In this document: positions 1 through 64,000 of the stretch, piece after piece
Position numbering within the stretch: position 1 is the stretch's first letter
Layout: each line of letters begins with the position of its first letter
Assembly (NCBI GenBank): GCA_002841695.1
Contig: PHAN01000002.1
Coordinates: forward strand, 90,807-154,806
Reading direction: 5' to 3'
From: Elusimicrobia bacterium HGW-Elusimicrobia-1
Lineage (GTDB): Bacteria; Elusimicrobiota; Endomicrobiia; PHAN01
DNA length: 64,000 bases
The notes under the pieces: model-generated
The model's database searches: none
What the model saw: only the letters and a program-made list of their open reading frames with translations
What the model was told of the DNA's origin: nothing
Position numbers and translations under genes: made by a program

Positions 1-4
1 GGCG

Positions 5-3000
5 GTGATAAATTCAGTGACGGTTTCAGCCGGCGACGCCTTGTGGCGCGATGCGATTTCCGACCAGAGATCCGATAATCACAGCTCCACGCAACTTGAT
101 ATTTCTTCCGTCGGAATATCCTGTGACGAGTACAATTTATACATGTTTGTCGCTTTCGCGTCAACCGTGGCGGCGAATTTTGACGGCAGAAATTTTATCC
201 AGATAATGCTCGACAACGGCCTCACTTCCACGGAAAGAGTGTTCAGGGGAAGAGGCGTCGGCTCGGAGGACAGTTATGTCTCCGGCGATACCGCGTGGGA
301 GTATCTGTGCGAAATCGTAACGGACAACGATGTTTTCCGTGTCGAAGACAGCCAATTCTCAAACAGAAATTTCGGCGGATACTCGGAGCACAACGACAAT
401 TATTTTTATGAAGTGGCGATGCCTCTTTCAAATCTCGGCGGTAAAGAAAGATTTCTCGGCAAAACCGTTAATTTTACCGTCGCGACATTCTGGAATGATA
501 ACGGAGTAGTAGGCCAGTGGGGCGCAGGTAGTTCAAATATAGTTGATGTCGTCACATCTTCGGGAACCAACACCTGGAACGAGGTTTCCGACAGGGTAGT
601 GGATTATTACATGGCCATAACGCTCTCGACGTCAGGCGCCATAACCGCGGTAAGCGGCGCGACGGCGAACAGTGTTCCTCCGATGACGGAGCCGCAGCCG
701 GACGCCTCGGCCCCTCCGTCGGCGTTGGATTATATGCTTTACAATATTTTCGTTGATGCCTGGCGCGACGGCGACCCCGCGAACAATAATCCCACGGACA
801 CAAACAGTTACGGCGGCGACTTTCAGGGCGTAATGGACAGCGCGGACTACTTTAACGAGATGGGAATAAATATGCTGTGGTTTGCCCCCGTGCATCAGTT
901 CGGCGGAGGAATCTGGGGTTACAACCTTGACGACGCCTATCAGTTTATGAGCAGGTTCGGCGGGAGAGATAAATATATTGAGATGGCGAAGAAGGTTAAA
1001 AATCGCAACTTAAAAACGATGCTCGACTGGGTTCCGGGACAGGTTGGCGGCAAGGATTCTCCGACGGGCAAAAAATATCCTAATTATTTCCAGGACGAAA
1101 TCTTCGGCTACGGATTAAGGCAGGAGTTCGCCGAGCCGAGGGCGTATATGGTCAATAACGCGGTCTGGTGGTCGTCATTTACCGACGGATTCAGATTCGA
1201 TAATCCAAAATTCTGGGACAATGGCGACGGCCCCGGCAGATACGAATTCTGCCGCGTTCTGCGGTTTGCCGTAGACAGATGGAACCCCGAACTCTACATG
1301 ATGGGCGAGATACCTGGCACCGTCGGTAATTTCAACGAATACACCGGCTCTCTGGGACCGATGATTCACGGGGCTATTGATATGGCGAGCGGCGGTTATA
1401 AAGACGCGTGGGACCACCATATATGCGCGTGGGCAAGGCCGGGAGACGCCCAATCGCGAACGACCATCGGCGTGCGTTCGGGTCTCGACGAGCAGCAAGT
1501 GACATGGAAAAATGACCTCTCGATAAATCCGGTGATGATGGAAAACCACGACGAAACCCGGCTTATTTCAAGATACAGGCCCGGCGGAGCAAATGGCGAG
1601 TGGCAGCAGCGGGTGGCTTATATGACGGCTTTTCTCGTCGGCGGGCCCGCGAAGATTTTCTACGGCGGCGAAGTCGGGCTTGAAGGCCCTTACGGCGGCG
1701 GCTCGTCGGAGAAGATGGACAGAAACGGCAACGTCCGCCAGATGCTGTTCAACCGCGCCAATGAGTGGCCGTGGATAGCCGTCAGAGACAGCATAAGAAG
1801 AACACTTCAGGCGAAAGCGAACTTCCCCGAACTCAGGGGCGACCCCAAAAAAGGCGGCCGCGGCTGGTATACGGGCGGACAGTATGACGACAACGTTCTT
1901 GTCGTTGCCCGCACATGGGCCAACCCCGACAGAAAATCAATCGTTATGATAAACCGCTCGGCGGGGAACGTCCAGATGAGCAGTGTGGGCACAGGCGATA
2001 ACAATACTGTCTATAAAGATTGGTTGACCGATAAAAATTTTACTACAAATGCAAGCGGCATTCTTCAGGATAATGATAATACGGACGGAGATGGTAACCT
2101 TAATACTTTTAATGTGGATTCGCATAACGGCAGAATTTTAATCAGGGGCGGATACGACTGGGTGAATATAACCGGTTCCGTCAAAGACGGGGCGGGAAAT
2201 CCTGTCCCGGGCGCGGTCGTTGATATTGACAGAAAAAGTCACTGGACGACGACTACCGACGCCGGCGGTAACTACTCGCTGTCGGGGGATTTAAGAAAAG
2301 TCCTGACGGGCAATCGCACAATACGCGTATGGGCAAACGGTTTCGGCATCGTAGATATCTCGACCAACATTGTGATAGCGGGCGGTGTAAACAGGACGCA
2401 AAATTTCACTCTGACTGCCGACAACGCGCCGCCCCAGCCGCCTACGAACCTGAGCGGTCGGCCCAGAAAAAATGCCGCTATGATTTTCTGGCAGCCGAAC
2501 ACGGAGGGGGACATCCAGTCGTATATCGTTTATAGAAGCACGGTTTCCATTGCCGCCGGCTCATTCCCCGCGCCGTTAGTCGAGATTTTTTCTCCGTATT
2601 ATTATGACAACAATTTTGACGGTCGGATAAATTCCGACGGAAAACACGTGGATCTTCTTGAAAACGGCGCCACATACTATTACCGTGTCCGCGCTGTTGA
2701 CAGGAGCGGGAACAAATCCGCGCTTTCAAATCAAATAGCGATCGTTCCAAGACCGATAAAAGCCACCTTCTGGGTTGATACTAGAGATAGCGGGCAGTCG
2801 GTCGCATCCGTGGATGTGGAGGGAGACGCTCTGGCATTCGGCGATACCAAACCTGAAAGGAACGTCCGGGGATGGACACAATTGTTTTCCAACGGCGATG
2901 GGACATTCCAGAGAACTTTTGATATGGATGATTCCGACTTTATAGAATACAAATACGTGATTACGACCTCCGGCGGAGGAAGGATAGGGGAGGGCGACGC

Positions 3001-6000
3001 GGGGCATTTGTTCAATGACCCCGCAGGGACCAATGGGGCGGAAAATCGCGGCGAGATTTATCTTGACGCCATACCCAATGTGGAAATCAGGGACGAAGGC
3101 GACGGAACGATGCTTTTGCCGAACGTTTGGCGGTGGTATCAGGACAGAGCGCCGAGAGCGCCGTCGGGGGTTGGGATTTCAGCCGGTCCAAACATTTTAA
3201 CAACCGGCTGGACAAAAAACGCCGAGCCGGATTTACAATATTATACCGTTCAACGTTCGACATGGAATTCGGGATTTTCGGGCGCGGTCGCATCGGTTAA
3301 CATCGGCAAGGACCAGATTAGTTATGTCGACACGAATCTGCTCAATGGCAACACTTATTACTACAGGATCAGGGCGATAGACAGAAGGGCGAATATCGGC
3401 GATTGGTCTTCAACCATTTGGGCATATCCTCGGGCGGCGGATACAACCGCGCCTGTATCGCCATCGGGGTTGGCCGCGTATGGTTCGGGAACAAATGGGC
3501 TTGGATCGGTTGAAGTAAGATGGAATGCAAATTATGAAGGCGATTTGGCGGGATATAATATTCACCGCTCGACGGAAAGCGAGTTTGCGCCCGTCGCCGC
3601 CAATAAGTTAAACATCGTTTTGATTTCGCCGTCGCAGGAACCGCTTTACACCGACAAAAACACAACAACCGGCACGCAGTACTATTACAAGATTGTTGCA
3701 ATTGACGACAGCGGCAACACCTCAAACCCTTCCGTTCAACTTTCCGTAAAAATCATTCCGGTGACATTTAATGTCGATATGGGAAATATCAATCCTTCAA
3801 ACGTTCAAATACTCGGGAACACAAAACCGCTCGATTGGAGCGGAACAAATAGTTTGACGTGTCCGGCGGCCAGTACCTACACGATTACACTCGGCTTTGT
3901 TTCGGGAACTACGCTCTGGTATCGCTACGCCTATAACTCGGCTTCCGTCGAGGAACAGCCGTTTGCGACGTCTTCCTCGCAATACCGCGAGTATGTAATC
4001 GGGTATTCCACCGCCGTCGTCAGTAATGACTGGGAGCAAAACCCCGATATGGTTTCAGGCGTCAAGGTTTACGGCGGCGTCAACAAAGCATATCTTTACT
4101 GGGACGCGAACACGACCGCAGAGGATATCGCTGGATATAACATCTATCGCTCCGAGCCGCCCTCGACTACGCCCACACTTAAATTAAATGCGGGGCCCAC
4201 GAGTTATATTCAACCCTATACCGTCACAGGACTGGACACCGGCTCTACATATTACTTTTCGGTAAAAGCGGTTGATTCGGGGAGTCAGGTTTTGGAAAGC
4301 ACCGCCGCCTCGGTCGTTCCTGTTTTCATATCTTCGAGAGTTTACGTCCATTTCGGAATCCCGTTTTCAGTCGGACAATCAAGCGCGCCGTGGGGCGATG
4401 CCGACAAAATAAAGATGTATCTGGCCGTGCACAACTCGACGGATACGGATCTTTCCGTCTGGAACACTTCCGAAAGAGCAAATGTTACTGACGGAAAAAT
4501 GGTGATGACGGCCTCCGGCGACGGAACATATCGCGCTATGGTTCCTTTGGCTGTCGGAAATCGCTACAATTTTACATTCTTCGCGCAGACGACAAACAAT
4601 CCTCCGTCGGGCTTGAACGGCAACACCGAATATTACGATACAGTCCCGGATACGGGGAGTTTTATAGTTTCCAATTCATCAACGGGTATTTCTCCTCCGG
4701 CGGGCGTATCGGCTGTTTTTGCGCCGTTCGGGATAACCCGCGACGCCAGGCGTGTTCTGGTTTTGCCCTCTGATATTGCGGCCGGCTCCACGATGTACGT
4801 CTTTGCGAACTTCGGCTCCTCACCCACCGCGCCGACTTATATACAGGCCGTCGGCGGAAATAATAAAGTTACCCTTTACTGGTCGGCGCCGTACGGTTCG
4901 CCGTGGACGTATCCGTCTCCTGAAAAAACCGGCAATGTCCCTCTGGGCGGCGGCGAGTCGATGAAAGCGGCCGATGTCGTTGCCGGCGGAGTGTACCACA
5001 TTTTCGTCACCACATATAACCACGGCTCGTTTAATTCTTATACCGCAACAGTCACGCTTTCGGGCGGAACGATGAACTATACGTTTACGGGGCTTCAAAA
5101 TGGCGTAACTTATTACTATCTTATGCGTTCATCCGATACTTTCAAGGGACTTGTGGGAAATAATTTCAGCGTTTTGTCGGCGACCGTAAGCGCTCAGCCC
5201 ACGTCGGCGGCGGTTCCCGTAAGTGTCAGAGTAAACCGCGGGGCGCATCCATTGTGGAAAGCGGTGAGAAAAACAATCGCTTTTCAGGAAGGCACAAGCG
5301 TTCCCGCATGGGACGCCGACGGGAAGTCAAATATCACGCTGACAGGTAAAGCGGTAAATATGGTCGCCCCCGCCGATGATGCAACCGAGCAGGAATTCTC
5401 GGCGAACCTCATTCCGGGCACCTCGTATAATTTCATACTTTTCGCATACTCCACTTTTTCTATTGCGGGGCTTGAAACAAACACCACTTATTTTGATACC
5501 GTGCCGAACTTCGGCGCCGGCGGAATGATAACATCGACCTCGACCATTTCTATAACAGGGCACGGCAAAGCGCTTTGCGGGCCGGCGGGGCCGGCTTCCG
5601 ACGCAAGACGGATTTTGTATGTTCCGACCGATTTACCGTCGGGCTCCACACTTTACGTCTACTGCAACTTCGCCTCCAGCCCGAGCGCGGTTTATCTAAG
5701 TGCGTCCGTCGTGAGCACGTTTTCCGTCCAACTCGAATGGACGCCTTACGGCGCATGGGGAACGAGCGGCGAAAGTTTGAAAGCCGCCGACGTCATAGCC
5801 GGCGGACATTATTATGTATGGCGTTCAAGCGTCAGTTCGGCGGGGCCGTGGAATCTCTGGGTTTCGACGTCGGCGAGAAACTGGATTGACGCGGATCTCA
5901 ACGCGCCGGGCGACGGGCTGGGGCTTGAAGCAGGGCGGACTTATTTTTATGTCGTCGTGTCGTCGGACTCATATAGCGGAAACTTTATACCCAATATGTA

Positions 6001-6298
6001 CCGCGCCGGCGCGCCGGAGTTTTCCTCGTCGGACGCATCCGTCACGCCGCGCGAAAAAGCGCCGGTCTATTTCAAAGTCGAAAATAATTTCTTCGACGAA
6101 AGATACGTCCGCGCGATAGAAATCGCCATACTGCGCCCTCACCCCGCCCCTCTCCCATCGAGGGAGAGGGAGTTTTTGCCGCATAGTTTCCTCTCCCCTT
6201 ATCAAAAGGGGGATGGCTGCAAATACCCCGTCAAACCTTCGGTTTGCCACCCCTTTAATAAAGGGGAATACAGCCGGGGTATTATTCCCCTCTTTTAG
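5..6298 (+). CDS. Giant secreted GH13-family alpha-amylase-like protein with long FN3 domain array (5' end lies upstream of window; last ~60 codons run into palindromic repeats)
   Basis: Uninterrupted 2097-codon ORF from window edge. GH13-like motifs: GGDFQGV...MGINMLWFAPV, GFRFD (region II), GEIPG (region III), MMENHDETR (region IV). Repeated FN3-type signatures YYYRVRAVDRSGNKS, YYYRIRAIDRRANIG, YYYKIVAIDDSGNTS. Confidence 0.8.
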   Translation: MINSVTVSAGDALWRDAISDQRSDNHSSTQLDISSVGISCDEYNLYMFVAFASTVAANFDGRNFIQIMLDNGLTSTERVFRGRGVGSEDSYVSGDTAWEYLCEIVTDNDVFRVEDSQFSNRNFGGYSEHNDNYFYEVAMPLSNLGGKERFLGKTVNFTVATFWNDNGVVGQWGAGSSNIVDVVTSSGTNTWNEVSDRVVDYYMAITLSTSGAITAVSGATANSVPPMTEPQPDASAPPSALDYMLYNIFVDAWRDGDPANNNPTDTNSYGGDFQGVMDSADYFNEMGINMLWFAPVHQFGGGIWGYNLDDAYQFMSRFGGRDKYIEMAKKVKNRNLKTMLDWVPGQVGGKDSPTGKKYPNYFQDEIFGYGLRQEFAEPRAYMVNNAVWWSSFTDGFRFDNPKFWDNGDGPGRYEFCRVLRFAVDRWNPELYMMGEIPGTVGNFNEYTGSLGPMIHGAIDMASGGYKDAWDHHICAWARPGDAQSRTTIGVRSGLDEQQVTWKNDLSINPVMMENHDETRLISRYRPGGANGEWQQRVAYMTAFLVGGPAKIFYGGEVGLEGPYGGGSSEKMDRNGNVRQMLFNRANEWPWIAVRDSIRRTLQAKANFPELRGDPKKGGRGWYTGGQYDDNVLVVARTWANPDRKSIVMINRSAGNVQMSSVGTGDNNTVYKDWLTDKNFTTNASGILQDNDNTDGDGNLNTFNVDSHNGRILIRGGYDWVNITGSVKDGAGNPVPGAVVDIDRKSHWTTTTDAGGNYSLSGDLRKVLTGNRTIRVWANGFGIVDISTNIVIAGGVNRTQNFTLTADNAPPQPPTNLSGRPRKNAAMIFWQPNTEGDIQSYIVYRSTVSIAAGSFPAPLVEIFSPYYYDNNFDGRINSDGKHVDLLENGATYYYRVRAVDRSGNKSALSNQIAIVPRPIKATFWVDTRDSGQSVASVDVEGDALAFGDTKPERNVRGWTQLFSNGDGTFQRTFDMDDSDFIEYKYVITTSGGGRIGEGDAGHLFNDPAGTNGAENRGEIYLDAIPNVEIRDEGDGTMLLPNVWRWYQDRAPRAPSGVGISAGPNILTTGWTKNAEPDLQYYTVQRSTWNSGFSGAVASVNIGKDQISYVDTNLLNGNTYYYRIRAIDRRANIGDWSSTIWAYPRAADTTAPVSPSGLAAYGSGTNGLGSVEVRWNANYEGDLAGYNIHRSTESEFAPVAANKLNIVLISPSQEPLYTDKNTTTGTQYYYKIVAIDDSGNTSNPSVQLSVKIIPVTFNVDMGNINPSNVQILGNTKPLDWSGTNSLTCPAASTYTITLGFVSGTTLWYRYAYNSASVEEQPFATSSSQYREYVIGYSTAVVSNDWEQNPDMVSGVKVYGGVNKAYLYWDANTTAEDIAGYNIYRSEPPSTTPTLKLNAGPTSYIQPYTVTGLDTGSTYYFSVKAVDSGSQVLESTAASVVPVFISSRVYVHFGIPFSVGQSSAPWGDADKIKMYLAVHNSTDTDLSVWNTSERANVTDGKMVMTASGDGTYRAMVPLAVGNRYNFTFFAQTTNNPPSGLNGNTEYYDTVPDTGSFIVSNSSTGISPPAGVSAVFAPFGITRDARRVLVLPSDIAAGSTMYVFANFGSSPTAPTYIQAVGGNNKVTLYWSAPYGSPWTYPSPEKTGNVPLGGGESMKAADVVAGGVYHIFVTTYNHGSFNSYTATVTLSGGTMNYTFTGLQNGVTYYYLMRSSDTFKGLVGNNFSVLSATVSAQPTSAAVPVSVRVNRGAHPLWKAVRKTIAFQEGTSVPAWDADGKSNITLTGKAVNMVAPADDATEQEFSANLIPGTSYNFILFAYSTFSIAGLETNTTYFDTVPNFGAGGMITSTSTISITGHGKALCGPAGPASDARRILYVPTDLPSGSTLYVYCNFASSPSAVYLSASVVSTFSVQLEWTPYGAWGTSGESLKAADVIAGGHYYVWRSSVSSAGPWNLWVSTSARNWIDADLNAPGDGLGLEAGRTYFYVVVSSDSYSGNFIPNMYRAGAPEFSSSDASVTPREKAPVYFKVENNFFDERYVRAIEIAILRPHPAPLPSREREFLPHSFLSPYQKGDGCKYPVKPSVCHPFNKGEYSRGIIPLF

Positions 6299-6370
6299 AG
6301 GGGTGTCCGAAGGACGAGGTGTTATTCCCCTTTTACAAAAGGGGTGTCCCGAAGGGACGGGGTATTTGAG
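6137..6370. repeat. Cluster of short CCCCTTT-N-AAAGGGG type hairpins (P1-related) overlapping the 3' end of the giant gene
   Basis: Successive inverted repeats: ccctctcccatcgagggagaggg, cacccctttaataaaggggaa, ttcccctcttttagaggggtg, ttccccttttacaaaaggggtg. Confidence 0.6.
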
Positions 6371-6447
6371 GGGTAAAATGATGGCGCGATTTTAACAGGA
6401 TATGTGATAAAAAAAGTCAAGGGTAAACCCTTGACTGGGAGGTAGTT

Positions 6448-7584
6448 ATGATGTACAGATTGTTTAGGTTGTTGTTGTGCGCCGCAATGGCCGCGTTAGT
6501 GGGCGCTTCGGCGCTTTTTGCGGCATCGGCCAACGCCCCTTGGGGCGACGCAGCGCAGATACAGGTCGGGGTGGTGATTCATCCGGGTGTCAGCGTCCCG
6601 GCGTGGCCGGAAGTCAACAAAAACGATATAACCGGAGACGCCACATCGTTCATCGTTGCGGGGAAAAGCGCGATGGAAGCCGTCGGAGACGGCACTTACC
6701 AGTTCAGAACCGACCTGGTACCCGGTGGCGTCTATAACTATATCTTTGGCGCCAGGATAATGCAGGGCGCATGGGGGTTCGATGCCGAAAAAGATTACGC
6801 CGAACCTATCCCCGACGGTTCCCAGCAGGACGACTCGGGCAATTACGCGACGAGCGATCCCGGCACTTTCGTATCGCTATCCTCGACGGCGTACTCGTCG
6901 ACGGGCGATGGCGGGGTGTCGTACGTCAATATCGTCGTCGACAACAATGGAAATTCAAGAAGAAAGTTAGATATGCCCACGGTTGATCCGGGCACGACCA
7001 TTTACGTCTTCAACAACTTCGGCTCGCTTCCGCGCGGAGTCGCGAATTACTCTGTGAAGATATCGTCCGGACGGGTGGATCTCAACTGGCAAGGCGCGCT
7101 GGGAACGTGGGGGTCGGGTATGCCTTCCGTCGACGCCCTCGGCGGGAGAAATCTGCTCTACGTCAGCACGTCCAACTCCGCGGGGCCTTACTCGCTTCTG
7201 GCGGATCTCGCCGGAACGGCCACGCATTACGCTCACTCGGGACTTGCCAACGGTACGTCGTATTATTTCATATTCGTCTCATCCGATCCCTACGGAGGTG
7301 TAACGCTGTCCACATACACTGCGTCGAAATCGCTTTGGGCGAATCTTTCGCGCGGCATACCGCCGACCGGCACGATGTGGAACTCCGGCGAATACGCGCA
7401 TAATGATAAATACGGCAAGCCGTCGGGCCCCGTTCCGGTCTATTTCAAAGTCGAAAATATCGACGAGAACTACGTCAGGGAGCACGGCGATCTCGTTTAT
7501 CTGACTCCGTGGCACGAGGACGGCAGATTATACCGACACAAGATTCAGGGCGTGTTTCTTTCCGCTTATCTGCCGAAGGGATGA
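6448..7584 (+). CDS. Secreted protein, paralogous to the C-terminal modules of the giant GH13 protein (unknown function)
   Basis: SD GGGAGG upstream of ATG; signal-peptide-like N-terminus MMYRLFRLLLCAAMAALVGASALFAASA; shared motifs GDGTYQF..YNYIFGA, TIYVFNNFGS, PVYFKVEN with gene 5..6298. Confidence 0.7.
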   Translation: MMYRLFRLLLCAAMAALVGASALFAASANAPWGDAAQIQVGVVIHPGVSVPAWPEVNKNDITGDATSFIVAGKSAMEAVGDGTYQFRTDLVPGGVYNYIFGARIMQGAWGFDAEKDYAEPIPDGSQQDDSGNYATSDPGTFVSLSSTAYSSTGDGGVSYVNIVVDNNGNSRRKLDMPTVDPGTTIYVFNNFGSLPRGVANYSVKISSGRVDLNWQGALGTWGSGMPSVDALGGRNLLYVSTSNSAGPYSLLADLAGTATHYAHSGLANGTSYYFIFVSSDPYGGVTLSTYTASKSLWANLSRGIPPTGTMWNSGEYAHNDKYGKPSGPVPVYFKVENIDENYVREHGDLVYLTPWHEDGRLYRHKIQGVFLSAYLPKG

Positions 7585-7635
7585 GGATAAAATATAGAAT
7601 TAAGTAACCGATACAAACGCGTTGGCACATTACGT

Positions 7636-7720
7636 AAAATCTCCCCTAACCCCTCTTTTTCAAAGAGGGGGAATAAGGGAACAATCCCCCTTTATTAAAG
7701 GGGGATAAAGGGGGATTTTT
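7636..7720. repeat. P1 palindromic element (AAATCCCCCT...CCCCCTTTnAAAGGGGG...AGGGGGATTT)
   Basis: Terminal inverted repeat aaaatctcccct / agggggatttt enclosing two internal hairpins; same family at 39948, 40383, 50775, 58173. Confidence 0.7.
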
Positions 7721-7751
7721 GAAATCGTCTCGTTTGTATTAAATTGCTGAT

Positions 7752-8849
7752 ATGAAAAAATCGAAGACGTTTCTATCGGTGGCTCTTTTAGTCGTCGCGT
7801 TTGCGTCGGCGGGTAGGATTTGCGCCCAACTCCCCGCCGGCGCGGGCGCGTTCGCGCAGTGGGGGAATTTCCAGAAAAAAATAGCCCTCCAGCGCGGCGT
7901 CGGCGTAAGCGCATGGGAAGACCGAGGCGACATAAGCTACGAGCAGTACGGGATGTATGCCGCGACGATGTCTCCCGTCGGAGACGGCACGTATCAGATA
8001 AAATTTGATTTGTATCCGGGCGCGGAATATAATTTCGCGTTCTTCGCCGTTTCGACGACGCCTTTGGCCGGCGTCACGACAGGTCTCACTTATTTCGACG
8101 CCGTTCCGAATCACGGCTCGGACGCGGCTTTCATCGCCTCGACCTCGCCCGCGGCGCCGCTTGCTTCCGATACGCGCTCGGCGGAATACAGGTCCATAGG
8201 CGGCGACGCCCGTCGATACGTCGCAATACCGGATCTCGCGCAGGGCACGACGTTTTACGTTTTCAGCAATTGGGCTTCGACCCCATCCGCCCCGACGGAC
8301 CTTCGCGCCCGGCCCGGCGACTCCAAGGTTCATCTTACATGGGGCGCGCCCTACGGCTGGTGGGGCACGGGCTCCCAACAATACAAAGCCATTGATGTAA
8401 TCGCGGGGGGAGCGTATGTTATTTACCGCTCGTCGGTGGCGGCGGGCGGCCCATACGAAATAGTGGCCTCGACTCCCGGACATTGTTTCTCATGGACGGA
8501 TACGAACGTTCAGAACGGAGTGCGATATTATTACGCCGTCTCGTCGAGCGACGCTTACAAAGGCGACGCCGAGGGGGTTCTCGGCGATGTCAATTTATGC
8601 TCGGACGCGGCGTCGTCACAGACGCCGGGAGCATCTCCGGGTCAGGCGGTTCCGATAAGATTCAGAGTCGAAGGCATCGACTGGAAGGTGATAAAAGAGA
8701 AGGGTTATCTCGCGTGGCTCACGCCGAACGCGGCTTCGGATGGGGCGCCGCCGTGCCCGCCCGCAAGAATCCCCGCGCGGCTCGTCGAAGTAAAACTTTC
8801 GAAAACATTGAAAGACAGAATAAGTGATGCGATTAGATGGTTGTTGTAG
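7752..8849 (+). CDS. Secreted protein of the same module family (unknown function)
   Basis: Signal peptide MKKSKTFLSVALLVVAFASAGRICAQ; motifs GDGTYQIKFDLYPGAEYNFAFFA, TYFDAVPNHG, TTFYVFSNWAS, PIRFRVEG shared with 6448..7584 and C-terminus of 5..6298. Confidence 0.7.
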   Translation: MKKSKTFLSVALLVVAFASAGRICAQLPAGAGAFAQWGNFQKKIALQRGVGVSAWEDRGDISYEQYGMYAATMSPVGDGTYQIKFDLYPGAEYNFAFFAVSTTPLAGVTTGLTYFDAVPNHGSDAAFIASTSPAAPLASDTRSAEYRSIGGDARRYVAIPDLAQGTTFYVFSNWASTPSAPTDLRARPGDSKVHLTWGAPYGWWGTGSQQYKAIDVIAGGAYVIYRSSVAAGGPYEIVASTPGHCFSWTDTNVQNGVRYYYAVSSSDAYKGDAEGVLGDVNLCSDAASSQTPGASPGQAVPIRFRVEGIDWKVIKEKGYLAWLTPNAASDGAPPCPPARIPARLVEVKLSKTLKDRISDAIRWLL

Positions 8850-8906
8850 TGTAGGGGGCTTTATGTTCGTAACAAATTTACGTATTTACGCCCTGTAGTG
8901 TAGGGG

Positions 8907-9080
8907 CTTGTCCCCGTAGGCAAAAGGACTTGTCCCCGTAGGCAAAAGGACTTGTCTCCGTAGGCAAAAGGACTTGTCTCCGTAGGCAAAAGGGCTTGTC
9001 CCCGTAGGCAAAAGGGCTTGTCCCCGTAGGCAAAAGGACTTGTCTCCGTAGACAAAAGGGCTTGTCCCCGTAGACAAAAA
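8907..9080. repeat. Tandem repeat, 8 copies of a 22-bp unit (cttgtccccgtaggcaaaagga), ending at the RAYT start codon
   Basis: Eight head-to-tail units with few substitutions, no spacers; first unit overlaps REP-like gtagtgtaggggcttgtcccc. Confidence 0.85.
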
Positions 9081-9538
9081 TGGAACCACCAAAAAAAATC
9101 CGGCTGGAAAAAGAACTATATTCACAACCCGGAAGAATATATTTTGTTACTGTTAATACAAATTTTAAAAAAGGTTTTTTTATAGAGGACAACTTTAATC
9201 GCGAAATTATACAGTGTTTATTGACGGAGAGAAATAACAGATATAGTATTTTCGTATATTGTTTGATGCCTGACCATATTCATTTTTTAATTTCAACAAA
9301 TGCTGAAAATTATTCAATTACTGATTTTGTGAATAGATTTAAAGGATTGACAACAAGAATTGGTTGGAAATACGGTGTTGAAAAAGTTCTATGGCAAAGA
9401 AGATTTTACGATCATATATTAAGAAAGCAAGAAGATGCTAAAAAAATTGCGGAGTATATAGTTAGCAATCCTGTAAGAAAAGGTTTGGTTAAAAATTGGA
9501 AAGAATATCCATATTGTGGGTATATAGATGAATTTTAA
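9080..9538 (+). CDS. REP-associated tyrosine transposase (IS200/IS605 TnpA-like, HUH Y1 family)
   Basis: 152 aa; HUH motif in CLMPDHIHFLIS; conserved C-terminal tyrosine region AEYIVSNPVRKGLV; codon usage AT-rich relative to neighbours. Confidence 0.8.
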   Translation: MEPPKKIRLEKELYSQPGRIYFVTVNTNFKKGFFIEDNFNREIIQCLLTERNNRYSIFVYCLMPDHIHFLISTNAENYSITDFVNRFKGLTTRIGWKYGVEKVLWQRRFYDHILRKQEDAKKIAEYIVSNPVRKGLVKNWKEYPYCGYIDEF

Positions 9539-12215
9539 ATTACGCCCGTGTAGTGTAGGGATTTATGCCCGTAACAAATTTGCGTATTTACGCCCACAAG
9601 GGGCTACATTGCATACGTATTTACGCCCGCAAGGGGCTACACTACTGTTATTATTTATTTGCAATTTGCTTTATGCTCTTGAAATCGGAACTCCTGCGGG
9701 TGAGACGGGCGGCTTTGCGACGCAGCAGAAACATTTTTACGGCGACTATCTTTCGTCGGGCTCGCCTTCGGACTCCGTTTGGAGTTCGTCGGCGGCGATG
9801 ACACGCGAGGCGCTCGCCGACGGCACGACGATATACTTCGCGGACATTCCGGTAACGGCGGGCAACACCTTTTACTACTATTTTAAAACTCAATCGTCGG
9901 GCGAGCAAAAAACGCCGGTATACAGAACTATCTACGTCAGCAGTTCGAATCCCGGCGAAATTATCGTCGACGGAACGGCGTATCCGGCGGCGGGTCTCGT
10001 TGCGGCGGCTACGGTCTGGCACAACTTCTCGGACGCTCCGCCGCCTCCGGCCAATCTCACTTCTTTCTGGTCAGCCGCCAACGACTTCGTATCTCTTGAA
10101 TGGGACAACCCGCTTTTCGACGGAACCGCTGTTTTCGATCTTACGGGCGGAGGCGGTTATGAGATATGGCGCTCAAGCGTATCGTTTTCCGACGGTATGG
10201 CCGTGATATCTTCCGTCACGGCGATTTTAAGCCGCATGAGTTTTCCTGATTCGTCCGTCGAGGCGGGCGCGACTTATTATTACCGCGTCCGCGCCTACGA
10301 CGCGTATCTTCCGCCAATGCTTTCGTCTCCCGCGCAAACTTCGCCCGCATCGAAAAGAAATTACGTCACGGTTGCCCTCGAGGTCGACGTATTCGCGCTA
10401 TCGGGAGTAACCGGGGTTTCCGTTATCGGAGATTTCACCTCGCCGCCGTTTTACAAAGGCCGTCTGAGTATGGATTACGCCGGCGGCGGCAAATGGCGGC
10501 TCGAACACGCCGACGCTTCGCTTTACTCCGGAGCGCTCATCAAATACAAATATCTCGTCAACGGCGAACTTTATGAACCCGATCTGCCGCCTGCGCTCGG
10601 AGGGCCGTACAGAAATGTCGCGATAAAGGATGAGGGTTCGCGCAGAATGACTATTAAAGACGTCTGGTCGGTCTGGACTCCGACGGGAACGCCGTCGAAC
10701 CTGCCGCGGTTTATGACGGCTTTTTCCGCCGAGCCGTCCGCCGGCGCCGTCAAAATCACATGGGACTGCGACCCCTTTTCGACGGGCACTCTTCTGGGTT
10801 ACGCACTTGAGCGCTCGTCGTTCGCCGCCGGCGGTTATTCCGTAATATCTTCGCCGGATATCCTGGGCCCCGCGACATTCTACTACTCGGACGTCCTCGC
10901 CGACGGCTCGACGGCTTTCTACAGGATCGCCGCCGTATCCTCGTCGGGACAATGGTCGGAGTTCTCCGATGCCGTAAAGGCCAATCCTCCGTCCGTCGGG
11001 GAATCTCTGCCGCGATACAATCCCGCCGCCCAAGAGGTTTTCGCGGCGGGCGATTTTATTTGCGATATCGGTAATCTGACGGGTGAAGTCATACTTGCGT
11101 GGAATGCCGCGTCTCATGACGCGGCCTACGGCGCGGCGAGCGCATACATTGTCAAATACGCGACATTCCCGATAATCGGCGCCGATTCTTTTCATCGCGC
11201 AAAGACCGCCGGCGCGGCGCGCGGTTTGCCGTTGGGCGCGACGGGGCGTCTGACGACTTTGAACCTCGGCGGGGACTGCCCGGGTTTTTACTTTGCGGTC
11301 TGCGCGGTCTACGGCTCGTGGCACGTCGTGGGATTTTCAACTTCCGTCGTGGCGGTAGCCCCCAAGGCCTTCGACGCCAAGGATGGCGGCCTCGTCGTCA
11401 AAACGTTGCGTTTCGCGGGATCCTCGCCGGAGGCGCCGAGCGTGGCGGCGATGGAGTTTCCGCCGGGTGCGCTTCAACAGGGCGAATATCTCGGAGTCAT
11501 AAAAAATCTCGGGGAATTACGGCTCGACGGATCGGTCGCGGCCAAGATAGACGCGGCCAATTCACTCGCCTCGCGTGATGCCAGATTCGGCTATGTCGCG
11601 GATAACGAGAACCTTGCGTCGTCGAGCGTTTTCGCTTTCGATCTTTACGATTCGGCGAAAAACGATTACTTTAATCCCGTCGCCGGCAGAAGAGCGCGCA
11701 AAGACATAGTCGTCTCGCTGTCTTACGCAGGGCTGTCCATTGTGCCGGAGGAGTTGAAAGTCGCGCGCCTCAACGAAAAAAACGATTTCTGGCGGATACT
11801 GAAAGATATCAAACCCGATATAGACCGCGACGCCAAGCTCATAAAGTTCAAAACTAAGGAACTCTCGGTCTACGCACTCTTTCGCGCGCCGGCTCCCGCC
11901 GCCGATCTTTCGAACGTAGCGGTTTATCCGAACCCCTTCAAGCCGCACGACGGCTTACGCGAAACGGGCGACTATTCGACGGGAATCAGATTCACCAACC
12001 TCACACGGAACGCGGATATCAGGATTTATAATATAGCCGGCGAATTGGTCAGATACAAAGGGCTTGAAGCCGACGAGATCGGAGAGTGCCGCTGGGACGC
12101 CATGAACGACGACGGTGAACGCGTCGCAAGCGGCGTTTACATTTTCATTGCGAAAGATGAAAGCGTCAAGGTCGGCAAAAACCATTTCACAGGAAAAGTG
12201 GGAATTGTAAGATAA
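9528..12215 (+). CDS. Large FN3-containing surface protein with C-terminal FlgD-Ig/T9SS-like sorting domain (start codon uncertain; N-terminus encoded by REP sequence)
   Basis: 895-aa ORF; FN3 signature ATYYYRVRAYD; C-terminus AVYPNPFKP...IRIYNIAGELVRY...WDAMNDDGERVASGVYIFIAKD...GKVGIVR. Confidence 0.7.
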   Translation: MNFKLRPCSVGIYARNKFAYLRPQGATLHTYLRPQGATLLLLFICNLLYALEIGTPAGETGGFATQQKHFYGDYLSSGSPSDSVWSSSAAMTREALADGTTIYFADIPVTAGNTFYYYFKTQSSGEQKTPVYRTIYVSSSNPGEIIVDGTAYPAAGLVAAATVWHNFSDAPPPPANLTSFWSAANDFVSLEWDNPLFDGTAVFDLTGGGGYEIWRSSVSFSDGMAVISSVTAILSRMSFPDSSVEAGATYYYRVRAYDAYLPPMLSSPAQTSPASKRNYVTVALEVDVFALSGVTGVSVIGDFTSPPFYKGRLSMDYAGGGKWRLEHADASLYSGALIKYKYLVNGELYEPDLPPALGGPYRNVAIKDEGSRRMTIKDVWSVWTPTGTPSNLPRFMTAFSAEPSAGAVKITWDCDPFSTGTLLGYALERSSFAAGGYSVISSPDILGPATFYYSDVLADGSTAFYRIAAVSSSGQWSEFSDAVKANPPSVGESLPRYNPAAQEVFAAGDFICDIGNLTGEVILAWNAASHDAAYGAASAYIVKYATFPIIGADSFHRAKTAGAARGLPLGATGRLTTLNLGGDCPGFYFAVCAVYGSWHVVGFSTSVVAVAPKAFDAKDGGLVVKTLRFAGSSPEAPSVAAMEFPPGALQQGEYLGVIKNLGELRLDGSVAAKIDAANSLASRDARFGYVADNENLASSSVFAFDLYDSAKNDYFNPVAGRRARKDIVVSLSYAGLSIVPEELKVARLNEKNDFWRILKDIKPDIDRDAKLIKFKTKELSVYALFRAPAPAADLSNVAVYPNPFKPHDGLRETGDYSTGIRFTNLTRNADIRIYNIAGELVRYKGLEADEIGECRWDAMNDDGERVASGVYIFIAKDESVKVGKNHFTGKVGIVR

Positions 12216-12257
12216 AGTGGTCAGTGGATAGTGGTTAGTAAATAAAACGGATAATAT

Positions 12258-13250
12258 ATGAGAAAATTGTGTCTTTCGACTAGTGTTTCGACGGCAACTC
12301 GCGGACGAGGACGGCCCCTGCGACGGATTGCCCTTGTCCTTGCCTTTACTATCCACTATACACTGACCACTAACCACTCTCTACACGCCGCCGGCACGAC
12401 ATCCGCGACTTTTCTTAAACTCGGTGTCGGGGCGAGACCGGTGGGGATGGCCTCGGCGTTCGCAGGCGTGGCCGACGACGTCAACTCCGTCGCATGGAAC
12501 CCTGCGGGGCTCGCCTCAGTCGACGCGAAAGAATTTTCGTTTATGCATCTTGAACATTTTCAGGACGTGCGCTACGATTCGCTGTGCTATGCTCATCCTA
12601 TGAAAAAAACGGTCGTCGCATTCGGCTTTGGCTATCTGTATACCGACGAGATAACAAGGACTTTCATAGACGACGATGTTTATGCGGGTTTTCGCGCGCA
12701 GGGAGATTACCGGCTCCAGGATAGGACGTTTTTTGTTGCGGCGGCAAGACGAATCTCCGATGATAAGGCCGTCGGAGCGCTCGTCAGGTGGCTTTCGGAG
12801 AGGATAGAAGATAATGAAGCGACGGGGCTCGCCGCCGACGTCGGATATCTTCATCTCGTGACGGACCGTCTCGCGTTCGGTTTGTCCGTCCAGAATATCG
12901 GCGGGACGATAAGATTCATCGCGGCCGACGAAATGCTGCCGCTGACTTTTCGCGCGGGCTTCGGATATGACGTTGTCGCCGGAAAACTCAAACTCGCGCT
13001 CGACTTCGTCAAGCCCGTCGACTATCAACTTTCGATCAATCTCGGCGCCGAGTACAGGGCGTTTGACGCGCTCGCCGTCAGAGGCGGATGGAGCTTCAAA
13101 GATTTGTTCTACGACGACCGGCTTAACGGAACATCCGGCGCGGCTCTGGGGATGGGGTTTTCTTTTCACAATTATTCTCTTGACTACGCTTTCGCGCCTT
13201 ATGGAGAGCTCGGTTATTCTCACAGAATATCGTTCGGGGGAAAGTTTTGA
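12258..13250 (+). CDS. Beta-barrel outer-membrane protein, PorV/PorQ- or PorP/SprF-like
   Basis: N-terminal motif LKLGVGARPVGMASAFAGVADDVNSVAWNPAGLA; alternating beta-strand-like pattern; C-terminal ...ISFGGKF (terminal Phe). Confidence 0.6.
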   Translation: MRKLCLSTSVSTATRGRGRPLRRIALVLAFTIHYTLTTNHSLHAAGTTSATFLKLGVGARPVGMASAFAGVADDVNSVAWNPAGLASVDAKEFSFMHLEHFQDVRYDSLCYAHPMKKTVVAFGFGYLYTDEITRTFIDDDVYAGFRAQGDYRLQDRTFFVAAARRISDDKAVGALVRWLSERIEDNEATGLAADVGYLHLVTDRLAFGLSVQNIGGTIRFIAADEMLPLTFRAGFGYDVVAGKLKLALDFVKPVDYQLSINLGAEYRAFDALAVRGGWSFKDLFYDDRLNGTSGAALGMGFSFHNYSLDYAFAPYGELGYSHRISFGGKF

Positions 13251-13254
13251 AAAA

Positions 13255-13425
13255 GCAGGGTTTAGAAAGACAGGGTTTAGGGCATAGGGTCTAGGGTTTA
13301 GTAAAATGAATAAAAAACAGAGTATAAAAAAGACAGGGTTTAGGGTTCAGGGTTTAGGGGTTAGGTTTTTTTTCTTTTTTCTTTTTTCTATTTTCTATCC
13401 CCTAACCCATAGACCCTATACCCTG
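13255..13425. repeat. Leader palindrome P3 built from GGGTTTAGGG-type units; contains start codon and signal-peptide coding region of 13306..15414
   Basis: cagggtttagggcatagggtctagggtttag ... cagggtttagggttcagggtttaggggttagg ... ctatcccctaacccatagaccctataccctg; near-identical copy at 22629-22772. Confidence 0.75.
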
Positions 13426-15414
13426 CTTTATGCTACAACCCCCCACACAATTGCTATCGACGGCAACATCGCCGAATGGCGCAAAGACGAGTTGATTTAC
13501 GACGACTCCTGGAACGACTCTCCGTGGGGCGCGCAAAATGAAATCCACCGATTGTACGCCACATGGGACGACTCGGCTTTGTACCTTGGAGTATCGGGCG
13601 TTCAGAAGGACGGCAACAACCTTATCGTCTACATAGACACATCCCCGCTCGACGGAATCGCGGACGCCTCCCTTCTGAAAGATCCGGGTAATCCCTCGGG
13701 GATGTGGTGGTGGCGCAGAGGGAATAAATTCGCCCACGGCTTCAGACCGGATTTTCAGTGGCATCTTTACGAGATGAAACTGGATCCCGCGGATGGCCAC
13801 GGATTTTTCCGGCTCTATCCCGACGATACGACCGCGAATCTCAACGGCTCCGTCGCGCAGAAGGCCTCCGGCGGGGGCGCGGGCAATATCGGTTACGCCG
13901 AGATAAAGATACCGTGGCAGATTTTATTCGGCGCGGCATCTTTCCCGTCGGGAGAGGAAATCAGAATCGCGGCGGCTGTCACGGGCGGTATGGATACGCG
14001 AGGCACGCTCGATTCTTCCGACGATCTTTTCGGCTCGGCGCGCGACACGATACCCGACCAAAAGGCGGTTTTCCCCGAAGTATGGCACGATTCTTCTACG
14101 ATAGACACGTGGCTCGCTCTGAATCTTTCGGGAACCTCCGGCGACCGGTCGCCGGTGCCGCGCTCGCTCGTCTTAACTCCGCAAAGTCCGTTCGATGCGA
14201 AGGTTTCCTGGCAGACGCGCGGGATCATCGAAAGCAATCTCGACGAATACCGGCTGTATTACGCCCAAGACGGAACCGACGGGCGTTACGTCCGCGCGGC
14301 ATCGACGGAGACGTCCGCCGCGATAGAAGGCCTCGTCGCGGGTGCGACCTATCATTTTTTTCTGAGGGCGGTATATTCGGGCGAGGGGGAAGGCGGTTGT
14401 TCTGAAACGTTGGTTTCGCGGCTGCTGCGCCCTTCGCTCGCGCATTCGGCGCAAAGTGTATTTTGCTTTCCCGGTAAAATCCTCGATATTGAAGTCGAAT
14501 CCTCCGCCGCGCCGTCGGCGGTTGCGTTGCGCTATTTGTTTGACTCTGAAAATGTCTGGCGCACGTCGGCGATGAACATCGCCGGATCCAAGGCCTCATA
14601 CGCTCTTTGGCTGCCTTCAATCCCGGCCACACTGAAATATTATTTCGAAATAACGGACTCGGCCGGCACTCATCTTCTGCCCGCCTCGGCGCCGGCCTTC
14701 TCGTATGCCGTAAAGATAGAGTCGCGCGGTTCGGCGTACGCGCCGCTCTCGACGCAAACTTCGACGCTCGATTTCGGGGGAGGAGTCCTGATGGAAATAC
14801 CGCCGGACGGGCTCTCGACCGCGACGACCATCTATTTCGAATATTCATCGTCGAACGGCGATCTTTACGGCGACGGCGGACTCAGAGCGCTCGCGTATTA
14901 CGATTTTTACGCGCTTGATAGAAGCGGCAGCCGCGTCGGAGTGGTTTTCGAAAAGCCCGCGTTGATTAAGCTCAGATATTTCGACGACGACATCGCCGGC
15001 GTATCCGAATATGAGCTTTCCGTCGGGCGCATAGCCGGCGCAAGAAACGTGGCGCTCAAAGGAACGGTTTCCGCGGCCGAAAATAAAATATCTTTCGAGA
15101 CGTCCCATTTTTCCCGCTTTGCGATTTTTTCAGGAGAGACGGCCGTCTCGCCGATTGCCGGGCCGCTTAAAAAAGTCGTGCGGCCCACATTTAATCCGTC
15201 TCTGGGCGAAGTCGTGGAGTTCGACTGCGAGACGCCGTCGAAGATAGAAATATTCGATATGCGCGGTCGCCTAATCCGGACTTTTGACGGGAACTTCTGG
15301 GACGGCCGCGATTCGCTCGGCTCCAAAACTGCGCCCGGCGTATATCTTTATCGTCTCAGTACGCCCGAGCCGGGAAGAAAGAATATTTACGGCAGTTGTG
15401 TGGTAATCAGGTAA
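13306..15414 (+). CDS. Secreted surface protein with N-terminal CBM9/DOMON-like domain and C-terminal FlgD-Ig/T9SS-like domain
   Basis: 702 aa; N-terminal TIAIDGNIAEW...LYATWDDSALYLGVSGV; C-terminus RPTFNPSLGEVVEF...IEIFDMRGRLIRTF...WDGRDSLGSKTAPGVYLYRL...CVVIR. Confidence 0.7.
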   Translation: MNKKQSIKKTGFRVQGLGVRFFFFFLFSIFYPLTHRPYTLLYATTPHTIAIDGNIAEWRKDELIYDDSWNDSPWGAQNEIHRLYATWDDSALYLGVSGVQKDGNNLIVYIDTSPLDGIADASLLKDPGNPSGMWWWRRGNKFAHGFRPDFQWHLYEMKLDPADGHGFFRLYPDDTTANLNGSVAQKASGGGAGNIGYAEIKIPWQILFGAASFPSGEEIRIAAAVTGGMDTRGTLDSSDDLFGSARDTIPDQKAVFPEVWHDSSTIDTWLALNLSGTSGDRSPVPRSLVLTPQSPFDAKVSWQTRGIIESNLDEYRLYYAQDGTDGRYVRAASTETSAAIEGLVAGATYHFFLRAVYSGEGEGGCSETLVSRLLRPSLAHSAQSVFCFPGKILDIEVESSAAPSAVALRYLFDSENVWRTSAMNIAGSKASYALWLPSIPATLKYYFEITDSAGTHLLPASAPAFSYAVKIESRGSAYAPLSTQTSTLDFGGGVLMEIPPDGLSTATTIYFEYSSSNGDLYGDGGLRALAYYDFYALDRSGSRVGVVFEKPALIKLRYFDDDIAGVSEYELSVGRIAGARNVALKGTVSAAENKISFETSHFSRFAIFSGETAVSPIAGPLKKVVRPTFNPSLGEVVEFDCETPSKIEIFDMRGRLIRTFDGNFWDGRDSLGSKTAPGVYLYRLSTPEPGRKNIYGSCVVIR

Positions 15415-15437
15415 CCGTGTGTTAATCGGATAACAAA

Positions 15438-15620
15438 TTGAGTCAATTGAAAAACCCTTATCACGTCATTCCCGCGAAAGCGGGAATCCAGAGTTTCAGT
15501 CGTAGTATGGATTCGTCCCCGAATGTCTTTATCGGGGATAACAACATTCGGGAATGACCCCCGATAAAAACGTTCGAGGGCAGGCATACGGGAAAAAGGT
15601 TGGTTTTTCAATTGACTCAA
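15438..15620. mobile_element. MITE-like element with terminal inverted repeats and nested internal palindrome
   Basis: TIRs ttgagtcaattgaaaaacc / ggtttttcaattgactcaa; internal gtcattcccgcgaaagcgggaatcc ... cgggaatgac. Confidence 0.7.
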
Positions 15621-15660
15621 ATTAAAAGGTGAAAATATTTACGGTGGCTGGCTCGATAAA

Positions 15661-16623
15661 ATGATGATGACGAAACATTCGTTTGCGCGTCTTCGCGCGG
15701 CGGCATTGGCGGCAGCGGTGCTATGTGTTTGCGCCGCGGCGTCGAGATCCTACGAGCCGGGCGCAAACGCGGCTATTTTATCGTCGGCGGGAGGCGGCGC
15801 CGCCGCGATGTCGGCGCATTATGTCTGGCTCAATCCCGCCGCCGCGGCCTTCGCCGCCGACGGATTTGCGTCGAGCGTCGGCTATAAAAAGTTTTTCGCC
15901 GGGGTTGACACTTCCGCCGCAGAAGGAGTGCCGGGATATATCAGGCCGGACATCTCCGAGACGACGCTCGAAGTTCTCTGTCCGTTCGGCGACGGTCTGA
16001 CGGCCGGCGCGGGATTCTATTCGCTCGGGCTCAAGGATTATTTTTCGCGTCAGAACCTGGTTCTTTACGCCGCATATCCGGTCGGGGGCTCGACCTATTC
16101 CTCGCAGGGCGATCATCTGTCGTCGGATGACCGTATCGTCATAGGCGCCGCGCTCAAACAGGTTTCGATTTCTTATGTCGCGGACGAATATACCTCCGAT
16201 TTTTTCTCCGTGTACTCAGGGCGTAAAAGCGCGCTGACTCTGGACGTCGGGGCGATATATACCGCCGGTCGTCTGCGATTGGGAGTCGTCGGGCGCAATC
16301 TCATTCCAGCGAATCTCGGCATCTATGAAAACGCGCCTGAGGATGTCTCCTTCCTCATCGGCGCGGCGGCGGTCTTCCGGCCATACGAGTTGCGGCTCGA
16401 CTTCGCCGCATCAGGATACAAGGGTTTCACCGAAGCGATACCTTCGGTCGAGATAAAAGCCGGCGCGGCGGATTTTCGTCTGGGCGTCAATTCGTCGCAG
16501 GCGGCCGCCGGCGCGACCCTGCGTTCCGGCGATATTGCCCTGACGGCGGCTTTCATATATCCCTACGTGATATCCGGCGGCTTCGGCGATTTCGCGGCCG
16601 AGTTTTCTTACAGGATAAAATAA
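15661..16623 (+). CDS. Outer-membrane beta-barrel-like protein (divergent member of the same partner family)
   Basis: Signal peptide MMMTKHSFARLRAAALAAAVLCVCAAA; motif MSAHYVWLNPAAAAFAADG; stop overlaps start of next gene. Confidence 0.5.
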   Translation: MMMTKHSFARLRAAALAAAVLCVCAAASRSYEPGANAAILSSAGGGAAAMSAHYVWLNPAAAAFAADGFASSVGYKKFFAGVDTSAAEGVPGYIRPDISETTLEVLCPFGDGLTAGAGFYSLGLKDYFSRQNLVLYAAYPVGGSTYSSQGDHLSSDDRIVIGAALKQVSISYVADEYTSDFFSVYSGRKSALTLDVGAIYTAGRLRLGVVGRNLIPANLGIYENAPEDVSFLIGAAAVFRPYELRLDFAASGYKGFTEAIPSVEIKAGAADFRLGVNSSQAAAGATLRSGDIALTAAFIYPYVISGGFGDFAAEFSYRIK

Positions 16624-18014
16624 TGACAATTTCGGCGAAGGACAAAACCCCGCACACCTTTCTCTTCGGCGCGGAACTCGCCGCCCAGACGGCGGTGTTG
16701 CTGTGGATCGCTCTGGCGCTCGCAGTAGTTTTCGTTTCTCTAAGGGCGCCGCAGCACATAATTCTTGTGTATCCGGCTTCCGTCCTCGTAATTTTTTTGA
16801 GTCACATTTTTTCGGGAACGTCCGTCGCGGCGTCATTGCTGGCTTTTTTTACCATAATCTCTCTCGTCGGCGCGATAGCCGCTTCATCGGTGACGAACAG
16901 GGCGACTTTCATCTCGTCTCTGGCGCTCTCATGGGCGGTGTTTTTCGCGGCGCTGAAATACGCGGCTATAATGGATTCCCGTCGGGCGGCATTCGCGGAA
17001 AAATCGGAAGAGTTTGAGATAGCTCTTAACGAGACGCGGCGGTTTGCGGCGGAGCATTCAGAGACCGCCGCTGCCTGTGAACGCAGGATAGAAAACTATT
17101 CTAAAATGGCCGCGTTTCTGCGCGCGGTGTGCGGCCTTCTTGACGCGGAGGATTTTTTTGCGGCATTGAGCGGCAGGTTCGCCGGCTATCTCGGCGAAGG
17201 CGCGATGCTTTCCTTCCGCTCCGCTCCGCCGGATTTTGTGGCGGCCGCCGGCGGAAGCGCGGGCGCGTTCCATGCGACCGGAGCATTTTTCGTCTCCGCC
17301 GATTCGAGGCGCATAGCCGCGACTTTTCTCGACGAAGTCCCCGGGCGCGAATGGGTTTTGGTCGAAAAAACTTCCCGGGCTCTGACCGACGACGATAAGC
17401 GTTTTCTTTCTTTGGCTCTTGATTTTTCAAGGACGGCGGCGGCAAATGCGATGCTTTACGAAAAAACTCAGAAACTATCCATACTCGATGAACTCACGGG
17501 AGCGTATCTGAGGGGTTACCTTATGGAGCGCTTTGATGAGGAATTTACGCTCGCGCGCGGACACGGCGCTCCCCTTTCGGCGCTTATGTTCGACATCGAT
17601 CATTTCAAGAGCATTAACGACGAACACGGACACACCGTCGGAGATGAAGTGCTAAAAGCCATTGCTCATTCGCTCAGGAGGCGACTGCGCGAGACCGACA
17701 TCCTCGGAAGATACGGGGGGGAAGAGTTTGTCGCCGTAATGCCGCATACGGACTGCGCCGCCGCCCTGGCCGTCGCCCAAGAAGTCCGATCGATGATAGA
17801 ACACGAAAGATTCTTCGCCGGACCGGCGTCCGCGGCTCTCCGTGTGACGGTAAGCGTGGGCGCGGCTTCGATGGAATCGTCCGACGAATCCTGGCAACAA
17901 ATTCTCTCTCGCGCCGACAAGATGCTTTATGCGGCCAAAATATCCGGTCGAAATCGCGTGATGCCGTCGCCGGATAGCGGATCGGGAGCAAAACCCGGCC
18001 CTGATAAAAATTAA
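16623..18014 (+). CDS. Membrane-anchored GGDEF diguanylate cyclase
   Basis: N-terminal hydrophobic segments; GGDEF domain LTGAYLRGYL...FDIDHFKSINDEHGHTVGDEVL...RYGGEEFVAV. Confidence 0.85.
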   Translation: MTISAKDKTPHTFLFGAELAAQTAVLLWIALALAVVFVSLRAPQHIILVYPASVLVIFLSHIFSGTSVAASLLAFFTIISLVGAIAASSVTNRATFISSLALSWAVFFAALKYAAIMDSRRAAFAEKSEEFEIALNETRRFAAEHSETAAACERRIENYSKMAAFLRAVCGLLDAEDFFAALSGRFAGYLGEGAMLSFRSAPPDFVAAAGGSAGAFHATGAFFVSADSRRIAATFLDEVPGREWVLVEKTSRALTDDDKRFLSLALDFSRTAAANAMLYEKTQKLSILDELTGAYLRGYLMERFDEEFTLARGHGAPLSALMFDIDHFKSINDEHGHTVGDEVLKAIAHSLRRRLRETDILGRYGGEEFVAVMPHTDCAAALAVAQEVRSMIEHERFFAGPASAALRVTVSVGAASMESSDESWQQILSRADKMLYAAKISGRNRVMPSPDSGSGAKPGPDKN

Positions 18015-18018
18015 GGAT

Positions 18019-19296
18019 ATGAACTTTATCGGATACGTCTACCCTCACATCGGTTACTTCCTGTCGGCGGCTTTTCTGTGGTCACTGACGATGACAGCCG
18101 CCAAACCCCGGGCGATTGCGGCGGCTGTCTCGACCGCAGCGGTTCTGATATGGGTGTTTCCGATACTGTGGCCGACAATCGGGATGGAGTCGCGCGCGAT
18201 CGTCGGGCCGCTTACATTTTTTGCGATATCGGCGATATTCGCCTCGGATTTCTATAAATCACTCGGCCGCGCGGCGAGGGGTTGCGCCGCGAAAATAGAT
18301 GAGATGGGATGCCGGCTCGCCGTCGAAAAAGAGCGACTCGCCGCCGCGACTGCCGGGGCTATTAAGCTTCAGCGAGATCTCGACAAAACGACCGCCGACT
18401 TCGTCGCGGCTAAAGAAACGCTCTCGCAAATGAATAAAGAGGAACTCTGCGAAAATATAACCCGCCTCGTTTCATCGGTCGAGGGAGTGTCGGGCGTCCG
18501 TGTTTTCGACCACAAGGGATCGTGCCTTTCCGCCTTTCCTCGCCTTCCGTCGGAAAGCCACTCGGCCGACGTGCGTGTCTTTTTTGAGAACGGTCCAATG
18601 CCGTCGAACGGAAATTATTTTTTCGGCGCGATATCGGACGGGAACAGGCGGCTCGGCGCGATATTGGCGGAGTTTGTGTCGGCCCCTGCGAGCGACCGCC
18701 TTAGCGCCGTTGAAAATCTATTTTCCGTATTTGCTCTCGGCTATCGCCGCGCGGCGCTCTTTGAAGAGTACGAATCGAAATCGCGCCACGACGCGCTCAC
18801 CGGACTTTTTAACCGGCGTTATTTTTTTCGGAAACTCGACATCGAGATTAAGCGAGCGCACAGATACGGAAGCGGTTTCGCTCTGCTTATGCTCGACGCG
18901 GATAACTTCAAAAAAGTCAACGACACTTACGGACATCCGGCCGGCGATGCGGTGCTCGTCAAAATATCGTCCGTGCTTGCGGCGTTTGAATATCCGGGCG
19001 CTTTCGTCGGAAGGTACGGCGGCGAGGAGTTTGTCGTCTGCCTGCCTTACTGCGATTCCTCAACGGCGCTCGAACAAGCCGAACGCGTGCGACGTTCGAT
19101 AGAGGCCGCGGATTTTTCGGATAATCTTCGGGGAATGATACAATTCCACGTAACGGCGAGCGTCGGCGCGGCCGTATATCCGGATTCAGGCGTTACGGGA
19201 GCGGCTCTATGCGCCGCCGCCGATAATGCTCTCTACGCGGCTAAAGAAAGCGGCAGAAACCGCTCGGTACTCTCAAGTCGCCCGTCCGCGCCATAA
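18019..19296 (+). CDS. Membrane-anchored GGDEF diguanylate cyclase
   Basis: LTGLFNRRYF...MLDADNFKKVNDTYGHPAGDAVL...RYGGEEFVVCLP; N-terminal TM segments. Confidence 0.85.
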   Translation: MNFIGYVYPHIGYFLSAAFLWSLTMTAAKPRAIAAAVSTAAVLIWVFPILWPTIGMESRAIVGPLTFFAISAIFASDFYKSLGRAARGCAAKIDEMGCRLAVEKERLAAATAGAIKLQRDLDKTTADFVAAKETLSQMNKEELCENITRLVSSVEGVSGVRVFDHKGSCLSAFPRLPSESHSADVRVFFENGPMPSNGNYFFGAISDGNRRLGAILAEFVSAPASDRLSAVENLFSVFALGYRRAALFEEYESKSRHDALTGLFNRRYFFRKLDIEIKRAHRYGSGFALLMLDADNFKKVNDTYGHPAGDAVLVKISSVLAAFEYPGAFVGRYGGEEFVVCLPYCDSSTALEQAERVRRSIEAADFSDNLRGMIQFHVTASVGAAVYPDSGVTGAALCAAADNALYAAKESGRNRSVLSSRPSAP

Positions 19297-19325
19297 GCGG
19301 CAAGAATGACTTAACGGAGGAAATT

Positions 19326-20267
19326 ATGCTGGAAAAACTCGTTTCAAGGATGACCCCGAAATGGCGCGACACGACGGTGGCTCTCGTTTTTCTTTCGCCG
19401 TTTCTGGCCGTTTACGCCGTTTTTCTCGTCTATCCGATTTTTTACTCGATGTATCTGAGTTTCAGGACGGTGAGCGTCGATACCGACATGTTCAACGTTT
19501 TTTCAGATATGAGATTTACCGGCCTGAAAAACTATATTGAACTTGCGAAAGATTATCACTTCTGGTGGTCGCTCGCCGTAACTTTTTACTACGCTATCCT
19601 CTATATACCGCTTCTGATTTTCTCCTCGCTCGTTCTGGCAGTGCTTCTTAACAATCATCTCAAAGGGCACTCGTTTTTCCGCAGCGCCTATTTCATGCCG
19701 AATGTCCTGGATATGTTTGTCGTCGGAACCATATGGATGTTCCTCTACGCCCCGCAGGGAGGCGTCATCTCGCAGATTATGAACGCTCTCGGCATAGATT
19801 TTTTTTCGCGCGAGGGAATACTCGGCAGCCCCCGCACCGCAATGCTCGGAGTCGTCGTGGCTTTGGTTCTCAAAAACACCGGTTTCGGAATGATTCTTTT
19901 TCTTGCGGCGATACAAAACATATCACGCTCGGTCTACGAAGCCGCCGACATCGACGGAGCCAGTAACTGGCAGAAGTTCACGAAAATCACGATACCTCTC
20001 GTGAGACCCATAATCCTTTTTATGGTTGTGACGGGTATGATAGGAGCGCTCAACTCCTTCACCGAAATTTACGCGATGACTTCCGGCAAGCCCAACGTCG
20101 TCGTTTTCGGTAAGACGATGGAGGCGACGCGCGTGGCGGGATATTATCTTTTCCGTCAGTGGGACAGGATGAATTACGGTTACGCCGCCGCCATGAGCTA
20201 CGCCCTTCTTTTTATTACGCTGGCGGTCTCTTACGTCAACGCGAAGATTCTTAAGTCGTCGCATTAG
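19326..20267 (+). CDS. ABC sugar transporter permease (MalF/UgpA-like)
   Basis: SD ACGGAGG; multi-TM; EAA-loop-type motif YEAADIDGASNWQKFTKITIPLVRP. Confidence 0.85.
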   Translation: MLEKLVSRMTPKWRDTTVALVFLSPFLAVYAVFLVYPIFYSMYLSFRTVSVDTDMFNVFSDMRFTGLKNYIELAKDYHFWWSLAVTFYYAILYIPLLIFSSLVLAVLLNNHLKGHSFFRSAYFMPNVLDMFVVGTIWMFLYAPQGGVISQIMNALGIDFFSREGILGSPRTAMLGVVVALVLKNTGFGMILFLAAIQNISRSVYEAADIDGASNWQKFTKITIPLVRPIILFMVVTGMIGALNSFTEIYAMTSGKPNVVVFGKTMEATRVAGYYLFRQWDRMNYGYAAAMSYALLFITLAVSYVNAKILKSSH

Positions 20268-20274
20268 AAAAAGG

Positions 20275-20332
20275 ATGTAGCGGTGGGATTGCCATCCCAC
20301 AAATTCGGCGAATAGCAATTCGCCCGCTACAT
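20275..20332. repeat. Palindromic intergenic element P6 (TGTAGCGG...CCGCTACA enclosing two hairpins)
   Basis: gatgtagcggtgggattgccatcccac...ggcgaatagcaattcgcccgctacat; related copies at 21196-21253 and 39231-39288. Confidence 0.7.
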
Positions 20333-20352
20333 TATTTCAACGGAGGAAAAAA

Positions 20353-21195
20353 ATGACATTGATAACAAAAACGCCGGAACTGGCAAAAAAAACATTTCTC
20401 TACGTCGCGCTGGCCGTAGGCGCGGTCTTCGTGCTTTTCCCGTTTTTCTGGATGATACTCGTTGCGCTGAAACCCGACGAACAGGTTTTCGCGCTGAATT
20501 TTATCCTGCAAAAACCGCTTCTTAAAAATTTCGTCGACATCTGGACGAATCCCTCGTATCCTTTCGGAAGATTCTTCGTCAACAGTTTGATAGTGGCGAC
20601 GAGCGGCGGTTTTTTCACGGCGCTGTTCTGCTCGCTGGGCGGTTACGTTTTCGCGAAGAAAGATTTTTATTTCAAAGAGCAGATATTCTGGATTCTTCTG
20701 GCTACGATGATGATACCGGGGATGATGTTTTTGGTGCCGCAGTTCGCCATCGTCACGAAACTCGGGTGGATAAACACCTACTCGGGAATGGTTGTTCCGC
20801 ATCTGGCCAATGTCTTCGGGATATTCCTGATGAGGCAGTACATGGAGACGATTCCGACGAGCATCATAGAATCCGCCAAGATAGACGGCGCGGGCGAATG
20901 GCAGATATTCTGGCGGCTGATAGTGCCGCTTTCCATGACAATAATAACGATGGTTTTTCTTTTGAGCTTTCTTTTTCACTGGTCGAACTTTCTCTGGCAT
21001 CTCGTCGTAAACACGCCCGAGTCGGACAAACTTACTCTGCCCATAGGCCTCGCGCTTTTTAAGGGGCAGTACACCTCCGACTGGGCAAAGATGATGGCGG
21101 CGTCGTGTTTCAGTATAATCCCGATAGCGTTGATATTCGTTGTCGCCCAGAAGTTTTTTATCGAGGGACTGACGTCGGGAGCCGTAAAAGAGTAA
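20353..21195 (+). CDS. ABC sugar transporter permease (MalG/UgpE-like)
   Basis: SD ACGGAGG; multi-TM; EAA motif IESAKIDGAGEWQIFWRLIVPLS. Confidence 0.85.
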   Translation: MTLITKTPELAKKTFLYVALAVGAVFVLFPFFWMILVALKPDEQVFALNFILQKPLLKNFVDIWTNPSYPFGRFFVNSLIVATSGGFFTALFCSLGGYVFAKKDFYFKEQIFWILLATMMIPGMMFLVPQFAIVTKLGWINTYSGMVVPHLANVFGIFLMRQYMETIPTSIIESAKIDGAGEWQIFWRLIVPLSMTIITMVFLLSFLFHWSNFLWHLVVNTPESDKLTLPIGLALFKGQYTSDWAKMMAASCFSIIPIALIFVVAQKFFIEGLTSGAVKE

Positions 21196-21253
21196 ATGTA
21201 GCGCGAGGATTTATCCTCGCTAATAAAAAAGCGAACTTAAAAGTTCGCGCTAC
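21196..21253. repeat. Palindromic intergenic element P6-related
   Basis: atgtagcgcgaggatttatcctcgc...gcgaacttaaaagttcgcgctaca. Confidence 0.6.
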
Positions 21254-21277
21254 AAATCGTAAAAGACCGGAGGGAAA

Positions 21278-22627
21278 ATGAAAAAAATAAGATTAATGCG
21301 ACCGTTAGGGCGAATAGCAATCCCTCGTTTCACTCGGGACAAGTTTCGCCTGCTACTTGTTTCCTTACTTTTTGCTGTCTTTGTCGGTGGTTGCGTCCGG
21401 AAGGCAAAAGAGCCGATTGCCGATGGCGTCAAATTTCTCACCATCTGGCAGACGTACAATAACGAGGAACACGATGTGTTTCTCAAGGTCGTCTCCGAAT
21501 ACGAAAAGAATAATCAGGGCGTGAAGATAAAAGTTCAGCGCATACCGTGGGATCAGCACGTCACGAAAATAAAAGTAGCGATGATAACGCATACGGTGCC
21601 CGACATCGCGCGGGTTGACCCTGCTTTCCTGCCGCGGCTCGTGAGGTCGCGCTCGGTCATCGACTTGAGTGATTACGGCGCGGACAGAATCATCGGAGAT
21701 CTCGTACCCGCTGCGGCGCAGGCGAACGTCTTCCCCGAGTCGTTCTTCGTCCACGGCTCGACGTCGTCGCGCAAAAGGATATTCGGCCTTCCCGATCAGA
21801 CGACCGGCGTGGCGCTTTTTTATAACAAAAAACTCTTCGCCGATGCCGGGTTCGCGCGCGGGCCTGCGACGTGGGAAGAATTCGTCAAATACGCCAAAGC
21901 CCTCACGCGCGACCTCGACGGCGACGGTCGCGCCGACCAGTTCGGCTTTGCGGCGGACCTTTCGCTGTGGTTCACATTTCCGTTTTTTAACACATACGGT
22001 GTGAAATTCATCAGCGACGACGGAAAAACCTGTCTGCTGGACTCTTTGGCGGCGCGCGAGGCGCTTCAACTTAAAGTGGATCTCTACGCCAGGCACAAGG
22101 TCGAGGCGGGCGCCTGGCAGGCGGGCGCGATAAGCCCCGACACCGGATTCATTAACCGCAAATACGCGATGATATTTACCGGCCCGTGGAACCTCAAAAG
22201 ATTCAAGGACGCGGGCATTCCGTTCGGCGTTTCGCTGATACCGCGCGGACCCGCCGGTTCGTCGACAAACGTCGGCGGATCGAGTATGGTGGTATTCAGA
22301 ACATCCCGCCATCCCGACGAAGCGTATAAGTTTCTCATGTATCTTGTCTCGCCGGCGACGCAGAAAAAGTGGGCGGAGGCGCTGAGTCAGATTCCCGTCA
22401 ATATCAAGGCATATCCGATGGTGAACGTTTCCGCGCTGCCGGAACTGAAAATATTCATGGAGCAGATGAAGACGGCCGTGCCGCGCCCGAAGGTTCTCGA
22501 CTATGACGAACTCGAAAGCATAATGAATGCCGAGATGTACACCGCGCTTTCGGGACAGAAAACCGTCGAGCGGTCGCTCAAGGACGCCGTCGAGGAAATC
22601 AACAAGAGGGTGTTGAATCTGGAATAA
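21278..22627 (+). CDS. Extracellular solute-binding lipoprotein of sugar ABC transporter (family 1, MalE-like)
   Basis: SD CCGGAGGG; lipobox-like LLFAVFVGGC; 449 aa, typical size and composition of SBP_bac_1. Confidence 0.75.
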   Translation: MKKIRLMRPLGRIAIPRFTRDKFRLLLVSLLFAVFVGGCVRKAKEPIADGVKFLTIWQTYNNEEHDVFLKVVSEYEKNNQGVKIKVQRIPWDQHVTKIKVAMITHTVPDIARVDPAFLPRLVRSRSVIDLSDYGADRIIGDLVPAAAQANVFPESFFVHGSTSSRKRIFGLPDQTTGVALFYNKKLFADAGFARGPATWEEFVKYAKALTRDLDGDGRADQFGFAADLSLWFTFPFFNTYGVKFISDDGKTCLLDSLAAREALQLKVDLYARHKVEAGAWQAGAISPDTGFINRKYAMIFTGPWNLKRFKDAGIPFGVSLIPRGPAGSSTNVGGSSMVVFRTSRHPDEAYKFLMYLVSPATQKKWAEALSQIPVNIKAYPMVNVSALPELKIFMEQMKTAVPRPKVLDYDELESIMNAEMYTALSGQKTVERSLKDAVEEINKRVLNLE

Positions 22628-22628
22628 G

Positions 22629-22772
22629 TTAGGGTCTAGGGTTTAGTAAAATGAATAAAAATATAGAAAAGACAGGGTTTAGAAAGGCAGGGTTTAGGGT
22701 TCAGGGTTTAGGGGTTAGGATTTTTGTTTTAATTTTTTTCTATACCCTAACCCCTAAACCCCATGCCCTGCT
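22629..22772. repeat. Leader palindrome P3 (second copy), overlapping start of 22651..23760
   Basis: gttagggtctagggtttagtaaaATG...cagggtttagggttcagggtttaggggttagg...ctataccctaacccctaaaccccatgccctg. Confidence 0.75.
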
Positions 22773-23760
22773 TTTCTCCGCGCCGCGTCACACCATTACC
22801 GTCGACGGCGATTTATCCGAGTGGGCGTCCGACGAAACAAGAGTCGCCGATTCCGCCGACTCCGTATGGGACCCGGGCGCCGGCAAAAACGAGATAAAAA
22901 ATCTCCGCGTCACGTGGGATGCCGAGGCGCTTTACGTGGGCGTCGAGGGAATGGCGACGGACAAAGGTATCCTGTTATATCTCGACAGCGGGCGCGGAGC
23001 GGGTTATTCCGATTTGCGCGAAATAAAAACGTGGAACCGCCGCGTGAGCTTCGAAAACTTTGCGCCCGATTTCTTCTACGGCGCGTGGGACGGCTCCGAC
23101 GGCAATTTTTACAGGTTGAGTTCTTCGTGGAGCGCCGAGAACGTAAGTTCAAAGTGTTCGCTGAAAAACTCTAAAACTTCGGCCGCGGCGGGGTGGGAGA
23201 TGAAGATTCCTTTCGACCTTCTTTATTCGCGCGGGAACGCCGTCGATACCGGGGCGCGCATAAAGATATTCGCCTCCCTTGCCACCGGCGACATAGGTTC
23301 GGCCGCGTCCGGAGATTACGGCTATCTCGGCGGTGACTGCGCGCCGGACAACGAATTGACCGGACTCGGCGACGCCCTGATATCAAATTACGCGCAAGTC
23401 GTCGTCGATTCCGACGGCGACGGCCTGCCCGACGACGCTTTTGCGCGCGCTGCGCTTTCCTTCAGAGAGGTGTCTCTTTCGGAGGTTAAGTTTGCGCCCG
23501 CGCTTCACTCCTTGACGATTTTGCGCGTCGAGGTCACAAAAGAATCTTCGGTCTCGGCGGAAATCTACGGCCTCGACGGAAAAAAAATCAGGACGCTTTC
23601 GGCACAGACCTCCGCCCAAAATTTTGTCCTGAGTTTTTCGTGGGACGGCCGGGACGATTCGGGCGCCGATGTCGCCGGCGGCGTTTACATAATCAATCTG
23701 CGCGCGTCTTCGCTCGACGAAAGCGCGCGTCTTAATAAGGCCGTCGTTGTCATAAGGTGA
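22651..23760 (+). CDS. Secreted protein with CBM9/DOMON-like N-terminal domain and C-terminal FlgD-Ig/T9SS-like domain
   Basis: N-terminal HTITVDGDLSEW...LRVTWDAEALYVGVEG (homologous to 13306 and 40565 N-termini); C-terminus SAEIYGLDGKKIRTL...WDGRDDSGADVAGGVYIINL...VVVIR. Confidence 0.7.
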   Translation: MNKNIEKTGFRKAGFRVQGLGVRIFVLIFFYTLTPKPHALLFSAPRHTITVDGDLSEWASDETRVADSADSVWDPGAGKNEIKNLRVTWDAEALYVGVEGMATDKGILLYLDSGRGAGYSDLREIKTWNRRVSFENFAPDFFYGAWDGSDGNFYRLSSSWSAENVSSKCSLKNSKTSAAAGWEMKIPFDLLYSRGNAVDTGARIKIFASLATGDIGSAASGDYGYLGGDCAPDNELTGLGDALISNYAQVVVDSDGDGLPDDAFARAALSFREVSLSEVKFAPALHSLTILRVEVTKESSVSAEIYGLDGKKIRTLSAQTSAQNFVLSFSWDGRDDSGADVAGGVYIINLRASSLDESARLNKAVVVIR

Positions 23761-23784
23761 TTAAAGGCAGAGGACAGAAACCAG

Positions 23785-23870
23785 AAGGCAGAGATTAAGA
23801 GATTGGGAAATTAGGGAACTACTTTTTAGCGCAATAATCCTCTAATCTCACAATCACCTAATCTCATCTT
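23785..23870. repeat. Hairpin with 7-nt periodic arms (gattaag/agattgg family)
   Basis: gagattaagagattgggaaattaggg ... cctctaatctcacaatcacctaatctc; related arm at 28797-28825. Confidence 0.6.
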
Positions 23871-23876
23871 TTCCGC

Positions 23877-24752
23877 TTGCCGAACTGTGAACTTTTAACT
23901 ATGGACTTTTTCTCTCTTTTCTCGTCGGTGCAGAAATTCCCTGTCTTTGTCTGTGCCGCAATATTCCTCGTTTTATGCCCGACGGACGCGCTGGCCGCTT
24001 TCATCCGTTTCCCGTCCTCAGCGAGGGTGTTGTCGCTGGGCGGCGCCTCGGCGGCGCTTGCCGACGACGCATCGGCCGTGCGCTCCAATCCCGCGGGGAT
24101 GGTTCAATCGGATGGAATCGCTCTCGCCTGCGGCTACGCCGATATCTATGCCGCCGATGGATTGTACCGCGCCGAGACGGCTGCGGTTTATGCGCGCGGC
24201 GCCTCGGCGTGGGGCATCTCGTGGGAGAAACTCGGACTTCAGGGGACTTATGACGAGGACGTCGCGGCTATCGCCTTCGCAAGGCAAATCTCCGACAGTA
24301 CGAGCGTCGGGGCGGCGGTTTCTTCTTACAAAAGTGAAGTCAAGAATTTTACGACGCCGTTTTATAAAGGCCCACGCTCGGCCGCGGGCTTCGCCCTCGG
24401 CGTTTTATGGCAGATTTCCGACGACATACTTGCCGCCGCCGTCGCCGACAACATCAACGAACCGCAGCTTGCCGACGGCGAAAAACTAGCTCAATCGGCG
24501 CGGCTGGGCTTAAGATACCATCCATTTGCGAGCGGTCTTGTAACAGCGGAACACGAAACGGCCGGCAATGTTTTGCGCTGCGGATTTGAGGTCGTCATCG
24601 GCGGAATGCTGCCGGTGCGCGTCGGCGTCGAGCGTGGCCGCCCGACCTTCGGATTCGGCATAGAAACAGGTTTTATCTCGATTGATTTCGCCCTGCTTTC
24701 CGACCATAATCTGGGTCAACTCTACCAGACGGGTGTCAGGATGAAATTATGA
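23877..24752 (+). CDS. Beta-barrel outer-membrane protein, PorV/PorQ- or PorP/SprF-like (start may be ATG 23901)
   Basis: Motif SLGGASAALADDASAVRSNPAGMV near N-terminus, same family signature as 12258..13250. Confidence 0.6.
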   Translation: MPNCELLTMDFFSLFSSVQKFPVFVCAAIFLVLCPTDALAAFIRFPSSARVLSLGGASAALADDASAVRSNPAGMVQSDGIALACGYADIYAADGLYRAETAAVYARGASAWGISWEKLGLQGTYDEDVAAIAFARQISDSTSVGAAVSSYKSEVKNFTTPFYKGPRSAAGFALGVLWQISDDILAAAVADNINEPQLADGEKLAQSARLGLRYHPFASGLVTAEHETAGNVLRCGFEVVIGGMLPVRVGVERGRPTFGFGIETGFISIDFALLSDHNLGQLYQTGVRMKL

Positions 24753-26314
24753 AAAAACCGCTTGCGCGCCTCATTCTGGCGGTTATGGCGCTCGGCTTTG
24801 TCGATGCCGCGGCTTGGGCTTCGTCTGTCGGAATCGGCGGTTATTACGAAACCGAATTTTCTTGGCGTAAGGAATCGGATTTCGAATGGAATCTCGCCTC
24901 GCCAAAGCATTACCTGCAGACAAAGTTTTGGGCGAATCCGCGACAAGGTGTGGAAGTATATTCGCAGTTTTCGGCGCGCACGAACGAAAGTTGGAACGAA
25001 AAATATTTTTTCGAACTTGAGCGCGGGTGGGGAAAATGGCGGTTTGGTTCGGGCGAGACATTTTTTCTGCTTAAAGAAGAAAGACACTGGATCGACTCGC
25101 CGCTCTTACGAATATCCGAACAATCGAAGGCCTCATACTTCAACGACGGCTCCGGCGCGCGGATCAACTTTTTCGGCGCGGGGACACCCTTGAGGGCAAG
25201 CGTTGTTTTAACAAAGTCCCTGCCTAAAGCGCGGCAGGAGTGGTACGGCTCTTATTTTGACGAAAACGCGCATAATTTCGTCGCACGCCTTGGCGCGGAT
25301 TTCAGGACACCTATCGAGGCGCTCGACAGAATATCCGTCGGAGGATCTTATCTGAATTCGGCGCTGATACAGCAAAAGTACGATTCCGCCGGCAATTTTC
25401 TCAATGAGCACGCGATGATAAACGACGTCATTTCGCTCGACGCCAAACTTTCGGTTTTCGACGCGACATTGACGGGCGAATGGTCGGGTTCCCAAAAAAA
25501 AGGATCGGCGAACGACCCGCTTCCGTCGGAAAATCAGACGGCGTTCGCCGCCGAGTTGCGCGACTTAAACTTAAGGCCGCTGCGCCTGCAAACGCGTTTC
25601 TACGACTATGGGCCGGGCTATCGTTCGGAGCTGTCGCGCGCCTTCGGGCGGCTCTCCCGCGACGGAAACGACGCCGACAAAGAGTTCGGCCGCCGGGGAT
25701 ATTACTTTGAAACCGGCTATCTGTGGCCGAAAAAAATGATAACCTTCACGTACAAACGAAAATATAGAATGTCTGACTTCGATTACCTGACCAACAATCA
25801 GAATATCCGCGAGGATTATATTATTTACCGGGCCACAGAGACGTATACCGGTTCCTACGACGCTATCGAATCGCGGATAGATTTCGCCAACGGCATAAAA
25901 AACATCTCCGCCGTCGAGCTTTCCGGCGATAGACAAGGATCGTGGCCGGGGTTTCTCTTTGAAATTTCGGGCGATACGCGCGATGTTTATTCGCGCGTCC
26001 AGTTCAGGGTAAAGGACGCCGGCTCCGAAACGGGTCTTGGCGAAAGACACATCATCGGCGCCGAAGTCAGATACAACCTTTCCGATCATCTGCAGCTTTA
26101 TGCGCGCACGGTCTCGGTGAACGCGGCTAAACGCGGCAGAAACTGGTCGAGCGCTTTCTATCAACTTAGATATTTTATGGGATGGGACATCGAGGGTTAT
26201 GTTGAATACGGCGACGGCTGGCACACCGATTCGCTGTCGCACGACTCCGACATAACCGATTACGATCGCTCGCTCGTCGACGTGGTCAGGATACTTTTCA
26301 AGATTAACTTTTGA
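24749..26314 (+). CDS. Outer-membrane beta-barrel protein (unknown family; candidate glycan channel)
   Basis: ATGA start/stop overlap with upstream gene; signal peptide MKKPLARLILAVMALGFVDAAAWA; C-terminal ...RILFKINF. Confidence 0.55.
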   Translation: MKKPLARLILAVMALGFVDAAAWASSVGIGGYYETEFSWRKESDFEWNLASPKHYLQTKFWANPRQGVEVYSQFSARTNESWNEKYFFELERGWGKWRFGSGETFFLLKEERHWIDSPLLRISEQSKASYFNDGSGARINFFGAGTPLRASVVLTKSLPKARQEWYGSYFDENAHNFVARLGADFRTPIEALDRISVGGSYLNSALIQQKYDSAGNFLNEHAMINDVISLDAKLSVFDATLTGEWSGSQKKGSANDPLPSENQTAFAAELRDLNLRPLRLQTRFYDYGPGYRSELSRAFGRLSRDGNDADKEFGRRGYYFETGYLWPKKMITFTYKRKYRMSDFDYLTNNQNIREDYIIYRATETYTGSYDAIESRIDFANGIKNISAVELSGDRQGSWPGFLFEISGDTRDVYSRVQFRVKDAGSETGLGERHIIGAEVRYNLSDHLQLYARTVSVNAAKRGRNWSSAFYQLRYFMGWDIEGYVEYGDGWHTDSLSHDSDITDYDRSLVDVVRILFKINF

Positions 26315-26338
26315 TTTTGTCGTCGAACGGAGACAAAT

Positions 26339-28363
26339 ATGAAAAAGAAAAAAAATATCGCGTTCGCGAACAAGAATCATATGATCATCGCCTCGGCGGT
26401 TTTTGTAGCGCTTCTTGCGGTTTCTTCCGCCGCCGGTCCTTTGGCGCCGAAAGCCGTTCAGGGCGGCGTGGAATTCGCTTACGAAGCCGCCCGCGACGCC
26501 AAAAAGATTGCCGTGGCCGGTGAGTTTAATTCATGGAACCATGAAAAAAAATTTCTAAAGTACGACCCCGTCCGCGGACTCTGGACGACGGTTGTTGAGC
26601 TTGGCGAGGGAAGACACGAATATAAATTTGTCGTCGACGGAACGTGGCAGGAGGGCGCCAATCTCGTCGCCGAAGTGAAAAAGAAAGACGGACGGCTTGT
26701 TGTTGAGGAGCCCGCCTCCGCGCCCAATACGCCCTACTCGGCAAAGATAAATTTCTCGGGCAAGTTCGTCGCCGAACTCGGAGCGCAGTCCCGCCAACAG
26801 CGGGACGACTTCTCTTCCATGCCGCCCGTCAATCACGCGGACTTCGACTGGAATATAACCGCCTCGAAAGACGCCTCGGGCTTCGCGCGGCTTGAATATG
26901 ACGGCGACAAAACCTCGGGCAAACTCCTATTTAAACAGGGCCGGATAAGTTTCGCGCCGACGGGTTTCGAGACGTCGATGTATTACAAGCAGAAAGCGAT
27001 TCAGTTCGACGACCCTCTGCGCGCGACAGACAGGGCCGTGACGCTGAAATACGACGCCGTCGAGTTCTTCGATGAAACCAATCCGCATAAGGCGTTCGGT
27101 CTCTGGGAGCAGGCCGTCGCCGTAAAAACGGATTTTCTCGGCGGGGCCTTTTCCGCGTTTTATTCGGACATGCTCCGTCCGGCGACGTACTTTCACACTC
27201 TTGAAGACAACAGCGGACTTCGTTATGCGCGGAGTTTCAAATCCATCCCGTTGAAAATCGCTTTTACGACGAGGCGCACTCGCGGCGGATGGTGGCCGTG
27301 GGCGAACAGCGACAACAACTGGTTTCCCGATCCCGAAAAGCCGAACGGCTACTCATGGGACGCCGCGGCCAGAGGAAGCGTTGCGACCTGGTATAACGGA
27401 TATCTCAACGAAGATTTCATAGGCGTTGACGGAAAATTCGACTTTCTGCCCGGTGTCGCCCTGTTCGGTGAAACGGCGTCGGTAAAGAAAGAATTGAAAT
27501 CGCAAAAGATATCGGGGGGCAGCGCGCACGAAAAGACGTGGACCATCGAAAACGGCGCCGAGAGTATTTACGGCGTAAAATACTCGCGCGGAAAGATACT
27601 CTCGCTTCAGGCCTCGGCGTCAAGCCGGAACACAACTTTCACCCCGCCGCTTTATGCGGGCGAAACCTTCGCCGCCACCGGCTCCGGTTTTTCTTTGGCC
27701 GCGCGTCTGCGCGCCGGATCTTTCACTTTAGCGGCGGCGGGCTCGTCGCGAAAAAACTCGCGGATAGAAAAAATACTCCCGCTCGACATACATCCCTACG
27801 CGCGGCCTCTCGTCTATCAAGGTCTATTTCCGATGGAAGCCGCGTCCGTCGGATTTCTCGTCCATGCCGTCGAAGAGGAAAATGCCGTTATAAGCGCCGC
27901 GGAATATTCCGCTCCCGCGTTTTCCGTCGGAGCGAAAAGCAGAATATCTTCGCTTAAACTCTTGCCGCGATCCTACGCCGGCGGAATCTGGAATGTCAAT
28001 CCGTTCATCGCCGCGCCCGACGAAATCACGCTTTCCGAGTCGGCGCTCGATGCCGCCGTCAAAATTTGGCCGGATATTACGGTCGAGTCCGCGCTCAGAT
28101 TGTTCGCGTGGGACGATAAAAACGAAGGCGGCTTGAAAGCATACTCGGCGCTTTTTCTGGCGCTCAAATACGACTTCTCGAAAAATTCATACGTGCGGCT
28201 CGGTTGGGGGCTCGACCCCGAGGACACCGACGACGATATTCTCGCGGGATTTGACGCGCGGGAAAGCTTTTTATATAATCTGCGCGAAGCGTCGATTCTT
28301 GAAGCCGCGCGGACGCTTGAGTCGCTTCGGAGAATTTCCGTGCGTATGTTCGTGAGATTTTAA
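26339..28363 (+). CDS. Fusion of N-terminal CBM48 (AMPK-beta glycogen-binding type) domain to a predicted outer-membrane beta-barrel
   Basis: SD ACGGAG; signal peptide; CBM48 motif KKIAVAGEFNSWNHE...GRHEYKFVVDGTWQEGANLVA; 500-aa C-terminal region ending ...RMFVRF. Confidence 0.6.
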   Translation: MKKKKNIAFANKNHMIIASAVFVALLAVSSAAGPLAPKAVQGGVEFAYEAARDAKKIAVAGEFNSWNHEKKFLKYDPVRGLWTTVVELGEGRHEYKFVVDGTWQEGANLVAEVKKKDGRLVVEEPASAPNTPYSAKINFSGKFVAELGAQSRQQRDDFSSMPPVNHADFDWNITASKDASGFARLEYDGDKTSGKLLFKQGRISFAPTGFETSMYYKQKAIQFDDPLRATDRAVTLKYDAVEFFDETNPHKAFGLWEQAVAVKTDFLGGAFSAFYSDMLRPATYFHTLEDNSGLRYARSFKSIPLKIAFTTRRTRGGWWPWANSDNNWFPDPEKPNGYSWDAAARGSVATWYNGYLNEDFIGVDGKFDFLPGVALFGETASVKKELKSQKISGGSAHEKTWTIENGAESIYGVKYSRGKILSLQASASSRNTTFTPPLYAGETFAATGSGFSLAARLRAGSFTLAAAGSSRKNSRIEKILPLDIHPYARPLVYQGLFPMEAASVGFLVHAVEEENAVISAAEYSAPAFSVGAKSRISSLKLLPRSYAGGIWNVNPFIAAPDEITLSESALDAAVKIWPDITVESALRLFAWDDKNEGGLKAYSALFLALKYDFSKNSYVRLGWGLDPEDTDDDILAGFDARESFLYNLREASILEAARTLESLRRISVRMFVRF

Positions 28364-28367
28364 CGAT

Positions 28368-28796
28368 ATGGAAAAATATTCTGCGACAGACCGGATACAA
28401 TCGCGTCGGGCCGGCATAATTCCGGTCGCGGCGACGTTCTTCCTTGCACTCGCCGTATTTTCCGGCTGCGCCACGTTCAACATTATCCGCGACCGTATAG
28501 AGTCGCCCGTAATTGACGGCGCTAAGGTTGTTTTTTATTACGACTCCGATTCCGCTAAGAGCGTCTCGGTGGCCGGTGAGTTCAATGGATGGGAATATCG
28601 TCCCGAACAGCCGCGCGCGATAGTGATGAAAAGAAACGAAAAGGGGGGCGTCTGGCAGGCGTCGTCCGAGATATCTCCGGGCCGATATCAATATAAAATA
28701 GTGATAGATTATCAAACGTGGATTACCGATCCATATAACACCAACACAGTCGATGACGGAACCGGCAATCTCAACTCGCTTCTCGTCGTAAAATAG
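28368..28796 (+). CDS. Small lipoprotein with single CBM48-like domain
   Basis: Lipobox-like LALAVFSGC; SVSVAGEFNGWEY...GRYQYKIVIDYQTWITDPYNTNTVDDGTGNLNS. Confidence 0.65.
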   Translation: MEKYSATDRIQSRRAGIIPVAATFFLALAVFSGCATFNIIRDRIESPVIDGAKVVFYYDSDSAKSVSVAGEFNGWEYRPEQPRAIVMKRNEKGGVWQASSEISPGRYQYKIVIDYQTWITDPYNTNTVDDGTGNLNSLLVVK

Positions 28797-28842
28797 GAAA
28801 TTAGGAGATTGGGAGATTAGGGGGGATAACGGAGGTATTAAG

Positions 28843-29859
28843 ATGAAACGCAGATTTGTGGTTGCGCTGGTTTGCGCTCTGACGGCGGCATTCGCCGTTT
28901 CTTCAGCCGGAGCGAAACTGAGGAAAGTCGGTTCGGCCGAGAGCGGCAAATCCGTCGAATGCGCTACGCGCGTTACCGGCGCGGGCGTCGAGTTCGTTTA
29001 CGAAAACCCCTCGGCGAAAAACGTCTTCGTGGCCGGTTCTTTCAACGACTGGAACTCTTCGCGCGACGCTCTTTCGAAAGATAAAAAGGGTGTTTGGCGC
29101 GCGACGCTGCCGTTGAAAACGGGAACGCATCAGTACAAGTTCGTCGTCGACGGCAACTGGATGGCAGATCCTTCCAATCCTCAAACCTCCGACGACGGCT
29201 TAGGCGGGAAAAACTCGGCTGTGGAAATAAAATCTGCGGCAGATGGAAAACCCGCCCCCGCAACCGCGGCGCCCGGCGCAGGCGGGCCGAAAGTTACGGG
29301 CGAGGGCGTTAGATTTGTCTATAAAAACCCCGCGGCGAAAAACGTCTTCGCGGCGGGCGAGTTCAACGCATGGAACGCGCAGGCCGATCCGCTCATAAGG
29401 CAGAAAGACGGAACGTGGCTGCTCGTCAAGAAAATCCCCCCCGGAAGATACAATTATAAGTTCATCGTCGACGGACAGTGGCTCAATGATCCCGTCAATA
29501 CCGCAACCTCCGACGACGGTTACGGCGGAAAGAACTCGGTTCTGGAAGTAGTCGCAGCCGCCGCGCCGTCGCACAAACTGTCGGCCGCGACGAGACAGAC
29601 CAAGACGGGGATAGAGTTCGTTTACGAAAATGCATCCGCCAAAAGCGTCGCAGTTGCGGGCAGTTTCAATAACTGGAGCGCCTCGTCGCACCGTCTCGAA
29701 AAGGATAAGTCGGGCATCTGGAAGACATCGGTTCCTCTGGGTAAAGGCAAATATCAGTATAAGTTTGTCGTCGACGGCGAATGGAAAGAGGATCCGTCGA
29801 ACTCCCAAAACTCCGAAGACGGCCTCGGCGGGAAAAACTCAGTCATCGAGGTTCGCTGA
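28843..29859 (+). CDS. Secreted protein consisting of three tandem CBM48-like glycogen/starch-binding domains
   Basis: Three internal repeats of VEFVYENPSAKNVFVAGSFNDWN...HQYKFVVDGNWMADPSNPQTSDDGLGGKNSAVEI (second and third copies at ~aa 150 and ~aa 250). Confidence 0.75.
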   Translation: MKRRFVVALVCALTAAFAVSSAGAKLRKVGSAESGKSVECATRVTGAGVEFVYENPSAKNVFVAGSFNDWNSSRDALSKDKKGVWRATLPLKTGTHQYKFVVDGNWMADPSNPQTSDDGLGGKNSAVEIKSAADGKPAPATAAPGAGGPKVTGEGVRFVYKNPAAKNVFAAGEFNAWNAQADPLIRQKDGTWLLVKKIPPGRYNYKFIVDGQWLNDPVNTATSDDGYGGKNSVLEVVAAAAPSHKLSAATRQTKTGIEFVYENASAKSVAVAGSFNNWSASSHRLEKDKSGIWKTSVPLGKGKYQYKFVVDGEWKEDPSNSQNSEDGLGGKNSVIEVR

Positions 29860-29901
29860 TATAAAAGAAGGGAGAAGTTTAAGAAGTAAGAGGCAAGAAG
29901 T

Positions 29902-30253
29902 GAGACCGTTGAAAAAGTTCACCGGATGTCACCCTGAACGAAGTGAAGGGTCTCGTTGTCCGTAGGAAGGCGAGATTCTTCCCAAGTTTTCAACTTGGTC
30001 AGAATGACAAAATAGAGGTTTTTCAACGGTCTCAAGTAAGAAACAAGAATTGTCTTTATCTTGTCTCTTACTTCTCGCCTCTTGCTTCTTATTATGAGAC
30101 CGTTAAAAAAGTCCCCTTGGTCGTCATTACGAGGAGGTCGCCGTGGCGACCGACGAAGCAATCTCGTTTTTCAATCAAAATGTGAGATTGCCGCGCCCCG
30201 CCACACAACGGCGGGGCTCGCAATGACAAATTACGGAGTTTTTCAACAATCTC
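29902..30253. mobile_element. Two adjacent MITE-like elements (gagaccgttgaaaaag ... tttttcaacggtctc TIR family)
   Basis: Element A 29902-30033 and element B 30096-30253, each bounded by inverted repeats; flanking agaagtaagaggcaagaag arms also inverted (29881 vs 30058). Confidence 0.65.
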
Positions 30254-30301
30254 GGTATCTTGCTTTTTTTCTCTTTTTTTGGGGGCAAGGGTGGGGAATT
30301 T

Positions 30302-32470
30302 TCAGAAAATGACTTCGACGGAAATTTCGTCGCCGGGCGCGACACGCTCGGCGTTTACCCGCGCGAAGTTAAAGCGGCTTTCAAGCGTTTCGCCGAATAT
30401 CTTGTTTGTCGTCGAGAACTCGGTTTTCTTCCCTTCGACGAGAACTTTCCTGGCTTTGCGCTTCCCTCCAAAAACCAGAAAACTGATTTCCTGCGTTTCA
30501 GGCGCCCCGTCATAAGAGCCGCCCTCCGCCGCCGATAACTTTATCAAGACCCTGCCGCCGCGCGAGCGCGCAATAACGCGTCTTTTAAGATACGCGCCGT
30601 TGTCGCAGGCGTTTGTGACGCCGTCGTCTTCGTAGTAGTCAAAAAACGTTTCGCCGCGCGACGGAAAAACGAGAAATTCAATATTTTTCGGCACGCCGAG
30701 CCGCCCGGCCGGCGCGGTCGACGGAATTATCGAGCCCTCCCGGGCGAAGAGCGCGATTTTGTCGATGGCGACGTCGATATGGCGCGAGCGTTTTCCTTTT
30801 ATTATCTCGCCGTCCTCAAGTGGTATCCACGTGCCTTCGGGGAAATATGTCATTCTCGTGGAAACCCTGCCCGGCGAGTAAGCGGGCGCGGCCATAAGCG
30901 AAGCGCCGATGAGGTACTGCTCCCTGTAATCGTAGCAGTTTGCGTCCCGCGGATACTCGACGTAAAGCCCGCGGAAAGGCGGCACTCCCGTTTCGTGGCA
31001 TTCGCGCGCCAAAGAGTAAAGATAAGGATTCAGCGCGTATCTCGCGCGGACGTATTTTTTGAAGATAGAAACCGCCTCTTCGGAATAATTCCAGGCGTCG
31101 CGGGACGCGCCCGACGAATGTGTGCGCAAAACAGGAGAAAAACATCCGAACTCTACCCATCTGATAAAAAGTTCCTCGTCTATATTTTTTCCCAGAAACC
31201 CGCCGATATCGTGCGACCAGTAAGCCGCGCCTATGTTCCCGCCCTGATGCGTGAATGCAATCTGGCGCTTTATCGTCTCAAAAGTCGAATATGTATCGCC
31301 GGAGAATTGTACCGGATATTTGTGGGAGCCGATACCGCCCCATCGTGAAAGTATCATCGCTCTGCGGCCGTCGCGGGCATTGGCGGCGGCTTCGTAGTAA
31401 AACCTGTTGAGCCACATCTGAGAGTGCAAGTCCATTATCCCGCCTGAAGCGCCCCAGCCGTCCACCCACCAGAAGTCGATTCCTTCGTCGAGAATTTTCG
31501 TGAATATCTTTTCCGACCACGCGCGCACATAGCGGTCGTCGTTCCACTGAACGCGGAAATCGCTTATATCGGGCAGGACTTTTTTTATTTGGGCGCGGCA
31601 GGGGTCGTCAGGGGGAAGCTCGTCCGAAACGCCGTAGCCGGGGTGGTCGTTGAGGCAGCATTTCACTCCGAGTTTTTTTAGATCCGAGATGAACCGCGCG
31701 GGATCGGGAAAGAACTCGGAGTTCCACTCGTAGCCGTTCCATCCGCATTTTCGCCAGTCGGTGTCTATGACGAAGACGTCCAGAGGTATGCCGAGTTCGC
31801 GGAATTTGTCGACGACGCCGAGGATATCATCGTGGCGGAACTTGTGCCAGCGCGAGTACCAGTAGCCGAGCGCCCATCGGGGTATCATCGGGATTTTCCC
31901 GAATAGTCCGATAAAATCGGCGAAGGCCTTTTTGTAGTCGGTTCCGCAGGCGAAGAAATACCAATCCTGAAAGTCGCTCGACGAGCGCTTTTTTATCCAT
32001 CCGGTTTTTTCGTCGCGCAGAAAATCGCAGTGGTTGCGGTAGACGAAGTAGCCGTTTTTCGAGACGAGGCCCGGCGTGAAGCTCTCGTAAATCTTGCCCG
32101 ACGGATATTTGTAAAGGTCGATGTGCGCGCCGCCGAGGTTTTCGGTGTCTTCGCCCCCCGGTTCGAATACACTCTCGCCCGAGAGCGCGCCGAAGACGCG
32201 GATTTTGAGGTTGCCTATGTCGAAGCATTTTCCGTCGGGAAGGAGTTCCAGCGCGAAGCGGCGGGTTTTGAGGGCGAACAGGCCGTTGGTTACAACCGAG
32301 TGGGGGACTTCCCCGCTGAAATTCGGTTCGAGTATCAGCGGATTTTCGTCGTCGAAAACTCCCTCCGCGGTGTATTCAAGCCGCAGCAGCGAGTCGGAGT
32401 AAACTGTGACGCGGTAGTTTTTGTCGACGAGATAAACCACCGGCGCCGAAGATATTTTGTGTATTTTCAT
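30302..32470 (-). CDS. GH31-family alpha-glucosidase-like enzyme, cytoplasmic (no signal peptide)
   Basis: 722 aa; motifs PRWALGYWYSRW, FWWVDGWG, SHDIGGF resembling GH31 signatures. Confidence 0.7.
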   Translation of the reverse strand: MKIHKISSAPVVYLVDKNYRVTVYSDSLLRLEYTAEGVFDDENPLILEPNFSGEVPHSVVTNGLFALKTRRFALELLPDGKCFDIGNLKIRVFGALSGESVFEPGGEDTENLGGAHIDLYKYPSGKIYESFTPGLVSKNGYFVYRNHCDFLRDEKTGWIKKRSSSDFQDWYFFACGTDYKKAFADFIGLFGKIPMIPRWALGYWYSRWHKFRHDDILGVVDKFRELGIPLDVFVIDTDWRKCGWNGYEWNSEFFPDPARFISDLKKLGVKCCLNDHPGYGVSDELPPDDPCRAQIKKVLPDISDFRVQWNDDRYVRAWSEKIFTKILDEGIDFWWVDGWGASGGIMDLHSQMWLNRFYYEAAANARDGRRAMILSRWGGIGSHKYPVQFSGDTYSTFETIKRQIAFTHQGGNIGAAYWSHDIGGFLGKNIDEELFIRWVEFGCFSPVLRTHSSGASRDAWNYSEEAVSIFKKYVRARYALNPYLYSLARECHETGVPPFRGLYVEYPRDANCYDYREQYLIGASLMAAPAYSPGRVSTRMTYFPEGTWIPLEDGEIIKGKRSRHIDVAIDKIALFAREGSIIPSTAPAGRLGVPKNIEFLVFPSRGETFFDYYEDDGVTNACDNGAYLKRRVIARSRGGRVLIKLSAAEGGSYDGAPETQEISFLVFGGKRKARKVLVEGKKTEFSTTNKIFGETLESRFNFARVNAERVAPGDEISVEVIF

Positions 32471-32487
32471 GTGTGTGCCCTTATAAC

Positions 32488-32618
32488 GAGACCGTTGAAA
32501 AAGTATTTTTTACTATTTTGTCATTCCCGAACGTTTTAATCGGGAATCCATTACTGACGGAAACTCTGGATTCCCGCTTTCGCGGGAATGACATAATTAA
32601 GGGTTTTTCAACAATCTC
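32488..32618. mobile_element. MITE-like element, same TIR family, with internal gtcattcccg...cgggaatgac palindrome
   Basis: gagaccgttgaaaaag ... tgtcattcccgaacg...cgcgggaatgacat ... tttttcaacaatctc. Confidence 0.65.
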
Positions 32619-32644
32619 ATTATGCGAATCTCAATAAGTATTTT

Positions 32645-35083
32645 TCAGCGCGCAACGAGTATCATCGCCGATCCTGCCGGGATGTCCACGGACAACTTCG
32701 ATTTTTTTACTTTCATTAAGCGTGAGGGCTTTGCGACCCTGATTTTTTTTACGACGCGTCCGCCGTCGGCGCCGGGGGCGTCGAAGAGTTCGTAGCGCTT
32801 CTCGCCGAGGATGTCGAAGTACTCCGTTCCGTCGGGCGCGCCCGCGTCGAACGTGACGGCGCGGGAGGCGGCGGAATTGTTGACCGCGACAAAAATCCTG
32901 TCCGCGCCTCTTCTCCTGGCAAAGACGATAATTTCATTTTCGTCGTCGGCGAGCACACTCTCGTAAACGCCGGTATGGAGTTCCTCGCGCGTGTTATGTA
33001 TCGCGGAGAGTTTCCTGTAGTGCTCGTAAATATCGCGCATAAATATTTTATCTTTATCGTCGAACGCAAGGTCTTTCCATACCATAGGCTCGCGGCAGAA
33101 CGGGTCGTCCGAACTCCACATCCCGGCTTCGGAGCCGTACCATATCATCGGCGCACCGGGCAGCGCAAACTGCACAGCCGTCACTTTTTTGAGTTTTTCG
33201 TAGACGTCTTTCGACGGCCGCCCCTGCTTGTACGACGGGTTATAGTCGCCGGTGTCCGACGGATTGAGGCGGTTACCCTTGTCGTAGTGGCGCCCCGGAT
33301 TAGAAAGCATCGAGACGGCGCGGTCGGTGTCGTGGCTGTCGAAGAGATTCTGCTGGACGAAGTTGACCTGATAAGGATAAAGCGCCAAAAGCCGTTTTAT
33401 CTCCGAATCAAACTTCGAGGGCTTTATCCAGCCGTTGGAGAGCCAGTTGAGCGTCGTCTTGATAAAAGGATAGTTCATCTGCGCGTGAAAAAGTTCGGGT
33501 TTCAGCCATTCGGGGGATTCGTCCCATAATTCGCCCGAGATATAGGCGTCGGGGTTGATGGACTTGACAAGCCGCGACCACTCGACCCAGAAAGGCATCT
33601 TGACATTCTCGGGAACGTCTAATCGCCAGCCGTCTATACCGTCGGAAGGATCGCCGTCGCCGTTGGGATCCATCCAGCGGCGGGTGATGTCGAAGATGTG
33701 TTTTTTTGGGCCGGCGACGAGACCGTTTTCGTCTTCCCTGAATTCCGGCAGCCCGCCGAATCCCGCCCAACCCTCGTAGCCGCGGCCAGTGTGCGCTTCG
33801 CGCATGAATAATTCCCAGTCGGTGACACTGAACCAGTCGGCGTATTTCGATTTCCTGCCTTTTTTCTTGACGTCGTTAAATGCCCAGAAGTTATCGCCCG
33901 AGTGATTGAATACTCCGTCGATGATGACGCGAAAGCCCATCGCCTTGGCTTTTTTAAGAAAATCCAGAAAGAGCATGTCGGTCTTTGTCCATTTCCACGT
34001 GGCGGGATCATCCGTCTCGCCCCTGAGTTCGGCGATGTCGCCCTTGAATCCGAGATTGTCGTCTATGTGGCGATAATCCGAGGTGTTGTATTTGTGGTGC
34101 GATTCGGCTTTGAATACCGGCGTAAGATACAGCGCGGTCACGCCCATTTCTTTGAGATAATCAAGTTTTTCGACGAGTCCCTGAATGTCTCCGCCGAAGC
34201 GCCGTCCCCAGACGAAATCGTAGAAGCCGCCCTGCTCCGAGGGATGTTTCCTGGAAAAATCCCATGTCCACGGAAGCGAGCCGTCGGGATTGTTCGCGGG
34301 GTCGCCATCGCGGAAGCGCTCGGGCATTACCTGATACCAGACCGCGCCTTTCGCCCAATCGGGCGTCGCGAACTTTATTTTTGTCGAGGCAGTGAAAACC
34401 GTCCCGGCGGAGGGGTAAATTATCTTGGTGTTTCCGTCGGCCAGGGCAAACGAATATTTGAGATTTTGCGCGTCGCGGGGAATCTCGGCGAAAGCGCTCC
34501 AGTAGTCGAAGCCGAGATAGGTCTTTGTTTTTTCCATCGCAAAACGTTTGCCGCCGCCCGAGACGACTTCGGCGTTTTCGACGTCTCCGGCGAGCGCGCG
34601 AAGTTTTATCTCGGCAAGACCCTTCGTTATTACGTTAAAATATTCTATCTTGCGAGGATCGTGGCGCAGCGCCGCCACCGCGATGTTGTTGAGAATAGGC
34701 GCCCCGTATGACGTTCCCGTCTCACCGACGGCAATGCCCGAATTGAAACCTCCGAAGCCGTCTTCCTTTTTTAGGGCCGCGTCGGCCTTGGGGTCCTCCA
34801 TCCAGCGGTCGCCGTTGACGACGAGTTTGTATAAGTGGAGGCCTTCTTTGAGTTCGAGCTTCGCCTCGAATTTCCCGTCGGGCCGCCGGCGCATCAGGTC
34901 TTTTGAGGAATTCCATTGGTTAAACGATCCGACTACCGCCACGGAATTTACCGCCTCTCCGGGCCGGGGTTCATATAGAAAAGAGATTTTCTGCGTCGGC
35001 GCAATCACCGCCGACAGAGCCGTCGTCATCAACAGCGCGACGGAGAAAACCGCCGCGAAGAAACATTTTTTCGATGAAAACAT
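32645..35083 (-). CDS. Secreted GH13 alpha-amylase/neopullulanase-like enzyme with N-terminal CBM48-like domain
   Basis: Signal peptide MFSSKKCFFAAVFSVALLMTTALSA; CBM48 VAVVGSFNQWNSS...LHLYKLVVNGDRW; GH13 regions VIIDGVFNHSGD, GWRLDVPENV, YISGELWD, FDSHDTDR. Confidence 0.85.
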   Translation of the reverse strand: MFSSKKCFFAAVFSVALLMTTALSAVIAPTQKISFLYEPRPGEAVNSVAVVGSFNQWNSSKDLMRRRPDGKFEAKLELKEGLHLYKLVVNGDRWMEDPKADAALKKEDGFGGFNSGIAVGETGTSYGAPILNNIAVAALRHDPRKIEYFNVITKGLAEIKLRALAGDVENAEVVSGGGKRFAMEKTKTYLGFDYWSAFAEIPRDAQNLKYSFALADGNTKIIYPSAGTVFTASTKIKFATPDWAKGAVWYQVMPERFRDGDPANNPDGSLPWTWDFSRKHPSEQGGFYDFVWGRRFGGDIQGLVEKLDYLKEMGVTALYLTPVFKAESHHKYNTSDYRHIDDNLGFKGDIAELRGETDDPATWKWTKTDMLFLDFLKKAKAMGFRVIIDGVFNHSGDNFWAFNDVKKKGRKSKYADWFSVTDWELFMREAHTGRGYEGWAGFGGLPEFREDENGLVAGPKKHIFDITRRWMDPNGDGDPSDGIDGWRLDVPENVKMPFWVEWSRLVKSINPDAYISGELWDESPEWLKPELFHAQMNYPFIKTTLNWLSNGWIKPSKFDSEIKRLLALYPYQVNFVQQNLFDSHDTDRAVSMLSNPGRHYDKGNRLNPSDTGDYNPSYKQGRPSKDVYEKLKKVTAVQFALPGAPMIWYGSEAGMWSSDDPFCREPMVWKDLAFDDKDKIFMRDIYEHYRKLSAIHNTREELHTGVYESVLADDENEIIVFARRRGADRIFVAVNNSAASRAVTFDAGAPDGTEYFDILGEKRYELFDAPGADGGRVVKKIRVAKPSRLMKVKKSKLSVDIPAGSAMILVAR

Positions 35084-35226
35084 TGTGCCTCCATTACGTC
35101 ACAGAGAGATGGATGAAAAGGCGGCATCGTTCAATTCCGCCGCGAAGCCATTATACAAAAATGACCCTCGCAGGCAAAAATCGGTAAAACGTTTTAACAC
35201 AGGCGGTATCCGCCGTCCGCGCAATT

Positions 35227-35255
35227 TTTGGAAAGCGCCTTTTCATTATGTATAA
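35227..35255 (+). promoter_or_regulatory. Near-consensus sigma70-type promoter (TTGGAA-N17-TATAAT) upstream of the ABC ATPase gene
   Basis: ttggaa at 35227-35232, tataat at 35250-35255, 17-nt spacer, ~34 nt upstream of ATG 35289. Confidence 0.45.
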
Positions 35256-35288
35256 TTCGGCTGACAACCTTGGATAACCGGAGGAAAT

Positions 35289-36392
35289 ATGGCTCAAGTC
35301 ATCATCAAAAATGTCTGGAAAAAATACGGGGACGCCGAAATCGTAAAAAATTTCAATCTTACGATAGCGGACAAGGAATTCTGCATTCTCGTGGGCCCGT
35401 CGGGCTGCGGCAAAACGACCACGCTTCGCATGATAGCCGGACTCGAAGATATTTCATCCGGAGAGATCCTCATCGGGGACGTTGTCGTCAACGGTGTGCC
35501 TCCGAAGGACAGAGACATCGCCATGGTCTTCCAGAACTACGCGCTCTATCCGCATATGAATGTGCGCGACAACATGGCCTTCGGACTGAAGCTGCGGGGT
35601 TATTCAAAAAAACTCATCGACGAGCGTGTCAACGAAGCCGCCGACATTCTCAACATAAAACATCTCCTGGCCAGAAAACCCAAGGATCTCTCGGGCGGTC
35701 AGCGTCAGCGCGTTGCAGTGGGACGGGCCATCGTCAGAAAACCTAAGGTCTTTCTTTTCGACGAACCGCTCTCCAACCTTGACGCCAAACTCCGCGCCCA
35801 GATGCGCGCGGAACTCAAAAAACTCCACCAGCGACTTCAGGCGACGATGATATACGTCACGCACGACCAGATCGAGGCCATGACGATGGGCGATAAAATC
35901 TGCGTGATGAAAGACGGCGTGATACTGCAGGTCGACGAGCCGATTAAACTTTATTCGGATCCGGTCGACAAGTTCGTGGCCGGCTTTATCGGCTCCCCGC
36001 CGATGAACTTTTTCGATTGCAAGGTGGCCGCGAAGGATGACGCGGTGTGGATATCCGAGGGTAGTTTCGATATTAAACTCTCCGCTAAATTCACCGCCGC
36101 GCTTAAAAATCTCGACGGTAAAATGGTTACGGCCGGCATCCGCCCCGAAGATATTCACGACAAACTCTTCTATCGCATAGGCCCCATGGACGGCAATATC
36201 TTCACCGCTACGGTGGACGTCATAGAGCCGCTCGGCGCCGAGATTTATCTGCATATGAACACCGGGAAAAACTCTTTCGTCGCAAAGGTTGATTCGCACA
36301 ACACCGCTAAGCCCAACCAGATTCTCGAACTCGTCGTCAATGTCGATAAAATAAAGATTTTCGACAAGGAAACCGAAACGGCGCTGGCTTGA
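35289..36392 (+). CDS. Sugar ABC transporter ATP-binding protein (MalK/MsmX/UgpC type with C-terminal regulatory domain)
   Basis: Walker A GPSGCGKTT, ABC signature LSGGQRQRVAVGRA, Walker B VFLFDEPLSNLD, H-loop YVTHDQ. Confidence 0.9.
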   Translation: MAQVIIKNVWKKYGDAEIVKNFNLTIADKEFCILVGPSGCGKTTTLRMIAGLEDISSGEILIGDVVVNGVPPKDRDIAMVFQNYALYPHMNVRDNMAFGLKLRGYSKKLIDERVNEAADILNIKHLLARKPKDLSGGQRQRVAVGRAIVRKPKVFLFDEPLSNLDAKLRAQMRAELKKLHQRLQATMIYVTHDQIEAMTMGDKICVMKDGVILQVDEPIKLYSDPVDKFVAGFIGSPPMNFFDCKVAAKDDAVWISEGSFDIKLSAKFTAALKNLDGKMVTAGIRPEDIHDKLFYRIGPMDGNIFTATVDVIEPLGAEIYLHMNTGKNSFVAKVDSHNTAKPNQILELVVNVDKIKIFDKETETALA

Positions 36393-36465
36393 AAGCGGAG
36401 GTAAATGATAAATGGTGAATGGTGAAAAGGATAATGTCTCACTAAATAATGTGCGCTCCGTAAAG

Positions 36466-36545
36466 GTAGTGTAGCCCTTTATGGGCGTTTCTTTATGGGC
36501 GTTTCTTTATGGGCGTTTATTGACGGGGACAAGCCCCTACACTAC
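36466..36545. repeat. REP-family palindrome plus 3 tandem copies of ctttatgggcgttt
   Basis: gtagtgtagccctttatgggcgtttctttatgggcgtttctttatgggcgtttattgacggggacaagcccctacactac. Confidence 0.7.
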
Positions 36546-36572
36546 ACCAAAATAGGAAGTAAGAGGCAAAAT

Positions 36573-38960
36573 ATGAACCCAAAAACAAAAACATTTTTGG
36601 CGGCTGCTTTTTTTTGTGTATCGACGATATCCGGTTTATTCCCGCCGCCCGCGCACGCGCGAGGGCTTGAAACGCCCGTCATCGACGTCGAGGCGGGTTC
36701 CGTCGTCGAGATGCCGCTTGATTTGTTCGTCGGCGCGCCCGTCGCGTCGGGGCCGGCGGTTACCAATATATCCGGCGCGAAGTCCGTCCGCGTTTCCGTC
36801 GCGCCAAAAAGATCCGCCCTCGTCATTTCGGCGCCGGCGGGTTTTTCGGGCTTCGACGCTTTCGTCGTCTCGGCTTCCTCCGACGGCAAAACGACTTTTT
36901 CGCGCGCCGTGGCGGTGAGGGTGACAGCGCCGCGCCGGACTGTTTTGCGCTATAAACCGGCAAAATCCGTCAAATCCGTCGCCGCGGCGGGGGACTTTAA
37001 TTCGTGGAATCCTTCCGCCTCGCCCATGACGGGGCCCGACAAGAAAGGTTTCTACTCCATTGAGCTTAAACTCGCCGCCGGAGAGTACAATTATAAGTTC
37101 GTCGTCGACGGACAATGGCTCGCCGACACGGCCAACCCCGCATCCGTCCCCGACGGCTTCGGCGGAACGAACTCCGTTGTTTTCGTAGGCGCGCCGCCTA
37201 AGTCCGGCCGATGGCACAGCGTTGTCGTCGACGATACAACCGCGCGCGTCGCGTATATCGCCGGCAAAGCCGCGCCGTCTTTCGACGCCGCATCGCTGTT
37301 GCTCGTCTCCGGCGATAAAATCCTCGCCCGCGGAGGCGACTATTCCGTTGATGAAACGCGCGGCGAAATAGCGATTAAACTCGCATCCCTCGGTTCGCCG
37401 CCCGCCGACGTCATGATATTGGCCCGCGATAAATCGGGTGCGATACTGAGCGGCTTCGTCGCCCGCTTTCCGTCGGACGACGGATGGAACGGGCGGCTGA
37501 TGTACTTCGCCTTCACCGACAGATTTCACAGCGGCTCGGCCGCCAATGACCGGCCATCCGGCGACCCTGACGTTGCGCCGGCGGCGGATTTTCGCGGTGG
37601 CGATTTTGCCGGCATCACAGAAAAACTCCGCGACGGCTATTTTGAGCGGCTCGGCGTGGGAGCGCTGTGGATATCGCCTCACTTTAAGAATCCCGACCGG
37701 CCATATATCGACGCTCTTCCTCCGCATAGAAAGTTTACCGGCTATCACGGCTACTGGCCGGTTTCTTTCGACGAGACCGACCCGAGATTCGGGACTATTG
37801 AAGAACTCCGCGAACTCGTGGCCGCGGCCCATAAGCGCGGCATCAAAGTCATTCTCGATATGGTGTTAAACCACGCCCACGAGGAAAATCCCGTCTACAA
37901 GAAAAATCCCGGATGGTTTTCAAAAATTACTCTGGCCGACGGCCGCAAAAATATCCGTCTTTTCGACGAGCGTCCGCTCGACACGTGGTTCGACGACTTC
38001 CTGCCCGACTTTGCCTACGAAGGTAATCCCGCCGCCGTCGAATATATGGTCTCAAACTGCCTCGATTGGATCAAGAAAACAAACTGCGACGGCTTCCGCC
38101 TCGACGCCGTCAAGCACGTGCCTATGGTATTCTGGACGGAACTCCGCCGCCGCATCCGCCGCGACATCGAAATCCCGCGCGGAGAAATGTTTTACCTCGT
38201 AGGAGAAACCATCTCCGGACGCGAAAAAATAATGGAATACGTCGGCTTTGATAAACTCGACGGACAGTTTGATTTTCCGATATACTGGGCGATAAAAGAC
38301 GTCTTCGCCTGGCAAACTAAAGGTCTCGACTATCTCGAACGCGAGAGCGGGAAATCAGCTTTGCAGTACGTCGGATCCATTCCGAGCCCGCTTTTGGGCA
38401 ATCACGACTTTGCCCGTTTCAGCGCTTTCGCCGACGGCGCGATACCTCCCGGTTCCAACGAAAAAGCGCGCTCGTGGGACAATCGCCCCGAAGTCAAAAA
38501 CCGCTCTACCTATCAAAAACTCCGTATGGCTTTCGCTTTTCTTCTCTCTGAGCCGGGCGTTCCCATGATTTATTACGGCGACGAAATAGGCCTCTCGGGC
38601 GCGGGCGACCCCGACAACCGCCGAATGATGAAGTTCGACAAACTCTCAGGCGACGAGCGCGAAACCCTCCAATATGTCGGCGCGCTGGCCGCGTTCCGCC
38701 GTGCCTCCAAGGCGCTCCGTTTTGGCGAGCGCCACACGCTTGTGTCGTCGGAAAACACCCTCGTTTACCTCAAAAATTATTTCGGCGAAACTGCCGTCGT
38801 TGCAATCAACCGTTCGCCCCGCCCCGCCGAAGTCAGCGTTGAACTTCCGCCGTTTTTCAAAAACCCCGCGTCCTTTGAAGACGTAGTAAGCGGCAAAAAA
38901 ATCCAACTCAAAAAGTTGCGCATCCCCCCGATGAGCGCCGTCGTCCTTCGCGGCATCTGA
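36573..38960 (+). CDS. Secreted GH13 alpha-amylase-family enzyme with CBM48-like domain
   Basis: Start at ATG 36573 (after SD aggaagtaagagg) preferred over track start 36495; signal peptide MNPKTKTFLAAAFFCVSTISG; CBM48 AAAGDFNSWNP...GEYNYKFVVDGQW; GH13 regions VILDMVLNHAHE, GFRLDAVKHVP, FYLVGETISG, LGNHDFARF. Confidence 0.85.
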   Translation: MNPKTKTFLAAAFFCVSTISGLFPPPAHARGLETPVIDVEAGSVVEMPLDLFVGAPVASGPAVTNISGAKSVRVSVAPKRSALVISAPAGFSGFDAFVVSASSDGKTTFSRAVAVRVTAPRRTVLRYKPAKSVKSVAAAGDFNSWNPSASPMTGPDKKGFYSIELKLAAGEYNYKFVVDGQWLADTANPASVPDGFGGTNSVVFVGAPPKSGRWHSVVVDDTTARVAYIAGKAAPSFDAASLLLVSGDKILARGGDYSVDETRGEIAIKLASLGSPPADVMILARDKSGAILSGFVARFPSDDGWNGRLMYFAFTDRFHSGSAANDRPSGDPDVAPAADFRGGDFAGITEKLRDGYFERLGVGALWISPHFKNPDRPYIDALPPHRKFTGYHGYWPVSFDETDPRFGTIEELRELVAAAHKRGIKVILDMVLNHAHEENPVYKKNPGWFSKITLADGRKNIRLFDERPLDTWFDDFLPDFAYEGNPAAVEYMVSNCLDWIKKTNCDGFRLDAVKHVPMVFWTELRRRIRRDIEIPRGEMFYLVGETISGREKIMEYVGFDKLDGQFDFPIYWAIKDVFAWQTKGLDYLERESGKSALQYVGSIPSPLLGNHDFARFSAFADGAIPPGSNEKARSWDNRPEVKNRSTYQKLRMAFAFLLSEPGVPMIYYGDEIGLSGAGDPDNRRMMKFDKLSGDERETLQYVGALAAFRRASKALRFGERHTLVSSENTLVYLKNYFGETAVVAINRSPRPAEVSVELPPFFKNPASFEDVVSGKKIQLKKLRIPPMSAVVLRGI

Positions 38961-38984
38961 AACCTCGCGCATCCAATCTCACCC

Positions 38985-39092
38985 ATTGTTATTGCGAGCC
39001 CCGAAGGGGCGTGGCAATCTCCCTATACGCGAGATTGTTTTGTCAGTAGGGACAGGTCGCGACCTGTCCCTACAAAATCCTCGCAATGACAA
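38985..39092. terminator. Nested palindromic structure downstream of GH13 gene, including a perfect 28-bp palindrome
   Basis: cattgttattgcgag ... gtagggacaggtcgcgacctgtccctac ... ctcgcaatgacaacaatg. Confidence 0.45.
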
Positions 39093-39230
39093 CAATGCTC
39101 TCGCCCGCCGTTTTTCGTCGCCCCCTATCCCACAAAAACCTTGACTTTTCGCCGCGAATCTGCTATAAATACCGTATTAAACGCGAAGTGTGATGTTCGA
39201 TTGATGTTTTGCTGCGATATGTGTAGCGGC

Positions 39231-39288
39231 GGGATTGCTATCCCGCAATTATGGCGCATAGCAATGCGCCCGCTACATAATCATACAT
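39231..39288. repeat. Palindromic intergenic element P6
   Basis: tgtagcggcgggattgctatcccgcaa...ggcgcatagcaatgcgcccgctaca. Confidence 0.7.
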
Positions 39289-39321
39289 GAAAGCAATCTC
39301 ATATAAAGCGAGGATATGTAA

Positions 39322-39924
39322 ATGTCAAGAAAACTCCTTAAAATTTCCGAAGCCGCCAAACTTGTAGGCGTCCTTCCATCCACAATCCGTTACTACACCG
39401 ATATCGGACTTTTGAAGTCAAGCGACGAAACCAAAGGGGGGCACCGCCTCTACGACCCCGACGACGTCGCCGCGATCGTAAACAAGATAAAGTTTCTCTC
39501 GGCCCGCGGACTCACTATGGATGCCATAAAAAAAGAACTCGCCGCCGGCAGAAAATCCAAAAAAATACTGGTGATAGACGACGAACCGGAGGTGGGAAAT
39601 CTCGTCAGGGATGTCGCCGCCGAGAAGTTCCCCGACGCCGAAGTCAAAATCGTCTACGACGGGTTCACCGCCGGCCGCGCGCTGTCGGATTATCTGCCGG
39701 ATTTAATAGTGCTCGACTTGATGCTTCCGGGGATAAACGGTTTTGAGGTCTGCAAGCAGATTCGCGCAAGCAAGTTTATGAACGGCGTAAAGATTCTGGC
39801 CGTAACGGGTTATGATACGACGGAAAACAAAGAACGCATAATGAAATCGGGCGCCGACGATTATCTGGCCAAACCTCTTGAGGTGGCGGCTCTGGCGGCC
39901 AAGATTAAGAAGATGATATTGTGA
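39322..39924 (+). CDS. Response regulator with N-terminal MerR-type HTH domain fused to a CheY-like receiver domain
   Basis: LLKISEAAKLVGVLPSTIRYYTDIGLL (MerR HTH); receiver KILVIDDEPEV...DLIVLDLMLPGINGFEV...KILAVTGYD...GADDYLAKP. Confidence 0.8.
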   Translation: MSRKLLKISEAAKLVGVLPSTIRYYTDIGLLKSSDETKGGHRLYDPDDVAAIVNKIKFLSARGLTMDAIKKELAAGRKSKKILVIDDEPEVGNLVRDVAAEKFPDAEVKIVYDGFTAGRALSDYLPDLIVLDLMLPGINGFEVCKQIRASKFMNGVKILAVTGYDTTENKERIMKSGADDYLAKPLEVAALAAKIKKMIL

Positions 39925-39947
39925 TTTTTTTAAGACGTATCCGTAAG

Positions 39948-40027
39948 AAATACCTCCCCCTTTGGAAAAGGAGGATTGAGGGGGAAATCGGCCTCCCCCT
40001 TTTTAAAGGGGGAAAGAGGGGGATTTT
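39948..40027. repeat. P1 palindromic element
   Basis: aaatacctcccccttttggaaaaggaggattgagggggaaatcggcctccccctttttaaagggggaaagagggggatttt. Confidence 0.7.
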
Positions 40028-40033
40028 AATTTT

Positions 40034-40383
40034 ATGATTTTGCCATACAGTCCCAAGTTAAAATCATATTCAAGAGAATTAAGAAAGAATATGACGGATG
40101 CCGAGAAAAAAATATGGGGAAAACTCCGACGGAAGCAATTAAAGAAATGTCAATTTTACAGACAAAGAGTGATAGGTGAATATATAGTGGATTTTTTTGT
40201 TCCTCCGCCAAATTGGTCATCGAAATCGATGGCGGCCAACACTATACGAAAGATGGTATGGGCAGAGATAAGATCCGTGATGATTACATTAAAAATCTCG
40301 GTGTCAAGATATTAAGATTTACGGACAGAGAAGTTTTACAAAATATTGATTTAGTGGTTGGGCAAATATATGAAAATTTGTAA
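40034..40383 (+). pseudogene. DUF559-family endonuclease-like gene disrupted by a frameshift in a T7 homopolymer (or a homopolymer sequencing error)
   Basis: N-terminal LRKNMTDAEKKIWGKLRRKQL...FYRQRVIGEYIVDFF in frame 1; shifting +1 after the T run gives CSSAKLVIEIDGGQHY...GVKILRFTDREVLQNIDLVVGQIYENL ending at 40383; AT-rich. Confidence 0.7.
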
Positions 40384-40462
40384 AAATCCCCCTGTGTCCC
40401 CCTTTAAAAAAGGGGGATTAAGACATTTCGTCGAGCTCCCCTTTTAAAAAGGGGGAATAGAA
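40383..40462. repeat. P1 palindromic element
   Basis: aaaaatccccctgtgtccccctttaaaaaagggggattaag...gctccccttttaaaaagggggaat. Confidence 0.7.
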
Positions 40463-40564
40463 AGCCGCACCCCAAAGATTCTTGTGATTAACGACGAGAC
40501 GGAAGCACGGAAGATTAAGAAGATATTATTCTGATAGGAACGAACAGTCGGTAACTTTGGGTTA

Positions 40565-43500
40565 ATGATGGTTAAACGGATTTTTGCCGCTATCGGAGTT
40601 TGGTTTTTTTTGACGCTTTGCGTTCTGCGCCCCGCCTTTGCCACAACCAATAATACGATAACCATAGACGCCGCCCTCGCCGACTGGCAAAGCAATGAGG
40701 CGCTCGGCACTTCTTTCGGGCAATTTTATTTCACATGGGATGCGAGCAATTTTTATTTTGCTTATAATCGCGGCGGAACTTTTACCGCTGACCCGGATGT
40801 TGTCTGGATTTATATCAGCACAGTAGCGCCAACATCTACCGCCGGAACTTTTACTTCGGTTGATTGGACTGGCACCCATACACTTCCCTTCCGTGCAGGA
40901 TACGTCTATTTATTCAGGCCCAATGCCGAGTATAAAACCTACAGAAATTGGACCGGCTCGGCTTGGTCGGGAGATTGGGCGGGGAGCGCAACTACAAGCC
41001 AGAATTATGGCAGTGGTATAGTAGAGATAAAAATACCCAGAGCAGATATCGGCAACCCTTCTTCAATCAGGGTTACCATGTATATCACTAACGGGTCAAA
41101 TAACTATGTTTTTGGAACTACCCCGAGGGAAAATCCCAATGGCGCGACGGGAAGGTTGATGGGTTTGTCTTGGTATTATCCTAATTGCTCATCCACGGGA
41201 GTGTTCCCGAATTTAATTAGGTACAGATATCCGGGGGTTGTTATTGCTGATGTGTCGCCAAATGCAGGCGCGGCCGGGAATGATTATGTCACACTGTATA
41301 ATCCAAATGACGAGGCATTATATTTAAGTAACCTGCAATCGCATCATGGTTTGCCGACCGGATTAGTGTTGCGCTTTAGAACATATAACGGAGCAACGGG
41401 AACAAATAAAACACTGACTGTGGTTTCTACAAATACGATCTCCTCGCGAGGATTTTCGTTACTCGCATCCGGGACACCGCCGAAAACCGCCGATATAACT
41501 TTTGCTGCTGGGCTGGATACCTCAGATGACGGGGTGGTGATAGCGTATTCCAATACGACAACATTTGGCACCGACACATGGACATTGACCGATCTTTTTG
41601 GATGGGGGGGGCAAACAGTCGCCCTTGAAGGTAGCGCTCCCGCCAATCCTGGCACCGCCGATAGTTTTCAAAGAAAAGCATGGTCAACAACCGCAAGTTC
41701 CGCATCCATGCGTCTTGATGGCGAGGACACATACGCGGGGCATTTCATGGATACACACAACAACTCAAGCGATTTTGTGACCCTGATAAGTTCGTACATT
41801 TCAAATAATAGTTCGGATCCCCGCGAAGGATTCCTCGGCCAGTGCTGGCACATACCGGACAACACCTCCGATTTGGGCGGCATATCAATGCGCAACCCCC
41901 TGACGTATATTTATTTAAACACGCCCACAACTTTTTATGTAGGCAATTATTTTCAAGGAACCGGAAACCCGGGCGATATGTCGGGCGGGACGCTTTATTA
42001 TAAGGCAAAAACGGAACCATCATGGAGTTCCGTTTCTTTTGCCTATGATTCAACATCCGGCAACAATAAATACTGGCGTGCTCTCCTGAATAATTCTTAT
42101 ACAGCGGGGACAACCGTTCAATATTATATCAGCGTAGCATACGCGGACAGCCACGACACCACTCTTCTGTATTACAGCGGCGGACAAAGCAGAAGATGTT
42201 ACGAAACATACATTGCCACGAATACGCCTTCCGAGTTTATTGTTCAGGCGGACGCCGCGCCGGATCCCATAACGCCTACGCTGTCGCGGGCAGATGAGAT
42301 GGGAGCGAAAATTTACGTTACATGGGCAGCCCAGGGCGGGATGGACGGCTACAAAATCTATCGCTCATCCGTATCCGCGATAACGAACGGCAATAGGGGC
42401 GACGCAAGCCACCCCCTCGACGGAACGGCTACGCCGAGCGCCGCGGAATCGTACACTACGTCCGCCCTATTGCCCAATACCACTTACTGGTTCGCCGTAT
42501 GCGCCTATAAAGACGCCGTCGAGGGCGACGTCGGTTCGGCGGTTGCCATACGCACCGCCAGAATCTCGATAGACGGTTCCGCCTCCGACTGGGCGACCTC
42601 CGTGGAGTCGCCGTGGGTCAATGAATCAACGACCACGCTTGCATCCGGCTCCGGCACAGTTCCTTATTACGAATGGTCGTGGCGCGACAAGGCGTGGGAG
42701 CAAAGAACCGATTCCGCTCAGGACGACCGCAATTTCGACCTCAGGAATTTCCGCGTAGCCGCCGACGAGGAATACATTTATTTTTATACGAAATACGACA
42801 ACATCACCGATAAGGATTTTTATCATTTTGCGGTCGCCATAGACACGGGCGGCGCGACGGGATTAAATTGGCTCGGCGACGATTCCAACTCCGACACGAA
42901 CGGCGGCACCGCTATGGGCCTCGGCGGCGAATACGTCGGGGCGCTCAAAGCGGCGGCCATACTGGCTTTCCGCTACATTTCCACAGCCGGCACGGATTTC
43001 AGGATACATATGTACAAAAACGGCGGTTCCGGATGGGACACGCCCGCGCTCACCGGAGCCGGAAACACTGCCTGCTGGCTTACCACCGGCGACGGCGGAT
43101 GGATGGAAGCCAAAGTCCGCCGCTCCGACATAGGCGCCGCCGGAATCAAAACCCTGAAATTCTCCGCCGCGGTTTTCGAGAATCTGTTGGGACTCATAGG
43201 CGACGTGGACTCGACCAAATACTACGCCCCCGACGCACTCGACGCGATGTCCATAGCGCGTATTTCCGCCGCTTCGACCTACAACGATTCGCAGTGGGGT
43301 ATGAACTCCTGGGACGAGGACATATCCGATTCCGACGCGGATTTCTGGGCGCAGGCGCAGATAGACGCCTCGGGCCTCAAAATTAACCAACCTCCATCCG
43401 CGCCGTCTCTTTCGCTTCCCGCCGATGGCGCGGGTGTCGATATATCCACGCCGGCTTTTTCGTGGAGCGACAACGGCGACCCCGATTCTGGCGACGCAGT

Positions 43501-46500
43501 GACTTCGTATATGATAGAGATTTCCACCTCGGCGAATTTTCCGACGCTGGTGCAATGTCGGGTCAACGTCGCGGGGACTTCGTGGACGGTGCCGCAGGGG
43601 GTTTTGGATCAGGGGCAGTACTACTGGCGCGTCAAAGCGCGCGACCGTGGCGGGGCGGCTTCCGTGTCGTCGGCGTCGCGCTCTTTCATCGTGGACACCT
43701 CTCCGCCGGACAAAATCACGAATCTCTCCGCGCTGCCGGGCGATTCCTCCAGTCGGATAAACCTTTCATGGACCGCGCCAGGCGACGACGGCTCCGTCGG
43801 CAATATCACCGGCGGCAAATACCGCGTCAAATGGTCTACATCCGCGGTTTCCGACTGGGACTCGGGGACTTGGACGGACTACGTCAACAAATATTCTCTT
43901 GAGTTCTCCACCGACGCGACTCCGTCGCACACCCACGGGCTGACAATTACCGGCCTGACGGCGGGCGCGTCGTGCCTGCCGTCAGGCGCGACGTATTATT
44001 TCAGAATGTGGACGCGTGACGAAAACGCCAACAACTGGTCGGATATTTCCGTCGGCGCGACGCAGTACTCTCCCGGGTCCCCCGTCGGGCACGCCCACGG
44101 CGACAGAGAAACATTCACGGCGCTGACTTCCGGAGGCGCATACGGCTCGGGAACAAATATCGTCTATGCCAAGACGACCGCCTGCGGCAGATTGTTTTTG
44201 ATACGCGGCGCGTCAAATTTATTTTATGAATACGACATACCCAACGACTTATGGAATTCCAAGGCGACACTTCCTGCCGCGGCCGGCACCGGTTCGGCTA
44301 TGGTCTGGGTCTCCACGGGCACGGAGGCCGGACAGTCGTGGCTTTACGCCATTCGCGGCGGCGCTCAAGACCATTTTTACCGTTATAACATAGCGGAGGA
44401 TTATTGGCAGACGATGGCCAATTTGCCCGATGCCGTCGCGGGCGGCGCGGCGATGGTGTGGACCGGCGGCGCCGATATATTCGTGTCCAGTCCCGCAGCC
44501 GGCGGGCCGTTCTGGCGATACAACATACCCAACAACAGGTGGAACAACGTTGCCGACGGAGGCGACCCCGCCGATTACGGCGTGGCCTTCGGATTGGGCG
44601 GCGGGCTTACATGGGACGGAACATACGTTTACGGCCTGCGCGGCGGCACTCTGAAGACGTTCAAAAGATATTCTCCGTCGGGAGACGCCTGGACCGACCT
44701 GACCGGCGCTCCGGAGAACGTCGGCGCGGGCGGCTCGCTGCTTTACACCGGCGGCAACTCTATTTACGCCATAAGAGGCGGAGGTAACACCGACCTTTGG
44801 CATTACGACATCGAGACGAGTTCTTGGGTAGTCCTTCCCAATCTTCCCTCCCCGGTAGGCACTAATACCGGCAATCGTCTGGCGTATCATTCCGACAACG
44901 GCGCTCTGGACCATCTTTATATCTGGCGCGGTGCGACGGCCAATGACTTGTGGTGTTTTCGGCGGGACATAACCGCCCCGTCGGCGATAGGCGATCTTAC
45001 GGCTTCCGTGGTGGACGGCTCCTGTGTCGCAATTCGTCTTGAATGGACGGCACCCTACGGCGACGGCACCGAAAACGGCCTCACGGAGACGTCGCAGTTC
45101 TGGATACAGTATTCGGATATGGACGTCGGCTGGAGCCGCGCAAACGCCCAGGTAAAAGTAACGGCCGGCCCAGTCGCCGCCGGCGCGCCCTGCGTTTACG
45201 ATATTAGCGTGCCGCATTGGGGGGTAAGTTACTATTTCAAAATATGGACGGGCGACAAGGTCAAAAACTGGTCTTCGTCATCAAACTCCGGCGGTCCCAT
45301 ATCGGTCACAACTACAAAAACGCTCTCCGGAAAAATCACTAACTCCGAAACAGGACAGCCCATTCAGGGAGTGGGCGTGGGACTGTCCGGTTTCAGGAAC
45401 GGCCGTACGTTTACCGACGCGGGGGGAAATTACTCGTTCACCGTGCCGGTCTGCCGACAGTACATCGTGATGCCGTCGAGCGCGGCTCTGCATTTTACCA
45501 CGGCCACGGCAAGCGGCATAGACTCTTCCTATCCCGACCGCTACGAGTTTTCCTCGTTCCCCAACGACCGCAGCGACCTCGACTTCGTGGGGCATCCGAC
45601 TTACGGCAACCTTTATTATTCCACGGACACCCTTACGACCACCGACATCGTCGGAACCACAAAGAAAATGTCGATAAGATTCACCGCGAACGACACCCGC
45701 CCGTACAACCGCGTCTACACCTATAATTCGACCGCCGCCGGCAATGATTCTTACGTGTTCGAGTTGCGCGGCGACGATGGCGATGGCTATCCCGGCATTC
45801 TTTTGTCTTCATCCACCGCGAATATATACAAAAACGACGGCTGGCATTACGCCACCGGCGCGTGGTCTCTCACAAAAGGAACCACATATCATATGGTGAT
45901 ATACTCCACTTACACCGCGGCAACCAACTATAGAATAAGAAAATCCGCGCCGCTTTCGTTCAACCGCCCCACAGACGCCGAGCCCGACTTCGCGGCAAAT
46001 GTTCTGGATTACGGCTTTGACGACAACCCTGATTTCTGGATGGTCAGGAACTTCACGCCCATCTACTACTTCCACTACGCCGCTCCGCCTTATTACCAGG
46101 AAGGCAATCCCTTCGGCGTAATCTCGTCGGGCGCGTACTATCAGGTGAAGGGTTCGACATGCATAGGCCAGATATTCACCATGGAAAAGTCGTCGGTATC
46201 GGCCAAGGCATTCCACTTCTGGGTAAAACGTTCCGCGGTACAGCCGGAAGACGGCCTTTACTGGTTTCTTCTGGGCCCGAATGACTCGTCCAATGTTTTG
46301 TCATCGGGACTTCTGGCCTCTCCTGAGGCCGTCGCCACCGAATTCAACTGGCACATTTCGGAGCAGATGGTGGAATGCCCGGCGCCGCTTTTGAAAGGAA
46401 GCACATACTGGATAATTCTTAAATCCACCGGCTCAACGTCGGGCTACTACGAGTTCGCCACCCTCAATCATGGAGCCACCGAAACTTACAGGGACGCCAT

Positions 46501-47803
46501 TACCTATCGCGGGGCTGACAGTACCCTTGTCGTCAACTACGGAACGACGTTTGACCCGCGTACCTCCCGCGATGCCATATTCCGCGTGCGTCACTCCACG
46601 GTGGTGACCGGCGGACCAAAAACAATTACGGATTTGGCCGCCGCGACTTCACAGGACGCCGAAGGCGCGGTAGACCTTGACTGGACGTACCCCGGAATTT
46701 GCGGTCACGTGGATTTGCCCATAGGCAGCCGCTACTACATACAGCATTCCACGCATCTGGACGCGCCGTTTAACTGGAATGTGGACAATGCTCAGACGGT
46801 AATCTCCACCGGACCGGTTCTTGTGGGGGAACATCAGTTCTACACCAAGATGTCCTTGGACGAAGGCAACACTTATTATTTCACCGTCTGGTACTGGCAT
46901 TCTGATTTTAACGTCACATCTCTTGCCTCCAACGTCGCGACGTCGTGGGCGTCTCTTATAGCGCCCGCGGCCGTAACGAACCTCACCGCGCTTCCCGCTT
47001 TGCGCGGACGTTCCATCGATCTGGCCTGGACGGCTCCCGGCGACAACGTAATGACCGGCGACATAACAGGCGGCGCGTACCGTCTGAAATATTCCACTTA
47101 TGTCGACGGAGGCGATTCGTTCTGGAACGGCGGCGACTGGACCGACCGCACTTATAAGTATGAGATGATATGGTCGACGGATACCTCGCCCGGTCAGGAT
47201 GAGGCGCTCAACATAACCGCGCTTTCGCCCGGCACGACTTATTATTTCCGGCTTTGGACCCGCGACCGCTTCGAAGACAACTGGTCGAACATTTCAAACG
47301 GGGCCACATCGTGGGCGCAGGTGGTAAATCTTTCCGTCTACGTTCTTGATTCGTCCACTTACAATTTCGGAGCCGTGCCCACTCAAATATCGACCGTGTC
47401 GCTGAACGGAATAATCGTCCGCAACGACGGCAACGTAAATGCGTCCTATTTGTTGCGCATCGCCACCGGCACAGTGCCTCCGGCCAACACTATCTGGGAT
47501 ACATCCACGACTATCGGCGCCAACAGATTCGTGTTAAAAACAATGTTCAAAAACGCCCAGCCGCTCGACGGAGATTTCGGCGCGGCCGCGGGAGACGACG
47601 TGCTCACGCTTGAAGATATTTACGCCACCGGTGTCAACTTTTCCGACGGCACTCACGAAGGCCGCTACATAGAGCCGTTTTTGGCGGCTCCGCTTTTGTC
47701 CGACACGACTTTATGGTTCCGTCTCTCCACGCCGCTTTCCACATCGACCACCGAATATCAGACCATACCGGTGGTAATTACAAGCGAGGAGACGTACCCG
47801 TAA
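40565..47803 (+). CDS. Giant (2412 aa) secreted multidomain surface protein: CBM9/DOMON-like N-terminal domain, FN3 domains, probable beta-propeller repeats
   Basis: Signal peptide MMVKRIFAAIGVWFFLTLCVLRPAFA; N-terminal TITIDAALADWQSNE...FYFTWDASNFYFAY; FN3 signatures TTYWFAVCAYKD, GQYYWRVKARDRGG, TYYFRMWTRDEN, TYYFRLWTRDRF; repeated LYAIRGG / YAIRGGG segments. Confidence 0.8.
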   Translation: MMVKRIFAAIGVWFFLTLCVLRPAFATTNNTITIDAALADWQSNEALGTSFGQFYFTWDASNFYFAYNRGGTFTADPDVVWIYISTVAPTSTAGTFTSVDWTGTHTLPFRAGYVYLFRPNAEYKTYRNWTGSAWSGDWAGSATTSQNYGSGIVEIKIPRADIGNPSSIRVTMYITNGSNNYVFGTTPRENPNGATGRLMGLSWYYPNCSSTGVFPNLIRYRYPGVVIADVSPNAGAAGNDYVTLYNPNDEALYLSNLQSHHGLPTGLVLRFRTYNGATGTNKTLTVVSTNTISSRGFSLLASGTPPKTADITFAAGLDTSDDGVVIAYSNTTTFGTDTWTLTDLFGWGGQTVALEGSAPANPGTADSFQRKAWSTTASSASMRLDGEDTYAGHFMDTHNNSSDFVTLISSYISNNSSDPREGFLGQCWHIPDNTSDLGGISMRNPLTYIYLNTPTTFYVGNYFQGTGNPGDMSGGTLYYKAKTEPSWSSVSFAYDSTSGNNKYWRALLNNSYTAGTTVQYYISVAYADSHDTTLLYYSGGQSRRCYETYIATNTPSEFIVQADAAPDPITPTLSRADEMGAKIYVTWAAQGGMDGYKIYRSSVSAITNGNRGDASHPLDGTATPSAAESYTTSALLPNTTYWFAVCAYKDAVEGDVGSAVAIRTARISIDGSASDWATSVESPWVNESTTTLASGSGTVPYYEWSWRDKAWEQRTDSAQDDRNFDLRNFRVAADEEYIYFYTKYDNITDKDFYHFAVAIDTGGATGLNWLGDDSNSDTNGGTAMGLGGEYVGALKAAAILAFRYISTAGTDFRIHMYKNGGSGWDTPALTGAGNTACWLTTGDGGWMEAKVRRSDIGAAGIKTLKFSAAVFENLLGLIGDVDSTKYYAPDALDAMSIARISAASTYNDSQWGMNSWDEDISDSDADFWAQAQIDASGLKINQPPSAPSLSLPADGAGVDISTPAFSWSDNGDPDSGDAVTSYMIEISTSANFPTLVQCRVNVAGTSWTVPQGVLDQGQYYWRVKARDRGGAASVSSASRSFIVDTSPPDKITNLSALPGDSSSRINLSWTAPGDDGSVGNITGGKYRVKWSTSAVSDWDSGTWTDYVNKYSLEFSTDATPSHTHGLTITGLTAGASCLPSGATYYFRMWTRDENANNWSDISVGATQYSPGSPVGHAHGDRETFTALTSGGAYGSGTNIVYAKTTACGRLFLIRGASNLFYEYDIPNDLWNSKATLPAAAGTGSAMVWVSTGTEAGQSWLYAIRGGAQDHFYRYNIAEDYWQTMANLPDAVAGGAAMVWTGGADIFVSSPAAGGPFWRYNIPNNRWNNVADGGDPADYGVAFGLGGGLTWDGTYVYGLRGGTLKTFKRYSPSGDAWTDLTGAPENVGAGGSLLYTGGNSIYAIRGGGNTDLWHYDIETSSWVVLPNLPSPVGTNTGNRLAYHSDNGALDHLYIWRGATANDLWCFRRDITAPSAIGDLTASVVDGSCVAIRLEWTAPYGDGTENGLTETSQFWIQYSDMDVGWSRANAQVKVTAGPVAAGAPCVYDISVPHWGVSYYFKIWTGDKVKNWSSSSNSGGPISVTTTKTLSGKITNSETGQPIQGVGVGLSGFRNGRTFTDAGGNYSFTVPVCRQYIVMPSSAALHFTTATASGIDSSYPDRYEFSSFPNDRSDLDFVGHPTYGNLYYSTDTLTTTDIVGTTKKMSIRFTANDTRPYNRVYTYNSTAAGNDSYVFELRGDDGDGYPGILLSSSTANIYKNDGWHYATGAWSLTKGTTYHMVIYSTYTAATNYRIRKSAPLSFNRPTDAEPDFAANVLDYGFDDNPDFWMVRNFTPIYYFHYAAPPYYQEGNPFGVISSGAYYQVKGSTCIGQIFTMEKSSVSAKAFHFWVKRSAVQPEDGLYWFLLGPNDSSNVLSSGLLASPEAVATEFNWHISEQMVECPAPLLKGSTYWIILKSTGSTSGYYEFATLNHGATETYRDAITYRGADSTLVVNYGTTFDPRTSRDAIFRVRHSTVVTGGPKTITDLAAATSQDAEGAVDLDWTYPGICGHVDLPIGSRYYIQHSTHLDAPFNWNVDNAQTVISTGPVLVGEHQFYTKMSLDEGNTYYFTVWYWHSDFNVTSLASNVATSWASLIAPAAVTNLTALPALRGRSIDLAWTAPGDNVMTGDITGGAYRLKYSTYVDGGDSFWNGGDWTDRTYKYEMIWSTDTSPGQDEALNITALSPGTTYYFRLWTRDRFEDNWSNISNGATSWAQVVNLSVYVLDSSTYNFGAVPTQISTVSLNGIIVRNDGNVNASYLLRIATGTVPPANTIWDTSTTIGANRFVLKTMFKNAQPLDGDFGAAAGDDVLTLEDIYATGVNFSDGTHEGRYIEPFLAAPLLSDTTLWFRLSTPLSTSTTEYQTIPVVITSEETYP

Positions 47804-47912
47804 AGGGCAGTGGTTAGTGGCGAGTGGTTAGTGGATAGAAAGGGCAGTGGTTAGTTTTTTGTTTTTACTATCCACTATTCACTAACCACTCGCCACTATA
47901 CACTAGCCACTT
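47804..47912. repeat. P2 hairpin (agtggttagtggatag arms around T-rich loop), terminator-like, downstream of giant gene
   Basis: gggcagtggttagtggcgagtggttagtggatagaaagggcagtggttagttttttgtttttactatccactattcactaaccactcgccactata. Confidence 0.7.
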
Positions 47913-47932
47913 ACTTTTGATTGGAGGAAAAA

Positions 47933-48883
47933 ATGAAAAAATTCTCATCGACAGGGTCATTGTTTATTCTCTTGTTTATCGTTTTTACTATCCACTACCC
48001 ACTAACCACTAACCACTGTCTTTACGCCGCCGGTCTCTCGTCTCCCAACGCCTCGATGTATCTGGGTAACCTTAAAATCGGCCAGACGTATTCACTCAGA
48101 CAACTGCTGGGCTACCCATTCAAAGCCACCTACAAAGGACGCTCAATGGCCGACCTGTCCATAAGCGTGATCGCGCTGTCCACCGCGACATCCGACGGAT
48201 ACGAACCCATCCCGTCCAACGACTGGATAGAAATCGAACGCTCGCATTTCTCTCTCGATCCGGGCCAGACCGCCGAAACCGACATCCTCATAAAAATCCC
48301 CGACGACACCGCGCATCTTGACAAAAAATATATCGTCATAATACAGCCACAGTCGGGCGCGCCGCGCGCCAGCGGAGCGGGCATTGTTTTCGGCACGGCG
48401 CTCAGGTGCCAGTTGCGCCTCGACATAGCCGCGCTTCCTCCCACGCCGGACGAAATCCGGCAGTTACGGCGCCTTCGGCACGGACAGTCGGTCGGTGTGG
48501 TTGTGTCTCCGGAAAGAATTTTCGTAAACGAAATCGAGGCGGGAAAAAAGATAGACGTCAAAAAAACTTTCGGCGATGTTATAAAAATAGTGAACTCGTC
48601 GGATTTCGACGTAGAGGCCGTCATAGAGTCCGCCGACCCCGCCAAGTTCGGGATGTTCGCCCCGTCGGGTTATGAAACCGCCCCCGATCACAAATGGCTT
48701 GTGCCCGCAAAAAGAAAAATCAAGATTCAGAAAAACCGCATAGCCGAGGCGCCGGTTACCATAAACATTCCTTCCGGCCCGGAACACGAGGGGAAAAGCT
48801 ACTATTTCGCCATTGCCGTAACCGTCAAATCGCCCATAAGAGAAGTCAATCATCTGGTCAGATTCTTTGTGGATATGAAGTAG
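47933..48883 (+). CDS. Secreted protein A1 of duplicated two-gene cassette (unknown function)
   Basis: ATG 47933 with GGAGGA 5 nt upstream (track start 47921 is TTG); leader SLFILLFIVFTIHYPLTTNHCLYAA; paralogous to 51140..52039 (NLKIG, GYEPxP, HLxKKY, ISAPSGY shared). Confidence 0.7.
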   Translation: MKKFSSTGSLFILLFIVFTIHYPLTTNHCLYAAGLSSPNASMYLGNLKIGQTYSLRQLLGYPFKATYKGRSMADLSISVIALSTATSDGYEPIPSNDWIEIERSHFSLDPGQTAETDILIKIPDDTAHLDKKYIVIIQPQSGAPRASGAGIVFGTALRCQLRLDIAALPPTPDEIRQLRRLRHGQSVGVVVSPERIFVNEIEAGKKIDVKKTFGDVIKIVNSSDFDVEAVIESADPAKFGMFAPSGYETAPDHKWLVPAKRKIKIQKNRIAEAPVTINIPSGPEHEGKSYYFAIAVTVKSPIREVNHLVRFFVDMK

Positions 48884-48925
48884 CAGTGGTTAGTGAAATA
48901 AAAAAAAGTGGTTAGTGGATAGTAA
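48884..48925. repeat. P2 arm copy
   Basis: gcagtggttagtgaaataaaaaaaagtggttagtggatagt. Confidence 0.6.
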
Positions 48926-48948
48926 AAATGAAAAAGGGGGGGAATAGT

Positions 48949-49326
48949 ATGATAGGAGTTAGGAGTTATAAAGATTTAATAATCTGGCGAAAAAGTATGG
49001 AACTTGTAAAAATTGTGTACAAAGCGACCAGTAGTTTCCCGCAAAAAGAATTATTCGGATTGACAAATCAGATGAGAAGGGCAGCCGTATCGATACCTTC
49101 AAATATAGCGGAAGGGCAGGCCAGAAACCATACGAAAGAATTTGTGCAGTTTCTGTATCAGGCGTTGGGCTCCCTGGCGGAACTTGATACACAGGCAATA
49201 ATAGCCAAGGAACTGGGTTATCTAAAAGCAGTGGATAGTGGTGAGTGGATAGAAAGACAAACTGCCGAACTTCAAAAGATGACACACGGCCTACTCAAAA
49301 AACTAACCGCTATAGACAGTGGATAG
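48949..49326 (+). CDS. Four-helix-bundle protein (family formerly called 23S rRNA intervening-sequence protein)
   Basis: SYKDLIIWRKSMELVKIVYK...FGLTNQMRRAAVSIPSNIAEGQAR...ELDTQAIIAKELGYL; AT-rich; start at ATG 48949 after GGGGGG SD preferred over 48928. Confidence 0.8.
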   Translation: MIGVRSYKDLIIWRKSMELVKIVYKATSSFPQKELFGLTNQMRRAAVSIPSNIAEGQARNHTKEFVQFLYQALGSLAELDTQAIIAKELGYLKAVDSGEWIERQTAELQKMTHGLLKKLTAIDSG

Positions 49327-49410
49327 TGGCGAGTGGTTAGTGGATAGAAAGGGCAGTGGTTAGTTTTTTGTTTTTACTATCCACTATTCACTAACCACTA
49401 ACCACTGCCC
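49318..49410. repeat. P2 hairpin, terminator-like
   Basis: gggcagtggttagttttttgtttttactatccactattcactaaccactaaccactgccc (13-bp perfect outer stem). Confidence 0.7.
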
Positions 49411-49668
49411 CTAAAAAACCCTTGACTTTATATAATTATTTTGCTATATACTGTATATCAAACAGGAAGCATACTTCTTAATTTAACATCTTGAATAAAA
49501 TGAGACGTGGGTTGGCCCGCCGAAGAAGGGCAGGAGGTGAAAAAAGGTCGTATGATTCAATCTTTAAAAAGCAATAGAGAAAAAGAGCTCGCGGCGTCGG
49601 TGGTGACGGAGTGCGCACCGTCATCCGTGACAGGCGCGGGCAAAAATCAAAAGGAAGAGGGAGGATTT

Positions 49669-50349
49669 ATGAAGAAGCTATTTTTTATGCTTCTGGCCGC
49701 CTCCGTCGTGGGGCTTTTTGCCTCGACGGTAAAGGCAGCCGACTGGGACAACGCCTACGTCGTAGTGCGTTGCACGGTTAACGTGTCGGTTGATGTCGCC
49801 CCCACAGGCACAGACAACGCCTGGGTGCCATACATCAACGACGCGCCGGGTACCGGACCGTACAACGGCGGTGTCAATCAGATATATGTGTCGACGGGTG
49901 TGGCCGTGAGGAACACAAGTTCTGGTGCCATAACCAACTGGACGCTCCATTTGGTATCGACGCAGACCTATTCGGCTACGCCTGATATAGCCGATTTCGC
50001 CAACACGACGACCGCATATCCGGACTGGACGTACGGCAACAATCTTACGGCCAATGGCCCAAACAAGATTGTAATCGCCGCTGTTTTCAAGAGTAATCCC
50101 GCCGTCTTGGGCGATTACAACGACCTGGACGTGCTCTTCTCCACGGGCACGGTCTATAAGACAGGTTCGGCAGATTTAGGCCCCGCTGCCGACGAATATT
50201 TCGGCGCTGTAGCCAGCGGTAACAACCTGAATATGGTCGCGCCGACAGACACAAGGAACCTGTACTTCAGGGTTCTGACGCCCTCGGCCGTTACGGACAG
50301 TATGTATCGTAAGTTCGAGGTATTGGTCAAGGCCGGTTTAGGTCTATAA
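49669..50349 (+). CDS. Secreted protein B1 of duplicated cassette (beta-sandwich-like, unknown function)
   Basis: ATG 49669 after aaggaagagggagg; signal peptide MKKLFFMLLAASVVGLFASTVKA; paralog of 52272..52955 (AYVVVRCTVNV vs AYITLRCTATV; VRNTSSGAITNWTL vs VRNSGVGSIANWTL). Confidence 0.7.
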   Translation: MKKLFFMLLAASVVGLFASTVKAADWDNAYVVVRCTVNVSVDVAPTGTDNAWVPYINDAPGTGPYNGGVNQIYVSTGVAVRNTSSGAITNWTLHLVSTQTYSATPDIADFANTTTAYPDWTYGNNLTANGPNKIVIAAVFKSNPAVLGDYNDLDVLFSTGTVYKTGSADLGPAADEYFGAVASGNNLNMVAPTDTRNLYFRVLTPSAVTDSMYRKFEVLVKAGLGL

Positions 50350-50630
50350 AGATTAGTCACAGCAGTTTAAGGTCAGCGTAAGTTGGTCTTTGGTATCCCG
50401 CCGTAGTCCGGCGGGACTCCATAGGTTAACAAAATTACTCCCCGTAGAGGTAGACTTCCGTGTCCGCCATCATGGACGCGAATGTTTTCGGGTGTCATTT
50501 TCCCGAGACGTTTGCGACCCCGGAATTATCGGTGGCGCCGATGAAGTCGGCGCCCCATCTGTTTAAAGATTATTTTGCCGTCGCGGCTATGCGCCCGACG
50601 GCTTTTGTTTTTTATAGCCGAATAAACGAT

Positions 50631-51000
50631 TTTGCCGGCGGATGCGGTTGTCTATTCTCTACGGGGAGAAAAAACATCACCCATTCGCCGGCCTTCTTTT
50701 TTGCGGAGCGGAGGTCTATCTCTACGGGGAGAAACGCCTGCCGCTCCGCTTACTATTTTGCAGAAACGCGTCGGGAAAATCCCCCTGTATCCCCCTTTAA
50801 AAAGGGGGAATATCGCACCTCCCCCTTTGGAAAAGGGGGACTGAGGGGGATTTCAAAAAACCATTTTGCCGGCGGACCGGAAGTTTGCCTCTACGGGGAG
50901 TGCATCACTACCGGTCCCGCCGGCTTACTTTTTTTTGCGGACGGACACGAACGTCGAACCTCTACGGGGAGGCAGTACGCATCGCCCGTCCGCATCTTTT
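50631..51000 (+). repeat. Array of four ~70-bp hairpin units with conserved loop motif CTCTACGGGGAG and covarying stems, interrupted by a P1 element (50775-50853)
   Basis: Loops at 50657, 50721, 50890, 50961; stems gccggcg/cgccggc, gcggagcgg/ccgctccgc, gccggcggaccgg/ccggtcccgccggc, gcggacgg/ccgtccgc; each unit followed by a T run; reverse-complement motif ctccccgtagag at 50438. Confidence 0.7.
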
Positions 51001-51056
51001 TCGGGGGGCGTACGAGCCGCCCCTTCAACTATCGGGGGCGGACACGGTTGTCTATT

Positions 51057-51090
51057 ATCGGAGTTTATCCCCGCGAAGGCGGGGAGGGAG
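51057..51090 (+). promoter_or_regulatory. Conserved leader motif TCGGAGTTTATCC-hairpin-GGGAGGGAG, ~50 nt upstream of start codon
   Basis: tcggagtttatccccgcgaaggcggggagggag; copies at 56353-56384 and 58101-58136 with compensatory stem changes. Confidence 0.5.
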
Positions 51091-51139
51091 AAAAACACCG
51101 CCGCGTACCGCCCCCATATTTTCTTATCGGAGAAATATT

Positions 51140-52039
51140 ATGACTAAAAATGTTTTCACCCCGCTTGCTCTGCTGATTTTATCGGCATTTATTGCGCCGC
51201 GCGGTTTGGCGGCGGCCTCGATTGCCACCAATTACTCCGACGTTTACGTGGACAATCTTAAAATCGGCGGCTCCTACAATCTTACGGCCACCGCCAATTA
51301 TCCTATGTGGATATTGTGGAAAGGCGGCGACAGGGCGCTGATAAAAGTGACGCCGAAACTGCCTTTCAAGGAAGTTATGCGCGCGGGATACGAACCCGTG
51401 CCCGATATTTCGTGGATAACGGTTTCAAAAAAAGAGTTTGAACTGATGAGCGACGAAACGGCCAATATCGACGTAACGGTAAACGTGCCAAACGACCCGA
51501 AACATCTGGGCAAAAAATATCAGGCGCTCGTCGAGGTTTCGGCAAATCCGCCCAAGGGTTCGCCCGGCGTCTCGATTGCCCTTGCCGTAAACGGGAAGAT
51601 ACTTATGAGCGTGGCCGGCAAGCCGCCGACCGAAGAGGAATTGTCCGAATTAAGGCGCGAACGAATACGCGCAAGGCGGGGGGTGATCATTGAGCCGGAG
51701 CGGCTTGAGGCATCGGTAAAAGCGGGGGGCATCAACGCCGAATTAACGGCCGACGAACCGCTTAAAATTATCAATTCGTCGAGGGAAAAAGTGTCCGTGA
51801 CGATAGAATCCGTCGCGCCCGAAGTCGCCGGGATATCGGCGCCGTCGGGATATGCCAAGGGCGCGGCCAAGGACATAAGTTTTTCAAAGACGTCGGCGTC
51901 TCTTGAGCCGGACAAGATTGAAAATATCGGAGTGTTTCTCAGGAAAGTGCCGTCGGACAAGTCGTTTTATATTGTCAGAATAACCATAAAGTCGCAGACG
52001 CTTGAAGTCGCAAAATTCGTGAGGGTTTATGTCAACTGA
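51140..52039 (+). CDS. Secreted protein A2 of duplicated cassette (paralog of 47933..48883)
   Basis: ATG 51140 preferred over track start 50885, which lies in the repeat array; signal peptide MTKNVFTPLALLILSAFIAPRGLAAA. Confidence 0.7.
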   Translation: MTKNVFTPLALLILSAFIAPRGLAAASIATNYSDVYVDNLKIGGSYNLTATANYPMWILWKGGDRALIKVTPKLPFKEVMRAGYEPVPDISWITVSKKEFELMSDETANIDVTVNVPNDPKHLGKKYQALVEVSANPPKGSPGVSIALAVNGKILMSVAGKPPTEEELSELRRERIRARRGVIIEPERLEASVKAGGINAELTADEPLKIINSSREKVSVTIESVAPEVAGISAPSGYAKGAAKDISFSKTSASLEPDKIENIGVFLRKVPSDKSFYIVRITIKSQTLEVAKFVRVYVN

Positions 52040-52042
52040 GAA

Positions 52043-52162
52043 AAAGTGGGTAGTGGATAGTGACGAGTGGTTATGGGTAGTGGATAGTGGCGAGTGGTTA
52101 GTGGATAGAAAGGGCAGTGGTTAGTTTTTTGTTTTTACTATCCACTAATCACTATCCACTCT
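52043..52162. repeat. P2 hairpin cluster, terminator-like
   Basis: agtgggtagtggatagtgacgagtggttatgggtagtggatagtggcgagtggttagtggatagaaagggcagtggttagttttttgtttttactatccactaatcactatccact. Confidence 0.7.
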
Positions 52163-52271
52163 CTTTAAAGGAGGCAGTATGAACGGTTTAAGTCGTTTCA
52201 AAGATGTCCCGCAAACGGTGCGGGAAACAAAATCAAGTCCCCCGACGGAAACGCGGGGACAGGGAGGCAGT

Positions 52272-52955
52272 ATGTTTTACAAAGTGAAATCCCGCATAGC
52301 GGGATTCGGAAAGTTGTTGTTGTTATCGGCGGCAGCCGTTGGTCTGGGCGCCATTTCGGCGTCTCAGGCGCAAGCGGCCACGACCGCATCGGCGTATATC
52401 ACGCTGAGATGCACGGCCACCGTCGCCATAGAATTGTTCAGCGGCGGGTCACTTCCGACCTCCGCGACCTTCTATGATTTCGGCGAAGTCGGGGCCGCGG
52501 GCGTTTACGTCTCGGCTAATCCCGTGGGCGTAAGAAACAGCGGAGTGGGTTCCATAGCCAATTGGACGCTCGACATCACGGAAATTACGCAGGACGGCGG
52601 AGCCAGCGCGTGGGTCATAGGAAACACGCCGGGGCTTAACAGAATGACGCTTCACGCAAAGTTCTCGACGAACACGCTTACGTCAGGCGACTTTGATGTG
52701 GCGCTGGATACTGTTTCCACGACGGCTCAGGGCGCCAAGGCCTATCGCCTCGACGTGGTGAACGGCAGCCATTTCTATGACCAGATAGCATCTTATGTCG
52801 AGTCGTCATTCAGTCCCAACGCGTCCAAGGTGCTTCCGGCCAGCTATAGCGCGACGAAGTCCGAGCGTCATATGTGGCTCAAGCTCCAGACGCCTACGGC
52901 ATTTGAAAACGCCAACGCCCTTACAGCCATAACGCTGAGGGTCAGCGCTTACTAA
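52272..52955 (+). CDS. Secreted protein B2 of duplicated cassette (paralog of 49669..50349); alternative start ATG 52179
   Basis: GGGAGG before ATG 52272; signal peptide MFYKVKSRIAGFGKLLLLSAAAVGLGAISASQAQA. Confidence 0.65.
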   Translation: MFYKVKSRIAGFGKLLLLSAAAVGLGAISASQAQAATTASAYITLRCTATVAIELFSGGSLPTSATFYDFGEVGAAGVYVSANPVGVRNSGVGSIANWTLDITEITQDGGASAWVIGNTPGLNRMTLHAKFSTNTLTSGDFDVALDTVSTTAQGAKAYRLDVVNGSHFYDQIASYVESSFSPNASKVLPASYSATKSERHMWLKLQTPTAFENANALTAITLRVSAY

Positions 52956-53077
52956 AAGAAGGCGGAGCGGCAAATCGTCCGCGCCGCGCGCAAAGTCCGT
53001 TTTATCATATTGCGCGCCAAGCGAGACAGGATTTCCGTTTTCCGTCGATGTCTCCTTTGTAACAGGGAGTCGCATCG

Positions 53078-56000
53078 GTGAAAAGGAATAAATCTCTTTC
53101 CACTATCTTCTTAAGAGCGCTGCTGACAGGGATTATAGCGGCTCACGGGGCTCCTATGCCCTCGATGCTGTACGCCGCCCCCGTTACGCTTCGCGGCTCA
53201 CCGCCTTACGCGGGACCGCCGAACAGAGTCACGTCCATCATCGCCGCTCCCGATTTTTCAGCGCCGGAAGCGGAGGGGAAAATAAAGTTGAACTGGACGG
53301 CTCCGTCGGACGCCGGAGGTCTGGACGTTTTCTCCTACATAGTCAAGTACGCGACTTTTTCCGTCGCGGATATGGGAGGGGACAAAGACGCCTGGTGGGA
53401 TCATCCGCAATGTATAACCGCCTTTGATCCGGAACTAAACGTTCGCTGGGGCAAAAAATCTCTCGTGTCGTCGCAAGGAAACGAAATAATATCGGTATCC
53501 GGCCTTGAATCCGGAACGTATTATTATTTCGCGGTCAAGTCCGTCGACAGATACCACAGATTCTCCGTCTGGGACATACCTTACGACGGTGTATCCTCGC
53601 AAAGCAACGCTTACGCCACCACTCCGCCGTGGCAGCCCTACATAGTCACAACGCTTGCGGCAGAACCTATGGCGGCAATAAGAGCGGCGGCAATGCTTGA
53701 ATGGTTCGCGCCTTTGTTTGTGGAGAATAATCCGCCTTACGAAATTCTTCCCGGTCACATAAAACAACTCGGACAGTACTGCATCCAGTATTCTACGGCG
53801 CCTCCGCCCGAGCCCGTCAACAGACCCAACCAGCCGAACAACTGGGCGGCTTCTCAAAGAATCATAGTATCCACACGCAACGTCCAATCGGGCGACCTGC
53901 AAAACTACGTCCTTACGGGACTCTCGCACAATACCACCTATTACGTCCATCTTTTCACCAAAAACGAATGGCCTAACAAGTGGTCTTATGCGTCATACCC
54001 AGTCACTACGGTGCGGCCTTACATAGACCTCTCGCCCGTGGACGATCTCGTCGCTACCGCGTCGGCGTCCGCCGACAACGATATAGCCAGTTTCGTCACG
54101 CTTTCGTGGGAAAATCCCGAAAACGAGCAGTTCTTCGCCGGCGCGCGCGTGGGATATTCCACGTCGTCGTATCCGTCATCGCCCGATTCCGGAAATTATT
54201 TTGATGTAGAACCTCTTGCGTCCGGCACATCCACCGACTACGCGCATATCCGTTTGCTGCCGCGGCATAATTATTATTACTCCGTTTGGGCGTACGACTC
54301 CAACCACTTCTACTCCTCGCCGCGCAATGCGCAAACGTTCACATCGTTCGATATAAATCCGCCCGCCGGCGTCAAAAATATAACGTCCTTCGTCGATGTT
54401 TCTACCGACGGAGACGAAGACGCCTATGCCATACGCCTGGCGTGGAGCGCGCCGGACGCATCGGCCGCTATGCTTTACAGGAATATCGACTTTGACAGAG
54501 TCAGGGTCTATGTCAGCACGACCTCGGCCGACCCCGCCGACCACGTGTATCTCTCGACGGCCTCCGCCTCCGAGACGGCGTTTATTCATTCAGGCGCGGC
54601 GCCCTACACGACATACTATTACTCGTTTGCGAGTGTAGACGCAATCTCAAACGAGCAGACGGCCGTAGAGCGCTCGACTCACTCGGTCTATATCTGCGAA
54701 GATCACGTGCCGCCGTCGGCTCCGACTATTGTAACCCATCTCTATACCGCTTCGCGCGAATACGCCGACGGCTGCAAAGTCGCGCTCACGTGGCGAGCTC
54801 CGCCGGAATCGCATTTTGCGCGTATAGTCGCCAGAATATCGCTCGACGGCTTCCCGCTGTCCGTTTCCGACGGCGACGCGCTTACGGAATGGACCGGACT
54901 GCCCGACGCGACCGGCTCCGCGGAATTTAAGCGGCTTGTATCGCTTACCACCAATTACATATCGCTGTTTGCCGTCGCCGAGCGCGGCGCGGCGTCGCGG
55001 CCGGCTAAGGTCGCGGTCTACACTGATATTCCGTGGACGGATACCGTCTCGCCGCACGTGCCGCGCGACGTCAGGATTTCGTCATCGCGCAGGGTTACGT
55101 GGAGCCCCGTGAAATACGACGCTAACCTGGCGGCCATACCCAACTATGCGACGCCGCGCACTGACCAGATTTACTTCTACGAAATCCTCAAATCTACGTC
55201 GATGAAAGGCCCCTGGATCGTCGGAGACAGAATGAATCCGTCGCTGACTTTCTGCGACATCGCCGCGGCGGCGACCGGATATTACAAGATACGGGCCGTC
55301 GACGCGGGACGCAACTGCGCCGACTCATACGCCTTCGACCTCGACGGCAACATATACGTCGCCGCGGGCGATTCAAGCTACGTGAAAGTGCCGGCGGACA
55401 TCGTTTCGTCCTTGCGCACGCCGTCGAATCCGGCCAAGGATTCGCATCTGCTTTCGCTTTCGCGCGTTCCCGCCGACGAGAAAGGCATAATCTATAAGTC
55501 CGTGGAGTTCCGCTCGTCGGCCATATCCGAGACGTCCGACGCTATGCGGCTCCAAGACGTCCCCGGGTTCTCTCTGGGCGCGCCCGGAGCGAAACTGGCG
55601 TTCAGCTATGATACGGACAGAGATTCCGTCGCCGTCGCCGCGCCCTCGCGCAAAGCGCCGTCGCGCCCGGAGATACAGTCGCAGCTCGGAGTGTTCTATT
55701 ACAACGGGGTCGAGTGGCAGAGGATAAATCTCTCGGCTGCCGCGCCCGACGGCTATGTTATCTCGTCCGTGCGGTTCGCGGGCAAATATCAACTCCGCCG
55801 CGCCGCCTCTACGGGCGAGTTCGCTTTCTACGATGCCGTCCCGCGAATCATCACGCCCAATAACGACGGTATCAACGACAGGGCGATGTTCCGCTTTGCC
55901 AATCCGCAGGGACGCTCGATTACGCTTAAAATTTACGACATCAATTCCGTTCTTGTAAGAGACATAGGCGAGACAACGGCCGCGTCGGACACGCCCGGCG

Positions 56001-56119
56001 AGCATATATTCTGGGACGGTCTCGACGACAACAATCGCATCGTCGCGCCCGGCGTCTATGTTTATCAGTTGGAACTTGAAGAAAAAATTATCAACGGCAC
56101 CATAGTGGTGGCCAGGTAA
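53078..56119 (+). CDS. Large FN3-containing surface protein with C-terminal FlgD-Ig/T9SS type-B-like domain (GTG start)
   Basis: 1013 aa; FN3 signatures GTYYYFAVKSVDRYHRFS, TTYYVHLFTKNEW; C-terminus RIITPNNDGINDRAMFRF...ITLKIYDINSVLVRDI...WDGLDDNNRIVAPGVYVYQL...TIVVAR. Confidence 0.75.
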   Translation: MKRNKSLSTIFLRALLTGIIAAHGAPMPSMLYAAPVTLRGSPPYAGPPNRVTSIIAAPDFSAPEAEGKIKLNWTAPSDAGGLDVFSYIVKYATFSVADMGGDKDAWWDHPQCITAFDPELNVRWGKKSLVSSQGNEIISVSGLESGTYYYFAVKSVDRYHRFSVWDIPYDGVSSQSNAYATTPPWQPYIVTTLAAEPMAAIRAAAMLEWFAPLFVENNPPYEILPGHIKQLGQYCIQYSTAPPPEPVNRPNQPNNWAASQRIIVSTRNVQSGDLQNYVLTGLSHNTTYYVHLFTKNEWPNKWSYASYPVTTVRPYIDLSPVDDLVATASASADNDIASFVTLSWENPENEQFFAGARVGYSTSSYPSSPDSGNYFDVEPLASGTSTDYAHIRLLPRHNYYYSVWAYDSNHFYSSPRNAQTFTSFDINPPAGVKNITSFVDVSTDGDEDAYAIRLAWSAPDASAAMLYRNIDFDRVRVYVSTTSADPADHVYLSTASASETAFIHSGAAPYTTYYYSFASVDAISNEQTAVERSTHSVYICEDHVPPSAPTIVTHLYTASREYADGCKVALTWRAPPESHFARIVARISLDGFPLSVSDGDALTEWTGLPDATGSAEFKRLVSLTTNYISLFAVAERGAASRPAKVAVYTDIPWTDTVSPHVPRDVRISSSRRVTWSPVKYDANLAAIPNYATPRTDQIYFYEILKSTSMKGPWIVGDRMNPSLTFCDIAAAATGYYKIRAVDAGRNCADSYAFDLDGNIYVAAGDSSYVKVPADIVSSLRTPSNPAKDSHLLSLSRVPADEKGIIYKSVEFRSSAISETSDAMRLQDVPGFSLGAPGAKLAFSYDTDRDSVAVAAPSRKAPSRPEIQSQLGVFYYNGVEWQRINLSAAAPDGYVISSVRFAGKYQLRRAASTGEFAFYDAVPRIITPNNDGINDRAMFRFANPQGRSITLKIYDINSVLVRDIGETTAASDTPGEHIFWDGLDDNNRIVAPGVYVYQLELEEKIINGTIVVAR

Positions 56120-56162
56120 AGATAAAGAAGTGAATAGTGATTAGTGGATAGTAAAAGAAAAA

Positions 56163-56274
56163 ACAAGAAGCAAGATAAACCGTCATTCTGAGCGAAGCGA
56201 AGAATCCTCGTCATCTTCCGGCGAAGAATCCTCGCCATACTCTAACAAGATCCTTCGCTTCGCTCAGGATGACA
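56163..56274. repeat. Palindromic element (gtcattctgagcgaagcgaag ... cttcgcttcgctcaggatgac)
   Basis: Near-identical copy at 58838-58957. Confidence 0.7.
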
Positions 56275-56352
56275 GATAACAAGAATTTTATGGACAATAA
56301 CAAATATATTTATCGGCGCGTCGCTTCATCGGCGGGCAAACCCAAGTCAATC

Positions 56353-56384
56353 TCGGAGTTTATCCCGCCACAGGCGGGAGGGAG
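56353..56384 (+). promoter_or_regulatory. Conserved leader motif (second copy)
   Basis: tcggagtttatcccgccacaggcgggagggag, 53 nt upstream of ATG 56437. Confidence 0.5.
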
Positions 56385-56436
56385 ATTCTCTGTTTTGTCC
56401 GCCGACGAGGCGATGCCGTCTTCAAAGGAGCATTTT

Positions 56437-58074
56437 ATGAATACACTTATTAAAATCATCAAAAAATTTCCGCCGCCGTCGTCATTGTTTATTCTCTTGT
56501 TTATCGTTTTTACTATTCACTATTCACTATCCACTATTCACCCTCTTTACGCCGCATTCGAGGATATTTCCGTCGGCGGACGTCCCGCGGCTTTTTCCGG
56601 CGCGTATACAGCGGTCGAAGGCGACGCGTATTCCATCTACTACAATCCCGCGGCGCTTGCGGGTATGGCAAGGGCCGAGTTCGGCGCGCAATATTCCAAA
56701 CTTCATACGGGGCTTACGGACGGTTCGGAACTCTCCAACGCTTTTTTCGGCGTGGCGCAGCCGCTTAAATTCGGCTCGGCCGATTACGGCACAATCGGCG
56801 CGGGATGGATAAGATTCGACCTTGCGGAACTTTATCAGGAAAATACTATAATCTTGTCCTGGGCGCGTGACATTGTAAAGAACAAACTTTCCTTCGGATT
56901 CGGCGCCAAAATGCTCTCTATTACCTACGGCGAAAACGACTACACCAAAAACGCCTTCGACAACGAGGGCAACACGACCGGCGCGGCGGACCCGCTTTTC
57001 AACTATGGCTATATCAAATCCGCCGCCGACTTCGACGCCGGAATAAGATACGCTTTCGCCAAAAATTACGCCGTGGCCGCCGTCGCGCAGAATCTGGCGG
57101 GCGCAAATATATCGCTCGTCAACGACCCCAATGTCGCGCTGCCGCGTCGTTACCGTTTCGGCCTTGCTCACACCGGCAAGGCCTACGCGCTTTCGGCCGA
57201 TGTCGCGGGCGCTTCGGACTCTTCGGTAGTGCGCGGAATGGTCGGCGTCGAAAAAAGTTTCGACTTCGGTGGCGCCCTGAGGGCCGGGCTGGGAATGGGC
57301 ACCGACGGATGGGCCAATATCGCCGGCGGTTTCGGATTCAAAGCCGACGCCCTCAGCTTCGATTACGGCCTCGCATGGCCGTTGTCGGGCATAAAGAACA
57401 CTTCAGGCAGTCACAGGGTCTCGGTGAATTTCAAATTCGGGCCCGTTATGCGCCACCCCGAATCCGACTCGGAAACGCAGGTGCGCCTGGCGCAGGAAAT
57501 TACCGCCCGCAAAGAGTACGAGCAGAAATACAGGGTGTCCGAGATAGAACTCGCCCGCGCTAGAGAAGAGATAAGACAGCTCAAAAATCAGATAGAGGAA
57601 TTGCTCAAGCGTCCGTCGGCTCCCATACCGGCGCCAAGAGAAATCGCGTCGCCCAAGCCGACGGTTACGGAGACGCCCGCGGCCGTCAAACCCGGCGTAA
57701 CGCCGGCCGCGCCCGCTATGCCCACCGATATCGACGCTTTGAGAGCCGCTTATGCCAAAGAATTCAACCAGTATCAGCGCGACGCTTCCAAAATGGATAT
57801 TAAGCAGCGCATCGCGGCGGTTGACGTCATAGTCGCGCGTTATCAGGGCAAGATAAAGATAACCGAAGCCGTCGACGAACAGATGATACTCAGGAATGAA
57901 TTCGCCGCGCAGACCAAGTTCTATAACGACGCGCTTACTTACTACAAACGTCTCGTACGGCAGGGTATATCCGTCGAGGAGCGCAAGGACATACTCAATC
58001 GCATGATAACCAAGTACCAGGTGCTCGGCGTCGATGTAACTGTCGCCAAAGAGGAGCTTAAGACGGTAAAATAA
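56437..58074 (+). CDS. Beta-barrel OMP (PorV/PorQ- or PorP/SprF-like) with C-terminal coiled-coil/Pro-rich extension
   Basis: ATG 56437 after aaaggag (track start 56269 lies in repeat); leader SLFILLFIVFTIHYSLSTIHPLYAA; motif GRPAAFSGAYTAVEGDAYSIYYNPAALAG; C-terminal EIELARAREEIRQLKNQIEELLKRPSAPIPAP. Confidence 0.6.
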   Translation: MNTLIKIIKKFPPPSSLFILLFIVFTIHYSLSTIHPLYAAFEDISVGGRPAAFSGAYTAVEGDAYSIYYNPAALAGMARAEFGAQYSKLHTGLTDGSELSNAFFGVAQPLKFGSADYGTIGAGWIRFDLAELYQENTIILSWARDIVKNKLSFGFGAKMLSITYGENDYTKNAFDNEGNTTGAADPLFNYGYIKSAADFDAGIRYAFAKNYAVAAVAQNLAGANISLVNDPNVALPRRYRFGLAHTGKAYALSADVAGASDSSVVRGMVGVEKSFDFGGALRAGLGMGTDGWANIAGGFGFKADALSFDYGLAWPLSGIKNTSGSHRVSVNFKFGPVMRHPESDSETQVRLAQEITARKEYEQKYRVSEIELARAREEIRQLKNQIEELLKRPSAPIPAPREIASPKPTVTETPAAVKPGVTPAAPAMPTDIDALRAAYAKEFNQYQRDASKMDIKQRIAAVDVIVARYQGKIKITEAVDEQMILRNEFAAQTKFYNDALTYYKRLVRQGISVEERKDILNRMITKYQVLGVDVTVAKEELKTVK

Positions 58075-58100
58075 TATATCGGCGGGACACGGGGTCTACA

Positions 58101-58136
58101 TCGGAGTTTATCCCGCCATAGGCGGGTGGGGGGAGG
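58101..58136 (+). promoter_or_regulatory. Conserved leader motif (third copy, diverged)
   Basis: tcggagtttatcccgccataggcgggtggggggagg. Confidence 0.4.
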
Positions 58137-58172
58137 AAAGAACACCCGCTGTCCCGCCGGAAAAGCAAATTA

Positions 58173-58268
58173 GAAATCCCCCTGTATCCCCCTTTTAAAA
58201 GGGGGGTTGAAAGAGATTGTCGGGTGAAGTTCATCCCCCTTTGAAAAAGGGGGAAAGAGGGGGATTTA
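58173..58268. repeat. P1 palindromic element
   Basis: gaaatccccctgtatcccccttttaaaaggggggttgaaag...catccccctttgaaaaagggggaaagagggggattt. Confidence 0.7.
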
Positions 58269-58336
58269 ATGTTGGCGGCTATATTCCGGATTTTTGTCAG
58301 GCGAATAAAGGTAATTTTATGATATGAGGCACAATT

Positions 58337-58702
58337 ATGAAAATAAATAAAACATTCTCAGCCGTAATGGCCGCGCTTGTCGCCTGCGCTTGTCTTGCCG
58401 CGCCGGCGCCGGCCGAGTTCCGTCTCGTCGATGTAAAGCCGCGCGTGCTTACGCCCGGCGGCTCGTCGGGTTTCAACGACCGCGTAATATTTTCTTTCGT
58501 CGAGCCGGACGAAAAGCTCACTTTAAGAATATTCACTCTCGACGGCAGAAAGATAGAGGAAATTGATTACGGCGCGGCCGGAACGGAACGTCTCGTCTGG
58601 AACGCCTGCGCCGCGGGGTCAATGGTGTCGCCCGGCGTTTATATTTATCAGCTTGAAGCCGACGGAAAAGTTTTTTCGGGGACATTGGTGGTGGCAAGAT
58701 AA
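58337..58702 (+). CDS. Small secreted protein consisting essentially of a FlgD-Ig/T9SS-like C-terminal domain
   Basis: Signal peptide MKINKTFSAVMAALVACACLAAPAPA; LTLRIFTLDGRKIEEI...WNACAAGSMVSPGVYIYQLEADGKVFSGTLVVAR. Confidence 0.65.
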   Translation: MKINKTFSAVMAALVACACLAAPAPAEFRLVDVKPRVLTPGGSSGFNDRVIFSFVEPDEKLTLRIFTLDGRKIEEIDYGAAGTERLVWNACAAGSMVSPGVYIYQLEADGKVFSGTLVVAR

Positions 58703-58705
58703 AAT

Positions 58706-58957
58706 AAAGTGATTAGTGGCGAGTGGTTAGTGGTTAGTAAAAGAAAAAGCAAAATGTCATTCCCGCGCCGCGCCGTAGGCGATGCTCCGCAAATGCGGGG
58801 CTGTGGGAACGCGGAAATCCAGAGCAATTAAATAGAGTCAAGAAGCGAGAGTCAAGATAAATCGTCATTCTGAGCGCAGCGAAGAATCCCCGTCATATTC
58901 CGGCGGGGAATCCTCGCCATACTCTAAGAGGATCCTTCGCTTCGCTCAGGATGACAG
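58706..58957. repeat. Composite repeat: P2 arm, gtcattcccgcg palindrome, and gtcattctgagcg...cgctcaggatgaca palindrome
   Basis: agtgattagtggcgagtggttagtggttagt; gtcattcccgcgccg...ggaacgcggaaatccagag; gtcattctgagcgcagcgaagaatcc...ggatccttcgcttcgctcaggatgacag. Confidence 0.7.
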
Positions 58958-59013
58958 CTAAGGTGTTTATGGTTTGTTATTCTCAATGAGAAGCAAGAGG
59001 CGGGAATGATATT

Positions 59014-60459
59014 ATGAGAATACGCACACGACTTACTATTTCATTCGGGTTGTTCGTTGCGCTGGTGTGCTCTATCGCCGCCTTGAATCTTTATATGAGC
59101 GCGATTTTAAGAGACAAGCTGGACTCGAGCATTTCCTACGCCCAGGTACTGTCCTTCTGGCGCGAGACGGATTTTGCTTTTGCAAGGCAGCGCCGGACCA
59201 TAGATTATTACTTGATGTTCGCCACGCCCGCCGAGAAGGAATCGTTCAATACCCAGGGGTTGCTCATCGTAAGGAAAATCGATGAGTTTATAAATCTTAT
59301 AAGATTGTCGTCGGAGGCAAAAGACATAGCCGTCTGGCGCGACGCCTACCGTGATTATGCCGCCGCCGTGAACAGGATGTTCTCATCGCACACTCCGGAG
59401 GAAACTCCGATGAGATACTTTGAACAGCGCGTGGAACCGGCTATGAAAGCGCTCACCGATGATATAACCGGGCGCATAGACGACTACGCCATCCGCATAG
59501 ATTCAATAGAAAAGGATATCGCGGCGCGCACTCGCAAAAGTTTCATATTTTCCGTCATGGGAGGGCTCGCGGCGCTTTTTCTTGCCGCCTATCTGAGTGT
59601 CTCTCTATTCCGCTCGATTTCCGTGCCCATAAAAACTCTGGAAGACGGCGCCCGCTTGATAGGTTCCGGAGACCTTACGCACACCATTATTCTTAAGCGC
59701 GCCCCGCCGGAACTCAAAACCCTCGCGGATAATTTTAATTCTATGGTCTCGAACCTCGCCAAACTTCAGCTGCAAGTAGTGCAAATGGACAGGATGTCGT
59801 CGATAGGTCAATTATCCGGAGGCGTTGCGCACGAAATAAATAACCCGCTTACAGGTGTGCTGGGGCAGGCGCAGCTTTTGCTTGAAAAACTGCCCGAGGA
59901 CTCGCTCTACCGCAGTCACATCGTTAAAATAGAATCGGCGGCGCAGCGGTGCCGCAAGATAGTCCGCTCTCTTCTGGATTTCTCGCGCGACAAGGACTAC
60001 AACTTCGCCCCGACGGACATCAATCAGATAATCGAAGAAACGTTGGACCTTTTGTCCAGCGAATTGCAGTCAAAGAGCATAATCGTCAAAAAAGACCTTA
60101 AGCCGGTGCCCAAAGTCATGGCTTCGCCGTCGCATATGCATCAGGTGGCGCTCAACATAATGACCAACGCCACTCAGGCCATGAAAACCGGAAACGGTAC
60201 GCTTTTCGTATCGACCTATCGCAGCGGACAGGAAGTCGCGATATCGATAAAAGACACGGGAATCGGCATCAAAAAGGAACATATCAATCATATATTCGAC
60301 CCGTTTTTTACGACTAAAGACATAGGCCAGGGAACCGGCCTCGGTCTTACGATTTGTTACGGCATAATTCAAAAGCACAGTGGCTCAATTACGGCGTCAA
60401 GCCCGGGAGAGGGAAAGGGAACGGAGATAATTATTCGTTTGCCGATCGCCAAAATATGA
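59014..60459 (+). CDS. Sensor histidine kinase (TM sensor region, HAMP-like linker, HisKA, HATPase_c)
   Basis: H-box SGGVAHEINNPLTGVLGQAQLL; ATPase motifs NIMTNATQAM, DTGIGI, GTGLGLTICYGII. Confidence 0.85.
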   Translation: MRIRTRLTISFGLFVALVCSIAALNLYMSAILRDKLDSSISYAQVLSFWRETDFAFARQRRTIDYYLMFATPAEKESFNTQGLLIVRKIDEFINLIRLSSEAKDIAVWRDAYRDYAAAVNRMFSSHTPEETPMRYFEQRVEPAMKALTDDITGRIDDYAIRIDSIEKDIAARTRKSFIFSVMGGLAALFLAAYLSVSLFRSISVPIKTLEDGARLIGSGDLTHTIILKRAPPELKTLADNFNSMVSNLAKLQLQVVQMDRMSSIGQLSGGVAHEINNPLTGVLGQAQLLLEKLPEDSLYRSHIVKIESAAQRCRKIVRSLLDFSRDKDYNFAPTDINQIIEETLDLLSSELQSKSIIVKKDLKPVPKVMASPSHMHQVALNIMTNATQAMKTGNGTLFVSTYRSGQEVAISIKDTGIGIKKEHINHIFDPFFTTKDIGQGTGLGLTICYGIIQKHSGSITASSPGEGKGTEIIIRLPIAKI

Positions 60460-60824
60460 AAAGAATAGTGATAGTCGAGGACGATGCCGACGTCGCCGAG
60501 GTTGTAAAAGTCATAGCCGAAAAACTCGGCTTTGAGTACGCGCTTTTCGGCGAGCCCGTTCCGGCCGTGGAGTTCATAAAAAAAACGCTTCCGGATCTCG
60601 TGCTTCTCGACATTATGATGCCCGGAGAAATAAACGGATTTGAAGTGGCCAGAACGCTTCGCGCCGGAGCCCTTACCCGCAAGATTCCCATACTTGCCAT
60701 GTCCGGCTATGATTCCCAGCAAACGCAGTCGCGCATATTTTCCGCCGGCGCCGACGATTATATAGCCAAACCTTTCGACTTGAAGGATTTGGAAAAACGC
60801 ATAAAGTCGCTGACGGGCGCCTGA
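60456..60824 (+). CDS. Single-domain CheY-like response regulator, translationally coupled to the kinase (ATGA overlap)
   Basis: MKRIVIVEDDADVAEV...DLVLLDIMMPGEINGFEV...ILAMSGYD...GADDYIAKPF; track start 60354 rejected in favour of ATG 60456. Confidence 0.8.
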   Translation: MKRIVIVEDDADVAEVVKVIAEKLGFEYALFGEPVPAVEFIKKTLPDLVLLDIMMPGEINGFEVARTLRAGALTRKIPILAMSGYDSQQTQSRIFSAGADDYIAKPFDLKDLEKRIKSLTGA

Positions 60825-60892
60825 TCCGCCGCGAAGACGGATAAAATTATTTTTTGACGCCGAAAAAAATGTATAATTTACGTTCGATAAAA

Positions 60893-63800
60893 ATGCCCTT
60901 GACAAGACCTCAATTATCGAGGTGGGTATTCGCCTCGGCCGCCGTATTTCTGGCGGCCCTCGCGCTCGCCATTCCGTCATATGCCGATTTCTGGACGGAA
61001 AACTCCGCTTCCGATTTCTCCAACGGATATTTCTCCCGCACCACTTCCACCGTAGCGTCGCCGCCGATACGGATCCAAAACGTCGCCGACTGGTACACAG
61101 TTCCCGGCAACACGTGGCAGGAAAGACAGCCCGTTAAAATAACCAACTCCGCCGGAGTACTCACCGAATATCAGCTTCAATTGACGCTGAACACCAAGGG
61201 TTACGTGGATTCGGCCAAATTGCGTTCCGACGGCGCGGATTTAAGAGTAACGGATTCCGACGGCGTAACGCTGTTGCCCTATTGGGTGGACACAAGCACT
61301 CCGATCAACGCCAACACCGCCGCGCCGATATGGGTCAGGATTCCGTCCGTCCCCGTAGGCGAGAAGACCATATATGTTTATTACAATAATTCCAGCACGG
61401 CCTCATCGCTTTCCAACCGTCATAATGTAGACGATTTCTACGAGGACTGGTCGAGCGCGGCCATAGACCCGGGCAAGTGGTCTATGGGCGGGCAGGCGCC
61501 TTTTCAGATTACGACATCATCGAAATACGCCGGCGCTTATTCGGTGCGGTCGGGCACCATAACGCACGGACAGGAATCCTACATACAATTCACGGTGAAT
61601 CCCGCCATGGCTGCCCGCGTCACTTTCTGGTGGGCCACTTCCTGCCAGCCCGAAATAAATTCCGACCGTCTGCGTTTCTATGTGAATAATATGGACTCGC
61701 ATATTTCACTCATAGGCGGTGAAATACCGTGGACGCAAACCACGCAGAACCTTGCCGCGGCGCCGAATACCATCCGGTGGAAATACAACAAGAACACCGA
61801 CGGAATAAGCACAGGGCTTGACCGCGGATGGGTCGATTTCATTTCCGTGCGCAAATATACCGCTTCGCCGCCCACACTCGACTACTCTCAGTCGCCGGAA
61901 ATCGTGGGCTACGAGTATTACTTCGACGGATATTATCTTTCCGAAGTAAAAGATCTCGGCGGCGAGAATACCCACATCAACAGCGCCTCATGGACGGTCA
62001 CGACCCCCGCCGGGACGTCGGCCAATATTCAGTACAGGCGATCCAATTATTCGTTCAGTTTGCAGAGTTCAACGCCCACGCCGTGGACGGCTTTAAGTAA
62101 CGGCGCGCCGCTTACAAATATTCAGGGACGCTACCTTCAATATCGCGCCGACCTCTCGGGACCGGGCACGACTTCGCCGGCTCTTGTGGAAATATCCGTG
62201 GATCACAGCCCTGTGCCGCAGAGGCCTTCGGGCTTCCGCGGGACGGCGGTTTCCTCGACGGTAATTCACTGGGAATGGTCGGATAATTCAAGCAACGAAA
62301 CGGGTTACAGAATATACTCGGGAACGGTTTCCGTGCCCGCCGAGGGTTATGTGTCTTCGCTTACGGGAATGCTCTGCGAACTTGGGGCAGACGCCACTTT
62401 CTACACGGAGCATAACCTGTCGCCCAATATACTCTATAACAGGTACGCAGTGGCATATAGCGCCAACGGCGGCAACGCGTCGAGCCGCTCGTCGGACTCT
62501 CGGCTGCTTCCGGCGGGCGTAACGACCTATTCGCACGCGCCGGTTCCCGTGGCCGAGGAATTCGCTTTTCTGCCGGGTGCGGGCGTTCAGTATAACACTG
62601 TTCCGACGGAAACGGCGATTTATCAGTCGACGTTTATGTTCACGTCGGATATGTCGACTACATCCGTGGAGTACTACCGTTTTGTGTTCAGCACACAGCC
62701 CTCGCACTCGTGGGTTAATACCGAGACGGTGTGGATTCCGAATGTTTCCACGGTAACCCATCCCGACTCCGGCGATCTCCACATTAAAAAGGCAATGATA
62801 ATTCCGCAGGCGGGTTTCAACTCCGAGTCGTGGTATTTCCACGCGCGGACATACAACAAGGGCAATATCCCGTCGGGCATAAGCACGCTCGGACCGTTTT
62901 ACTACCGCGGCTCGCCTTCCGCCATAACGGACCTGACGGCCGTGCCGTCGCCCACGGACGAAGGCCGTGTGGTGCTCTCCTGGACGGCTCCGTCGGACAA
63001 CGCCGGAACGGCGCAACTGACAAACGGCCGTTTTGTAATCAAGCGTCGCGCCGACTTCCTCATAAACACCACAACGCAATTCGACGCGGCGGTTACAGTC
63101 GCCAATATTTCGACCACCGCTGCGGCGGGGCAGCTGCAGACCTATGTGGTTACGGGTTTGACCCCGGGCAGTATATGGGGCTTCTCCATAAGATCCGTCG
63201 ACTATCAGGGAAATTACTCGGATGTTTCCACGCATATTCTGGATTCCGCAAACACCAGAACCGCCGCCGCCAAAGTGGCAAAACTCGTATATGTCACGCC
63301 CGCCCGAACCGGCGAAGTGGGCAGCCCGATAGGTCCTATTACCGTCGAGGCCCGCGACGCTTCGGACAGAGTTTTGCGTCTGGACACCGCTCAAAACATC
63401 TCGCTTGTGACCGACTCTCCCGACGGAGAATTCTCGCTGTCGGGCGACGAAGGCAGCTTCGGAATAACATTCGTAAATATCGCGGCAGGTTCTTCGCAAC
63501 AGTCGTTCTTCTACAGGGACTTGCAGTCCGGCAACCCCACTATTACCGCAGACGAGTCCCCGTCCGCCGATTGGGCTTCGGCTCAGCAGCAGCAGACCAT
63601 CCTTCCGGCCAAGGCCATAAGGTATATGGTAACGCACGACGGCGCCGGAACCATAGGTATCGACGAGAATCTGACGATATACGCCAACGACGGTTACAAC
63701 GCCGGCAACATATCGGTGGAATACGAAGGCGGAATGATATCCACAACCACCTTCTCCGGAATGCAGGTCATTCCGTCCACGCATATGTACGCCTCCGCCG

Positions 63801-64000
63801 ACGCCGGCACAAAAAATTACACATTAAGAAATCTCTTCTACGCCGGTCCCGGCGTCGTGAACGTTTATGAGGCGATAGCACAGAATTACGTCGATGTATG
63901 GGCAGGCGCCGGCGGCCGCGCGTGGGCCGCTGCCGACGAAGGCATCATAAAGAAAACGGCCAACTCCGGCGGCGACTGGTTCGCGCAGCGGTACGCGGTG
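60893..64000 (+). CDS. Large secreted protein with DUF2341-like N-terminal domain (3' end beyond window)
   Basis: Manual translation from ATG 60893 in the frame that continues to the window end; no stop met in the ~1.2 kb translated by hand, remainder unchecked. Signal peptide MPLTRPQLSRWVFASAAVFLAALALAIPSYA; DUF2341-like TEYQLQLTLNT...LRVTDSDGVTLLPYWVD...IWVRIPSVPVGEKTIYVYYNN. Not in ORF track because no stop codon is reached. Confidence 0.55.
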   Translation, partial: MPLTRPQLSRWVFASAAVFLAALALAIPSYADFWTENSASDFSNGYFSRTTSTVASPPIRIQNVADWYTVPGNTWQERQPVKITNSAGVLTEYQLQLTLNTKGYVDSAKLRSDGADLRVTDSDGVTLLPYWVDTSTPINANTAAPIWVRIPSVPVGEKTIYVYYNNSSTASSLSNRHNVDDFYEDWSSAAIDPGKWSMGGQAPFQITTSSKYAGAYSVRSGTITHGQESYIQFTVNPAMAARVTFWWATSCQPEINSDRLRFYVNNMDSHISLIGGEIPWTQTTQNLAAAPNTIRWKYNKNTDGISTGLDRGWVDFISVRKYTASPPTLDYSQSPEIVGYEYYFDGYYLSEVKDLGGENTHINSASWTVTTPAGTSANIQYRRSNYSFSLQSSTPTPWTALSNGAPLTNIQGRYLQYRADLSGPGTTSPALVEISVDHSPVPQRPSGFRGTAVSSTVIHWEWSDNSSNETGYRIYSGTVSVPAEGYVSSLTGMLCELGADATFYTEHNLSPNILYNRYAVAYSANGGNASSRSSDSRLLPAGVTTYSHAPVPVAEEFAFLPGAGVQYNTVPTETAIYQSTFMFTSDMSTTSVEYYRFVFSTQPSHSWVNTETVWIPNVSTVTHPDSGDLHIKKAMIIPQAGFNSESWYFHARTYNKGNIPSGISTLGPFYYRGSPSAITDLTAVPSPTDEGRVVLSWTAPSDNAGTAQLTNGRFVIKRRADFLINTTTQFDAAVTVANISTTAAAGQLQTYVVTGLTPGSIWGFSIRSVDYQGNYSDVSTHILDSANTRTAAAKVAKLVYVTPARTGEVGSPIGPITVEARDASDRVLRLDTAQNISLVTDSPDGEFSLSGDEGSFGITFVNIAAGSSQQSFFYRDLQSGNPTITADESPSADWASAQQQQTILPAKAIRYMVTHDGAGTIGIDENLTIYANDGYNAGNISVEYEGGMISTTTFSGMQVIPSTHMYASADAGTKNYTLRNLFYAGPGVVNVYEAIAQNYVDVWAGAGGRAWAAADEGIIKKTANSGGDWFAQRYAV

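Follow-up and report, generated by a model that had tools for sequence, protein, structure and literature searches.

A starch/glycogen-utilisation gene cluster with unusual outer-membrane barrels in an uncultured Elusimicrobia bacterium

Positions 19326-38960 of the window (the whole 64,000-nucleotide stretch analysed here, from the MAG Elusimicrobia bacterium HGW-Elusimicrobia-1) form a cluster of genes for starch/glycogen utilisation in this uncultured bacterium. The enzymes and inner-membrane transporter of this locus are ordinary and its outer-membrane parts are unusual; its large plug-less barrels may offer a new way to move long glucan chains across the outer membrane. Pfam and NCBIfam searches located every gene that a preliminary description of this DNA had listed (two permeases, a solute-binding lipoprotein, CBM48 proteins, a GH31 enzyme, two GH13 enzymes, an ATPase and outer-membrane proteins), each where it had been placed, and the conserved unit begins upstream of 19326, beyond the limits given there. 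The features discussed below are:

5-6298, + strand: g01, giant multidomain GH13 protein, 2097 aa or longer since the window starts inside its gene (Pfam Alpha-amylase, 81 bits)
9528-12215, + strand: g05, exported protein of 895 aa whose C-terminal domain is of FlgD_ig/CHU_C type (Pfam FlgD_ig 29.1 bits, CHU_C weak)
12258-13250, + strand: g06, small outer-membrane barrel of the PorV/PorQ family (NCBIfam PorV_fam 149.5 bits, cut-off 90)
13306-15414, + strand: g07, 702-aa paralogue of g14 with a CBM9/CBM74-like N-domain, fn3 and the shared C-terminal domain
15661-16623, + strand: g08, 320-aa small outer-membrane protein, partner of g07 (Pfam TraF_2 26.5 bits)
16623-19296, + strand: g09 and g10, membrane-anchored diguanylate cyclases (Pfam GGDEF, E 1e-40 and 7e-46)
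19326-21195, + strand: g11 and g12, MalF/MalG-like ABC permeases, CUT1 family (BPD_transp_1)
21278-22627, + strand: g13, solute-binding lipoprotein, CUT1 (SBP_bac_1, E 4e-42)
22651-23760, + strand: g14, exported protein of 369 aa joining a CBM9/CBM74-like N-domain to a C-terminal domain of FlgD_ig/CHU_C type (FlgD_ig 28.7 bits)
23877-24752, + strand: g15, 291-aa small barrel, remotely PorV/PorQ/FadL-like (PorV_fam 38.8 bits, below the cut-off; Toluene_X weak)
24749-26314, + strand: g16, 521-aa outer-membrane barrel of ~24 strands, matching no known family (AlphaFold2)
26339-28363, + strand: g17, 674-aa CBM48-barrel fusion (CBM48/AMPK1_CBM, one copy; barrel modelled)
28368-28796, + strand: g18, 142-aa CBM48 lipoprotein (CBM_48 39.4 bits, one copy)
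28843-29859, + strand: g19, 338-aa Sec-exported protein with three CBM48 modules (AMPK1_CBM 168.6 bits, 3 stretches)
30302-32470, - strand: g20, cytoplasmic GH31 alpha-glucosidase (Glyco_hydro_31, E 5e-64)
32645-35083, - strand: g21, Sec-exported CBM48 plus neopullulanase/TVAII-like GH13 (Pfam; PDB 1jf6/1bvz, E about 5e-85)
35084-35288, no strand: intergenic region between divergent genes, each strand with a promoter-like site (consensus matches only)
35289-36392, + strand: g22, MalK-type ABC ATPase (ABC_tran, OB_MalK, TOBE_2)
36495-38960, + strand: g23, Sec-exported CBM48 plus alpha-amylase-type GH13 (Pfam; PDB 4e2o, E 8e-55)
39322-39924, + strand: g24, MerR-HTH and receiver-domain regulator (Pfam)

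Gene order is conserved across distant lineages. The succession of C-terminal-domain protein, small barrel, 24-strand barrel, CBM48-barrel, CBM48 lipoprotein, multi-CBM48 protein and ABC genes recurs in ~25 loci down to 23-30% identity (L001-L011 plus ~15 more contigs from metagenomes, 23-32% identical), always with the large barrels paired with small secreted binders. Because the identical order was found in ~25 independent contigs, the locus is real, far beyond chance. Two extra pairs of C-terminal-domain protein and small barrel at 9528-16623, upstream of 19326, travel with the cassette in other genomes: g07 is kept upstream of it in L003, L005 and L010, g08 orthologues adjoin g07 orthologues in L003 and L005, and the g05/g06 pair is also present in L008.

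The assignment to alpha-glucan utilisation, made in the preliminary description, is borne out by amylolytic GH13 enzymes with intact catalytic motifs and by CBM48 domains that score above their profile cut-offs and in which the Trp-Lys-Trp glycogen-binding triad is retained; bona fide CBM48 modules are carried by five proteins of the locus. Both g21 and g23 combine a Sec signal peptide, an N-terminal CBM48 and intact GH13 conserved regions I-IV, and the nearest solved relatives of g23, whose real start is probably Met27, are Geobacillus and Anoxybacillus amylases and CGTases. The giant GH13 reported near the window start, g01, is present in truncated form with GH13 regions II-IV and further domains (fn3, CarboxypepD_reg and a weak CBM20, CBM_20), and is a candidate cell-surface or extracellular amylase. 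The GH31 enzyme g20 contains the catalytic Asp motifs and has no predicted signal peptide, in keeping with the cytoplasmic location first proposed. Judged by its best PDB match (7wj9, the nigerose-specific alpha-1,3-glucosidase of L. lactis, E 9e-89), its closest characterised relative is an alpha-1,3-glucosidase, not a maltase.

The transporter had been described as MalEFGK-type, which holds for the CUT1 family and the MalK-type ATPase and fails for the MalE equivalog, against which g13 scored 58 bits with a cut-off of 291. Both permease genes (19326-20267 and 20353-21195) match BPD_transp_1 in Pfam/NCBIfam, and orthologues in other cassettes are 58-88% identical. The binding protein is a lipoprotein, as claimed, with a VGGC lipobox that is kept in orthologues. 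Its PDB neighbours are mixed, with maltose and acarbose binders among them, and its sequence points to no single substrate.

The outer-membrane components include three barrels within 19326-38960 (g15, g16 and g17). Also as claimed, SusC and SusD had no match, nor did a plug domain or LamB, among scanned ORFs of at least 100 aa in the whole window. The g16 and g17 barrels gave zero Pfam matches at E values up to 10 and, by this measure, belong to no described family; they have no plug domain and no TonB box. The AlphaFold2 model of g16 is a ~24-strand barrel (pLDDT 76). That of g17, in which a signal peptide is followed by CBM48 (about 33-123), an invariant linker (PNTPYS) and a ~22-strand barrel (136-673), is of moderate confidence (pLDDT 62.7, with long loops below 50). 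Phe is the C-terminal residue of g16, g17 and the orthologues examined, except for the L010 orthologue of g16 (Trp). All three of the "CBM48-bearing proteins" previously counted do carry CBM48, and the 674-aa one, g17, is itself an outer-membrane barrel. This fusion is obligatory, being kept in every relative: all those retrieved with the barrel part alone as query have an N-terminal CBM48, and the g17 triad W66/K96/W103 is invariant.

We read the orientation of g17 by the canonical outer-membrane-protein rule, using loop-length parity in the modelled 22-strand barrel. Every loop of at least 20 residues (five in all) is an odd-to-even connection and no even-to-odd turn exceeds five residues, so the N-terminus and CBM48 would be periplasm-proximal; parity thus puts the fused module at the mouth on the periplasmic side or inside the barrel lumen, not on the cell surface. 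In g16 and g17, conservation is highest in long loops of extracellular parity; these are rich in aromatic residues and carry invariant aromatic clusters, such as WWPWANxDNNWFPDP.

These results bear on where the glucan-binding proteins reside. The CBM48 proteins had been taken for surface analogues of SusE/F, an assignment not borne out by the loop parity of g17 or by profile searches, which found no C-terminal sorting domain in g17, g18, g19, g21 or g23, unlike g05, g07, g14 and g30 of the same window. Nor is an extracellular placement of the GH13 enzymes called secreted supported: g21 and g23 are Sec-exported by prediction, to a putative periplasmic or extracellular site. The analogy to Sus survives in its broad logic, not in the surface assignment of the CBM48 proteins and GH13 enzymes. 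A Sus-like model, in which the g17 N-domain, g18, g19, g21 and g23 are surface-displayed and only short oligosaccharides cross the barrels, is in our estimate unlikely, though several observations fit it. The gene for g18, a conserved lipoprotein (lipobox FSGC in five of five orthologues), starts 4 bp past the end of the 22-strand barrel gene and resembles the partner in a SusC/SusD-type pair; multi-CBM proteins such as g19, with orthologues in all cassettes, are typical surface binders; and a large barrel might serve to export or display its partners, or to thread an N-terminal domain outward in the way that such domains get to the surface via a barrel in autotransporters. In addition to the missing sorting domains and the periplasmic N-terminus of g17 predicted by parity, there would be no need for barrels of 22 and 24 strands if the cargo were limited to small oligosaccharides, and neopullulanase-type GH13 enzymes in characterised systems (SusA, TVAII) are periplasmic or cytoplasmic, which counts against this model.

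The CBM9/CBM74-like proteins g14 and g07, together with the giant GH13, are better candidates for surface capture than the CBM48 proteins. The two proteins are related in blastp (N-domain E 2e-20, C-domain E 4e-8), and a profile of the g14 N-domain family matches the CBM74 of R. bromii Sas6 (E 6.6e-5, over only ~57 profile positions), aligning to the CBM74 start with the motif T-I-x-V-D-G-D-L-S-D-W ... L-Y-x-x-W-D-x-D-N-L-Y. Here as in R. bromii, the proteins that carry the domain are dedicated to starch. However, the g14 domain is ~240 aa compared with ~330 aa for CBM74, the aligned motif is also common to the CBM9 fold, and Sas6, whose key Trp is W373, comes from a Gram-positive amylosome and carries a dockerin. 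The C-terminal domain of g14, which ends in VVIR (conserved in orthologues) and scores under the TIGR04183 cut-off, is common to g05, g07, g14 and g30, and a small barrel gene comes next after each (g05/g06, g07/g08, g14/g15 and g30/g31; four pairs in the window). This arrangement resembles T9SS type-B cargo of Bacteroidota, where an exported protein with a C-terminal Ig-like sorting domain is encoded directly upstream of a PorP/SprF- or PorV/PorQ-like small barrel, but the host here belongs to Elusimicrobiota, no core gene of a T9SS turned up within the window, and only g06 of the locus passes the PorV_fam cut-off; the L002 orthologue of g15 matches g06 too. We propose g14 as a surface alpha-glucan binder and g15 as its anchor or shuttle.

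We consider it moderately probable that the locus serves capture and import of alpha-glucan (glycogen, starch or maltodextrin) by a diderm Elusimicrobiota along the whole of the following route. At the surface, g01, g14 and g07 would bind and nick the polymer, with g14 and g07 exported via their T9SS-like C-terminal domains and held by the cognate PorV/PorQ-like barrels g15 and g08. Glucan chains would then pass the plug-less large barrels g16 and g17, passively because there is no TonB box or plug. The g17 CBM48 at the periplasmic mouth or lumen, g18 and g19 would grip the emerging chain, and this grip would bias movement inward and retain the chain. In the periplasm, the neopullulanase-like g21 (in the position of SusA or MalS) and the alpha-amylase-like g23 would cut it to oligosaccharides, which the binding lipoprotein g13 would pass to the MalFG-like/MalK-like transporter for import, and in the cytoplasm g20 would free glucose.

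Open barrels of 22 or 24 strands would leak dangerously, so some occluding occupant is required, and barrels this large elsewhere are typically protein or LPS translocators or plugged active transporters, not diffusion channels. It is conceivable, although we regard it as improbable, that g16 and g17 are usher-, Slam-, LptD- or MtrB-like devices that translocate or display g14, g18 and g19, with glucan fragments entering via unrelated general porins. The need for an occupant, the tight and partly overlapping spacing of g15-g16 and g17-g18, and the constant coupling of barrels with small secreted binders in the cassette would suit such a role. It is hard to reconcile with a CBM48 on g17 in every relative and with conserved aromatic-rich loops that look sugar-contacting; moreover, g16 and g17 have no usher plug, POTRA or TPR domain, and Foldseek returned only generic barrels (TM-scores of 0.4 or less), with structural matches that track barrel size.

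The proposed glucan-import route is at least as close in logic to the E. coli maltose/maltodextrin system (LamB, MalS, MalE, MalFGK2, MalZ/MalQ/MalP) as to B. thetaiotaomicron Sus (SusCDEFG plus SusA/SusB). With the former it would share passive passage of the outer membrane by a channel, an amylase in the periplasm that binds glycogen, a CUT1 ABC importer that depends on a binding protein and whose MalK ATPase has a regulatory OB/TOBE domain, and trimming in the cytoplasm. Unlike that system, it lacks LamB, an 18-strand trimeric maltoporin, and has barrels of ~22 and ~24 strands, one fused to CBM48; its binding protein is a lipoprotein and not a MalE equivalog; its enzymes carry CBM48 and are joined by dedicated soluble and lipoprotein CBM48 binders; and all its genes are in one place. 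With Sus it would share surface binding plus an endo-amylase, a gene for a ~22-strand outer-membrane barrel next to one for a lipoprotein that binds glycan, a neopullulanase in the periplasm (g21, where Sus has SusA), and the grouping of its genes in a single locus dedicated to alpha-glucan. In contrast to Sus, there is no SusC (no plug, TonB box or TonB_dep_Rec match) or SusD; CBM48 and CBM9/74-like binders take the place of SusE/F; the inner-membrane importer is an ABC system, where Sus has an MFS transporter; a second large barrel, of 24 strands, is found besides small PorV-like barrels; and TonB presumably does not energise transport.

The two conserved cyclases directly upstream of the permease genes probably couple expression or attachment to c-di-GMP. 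Both g09 and g10 have intact GGEEF motifs and TM segments, g09 has an RxxD I-site, and the pair is kept upstream in L001, L002, L003 and L005. These active-looking cyclases and the strict nigerooligosaccharide specificity of the closest characterised GH31 homologue might indicate a non-starch glucan or the cell's own (alpha-1,3/1,4 mixed-linkage, or a c-di-GMP-controlled biofilm or periplasmic glucan), but we find this very improbable, as a glycosyltransferase, PilZ domain and exporter are all absent, the transporter is a binding-protein-dependent importer, CBM48 and the neopullulanase- and amylase-like GH13 enzymes indicate alpha-1,4/1,6 glucans, L010 has a downstream LacI-type sugar repressor instead of the cyclases, and L002 has a CBM48-sensor histidine kinase. 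The g24 product is a possible local regulator and was not conserved in the other cassettes examined. Sigma-70-like sites lie in the divergent intergenic region at 35177-35150 (- strand) and 35228-35256 (+ strand), each a consensus match at 10 of 12 positions.

The stretch carries a diderm's polysaccharide utilisation locus, in which the outer-membrane block is what is new, both in its protein families and in its architecture. Every component listed in the preliminary description of this alpha-glucan locus was recovered in Pfam and NCBIfam scans, and the genes are arranged as follows.

Features of the locus, in window coordinates
5-6298, plus strand: giant GH13 protein g01, truncated; ORF listing and Pfam/NCBIfam scan
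6448-8849, plus strand: two secreted proteins without Pfam matches; ORF listing and Pfam/NCBIfam scan
9080-9538, plus strand: IS200/Y1-like ORF; Pfam/NCBIfam scan
9528-12215, plus strand: g05, 895 aa, with a C-terminal domain of FlgD_ig/CHU_C type; Pfam/NCBIfam scan
12258-13250, plus strand: g06, PorV-family barrel; NCBIfam, 149.5 bits (cut-off 90)
13306-15414, plus strand: g07, fn3 protein of 702 aa; Pfam/NCBIfam scan
15661-16623, plus strand: g08, small outer-membrane protein; Pfam/NCBIfam scan
16623-19296, plus strand: two GGDEF cyclases, g09 and g10; Pfam/NCBIfam scan
Start of the 19326-38960 region, plus strand: permeases g11 and g12, then binding lipoprotein g13; Pfam/NCBIfam scan
22651-23760, plus strand: g14, 369 aa, FlgD_ig C-terminal domain; 100% identical to hypothetical protein CVU77_01400
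Between g14 and g16, plus strand: g15, small barrel of 291 aa; Pfam/NCBIfam scan
24749-26314, plus strand: g16, 521 aa, no Pfam match; 100% identical to hypothetical protein CVU77_01410
26339-28363, plus strand: g17, 674 aa, CBM48 followed by ~550 aa without a Pfam match; 100% identical to CVU77_01415
Next after g17, plus strand: g18, CBM48 lipoprotein of 142 aa; Pfam/NCBIfam scan
Next after g18, plus strand: g19, three CBM48 modules; Pfam/NCBIfam scan
After g19, minus strand: GH31 enzyme g20 and CBM48-GH13 enzyme g21; Pfam/NCBIfam scan
After g21, plus strand: MalK-like ATPase g22 and CBM48-GH13 enzyme g23; Pfam/NCBIfam scan
From 39322, after g23: MerR-receiver regulator; Pfam/NCBIfam scan

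Sec-type signal peptides precede g14, g16, g17, g19, g21, and g23, and g13 and g18 carry lipoboxes. A scan for intrinsic terminators gave 39 against 33 expected, which is not above chance, and terminators were therefore not used to set operon ends.

We propose a capture-to-import mechanism of six steps, a reading that we favour without regarding it as secure. At the surface, the giant GH13 enzyme and CBM9/CBM74-like proteins with C-terminal domains would catch and nick the polymer, with small barrels holding the latter proteins; glucan chains would then pass passively through the plug-less barrels of g16 and g17; on the periplasmic side, the barrel-fused CBM48 module, the lipoprotein g18, and the triple-CBM48 protein g19 would catch the emerging chain; the CBM48-GH13 enzymes g21 and g23 would depolymerise it in the periplasm; and the ABC importer would take up the products, which the GH31 enzyme would trim in the cytoplasm. 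The scheme is built around observed domain identities, barrels, a fusion, and synteny; we infer its compartments and the channel role. Its weak points are that unplugged barrels of 22 and 24 strands need an occluding element, that the model of g17 is of moderate confidence, and that the nearest characterised relative of the GH31 enzyme is specific for alpha-1,3 linkages.

There is nothing unusual about the enzymes, the CBM48 modules, or the ABC importer. CBM48 profiles (AMPK1_CBM/CBM_48) matched all five proteins above the curated gathering cut-offs (g17, 42 bits; g18, 39; g19, 169 over three copies; g21, 36; g23, 41). Trp66, Lys96, and Trp103 of g17 are invariant in a nine-member alignment, and we take this triad to be the counterpart of Trp100, Lys126, and Trp133 in the glycogen-binding module of AMPK beta, as seen in the structure of that module; g18 and g19 show counterpart motifs, namely FN(x)W, YKF, and DG(x)W. 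The catalytic families are amylolytic, with GH13 regions I-IV intact in g21 (DGVFNH, GWRLD, GELW, SHD) and g23 (DMVLNH, GFRLD, GETI, NHD) and regions II-IV detected in g01. The closest relatives of g21 are neopullulanase/TVAII-type enzymes (PDB 1jf6, E 4e-85), and those of g23 are alpha-amylases of Geobacillus and Anoxybacillus and CGTases. In the GH31 enzyme g20 (PF01055, 217 bits), the catalytic Asp motifs WWVDG and FSGD are intact and the N-terminus is not hydrophobic. Its closest characterised relative is not a maltase but an alpha-1,3-glucosidase of Lactococcus lactis (7wj9, E 9e-89) that is strictly specific for nigerooligosaccharides, and g20 scored far under the cut-offs of the NCBIfam equivalogs for alpha-xylosidase and MalA.

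The importer pairs MalF/MalG-like permeases (BPD_transp_1 twice) with an ATPase that carries a C-terminal regulatory OB/TOBE domain (ABC_tran; OB_MalK, 55 bits; TOBE_2), as in the E. coli-type maltodextrin system. The binding protein g13 is not a MalE equivalog: NF007011 requires 291 bits, and g13 scored 58.4. Its top NCBIfam match was GanS, with 72.8 bits where 700 are required, and its PDB neighbours are mixed in specificity. A non-starch or endogenous glucan as the substrate, one of three alternatives that share the probability left by the proposed mechanism, would sit well with the alpha-1,3-specific relative of g20, and less well with the relatives of g21 and g23.

The constant core of related loci, judged from gene order, is the outer-membrane/periplasmic block g14-g19 together with the ABC importer. 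The shared order is a pair of GGDEF genes (not in all cases), malF, malG, the binding-protein gene, and g14-g15-g16-g17-g18-g19, followed by GH13, GH31, and malK genes in a set that varies. It is kept in L001/L005 (42-54% identity), L002/L006 (31-39%), and L003, and in L010 though the barrels there are just 24-29% identical and a LacI regulator replaces the cyclases. In a 'Candidatus Hydrothermales' MAG, a binding-protein gene is followed by a g14-like gene, a small ORF, a g16-like barrel, a Por_Secre_tail protein, and a 579-aa protein combining CBM48 with a C-terminal domain. In metagenomes, a scan and subsequent tblastn turned up ~25 loci matching the g17 barrel region; those with enough flank keep one gene order down to 23-30% identity, beginning with the C-terminal-domain protein and the small barrel, continuing with g16, g17, and the small and then the multi-module CBM48 protein, and ending with the ABC components. 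The g18 lipobox is kept in five of five orthologues, and that of the binding protein is kept too. The contents proposed for the 19326-38960 interval stand, and its upstream bound does not: conserved gene neighbourhoods of homologues show that the functional unit extends further upstream. The L001/L005 contig (JBGFRZ010000077.1) is labelled 'Ignavibacteria bacterium', and its permeases are 84-88% and its other parts 42-72% identical to those here; this points to mis-binning or mislabelling of the contig, or else to movement of the cassette between phyla.

Both g16 and g17 are predicted to be large outer-membrane barrels, an assignment of size class only. An AlphaFold2 model of moderate confidence gives g17 ~22 strands, and Foldseek comparison of barrels with the PDB returned only generic barrel matches (AlgE best, TM-scores at most 0.4), so we claim size class and withhold family. 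The barrel parts of g16 and g17 matched no Pfam family even at an E value of 10, and hhalign of the g17 and g16 alignments gave a probability of 0.7%, so that homology between the two barrels is not detectable. Each ends in a C-terminal Phe, as do most orthologues (the g16 orthologue of L010 ends in Trp), and BAM substrates typically end in this residue. Run with HMMER in full against 1.84 billion cluster representatives, the g17 barrel part by itself retrieved 13 proteins, and each of these with an intact N-terminus has a CBM48 module. Among these sequences, fusion of CBM48 to the barrel is obligatory, and the family is small and unannotated. Word-indexed searches returned 13 proteins for g17, 18 for g16, and 14 for g14; where a source is named, it is Elusimicrobia, Elusimicrobiota, or Endomicrobiia, and the proteins go under 'hypothetical' or 'glycogen-binding domain-containing'.

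The side of the membrane on which the CBM48 module lies can be addressed from the g17 model. Five connections of at least 20 residues (218-254, 319-350, 474-510, 542-561, and 625-664) all run from odd to even strands, and all ten even-to-odd connections are at most 5 residues. In outer-membrane barrels, extracellular loops are long, periplasmic turns are short, and both termini are periplasmic. By this rule, the N-terminus of strand 1 would be periplasmic, in an argument whose sole basis is loop-length parity. Only 12 residues separate CBM48 from strand 1, which leaves no room for a plug domain and would place the module in the periplasm as well, or in the lumen at the position of the plug of TonB-dependent transporters. 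Display of the CBM48 proteins at the surface, as originally proposed and the second of the three alternatives, runs against this topology. Inspection of the g17 alignment by eye revealed no TonB box. The long loops are poorly modelled, yet they are the most conserved portion of the barrel domain, with invariant aromatic clusters (W318-W319-P320 ... W328-F329-P330, NPxKAFGLWEQ, and PLDxHPY) that would fit a sugar-contacting or lumen-lining role. The linker itself (g17 residues 124-139; window 26708-26755) includes an invariant PNTPYSxKIxF among relatives of 41-87% identity; conservation this strong is unusual for a linker and suggests a functional contact, for example in gating, in a hinge, or in binding a partner.

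Two of the proteins proposed for surface capture, g14 and g07, share an N-terminal domain. That of g14 (~240 aa) also occurs in g07 (E 2e-20), as does the g14 C-terminal domain (E 4e-8). In hmmsearch, the N-terminal part of the g14-family profile matched CBM74 of Ruminococcus bromii Sas6 (7uwu, E 6.6e-5; 7uwv, 1.6e-4) through the motif TIxVDGDLSDW...LYxxWDxDNLY, the confident stretch being 57 positions at the module's N-terminal start, and the C-terminal part matched FlgD Ig domains. CBM74 binds granular starch and double-helical alpha-glucan, and its nearest fold is CBM9 (bioRxiv 10.1101/2022.11.20.514607). Given the Sas6 match and this relationship, we call the g14/g07 N-domain CBM9/CBM74-like; its membership in CBM74 is unproven. 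The binding Trp that is universally conserved in CBM74 is W373 in Sas6. Pfam searches with the g14 and g07 N-domains at E values up to 10 gave nothing meaningful. A secreted protein of 2412 aa (40565-47803) with fn3, kelch-like, and Ig domains starts 'TITIDAALADW...FYFTWDASNFYF', resembling the start of this domain, with a weak blastp match (E 0.09).

In four pairs (g05/g06, g07/g08, g14/g15, and g30/g31), the gene for a large exported protein with a C-terminal domain of this kind precedes one for a small barrel. The g14 C-terminal domain scored 28.7 for FlgD_ig (cut-off 27) and 16.5 for TIGR04183 (cut-off 23), with CHU_C found in homologues, and g15 scored 38.8 bits for PorV_fam, against the cut-off of 90 that g06 exceeds. 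The pairs span 9528-13250, 13306-16623, 22651-24752, and 53078-58074; the FlgD_ig/CHU_C-type domain ends in VV(I/A)R, and the small barrels are FadL/PorV-like. This arrangement is like that of type-B cargo and PorP/SprF-like anchors of the Bacteroidota type IX secretion system (T9SS), which reportedly lie next to each other. Elusimicrobia are not known for a T9SS, a literature search on the phylum and type IX secretion found no statement that it has one, and no T9SS core genes (SprA/Sov, PorKLMN) were seen within the 64-kb window. The third alternative is that the large barrels are themselves protein-display machines. Barrels this large are elsewhere either translocators of proteins or LPS or plugged active transporters, a further weak point of the proposed mechanism; a pure protein translocator would not readily account for the constant CBM48 fusion. 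If this alternative were correct, the locus would encode a new surface-display system outside Bacteroidota. An export or biosynthesis role (c-di-GMP-driven exopolysaccharide) is rejected, as the locus has no glycosyltransferase or PilZ and its ABC system is an importer that depends on a binding protein.

In function the locus is akin to Sus as well as to the E. coli mal system, yet the defining features of each are missing (SusC and SusD; LamB and a MalE equivalog). In the scanned ORFs of at least 100 aa across the window, Pfam and NCBIfam gave no SusC or SusD, as the preliminary description had held, and no match to a plug domain (PF07715), TonB_dep_Rec, or LamB; the check for TonB-dependent transporters covered the window. 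In Sus, a SusD-family lipoprotein adjoins the SusC barrel, whereas the neighbour of g17 is a 142-aa CBM48 protein rather than SusD/RagB. Known outer-membrane polysaccharide routes in diderms are few, namely specific porins such as LamB and TonB-dependent transporters of SusCD type, and Elusimicrobia are a phylum that branches deeply and has hardly any cultured members. Literature searches on starch or CBM48 in this phylum, on its outer membrane, glycogen, and amylase, and on CBM48 together with outer-membrane beta-barrels found no description of such a system.

A further reading, which we put forward as a tentative and rather doubtful possibility, is that g16, g17, and g18, with g19, form a TonB-independent two-barrel translocon for long alpha-glucan chains, in which CBM48 occupies the plug position at the periplasmic mouth and, in concert with CBM48 proteins that are tethered or soluble, would serve as a gate or binding ratchet. 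Such a translocon would take polymer up 'selfishly' into the periplasm, needing neither SusCD nor LamB nor TonB energy, and would be an ancient solution common to Elusimicrobiota and some neighbouring candidate lineages. The outer-membrane apparatus that the locus dedicates to alpha-glucan is strongly conserved and draws on three barrel families, all uncharacterised, of which one invariably carries a fused glycogen-binding module. Should the barrels be the conduit, they would constitute a new class of glycan importer and might allow glycogen to be scavenged 'selfishly' in communities of groundwater and sediment. Barrels of ~500-700 aa and small CBM48 binders are testable candidates fit for reconstitution, and several 'hypothetical protein' families would receive functional names.

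The cyclases g09 and g10 are membrane-anchored, with GGEEF intact and an RxxD I-site in one. A cyclase pair also lies directly upstream of the permease genes in L001, L002, L003, and L005, a conserved placement that suggests coupling of alpha-glucan use or attachment to c-di-GMP. Rfam at gathering thresholds had no matches in the entire window, which is therefore devoid of c-di-GMP or other riboswitches, and Pfam searches at E values up to 10 with the N-termini of the GGDEF proteins and with g02 and g03 gave nothing meaningful. A histidine kinase encoded within the cassette of another Elusimicrobia MAG (at 15181-17859 of L002) has a CBM48-like sensor region ahead of its HAMP, PAS, HisKA, and HATPase domains and is a candidate direct sensor of alpha-glucan.

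A 132-aa protein (48928-49326) belongs to the 23S-rRNA-intervening-sequence/bAvd-like four-helix-bundle family (E 1e-37), with no reverse transcriptase in the scanned neighbouring ORFs. Four intergenic copies (0.03 expected) of a palindromic repeat of 15-16 nt (GAGACCGTTGAAAAA and its complement) flank the GH31 gene on both sides (29901-30253 and 32488-32502), including a pair of 16-nt arms that are 100% complementary and 102 nt apart; they look like a small REP/MITE-type element. The IS200/Y1-transposase-like ORF at 9080-9538 (152 aa; Y1_Tnp, E 7e-11) extends into the start of g05 and may be a REP-associated tyrosine transposase connected with these repeats.

Follow-up and report, generated by a model that had tools for sequence, protein, structure and literature searches.

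A CBM48 domain fused to a 22-stranded outer-membrane beta-barrel: candidate conduit of a conserved alpha-glucan cassette of Elusimicrobia and of some candidate phyla in the FCB group

Introduction

The outer-membrane sugar channels LamB, ScrY and CymA of Proteobacteria are barrels of 18 or 14 strands, and TonB-dependent transporters, including SusC and Caulobacter MalA, are built on barrels of 22 strands. A periplasmic N-terminal module that precedes a large C-terminal barrel is found in OmpM/SlpA (SLH-porin), LptD-LptE, PgaA and BcsC; the modules of OmpM/PgaA/LptD-type barrels are of the SLH, TPR or beta-jellyroll kind, and barrels of the OmpM/LptD/PgaA/BcsC type serve envelope tethering or export. 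The N-terminal domains known from large barrels (the plug of TonB-dependent transporters and those of LptD, BamA, PgaA and OmpM) mostly reside in the periplasm or the lumen, and type Va autotransporters export N-terminal passengers through a C-terminal barrel. CBM48 modules, for example those of AMPK-beta, GlgB, GlgX, pullulanases and SEX4, sit, where known, on enzymes or on kinase scaffolds.

Here I describe a protein, encoded in a MAG from groundwater (Elusimicrobia bacterium HGW-Elusimicrobia-1), in which a CBM48 module sits on a membrane barrel instead. The module has the Trp/Lys/Trp sugar-contact residues of known CBM48s in common, while its last sugar-binding loop is shorter (EVKKKDGRL versus TSDDGLGGKNS). 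In contrast to LamB, ScrY and CymA, the barrel has 22 strands and matches neither the LamB profile (PF02264) nor any other porin profile, carries a folded carbohydrate-binding module on its N-terminus, and its gene is always accompanied by genes for a second large outer-membrane protein (OMP) and a CBM48 lipoprotein. The strand number is common to TonB-dependent transporters, but neither Plug (PF07715) nor TonB_dep_Rec (PF00593) matched at E up to 0.1, no TonB box was seen before the CBM48 by inspection, and sequence identity to the barrels of these transporters was 10% or less. Unlike SusC/SusD loci, the cassette loci examined had no adjacent gene for a SusD/RagB-family lipoprotein. The order of module and barrel is that of OmpM, LptD, PgaA and BcsC, but the module is a predicted alpha-glucan binder and the gene context points to catabolic uptake rather than to tethering or export; the small lipoprotein gene that adjoins the barrel gene recalls LptE or BtuG-type partners. 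The protein would work most like a maltoporin-type specific channel within a Sus-like multi-protein locus.

Results

The gene and its product

The fusion gene occupies positions 26339..28363 on the plus strand of the window (the whole stretch of DNA analysed, 64,000 nucleotides), including the stop codon at 28361-28363, and encodes 674 aa. The reading frame is real, with an ATG start and GGAG 8 nt upstream, and the product, which contains the sequence strings quoted in the original prediction, is identical to CVU77_01415, a "hypothetical protein" of Elusimicrobia bacterium HGW-Elusimicrobia-1. Eight other full-length homologues with 41-87% identity were found in a protein search, and the database names of these genes were uninformative ('hypothetical' or 'glycogen-binding domain-containing protein'). 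The first 32 residues (MKKKK...LLAVSSAA; 26339..26434, plus strand) read as a signal peptide and were modelled as a helix of low pLDDT: a Lys-rich start is followed by a hydrophobic core and ...VSSAA, and because there is no lipobox Cys, the signal peptide was assigned to the SPase I type. The mature N-terminus AGPLAPKAVQGGVEF leads directly into the first hairpin of the CBM48 domain (modelled strands 33-40 and 43-49), and in distant family members the mature N-terminus likewise enters the CBM48 without a gap, as judged by sequence inspection.

A conserved CBM48 domain

The CBM48, or AMPK-beta-type glycogen-binding, domain spans aa 33-123 (26435..26707, plus strand) according to Pfam, the structural model and the alignment. 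AMPK1_CBM (PF16561) matched aa ~51-109 with an E-value of 1.1e-10 and 42 bits (cut-off 26.8), and CBM_48 (PF02922) matched with 23.1 bits, above its cut-off of 22.4, which confirmed the CBM48 that had been predicted for the N-terminus. An NCBIfam 'T9SS plug' match on the same domain (E 0.02, 13.9 bits, cut-off 100) was rejected as a generic Ig-like resemblance. In a search of PDB sequences, GEFNSWN and EGRHEYKFVVDGTW aligned with GSFNNWS and EGEHQYKFFVDGQW of AMPK-beta CBMs, so that the counterparts of W66, K96 and W103 are W100, K126 and W133, which I take from structure work on the AMPK-beta1 CBM with cyclodextrin to be the sugar-contacting residues.

Conservation was evaluated on an alignment of 30 family members with mutual identities of only about 20-47%. 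W66, K96, W103 and N108 were kept in 93-97% of these, and conservation across the family peaked in the CBM48, where the column mean was 0.47 as against 0.35 in the barrel strands. This regional conservation, together with the retention of the four residues, argues for a working glycan-binding site, as predicted from the alignment, rather than a decayed structural module.

A 22-stranded barrel outside known families

The remainder of the protein (residues ~126-674) matched no Pfam or NCBIfam family, and a profile of this part returned no match among PDB sequences even at E = 10; since all of these searches were empty, it can be assigned to no known barrel family. The family is tiny, and the alignment for modelling was consequently limited to just 30 sequences. 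AlphaFold2 gave a model with a pLDDT of 85.6 and a pTM of 0.74, and a model from 9 sequences (pLDDT 62.7) had the same number of strands. Both models showed 22 long antiparallel strands within aa 137-674 (26747..28360, plus strand), an assignment that also draws on fold matches and the alignment. Strands 1-8 were placed at 137-151, 164-174, 179-188, 196-205, 210-216, 257-266, 269-278 and 290-300, strands 9-16 at 305-317, 351-370, 373-391, 400-417, 421-434, 444-459, 462-473 and 508-524, and strands 17-22 at 528-541, 561-577, 580-593, 598-614, 617-624 and 664-673. With this strand pattern in both models, the C-terminal fold is modelled as a generic large outer-membrane barrel that lies outside any specific solved family.

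Structural comparison of the barrel model returned outer-membrane barrels only: the best matches by size were the 22-stranded barrels of TonB-dependent transporters, and AlgE, PgaA, BcsC, PelB and Wzi were also among the matches. Hydrophobicity alternated along the strands with z = 3.2 over shuffles, the mature protein has zero Cys, and the C-terminal Phe, within the pattern R-I-x-[LV]-R-x-x-[VI]-[RK]-F, is invariant across the family. The protein thus combines the features expected of an outer-membrane beta-barrel, namely a signal peptide, an even number of amphipathic strands, short turns with long loops, and a C-terminal aromatic residue. The beta-barrel proposed originally is borne out by the model, the fold matches, the amphipathicity and the C-terminal Phe; a soluble C-terminal region or an N-terminus devoid of CBM48 matches, which would have spoken against the prediction, were looked for and neither was found. 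Four long barrel loops are conserved, at aa 217-256 (with the motif AFGLWEQ), 318-350 (WWPWAN..NWFPDP), 474-507 (HPY) and 625-663 (DPEDTDDDIL), and four charged residues on strands (R295, D364, E378 and R587) are invariant in the alignment.

The fusion is the normal state of a small family

When 1.84 billion representative proteins were scanned with a profile of the barrel alone, no more than 36 reached E <= 1e-3, and 9 of them reached E <= 1e-30. An AMPK1_CBM domain was present in 28/30 near-full-length members, so that the fusion, sought in other genomes as had been suggested, is the normal and ancestral state of the family. One of the two members without the domain is apparently truncated at its N-terminus. 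The second exception, P0015, is a barrel that genuinely lacks a CBM: strand 1 follows immediately on a signal peptide of its own, a GGAGG ribosome-binding site stands ahead of the start, and 16 bp separate the start from the end of the preceding gene. Named members came from Endomicrobiia/Elusimicrobia, Ca. Eisenbacteria and a MAG labelled as Ignavibacteria, a spread that is based mainly on cluster names and contig look-ups, plus a contig scan with a single peptide pattern that gave three loci. No description of a CBM fused to an outer-membrane barrel, or of the cassette described below, was found in the searchable literature, where absence is not proof, nor did annotation names point to one. 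As had been suspected at the outset, the architecture looks undescribed, with a barrel family that has no relatives detectable at the sequence level.

Probable placement of the CBM48 on the periplasmic side

Where the CBM48 lies with respect to the barrel was worked out from the parity of the strands and the length of the linker. The connections between strands 1-2, 3-4 and so forth up to 21-22 measure 12, 7, 40, 11, 33, 8, 9, 34, 19, 4 and 39 aa, and those between strands 2-3, 4-5 and so forth up to 20-21 measure 4, 4, 2, 4, 2, 3, 2, 3, 2 and 2 aa. Outer-membrane proteins canonically have long external loops and tight periplasmic turns, and the C-terminus of the model was indeed on the short-turn side. 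Because long and short connections alternate and the number of strands is even, strand 1 must start at the periplasmic rim, next to the C-terminus. Between the end of the CBM48 (residue 123) and the start of strand 1 (residue 137) lies a linker (aa 124-136; 26708..26746, plus strand; from alignment and model) of low pLDDT that is 13-16 residues long in all close homologues and contains a PNTPYS motif that is invariant among them. Given a start at the periplasmic rim and so short a linker, the CBM48 would be located just under the barrel or within it, and the model makes a periplasmic or luminal position most likely, as opposed to exposure on the surface.

The alternative of surface capture, in which the CBM48 is threaded through the lumen and displayed outside, where it would catch starch or glycogen above the channel or act as an adhesin, draws on the retained binding residues, on the low pLDDT of the linker, and on the precedent of passenger export by type Va autotransporters. 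A lumen of 22 strands would be wide enough for the linker, and 13 residues in fully extended form (~45 A) could just span it. Such a span would, however, stretch the linker to its utmost, N-terminal domains of large barrels are in most known cases periplasmic or luminal, the barrel has 22 strands instead of 12 with a linker that contains no helix, and a likely surface protein with a T9SS-type CTD is already provided by the cassette, next to a PorV-like OMP. Surface capture is thus considered unlikely. Membership of the type Va autotransporters themselves was ruled out by the strand number, the non-helical linker and the lack of an autotransporter Pfam match. Of the compact capture-and-import device that was originally envisaged, the import part fits the alpha-glucan uptake context of the gene, while capture at the surface runs against strand topology and the linker of 13-16 residues.

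In one locus of the family, a histidine kinase is encoded in which two CBM48 domains, located between TM1 and TM2, make up the extracytoplasmic sensor; ligands of CBM48 size therefore do get into the periplasm of these organisms. The signal peptides on both CBM48-GH13 enzymes in the window were counted in the same direction. The sensor kinase and the CBM-less variant P0015 favour a periplasmic working site for the CBM48.

P0015 also bears on whether the CBM48 could be a glycan-binding plug or gate that sits inside the barrel, closes the pore and moves on substrate binding, with or without TonB. The best size matches, to the barrels of TonB-dependent transporters, would suit such a gate, as would the layout of an N-terminal domain of ~100 aa, a short linker and strand 1, which is that of plug and barrel, and a plug-less barrel of 22 strands requires some form of closure. 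The natural occurrence of a CBM-less barrel shows, however, that the CBM48 is not obligatory as a plug, the linker of low confidence in the model is unlike a tightly packed plug, and closure could instead come from the conserved long loops, which amount to ~165 aa. Neither a Plug/TonB_dep_Rec profile match nor a TonB-box-like segment was present, and genes for TonB, ExbB and ExbD were absent from the window and from the related loci examined. A gate formed by the CBM48 is therefore distinctly unlikely, and a TonB-dependent reading was rated low because plug, TonB box and TonB/ExbBD genes in the window were all missing.

A conserved gene cassette with a predicted role in alpha-glucan uptake

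The fusion gene stands within a co-directional run of genes. Upstream, profile matches identified MalF-like and MalG-like ABC permeases (19326-21195, plus strand), a lipoprotein sugar-binding protein (SBP_bac_1; 21278-22627, plus strand) and an exported protein of 369 aa with a FlgD_ig / PorU-type C-terminal domain (22651..23760, plus strand). The latter would presumably be a surface protein held by the product of the next gene, a small OMP of 291 aa that resembles PorV/PorQ/FadL (23877..24752, plus strand; a weak match of 38.8 bits with a cut-off of 90). This is followed by a 521-aa partner protein (24749..26314, plus strand), which has a signal peptide, a C-terminal ...KINF and no Pfam match, and is likely an OMP. 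The partner gene was always found directly upstream of the fusion gene; comparison of its product with the barrel gave no match in BLASTP and a probability of only 17.7% (E 0.0014) in hhalign.

A CBM48 lipoprotein of 142 aa with the lipobox VFSGC is encoded 4 nt after the barrel gene (28368..28796, plus strand), followed by a secreted 3xCBM48 protein of 338 aa with an SPase I signal peptide (28843..29859, plus strand; from Pfam and sequence). Further downstream, profile matches revealed a GH31 alpha-glucosidase that lacks a signal peptide and is cytoplasmic (30302..32470, minus strand), an exported CBM48-GH13 enzyme of the alpha-amylase family (32645..35083, minus strand), a MalK-type ABC ATPase (35289..36392, plus strand), and an exported CBM48-GH13 enzyme with a cyclomaltodextrinase-like C-terminus (36495..38960, plus strand). 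A very large GH13 is encoded at the start of the window.

The core order, in which an OMP of ~505-590 aa is followed by the CBM48-barrel and a small CBM48 lipoprotein, and in most loci by a multi-CBM48 protein as well, recurs in seven related loci (L001, L002, L006 from Ca. Eisenbacteria, L007, L008, L009 and L010), the barrels of which are only 20-42% identical. A counterpart of the small lipoprotein was directly downstream of the barrel gene in 7/7 of these loci, each time with a lipobox Cys and a conserved FIKDRIxSP-like tether. The usual company of the cassette comprises the CTD protein, the PorV-like OMP, GH13 or GH57 enzymes, MalEFG(K) and LacI: genes for GH13/GH57/GH31 enzymes, a MalEFGK-type transporter and LacI adjoin it in the window, L001, L006, L007, L008 and L010, and no SusD-like Pfam family was present among the neighbours in this same set. 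Glycosyltransferase or synthase genes were found in none of the cassette loci examined. As the cassette pairs with hydrolases and an importer, and comes without glycosyltransferase, SusD-like and TonB/ExbBD genes, the gene context strongly indicates a predicted role in alpha-glucan acquisition and uptake by guilt-by-association.

This context weighs on a further alternative, namely that the barrel is not an import channel at all, but an exporter or anchor for alpha-glucan made by the cell itself, or a scaffold that organises an amylase complex. The exopolysaccharide exporters AlgE, PgaA, BcsC, PelB and Wzi, which have periplasmic N-terminal domains that handle the polymer, are among the structural matches, and two GGDEF genes are located just upstream of the cassette in the window and in L001, c-di-GMP being a frequent regulator of exopolysaccharide export. 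However, structural similarity to the exporters was no better than to porins, the GGDEF pair is missing from more distant loci, and no locus contains a glycosyltransferase or synthase, while in every locus glycoside hydrolases and a MalEFGK-type importer accompany the cassette, and LacI is frequently present too. Export or scaffolding hence appears very unlikely.

Discussion

I would put the probability at about 50% that the CBM48-barrel is the outer-membrane conduit of a conserved cassette for alpha-glucans (starch, glycogen, maltodextrin), which is found in Elusimicrobia and in some candidate phyla of the FCB group, and that its CBM48 acts in the periplasm as a hand-off device or ratchet without energy from TonB. 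The analysis established what the two domains are, the barrel fold with its strand number and topology pattern, and that the fusion, the binding residues and the cassette are conserved, whereas the function as a channel, the periplasmic site of the CBM48 and its part as ratchet or hand-off point are inferred. The protein would be exported by means of its signal peptide, and the barrel inserted via the beta-signal at the C-terminal Phe. Surface enzymes and binding proteins, for which the very large GH13 and the PorV-held CTD protein are candidates, would engage starch or glycogen, and alpha-glucan chains or large dextrins would then enter the plug-less 22-stranded barrel formed by the C-terminal 540 aa. 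The four long, conserved loops, rich in aromatic and acidic residues, would take the place of a plug and probably narrow a water-filled sugar channel, and R295, D364, E378 and R587 on the strands probably line the pore as well.

At the periplasmic mouth, the CBM48 on its linker of ~13 residues would bind the emerging chain with its Trp/Lys/Trp platform, which may stop back-diffusion and bias the chain inwards without TonB energy. The chain would then be handed to the CBM48 lipoprotein, the 3xCBM48 protein and the periplasmic CBM48-GH13 enzymes, and the products would pass via the MalE-like binding protein and the MalFGK importer to the cytoplasmic GH31. It could also be that the CBM48 lipoprotein and the 3xCBM48 protein are on the surface and not in the periplasm.

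A more far-reaching version is tentative and on the whole somewhat unlikely: in Elusimicrobia, Ca. Eisenbacteria and their relatives, the system would be a hitherto unrecognised, TonB-independent polysaccharide importer that takes the place of SusCD, with long alpha-glucan chains pulled in through the plug-less 22-stranded pore by a Brownian ratchet of periplasmic CBM48s. The ratchet would consist of one CBM48 at the pore mouth, one on the lipoprotein and three on the soluble protein. It resembles ComEA, which pulls DNA into the periplasm, by functional analogy only: a periplasmic polymer-binding domain could bias a chain inwards without energy at the outer membrane, but the polymer is a glucan instead of DNA, and there is no relationship in sequence or structure.

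For the passage of polysaccharides across the outer membrane of diderm bacteria beyond Bacteroidota and Proteobacteria, the CBM48-barrel family provides a concrete and compact candidate. The cassette is conserved in at least three lineages, candidate or little studied, and always stands beside amylases and a maltodextrin ABC importer. In metagenomes, the family would help to flag the scavenging of starch or glycogen. If it is true that the CBM48 acts in the periplasm, it would confer energy-free directionality on the uptake of long chains.

Second outer-membrane cassette and large repeat proteins

The window encodes a second outer-membrane cassette (9528-16623), which is paralogous to the one containing the CBM48-barrel fusion. 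Its products include a protein of 895 aa whose C-terminal domain is PorZ/PorU-like (E = 1.3e-14), a bona fide PorV/PorQ-family outer-membrane protein (149.5 bits vs a cut-off of 90) and a TraF_2-like outer-membrane protein. A further product, of 702 aa, combines fn3 with a T9SS type-A tail and is a paralogue (36% identity) of the exported 369-aa protein with the FlgD_ig/PorU-type C-terminal domain. These are T9SS-style pairs of cargo and PorV in an Elusimicrobia MAG. An IS200-like Y1 transposase ORF (9080-9538) lies between this cassette and the GH13 region.

The GH13 region opens with a GH13 protein of more than 2097 aa carrying fn3 and CarboxypepD_reg domains (5-6298), which is incomplete and extends beyond the window start. 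Its C-terminal repeats were found to be paralogous to the next two ORFs (6448-7584 and 7752-8849; 29-37% identity), neither of which had a match in Pfam. Two further large proteins contain fn3/Ig-like repeats: one of 1013 aa (53078-56119) that bears a CHU_C/T9SS-type C-terminal domain, and one of 2412 aa (40565-47803) in which the signal peptide is followed by a 'ITIDAALADWQSNE' motif, similar to the domain found at the N-terminus of both the 369-aa and the 702-aa protein.

Barrel variant, regulatory genes and related loci

A natural version of the barrel without the CBM, P0015, is encoded in the related locus L009 (1012-2664), and its strand 1 comes directly after the signal peptide. The gene for the small CBM48 lipoprotein is still located immediately 3' of this CBM-less barrel gene.

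Two GGDEF diguanylate cyclase genes (16623-19296) stand in tandem directly upstream of the malFG-like permeases in the window. Just downstream of the alpha-glucan locus, a gene at 39322-39924 encodes a 200-aa protein in which a MerR-type HTH domain is fused to a response-regulator receiver domain. The tandem GGDEF pair recurs in the same arrangement in L001 (1-2167), the locus with a 42% identical barrel, and was absent from the more distant of the related loci compared. The contig carrying L001 and L005 (JBGFRZ010000077.1) is labelled Ignavibacteria, yet its gene order is that of the Elusimicrobia window, GGDEF pair included, which suggests either that the entire locus was transferred horizontally or that there is a problem with binning or labelling.

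L010, another related locus, encodes a sensor histidine kinase with HAMP-PAS-HisKA-HATPase architecture (12563-15175), in which two CBM48 domains between TM1 and TM2 make up the extracytoplasmic sensor region. Such a protein would be a two-component kinase sensing alpha-glucan, encoded in the same cassette as the barrel.

Follow-up and report, generated by a model that had tools for sequence, protein, structure and literature searches.

Results and discussion

In the 64,000-nucleotide stretch of Elusimicrobia bacterium HGW-Elusimicrobia-1 that was analysed here (the window), the gene at 28843..29859 (+ strand) encodes an exported protein of 338 residues with three CBM48 repeats, and stands at the end of a colinear cassette of six genes within a maltodextrin ABC/GH13/GH31 locus. 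What makes this tri-CBM48 protein interesting is mainly that it belongs to a conserved cassette with three barrels. We propose, with about as much confidence as doubt, that it would be a non-catalytic trivalent alpha-glucan binder, acting as a periplasmic accessory of the outer-membrane cassette that catches glucan chains and hands them on.

Domain composition of the tri-CBM48 protein

Two Pfam families match the protein in three stretches each with scores above their curated cut-offs, i.e. AMPK1_CBM (PF16561; E 3.6e-50, 168.6 bits against a cut-off of 26.8) and CBM_48 (PF02922; E 8.5e-31, 106.6 bits against a cut-off of 22.4). The Pfam family X25_BaPul_like overlaps the same stretches at 64.4 bits, weaker than CBM48, and a weaker overlap with CBM53 was seen as well. 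The repeats comprise residues 45-131 (28975..29235), 151-238 (29293..29556) and 252-338 (29596..29856), all on the + strand, and internal alignment gave 48-61% identity among them in amino-acid sequence and 60-66% in nucleotide sequence, which confirms the three tandem CBM48-like repeats of the preliminary description. A PDB sequence search related the repeats to the solved glycogen-binding domains of AMPK beta1/beta2 (E ~1e-11, 28-37% identity; E 9.9e-12 for repeat 1 with the AMPK beta2 CBM). The matches, with E-values from 1e-11 to 1e-4, include 2F15, 1Z0M, 5OT1, SEX4, LSF1 and GlgB, and CBM48s of a type II pullulanase and of branching enzymes are also among them.

In AMPK beta1 the residues W100, K126, W133 and N150 are critical for glycogen binding (PMC4032982). 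Each repeat of the tri-CBM48 protein has the equivalents of all four, as do the four other CBM48s of the locus (one in the lipoprotein, one fused to a barrel and one in each of the GH13 enzymes described below), so that seven CBM48 modules are located within about 12 kb. Moreover, the binding residues are invariant across the orthologs of the tri-CBM48 protein. To judge by sequence, the modules are ordinary AMPK-beta-type CBM48s that look competent for alpha-glucan binding; a role in glucan binding within a starch-use system is well supported, and we infer that the protein actually binds alpha-glucan.

The open reading frame is preceded by GGAGG, 7 nt ahead of the ATG start. The N-terminus, MKRR-FVVALVCALTAAFAVSS-AGA followed by KLRK, is a classical Sec/SPase I signal peptide without a canonical lipobox (residues 1-24, 28843..28914, + strand), in which the cleavage site between AGA and KLRK was read from the sequence and the ortholog alignment. 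A basic motif of the type AKLKK after this site is kept in the closest orthologs. A conserved cysteine within the signal peptide, Cys11, was considered as a possible lipobox residue and ruled out, because position -1 is a non-canonical V/F/I and a canonical AxA site follows downstream. The 338 residues are made up of the signal peptide, the three repeats and short linkers, with nothing left over, and the last residue of repeat 3 is the C-terminal end of the protein. In agreement with the earlier description of an exported protein lacking a catalytic domain, Pfam identified no catalytic family in it, nor a GH13 alpha-amylase match. The C-terminal sorting domain of T9SS cargo (Por_Secre_tail/CHU_C) is absent, and nothing in the sequence could be recognized as a lipid anchor, a sorting domain or a retention device of another kind. 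The identical NCBI entry is named 'hypothetical protein CVU77_01425 [Elusimicrobia bacterium HGW-Elusimicrobia-1]'.

The alpha-glucan utilisation locus

By its predicted gene content, the locus around the tri-CBM48 gene is an alpha-glucan utilisation locus. A maltodextrin-type ABC importer (19326..22627, + strand; Pfam BPD_transp_1 twice and SBP_bac_1), consisting of two permeases (19326-21195) and a lipoprotein solute-binding protein with an N-terminal lipobox (21278-22627), lies directly upstream of the cassette in the same transcriptional direction, and the intergenic gaps in the + strand run from the permeases through the tri-CBM48 gene are only -4 to 116 nt. On the other side of the tri-CBM48 gene are found a GH31 alpha-glucosidase without signal peptide, and thus cytoplasmic (30302..32470, - strand; Pfam), an exported cyclomaltodextrinase/neopullulanase-like GH13 enzyme with an N-terminal CBM48 (32645..35083, - strand; Pfam, NCBIfam, signal peptide), a MalK-type ABC ATPase (35289..36392, + strand; Pfam ABC_tran and OB_MalK) and a second exported GH13 enzyme with a CBM48 in which the binding residues are kept (36495..38960, + strand; Pfam). 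No members of the TonB_dep_Rec, Plug or SusD families were detected among the about 40 window proteins scanned. A large ORF of 2412 residues (40565-47803) was considered as an SprA translocon and rejected, because no SprA-type match was obtained.

Members of the six-gene cassette

The genes of the cassette, referred to here as w369, w291, w521, w674, w142 and the multi-CBM48 gene, are found in this order. The first encodes an exported protein of 369 residues (w369; 22651..23760, + strand) with a T9SS-type C-terminal domain (CTD) resembling FlgD_ig, CHU_C and Por_Secre_tail, as recognized by Pfam (FlgD_ig, 28.7 bits; CHU_C, 30-37.6 bits in the w369 orthologs) and by NCBIfam (PorU/Por_Secre_tail-like matches). 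The second encodes a small outer-membrane barrel of 291 residues similar to PorV/PorQ/FadL (w291; 23877..24752, + strand), identified from NCBIfam (PorV_fam with E 7.8e-10, albeit under the curated cut-off), from Pfam (a weak match to Toluene_X) and from its colinear orthologs. In a PDB sequence search with these two proteins, FlgD-like Ig domains were the only matches of use. We consider w369 likely to be the component at the surface, held there by the PorV-like barrel encoded next to it.

Two large outer-membrane barrels follow. The 521-residue protein w521 (24749..26314, + strand) belongs to no Pfam family, has an MtrB-like fold of ~24 strands and ends in ...KINF. The 674-residue protein w674 (26339..28363, + strand) has a signal peptide, an N-terminal CBM48 (residues 33-123) and a large barrel ending in ...VRF, for which the structure model, of moderate quality (pLDDT 62.7), has about 22-24 strands with an ambiguous count beyond strand 17. 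Apart from the CBM48, no family was identified in w674; the Pfam domains Plug and TonB_dep_Rec are absent from it, and the CBM48 is in the N-terminal place. The C-terminal aromatic residue (...VRF in w674, ...INF in w521) is conserved in all orthologs of both barrel families, and profile-profile comparison did not detect the two families as paralogs (probability 0.6%). The fifth gene encodes the single-CBM48 lipoprotein that had earlier been noted next to the tri-CBM48 gene, and this assignment holds: the 142-residue protein (w142; 28368..28796, + strand) matches CBM_48 with E 7.7e-10 and has the lipobox VFSG-C34, which is kept in 7 orthologs. After Cys34 it carries a tether motif C-A-T-[FL]-x-I-[IV]-[RK]-D-R-I, and lipobox and motif together are conserved in 8 loci. 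The order of the genes suggests that the tri-CBM48 protein is physically associated with the barrels.

Conservation of the cassette

Context look-ups and blastp searches identified the cassette in nine further loci, which stem from Elusimicrobiota, Eisenbacteria and other MAGs. Colinear orthologous cassettes are present in Elusimicrobia JACRDL01 (L001/L007), HGW-Elusimicrobia-2 (L002/L009), Candidatus Eisenbacteria JADLBL01 (L003), the long ENA contigs L004 and L013, an Endomicrobiia MAG (L005), a MAG labelled Ignavibacteria (L006), and the loci L008 (partial) and L010. A GH13-CBM48 gene always lies next to the cassette, and MalK/ABC genes usually do. Some variation is seen: Eisenbacteria-type loci have an additional CarboxypepD_reg-type gene ahead of the multi-CBM48 gene, the barrel of L010 has no CBM48, and the final gene encodes 2, 3 or more CBM48 repeats. 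Homologs also occur outside the cassette, i.e. a 4-repeat homolog in a LacI-GH13-GH13 operon on a PVC-like contig (L011), and a distant multi-CBM48 homolog in an unrelated context, outside any glucan-use locus (L012). A scan of genome contigs with the w521 alignment brought up only 6 loci, owing to its narrow peptide patterns. In the exhaustive search of representative sequences the profile included the CBM48, and CBM48 arrays dominated the result; ~25 clear members of the barrel family could be discerned. The literature searches met with no account of bacterial stand-alone CBM48 arrays or of this cassette.

A large family of CBM48 arrays

All of the best 120 homolog clusters are pure CBM48 arrays, having two (n=5), three (n=70), four (n=39) or five (n=6) repeats. 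Members of these clusters have a signal peptide or a lipobox, and nearly all stop at the last repeat. Many are lipoproteins with a striking conserved start 'LAGC-AGGWRGG'. The exhaustive search found arrays of 6, 8 and up to 18 matched stretches. In databases these proteins are named 'glycogen-binding domain-containing protein', 'isoamylase early set domain-containing protein' or '1,4-alpha-glucan branching enzyme', the last of which is wrong and misleading for a pure CBM48 array. Together, the pure CBM48 arrays make up a very large uncharacterised protein class.

The copy number of the repeats is plastic. In the closest relatives the neighbouring genes are 86-91% identical, yet the multi-CBM48 gene is exactly one 321-nt unit shorter. 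This difference was seen in comparison with L005, and it is repeat 2 that is missing from the 2-repeat version. The junction falls in a segment common to repeats 1 and 2, a signature of unequal recombination.

Location relative to the outer membrane

The preliminary description regarded the protein as likely to be a dedicated multivalent starch/glycogen-binding surface protein. Its multivalency, its binding residues and its place in an alpha-glucan operon bear out most of this, but a surface location is probably not right; the protein lacks an anchor or sorting domain, and several features of the cassette point most likely to the periplasmic face of the outer membrane.

First, in w674 the CBM48 comes before strand 1, on the N-terminal side of the barrel. 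Among the first 16 inter-strand connections of this barrel, the odd ones have 6, 7, 37, 8, 32, 5, 9 and 37 residues, and the even ones 4, 5, 2, 5, 5, 3, 4 and 3 residues, i.e. at most 5. Such an alternation of long odd and short even connections would be anticipated for a barrel whose strand 1 begins on the periplasmic side. As a rule, both ends of barrels assembled by BAM lie in the periplasm, as exemplified by the POTRA domains of BamA, the plug of TonB-dependent transporters and the N-domain of LptD. The loop alternation agrees with this rule, suggesting that the N-terminal CBM48 of w674 is periplasmic.

Secondly, periplasmic-type domains are fused to multi-CBM48 proteins of the cassette. 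P0041, a single protein on a 3.7-kb metagenomic contig, has a TonB_C domain between repeats 2 and 3 (69.7 bits against a cut-off of 24.6). It fills the multi-CBM48 slot of the cassette, in the same position as P0063: the gene before it is orthologous to the CarboxypepD_reg-type gene of L013, and the GH13 encoded after it shares 73% identity with its L013 counterpart. TonB_C modules are periplasmic and dock on barrels in the outer membrane. In addition, DUF2092, a 'predicted periplasmic protein' domain, gives a marginal match in P0066, which belongs to the cassette of L004.

Thirdly, the next gene after the GH13 gene of the cassette in L001 encodes a histidine kinase, the first extracytoplasmic loop of which consists of two CBM48s with intact W/K/W/N residues. 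Since both CBM48s are located between TM1 and TM2, this kinase would be a periplasmic CBM48 sensor, which implies that its carriers expect alpha-glucans of a size bound by CBM48 in the periplasm.

Finally, two indirect points may be added. The multi-CBM48 orthologs alternate between a Sec-only signal and a lipobox (the latter in P0043, P0059 and the Eisenbacteria type); such switching would be easy inside a closed compartment, and we count it for the periplasmic side. The window also has several pairs of a CTD protein and a PorV-like barrel, namely w369 with w291, 13306-15414 with 12258-13250, and 53078-56119 with 56269-58074, which look like the way in which this lineage displays proteins on its surface. 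As the tri-CBM48 protein has no sorting domain, though the genome pairs CTD and PorV-like proteins elsewhere, this too was counted for the periplasm.

Against a periplasmic location, multivalent CBM arrays (2-6 repeats, and up to 18) classically grip polymers or granules outside the cell, as SusE and SusF do, and type II export or export through a barrel lumen exists, leaving no signal in the sequence. The protein could accordingly be a starch/glycogen binder on the outer face of the barrel complex that concentrates polymer at the cell surface, as a functional analogue of SusE/SusF, a reading to which we give appreciable weight, albeit clearly less than to the periplasmic one. Its three modules, and the existence of 2- and 3-repeat versions, parallel SusF with three and SusE with two modules (PMC9112005), and the X25_BaPul_like score on the repeats fits in with this. 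Many homologs are lipoproteins with long Ala/Pro-rich linkers, in which CAGGWRGG from the cysteine onwards could be a docking or export tether; the large plug-less barrels could pass such a tether, and the fold of w521 recalls MtrB-like barrels that hold a partner. This reading is at odds, however, with the missing retention device, with the N-terminal, periplasmic side of the CBM48 in w674, and with the TonB_C and other periplasmic-type fusions and the sensor kinase. Moreover, SusC/SusD or TonB-plug proteins were not detected among the window proteins scanned, and no SusE/F structure was matched at E <= 1e-3.

Proposed role

We propose the following route for the periplasmic binder. Surface components, i.e. 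w369 on w291 and perhaps the giant GH13 protein at the start of the window, would nick alpha-glucan and feed it into the large barrels. The three kinds of CBM48 (fused to w674, in w142 and in the tri-CBM48 protein) would then catch chains emerging from the barrels on the periplasmic side, and by holding them against back-diffusion could act as a binding ratchet or sponge. The chains would be handed over for cutting to the pair of exported GH13 enzymes, which both contain a CBM48 themselves, and the products would pass to the solute-binding protein and the MalEFGK-type importer and on to the cytoplasmic GH31 enzyme, a step that is read from annotation. The periplasmic location and the ratchet and hand-off role are what we infer from these features.

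A more far-reaching version, which we find tentative and rather doubtful, is that the tri-CBM48 protein is the soluble periplasmic ratchet of an undescribed outer-membrane import machine for alpha-glucans. Its parts would be the two large plug-less barrels, the PorV-like barrel with its CTD surface protein and the CBM48 lipoprotein, and w674 would carry a CBM48 in place of the TonB plug. This would amount to a non-Sus, possibly TonB-independent import of long glycans in Elusimicrobiota, Eisenbacteria and related uncultured diderm phyla.

It is improbable that the protein is released freely from the cell, or serves as an adhesin on other cells, biofilm matrix or particles uncoupled from uptake. 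A multivalent protein with only a Sec signal and no anchor would suit such a role, and some distant multi-CBM48 proteins are indeed encoded outside glucan-use loci (L012), but the gene consistently closes the cassette in 10 loci from different phyla, is on the same strand as the importer genes and tightly spaced with them, and its PVC-type relative shares an operon with a LacI gene and a pair of GH13 genes. Still less probable is that the cassette exports or handles a self-made alpha-glucan, such as a capsule or a periplasmic reserve, with the CBM48 proteins chaperoning polymer outward, as the locus has no glycosyltransferase or glucan synthase, its enzymes are all of the hydrolase type (GH13/GH31), and its ABC system is of the uptake type with a solute-binding protein and MalK. 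That the gene is a functionless remnant of a GH13 enzyme that lost its catalytic domain, as might be thought since CBM48 is usually N-terminal in GH13 enzymes and such enzymes are encoded adjacent to it, appears effectively refuted by the conservation data, given the intact reading frame with signal peptide and ribosome binding site, the more than 100 homolog clusters that are made of CBM48 repeats alone, with the last repeat as their exact end, and the invariant binding residues.

Comparison with known systems

In the starch-use system of Bacteroides thetaiotaomicron, SusE and SusF, functionally the closest counterparts, have tandem starch-binding modules, two and three, respectively (PMC9112005). 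Like these, the tri-CBM48 protein has non-catalytic tandem beta-sandwich modules and is encoded in a starch-use locus, where it would assist an outer-membrane importer. SusE and SusF, however, are surface lipoproteins restricted to Bacteroidota, with an extra N-terminal Ig-like domain, modules of the X25 type and TonB-dependent SusC/SusD partners, whereas the tri-CBM48 protein has a Sec signal only, CBM48s of the AMPK-beta type and three unrelated barrels encoded next to it, and is probably on the periplasmic side. SusE/F chains were not among its PDB sequence matches at E <= 1e-3. By its lack of a lipid anchor, of SusC/SusD neighbours and of a sequence match to SusE/F structures, and by its taxon, the protein falls outside the SusE/SusF family. 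In a loose sense, as a tandem non-catalytic starch binder that aids an outer-membrane importer, it may still be the functional analogue that the preliminary description proposed.

The closest solved relative of each repeat is the glycogen-binding domain of AMPK beta (1Z0M, 2F15), of which the ligand contacts are kept. In AMPK beta, however, a single cytosolic copy of CBM48 serves kinase sensing and scaffolding, and the tri-CBM48 protein has three exported copies with nothing else attached. Plant proteins of the PTST/FLO6 type also contain CBM48 without a catalytic domain, and bring partners to alpha-glucan (PMC4339375); they differ in being plastidial, in having a single CBM48 with coiled coils, and in acting in the synthesis of starch and not in its uptake. 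Sas6 and Sas20 of Ruminococcus bromii are dedicated non-catalytic multi-module starch binders that act together with GH13 enzymes (PMC9112005). In contrast to the tri-CBM48 protein, these are from a Gram-positive organism, are anchored in amylosomes by dockerins, and have CBM26, CBM74 and X25 modules instead of CBM48.

A different parallel is provided by the LamB-MalE-MalS route of E. coli, which has the same succession of parts as the proposed route, namely a channel, periplasmic glucan binders, an amylase and a Mal importer. In that route an outer-membrane channel and periplasmic binders and amylase lead to MalFGK2, and periplasmic binding drives the net inward flux. The E. coli maltodextrin route, to which MalS belongs (PMC11828803), differs in that its channel, LamB, is a trimeric porin of 18 strands and its binder, MalE, a monovalent solute-binding protein, and in that it has no CBM48 arrays, CBM-fused barrel or PorV-like component.

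Significance

The passage of large glycans across the outer membrane of diderm bacteria other than Bacteroidota is poorly understood, and the SusC/SusD paradigm is not applicable there. The six-gene cassette appears to be used for the uptake of starch-like sugars by several little-studied bacterial phyla, and the locus would represent a compact and conserved alternative to SusC/SusD, with three barrels and a relay of CBM48 modules. CBM48 arrays could also yield modular, tunable starch-binding reagents, and establishing their location and function would improve the annotation of carbon cycling in candidate phyla from groundwater and soil.

Exported proteins and carbohydrate-binding domains

At several places in the window of this Elusimicrobia genome, a PorV/PorQ-like barrel is paired with a large exported protein whose C-terminal domain is T9SS-like (ORFs at 9528-12215, 12258-13250, 13306-15414, 53078-56119 and 56269-58074). 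The ORF at 12258-13250 is a bona fide member of the PorV/PorQ family (149.5 bits, cut-off 90), and the others carry PorZ/PorU/CHU_C-like C-termini. No SprA-like translocon was seen within the window. To our knowledge, T9SS-type surface display is usually not associated with the phylum Elusimicrobia.

The first protein of the six-gene cassette (22651-23760) shares its N-terminal region with a 702-residue paralog encoded at 13306-15414. The cassette protein begins with HTITVDGDLSEWASDE (residues 46-62), in which a DG-x-L-x-E-W motif recalls CBM9/DOMON-like carbohydrate-binding domains; no profile match supporting this likeness was found.

The ORF at 5-6298, truncated by the window start, encodes a giant GH13 protein (at least 2097 residues) with alpha-amylase catalytic, CarboxypepD_reg and fn3 domains. 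This protein is a candidate for an amylase that acts outside the cell or on its surface in the same alpha-glucan pathway as the cassette. Two ORFs of about 370 residues each, without family assignment, follow (6448-7584 and 7752-8849).

Among the homologs of the tri-CBM48 protein, the multi-CBM48 lipoproteins of the Eisenbacteria type have a strongly conserved motif immediately behind the lipidated Cys (C-AGGWR[GN]G-xPP). The orthologs of the single-CBM48 lipoprotein have one of their own at this place (C-[AS]-[TS]-L-[ND]-[FI]-V-[KR]-[DR]-R-[LI]-x-x-P). These post-Cys motifs may be docking or sorting tethers. The homolog P0041, a cassette-type multi-CBM48 lipoprotein (178-1680 of its locus, L014), contains a full TonB_C domain between repeats 2 and 3, which is an unusual domain make-up.

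Repeats, transposases and distribution of the cassette

The GH31 gene (30302-32470, reverse strand) is flanked by inverted pairs of REP-like repeats containing GAGACCGTTGAAAAA (29880-30260 and 32485-32620), present in 6 copies where chance predicts 0.22. The ORF at 9080-9538 encodes a REP-associated tyrosine transposase (RAYT; 111.8 bits), and in the HGW-Elusimicrobia-2 locus a Y1 transposase is inserted into the cassette, between the barrel genes. The full cassette also occurs, with 40-57% identity to that of the window, in a MAG labelled Ignavibacteria (JBGFRZ010000077.1), where the GH31 is 58% identical; either the contig is mis-binned or the locus was transferred laterally in its entirety.

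Sensor and signalling genes near the cassette

In the Elusimicrobia JACRDL01 locus, the cassette is adjoined by a CBM48-based alpha-glucan sensor (13344-16022), a histidine kinase in which two CBM48 domains between TM1 and TM2 form the periplasmic sensor loop; more transmembrane segments and then HAMP-PAS-HisKA-HATPase follow. In three Elusimicrobia genomes, the cassette locus is bordered by genes for GGDEF diguanylate cyclases (window 16623-19296; JACRDL01 locus 1-429; HGW-Elusimicrobia-2 locus 19765-21005), which hints that c-di-GMP signalling is linked to alpha-glucan use.
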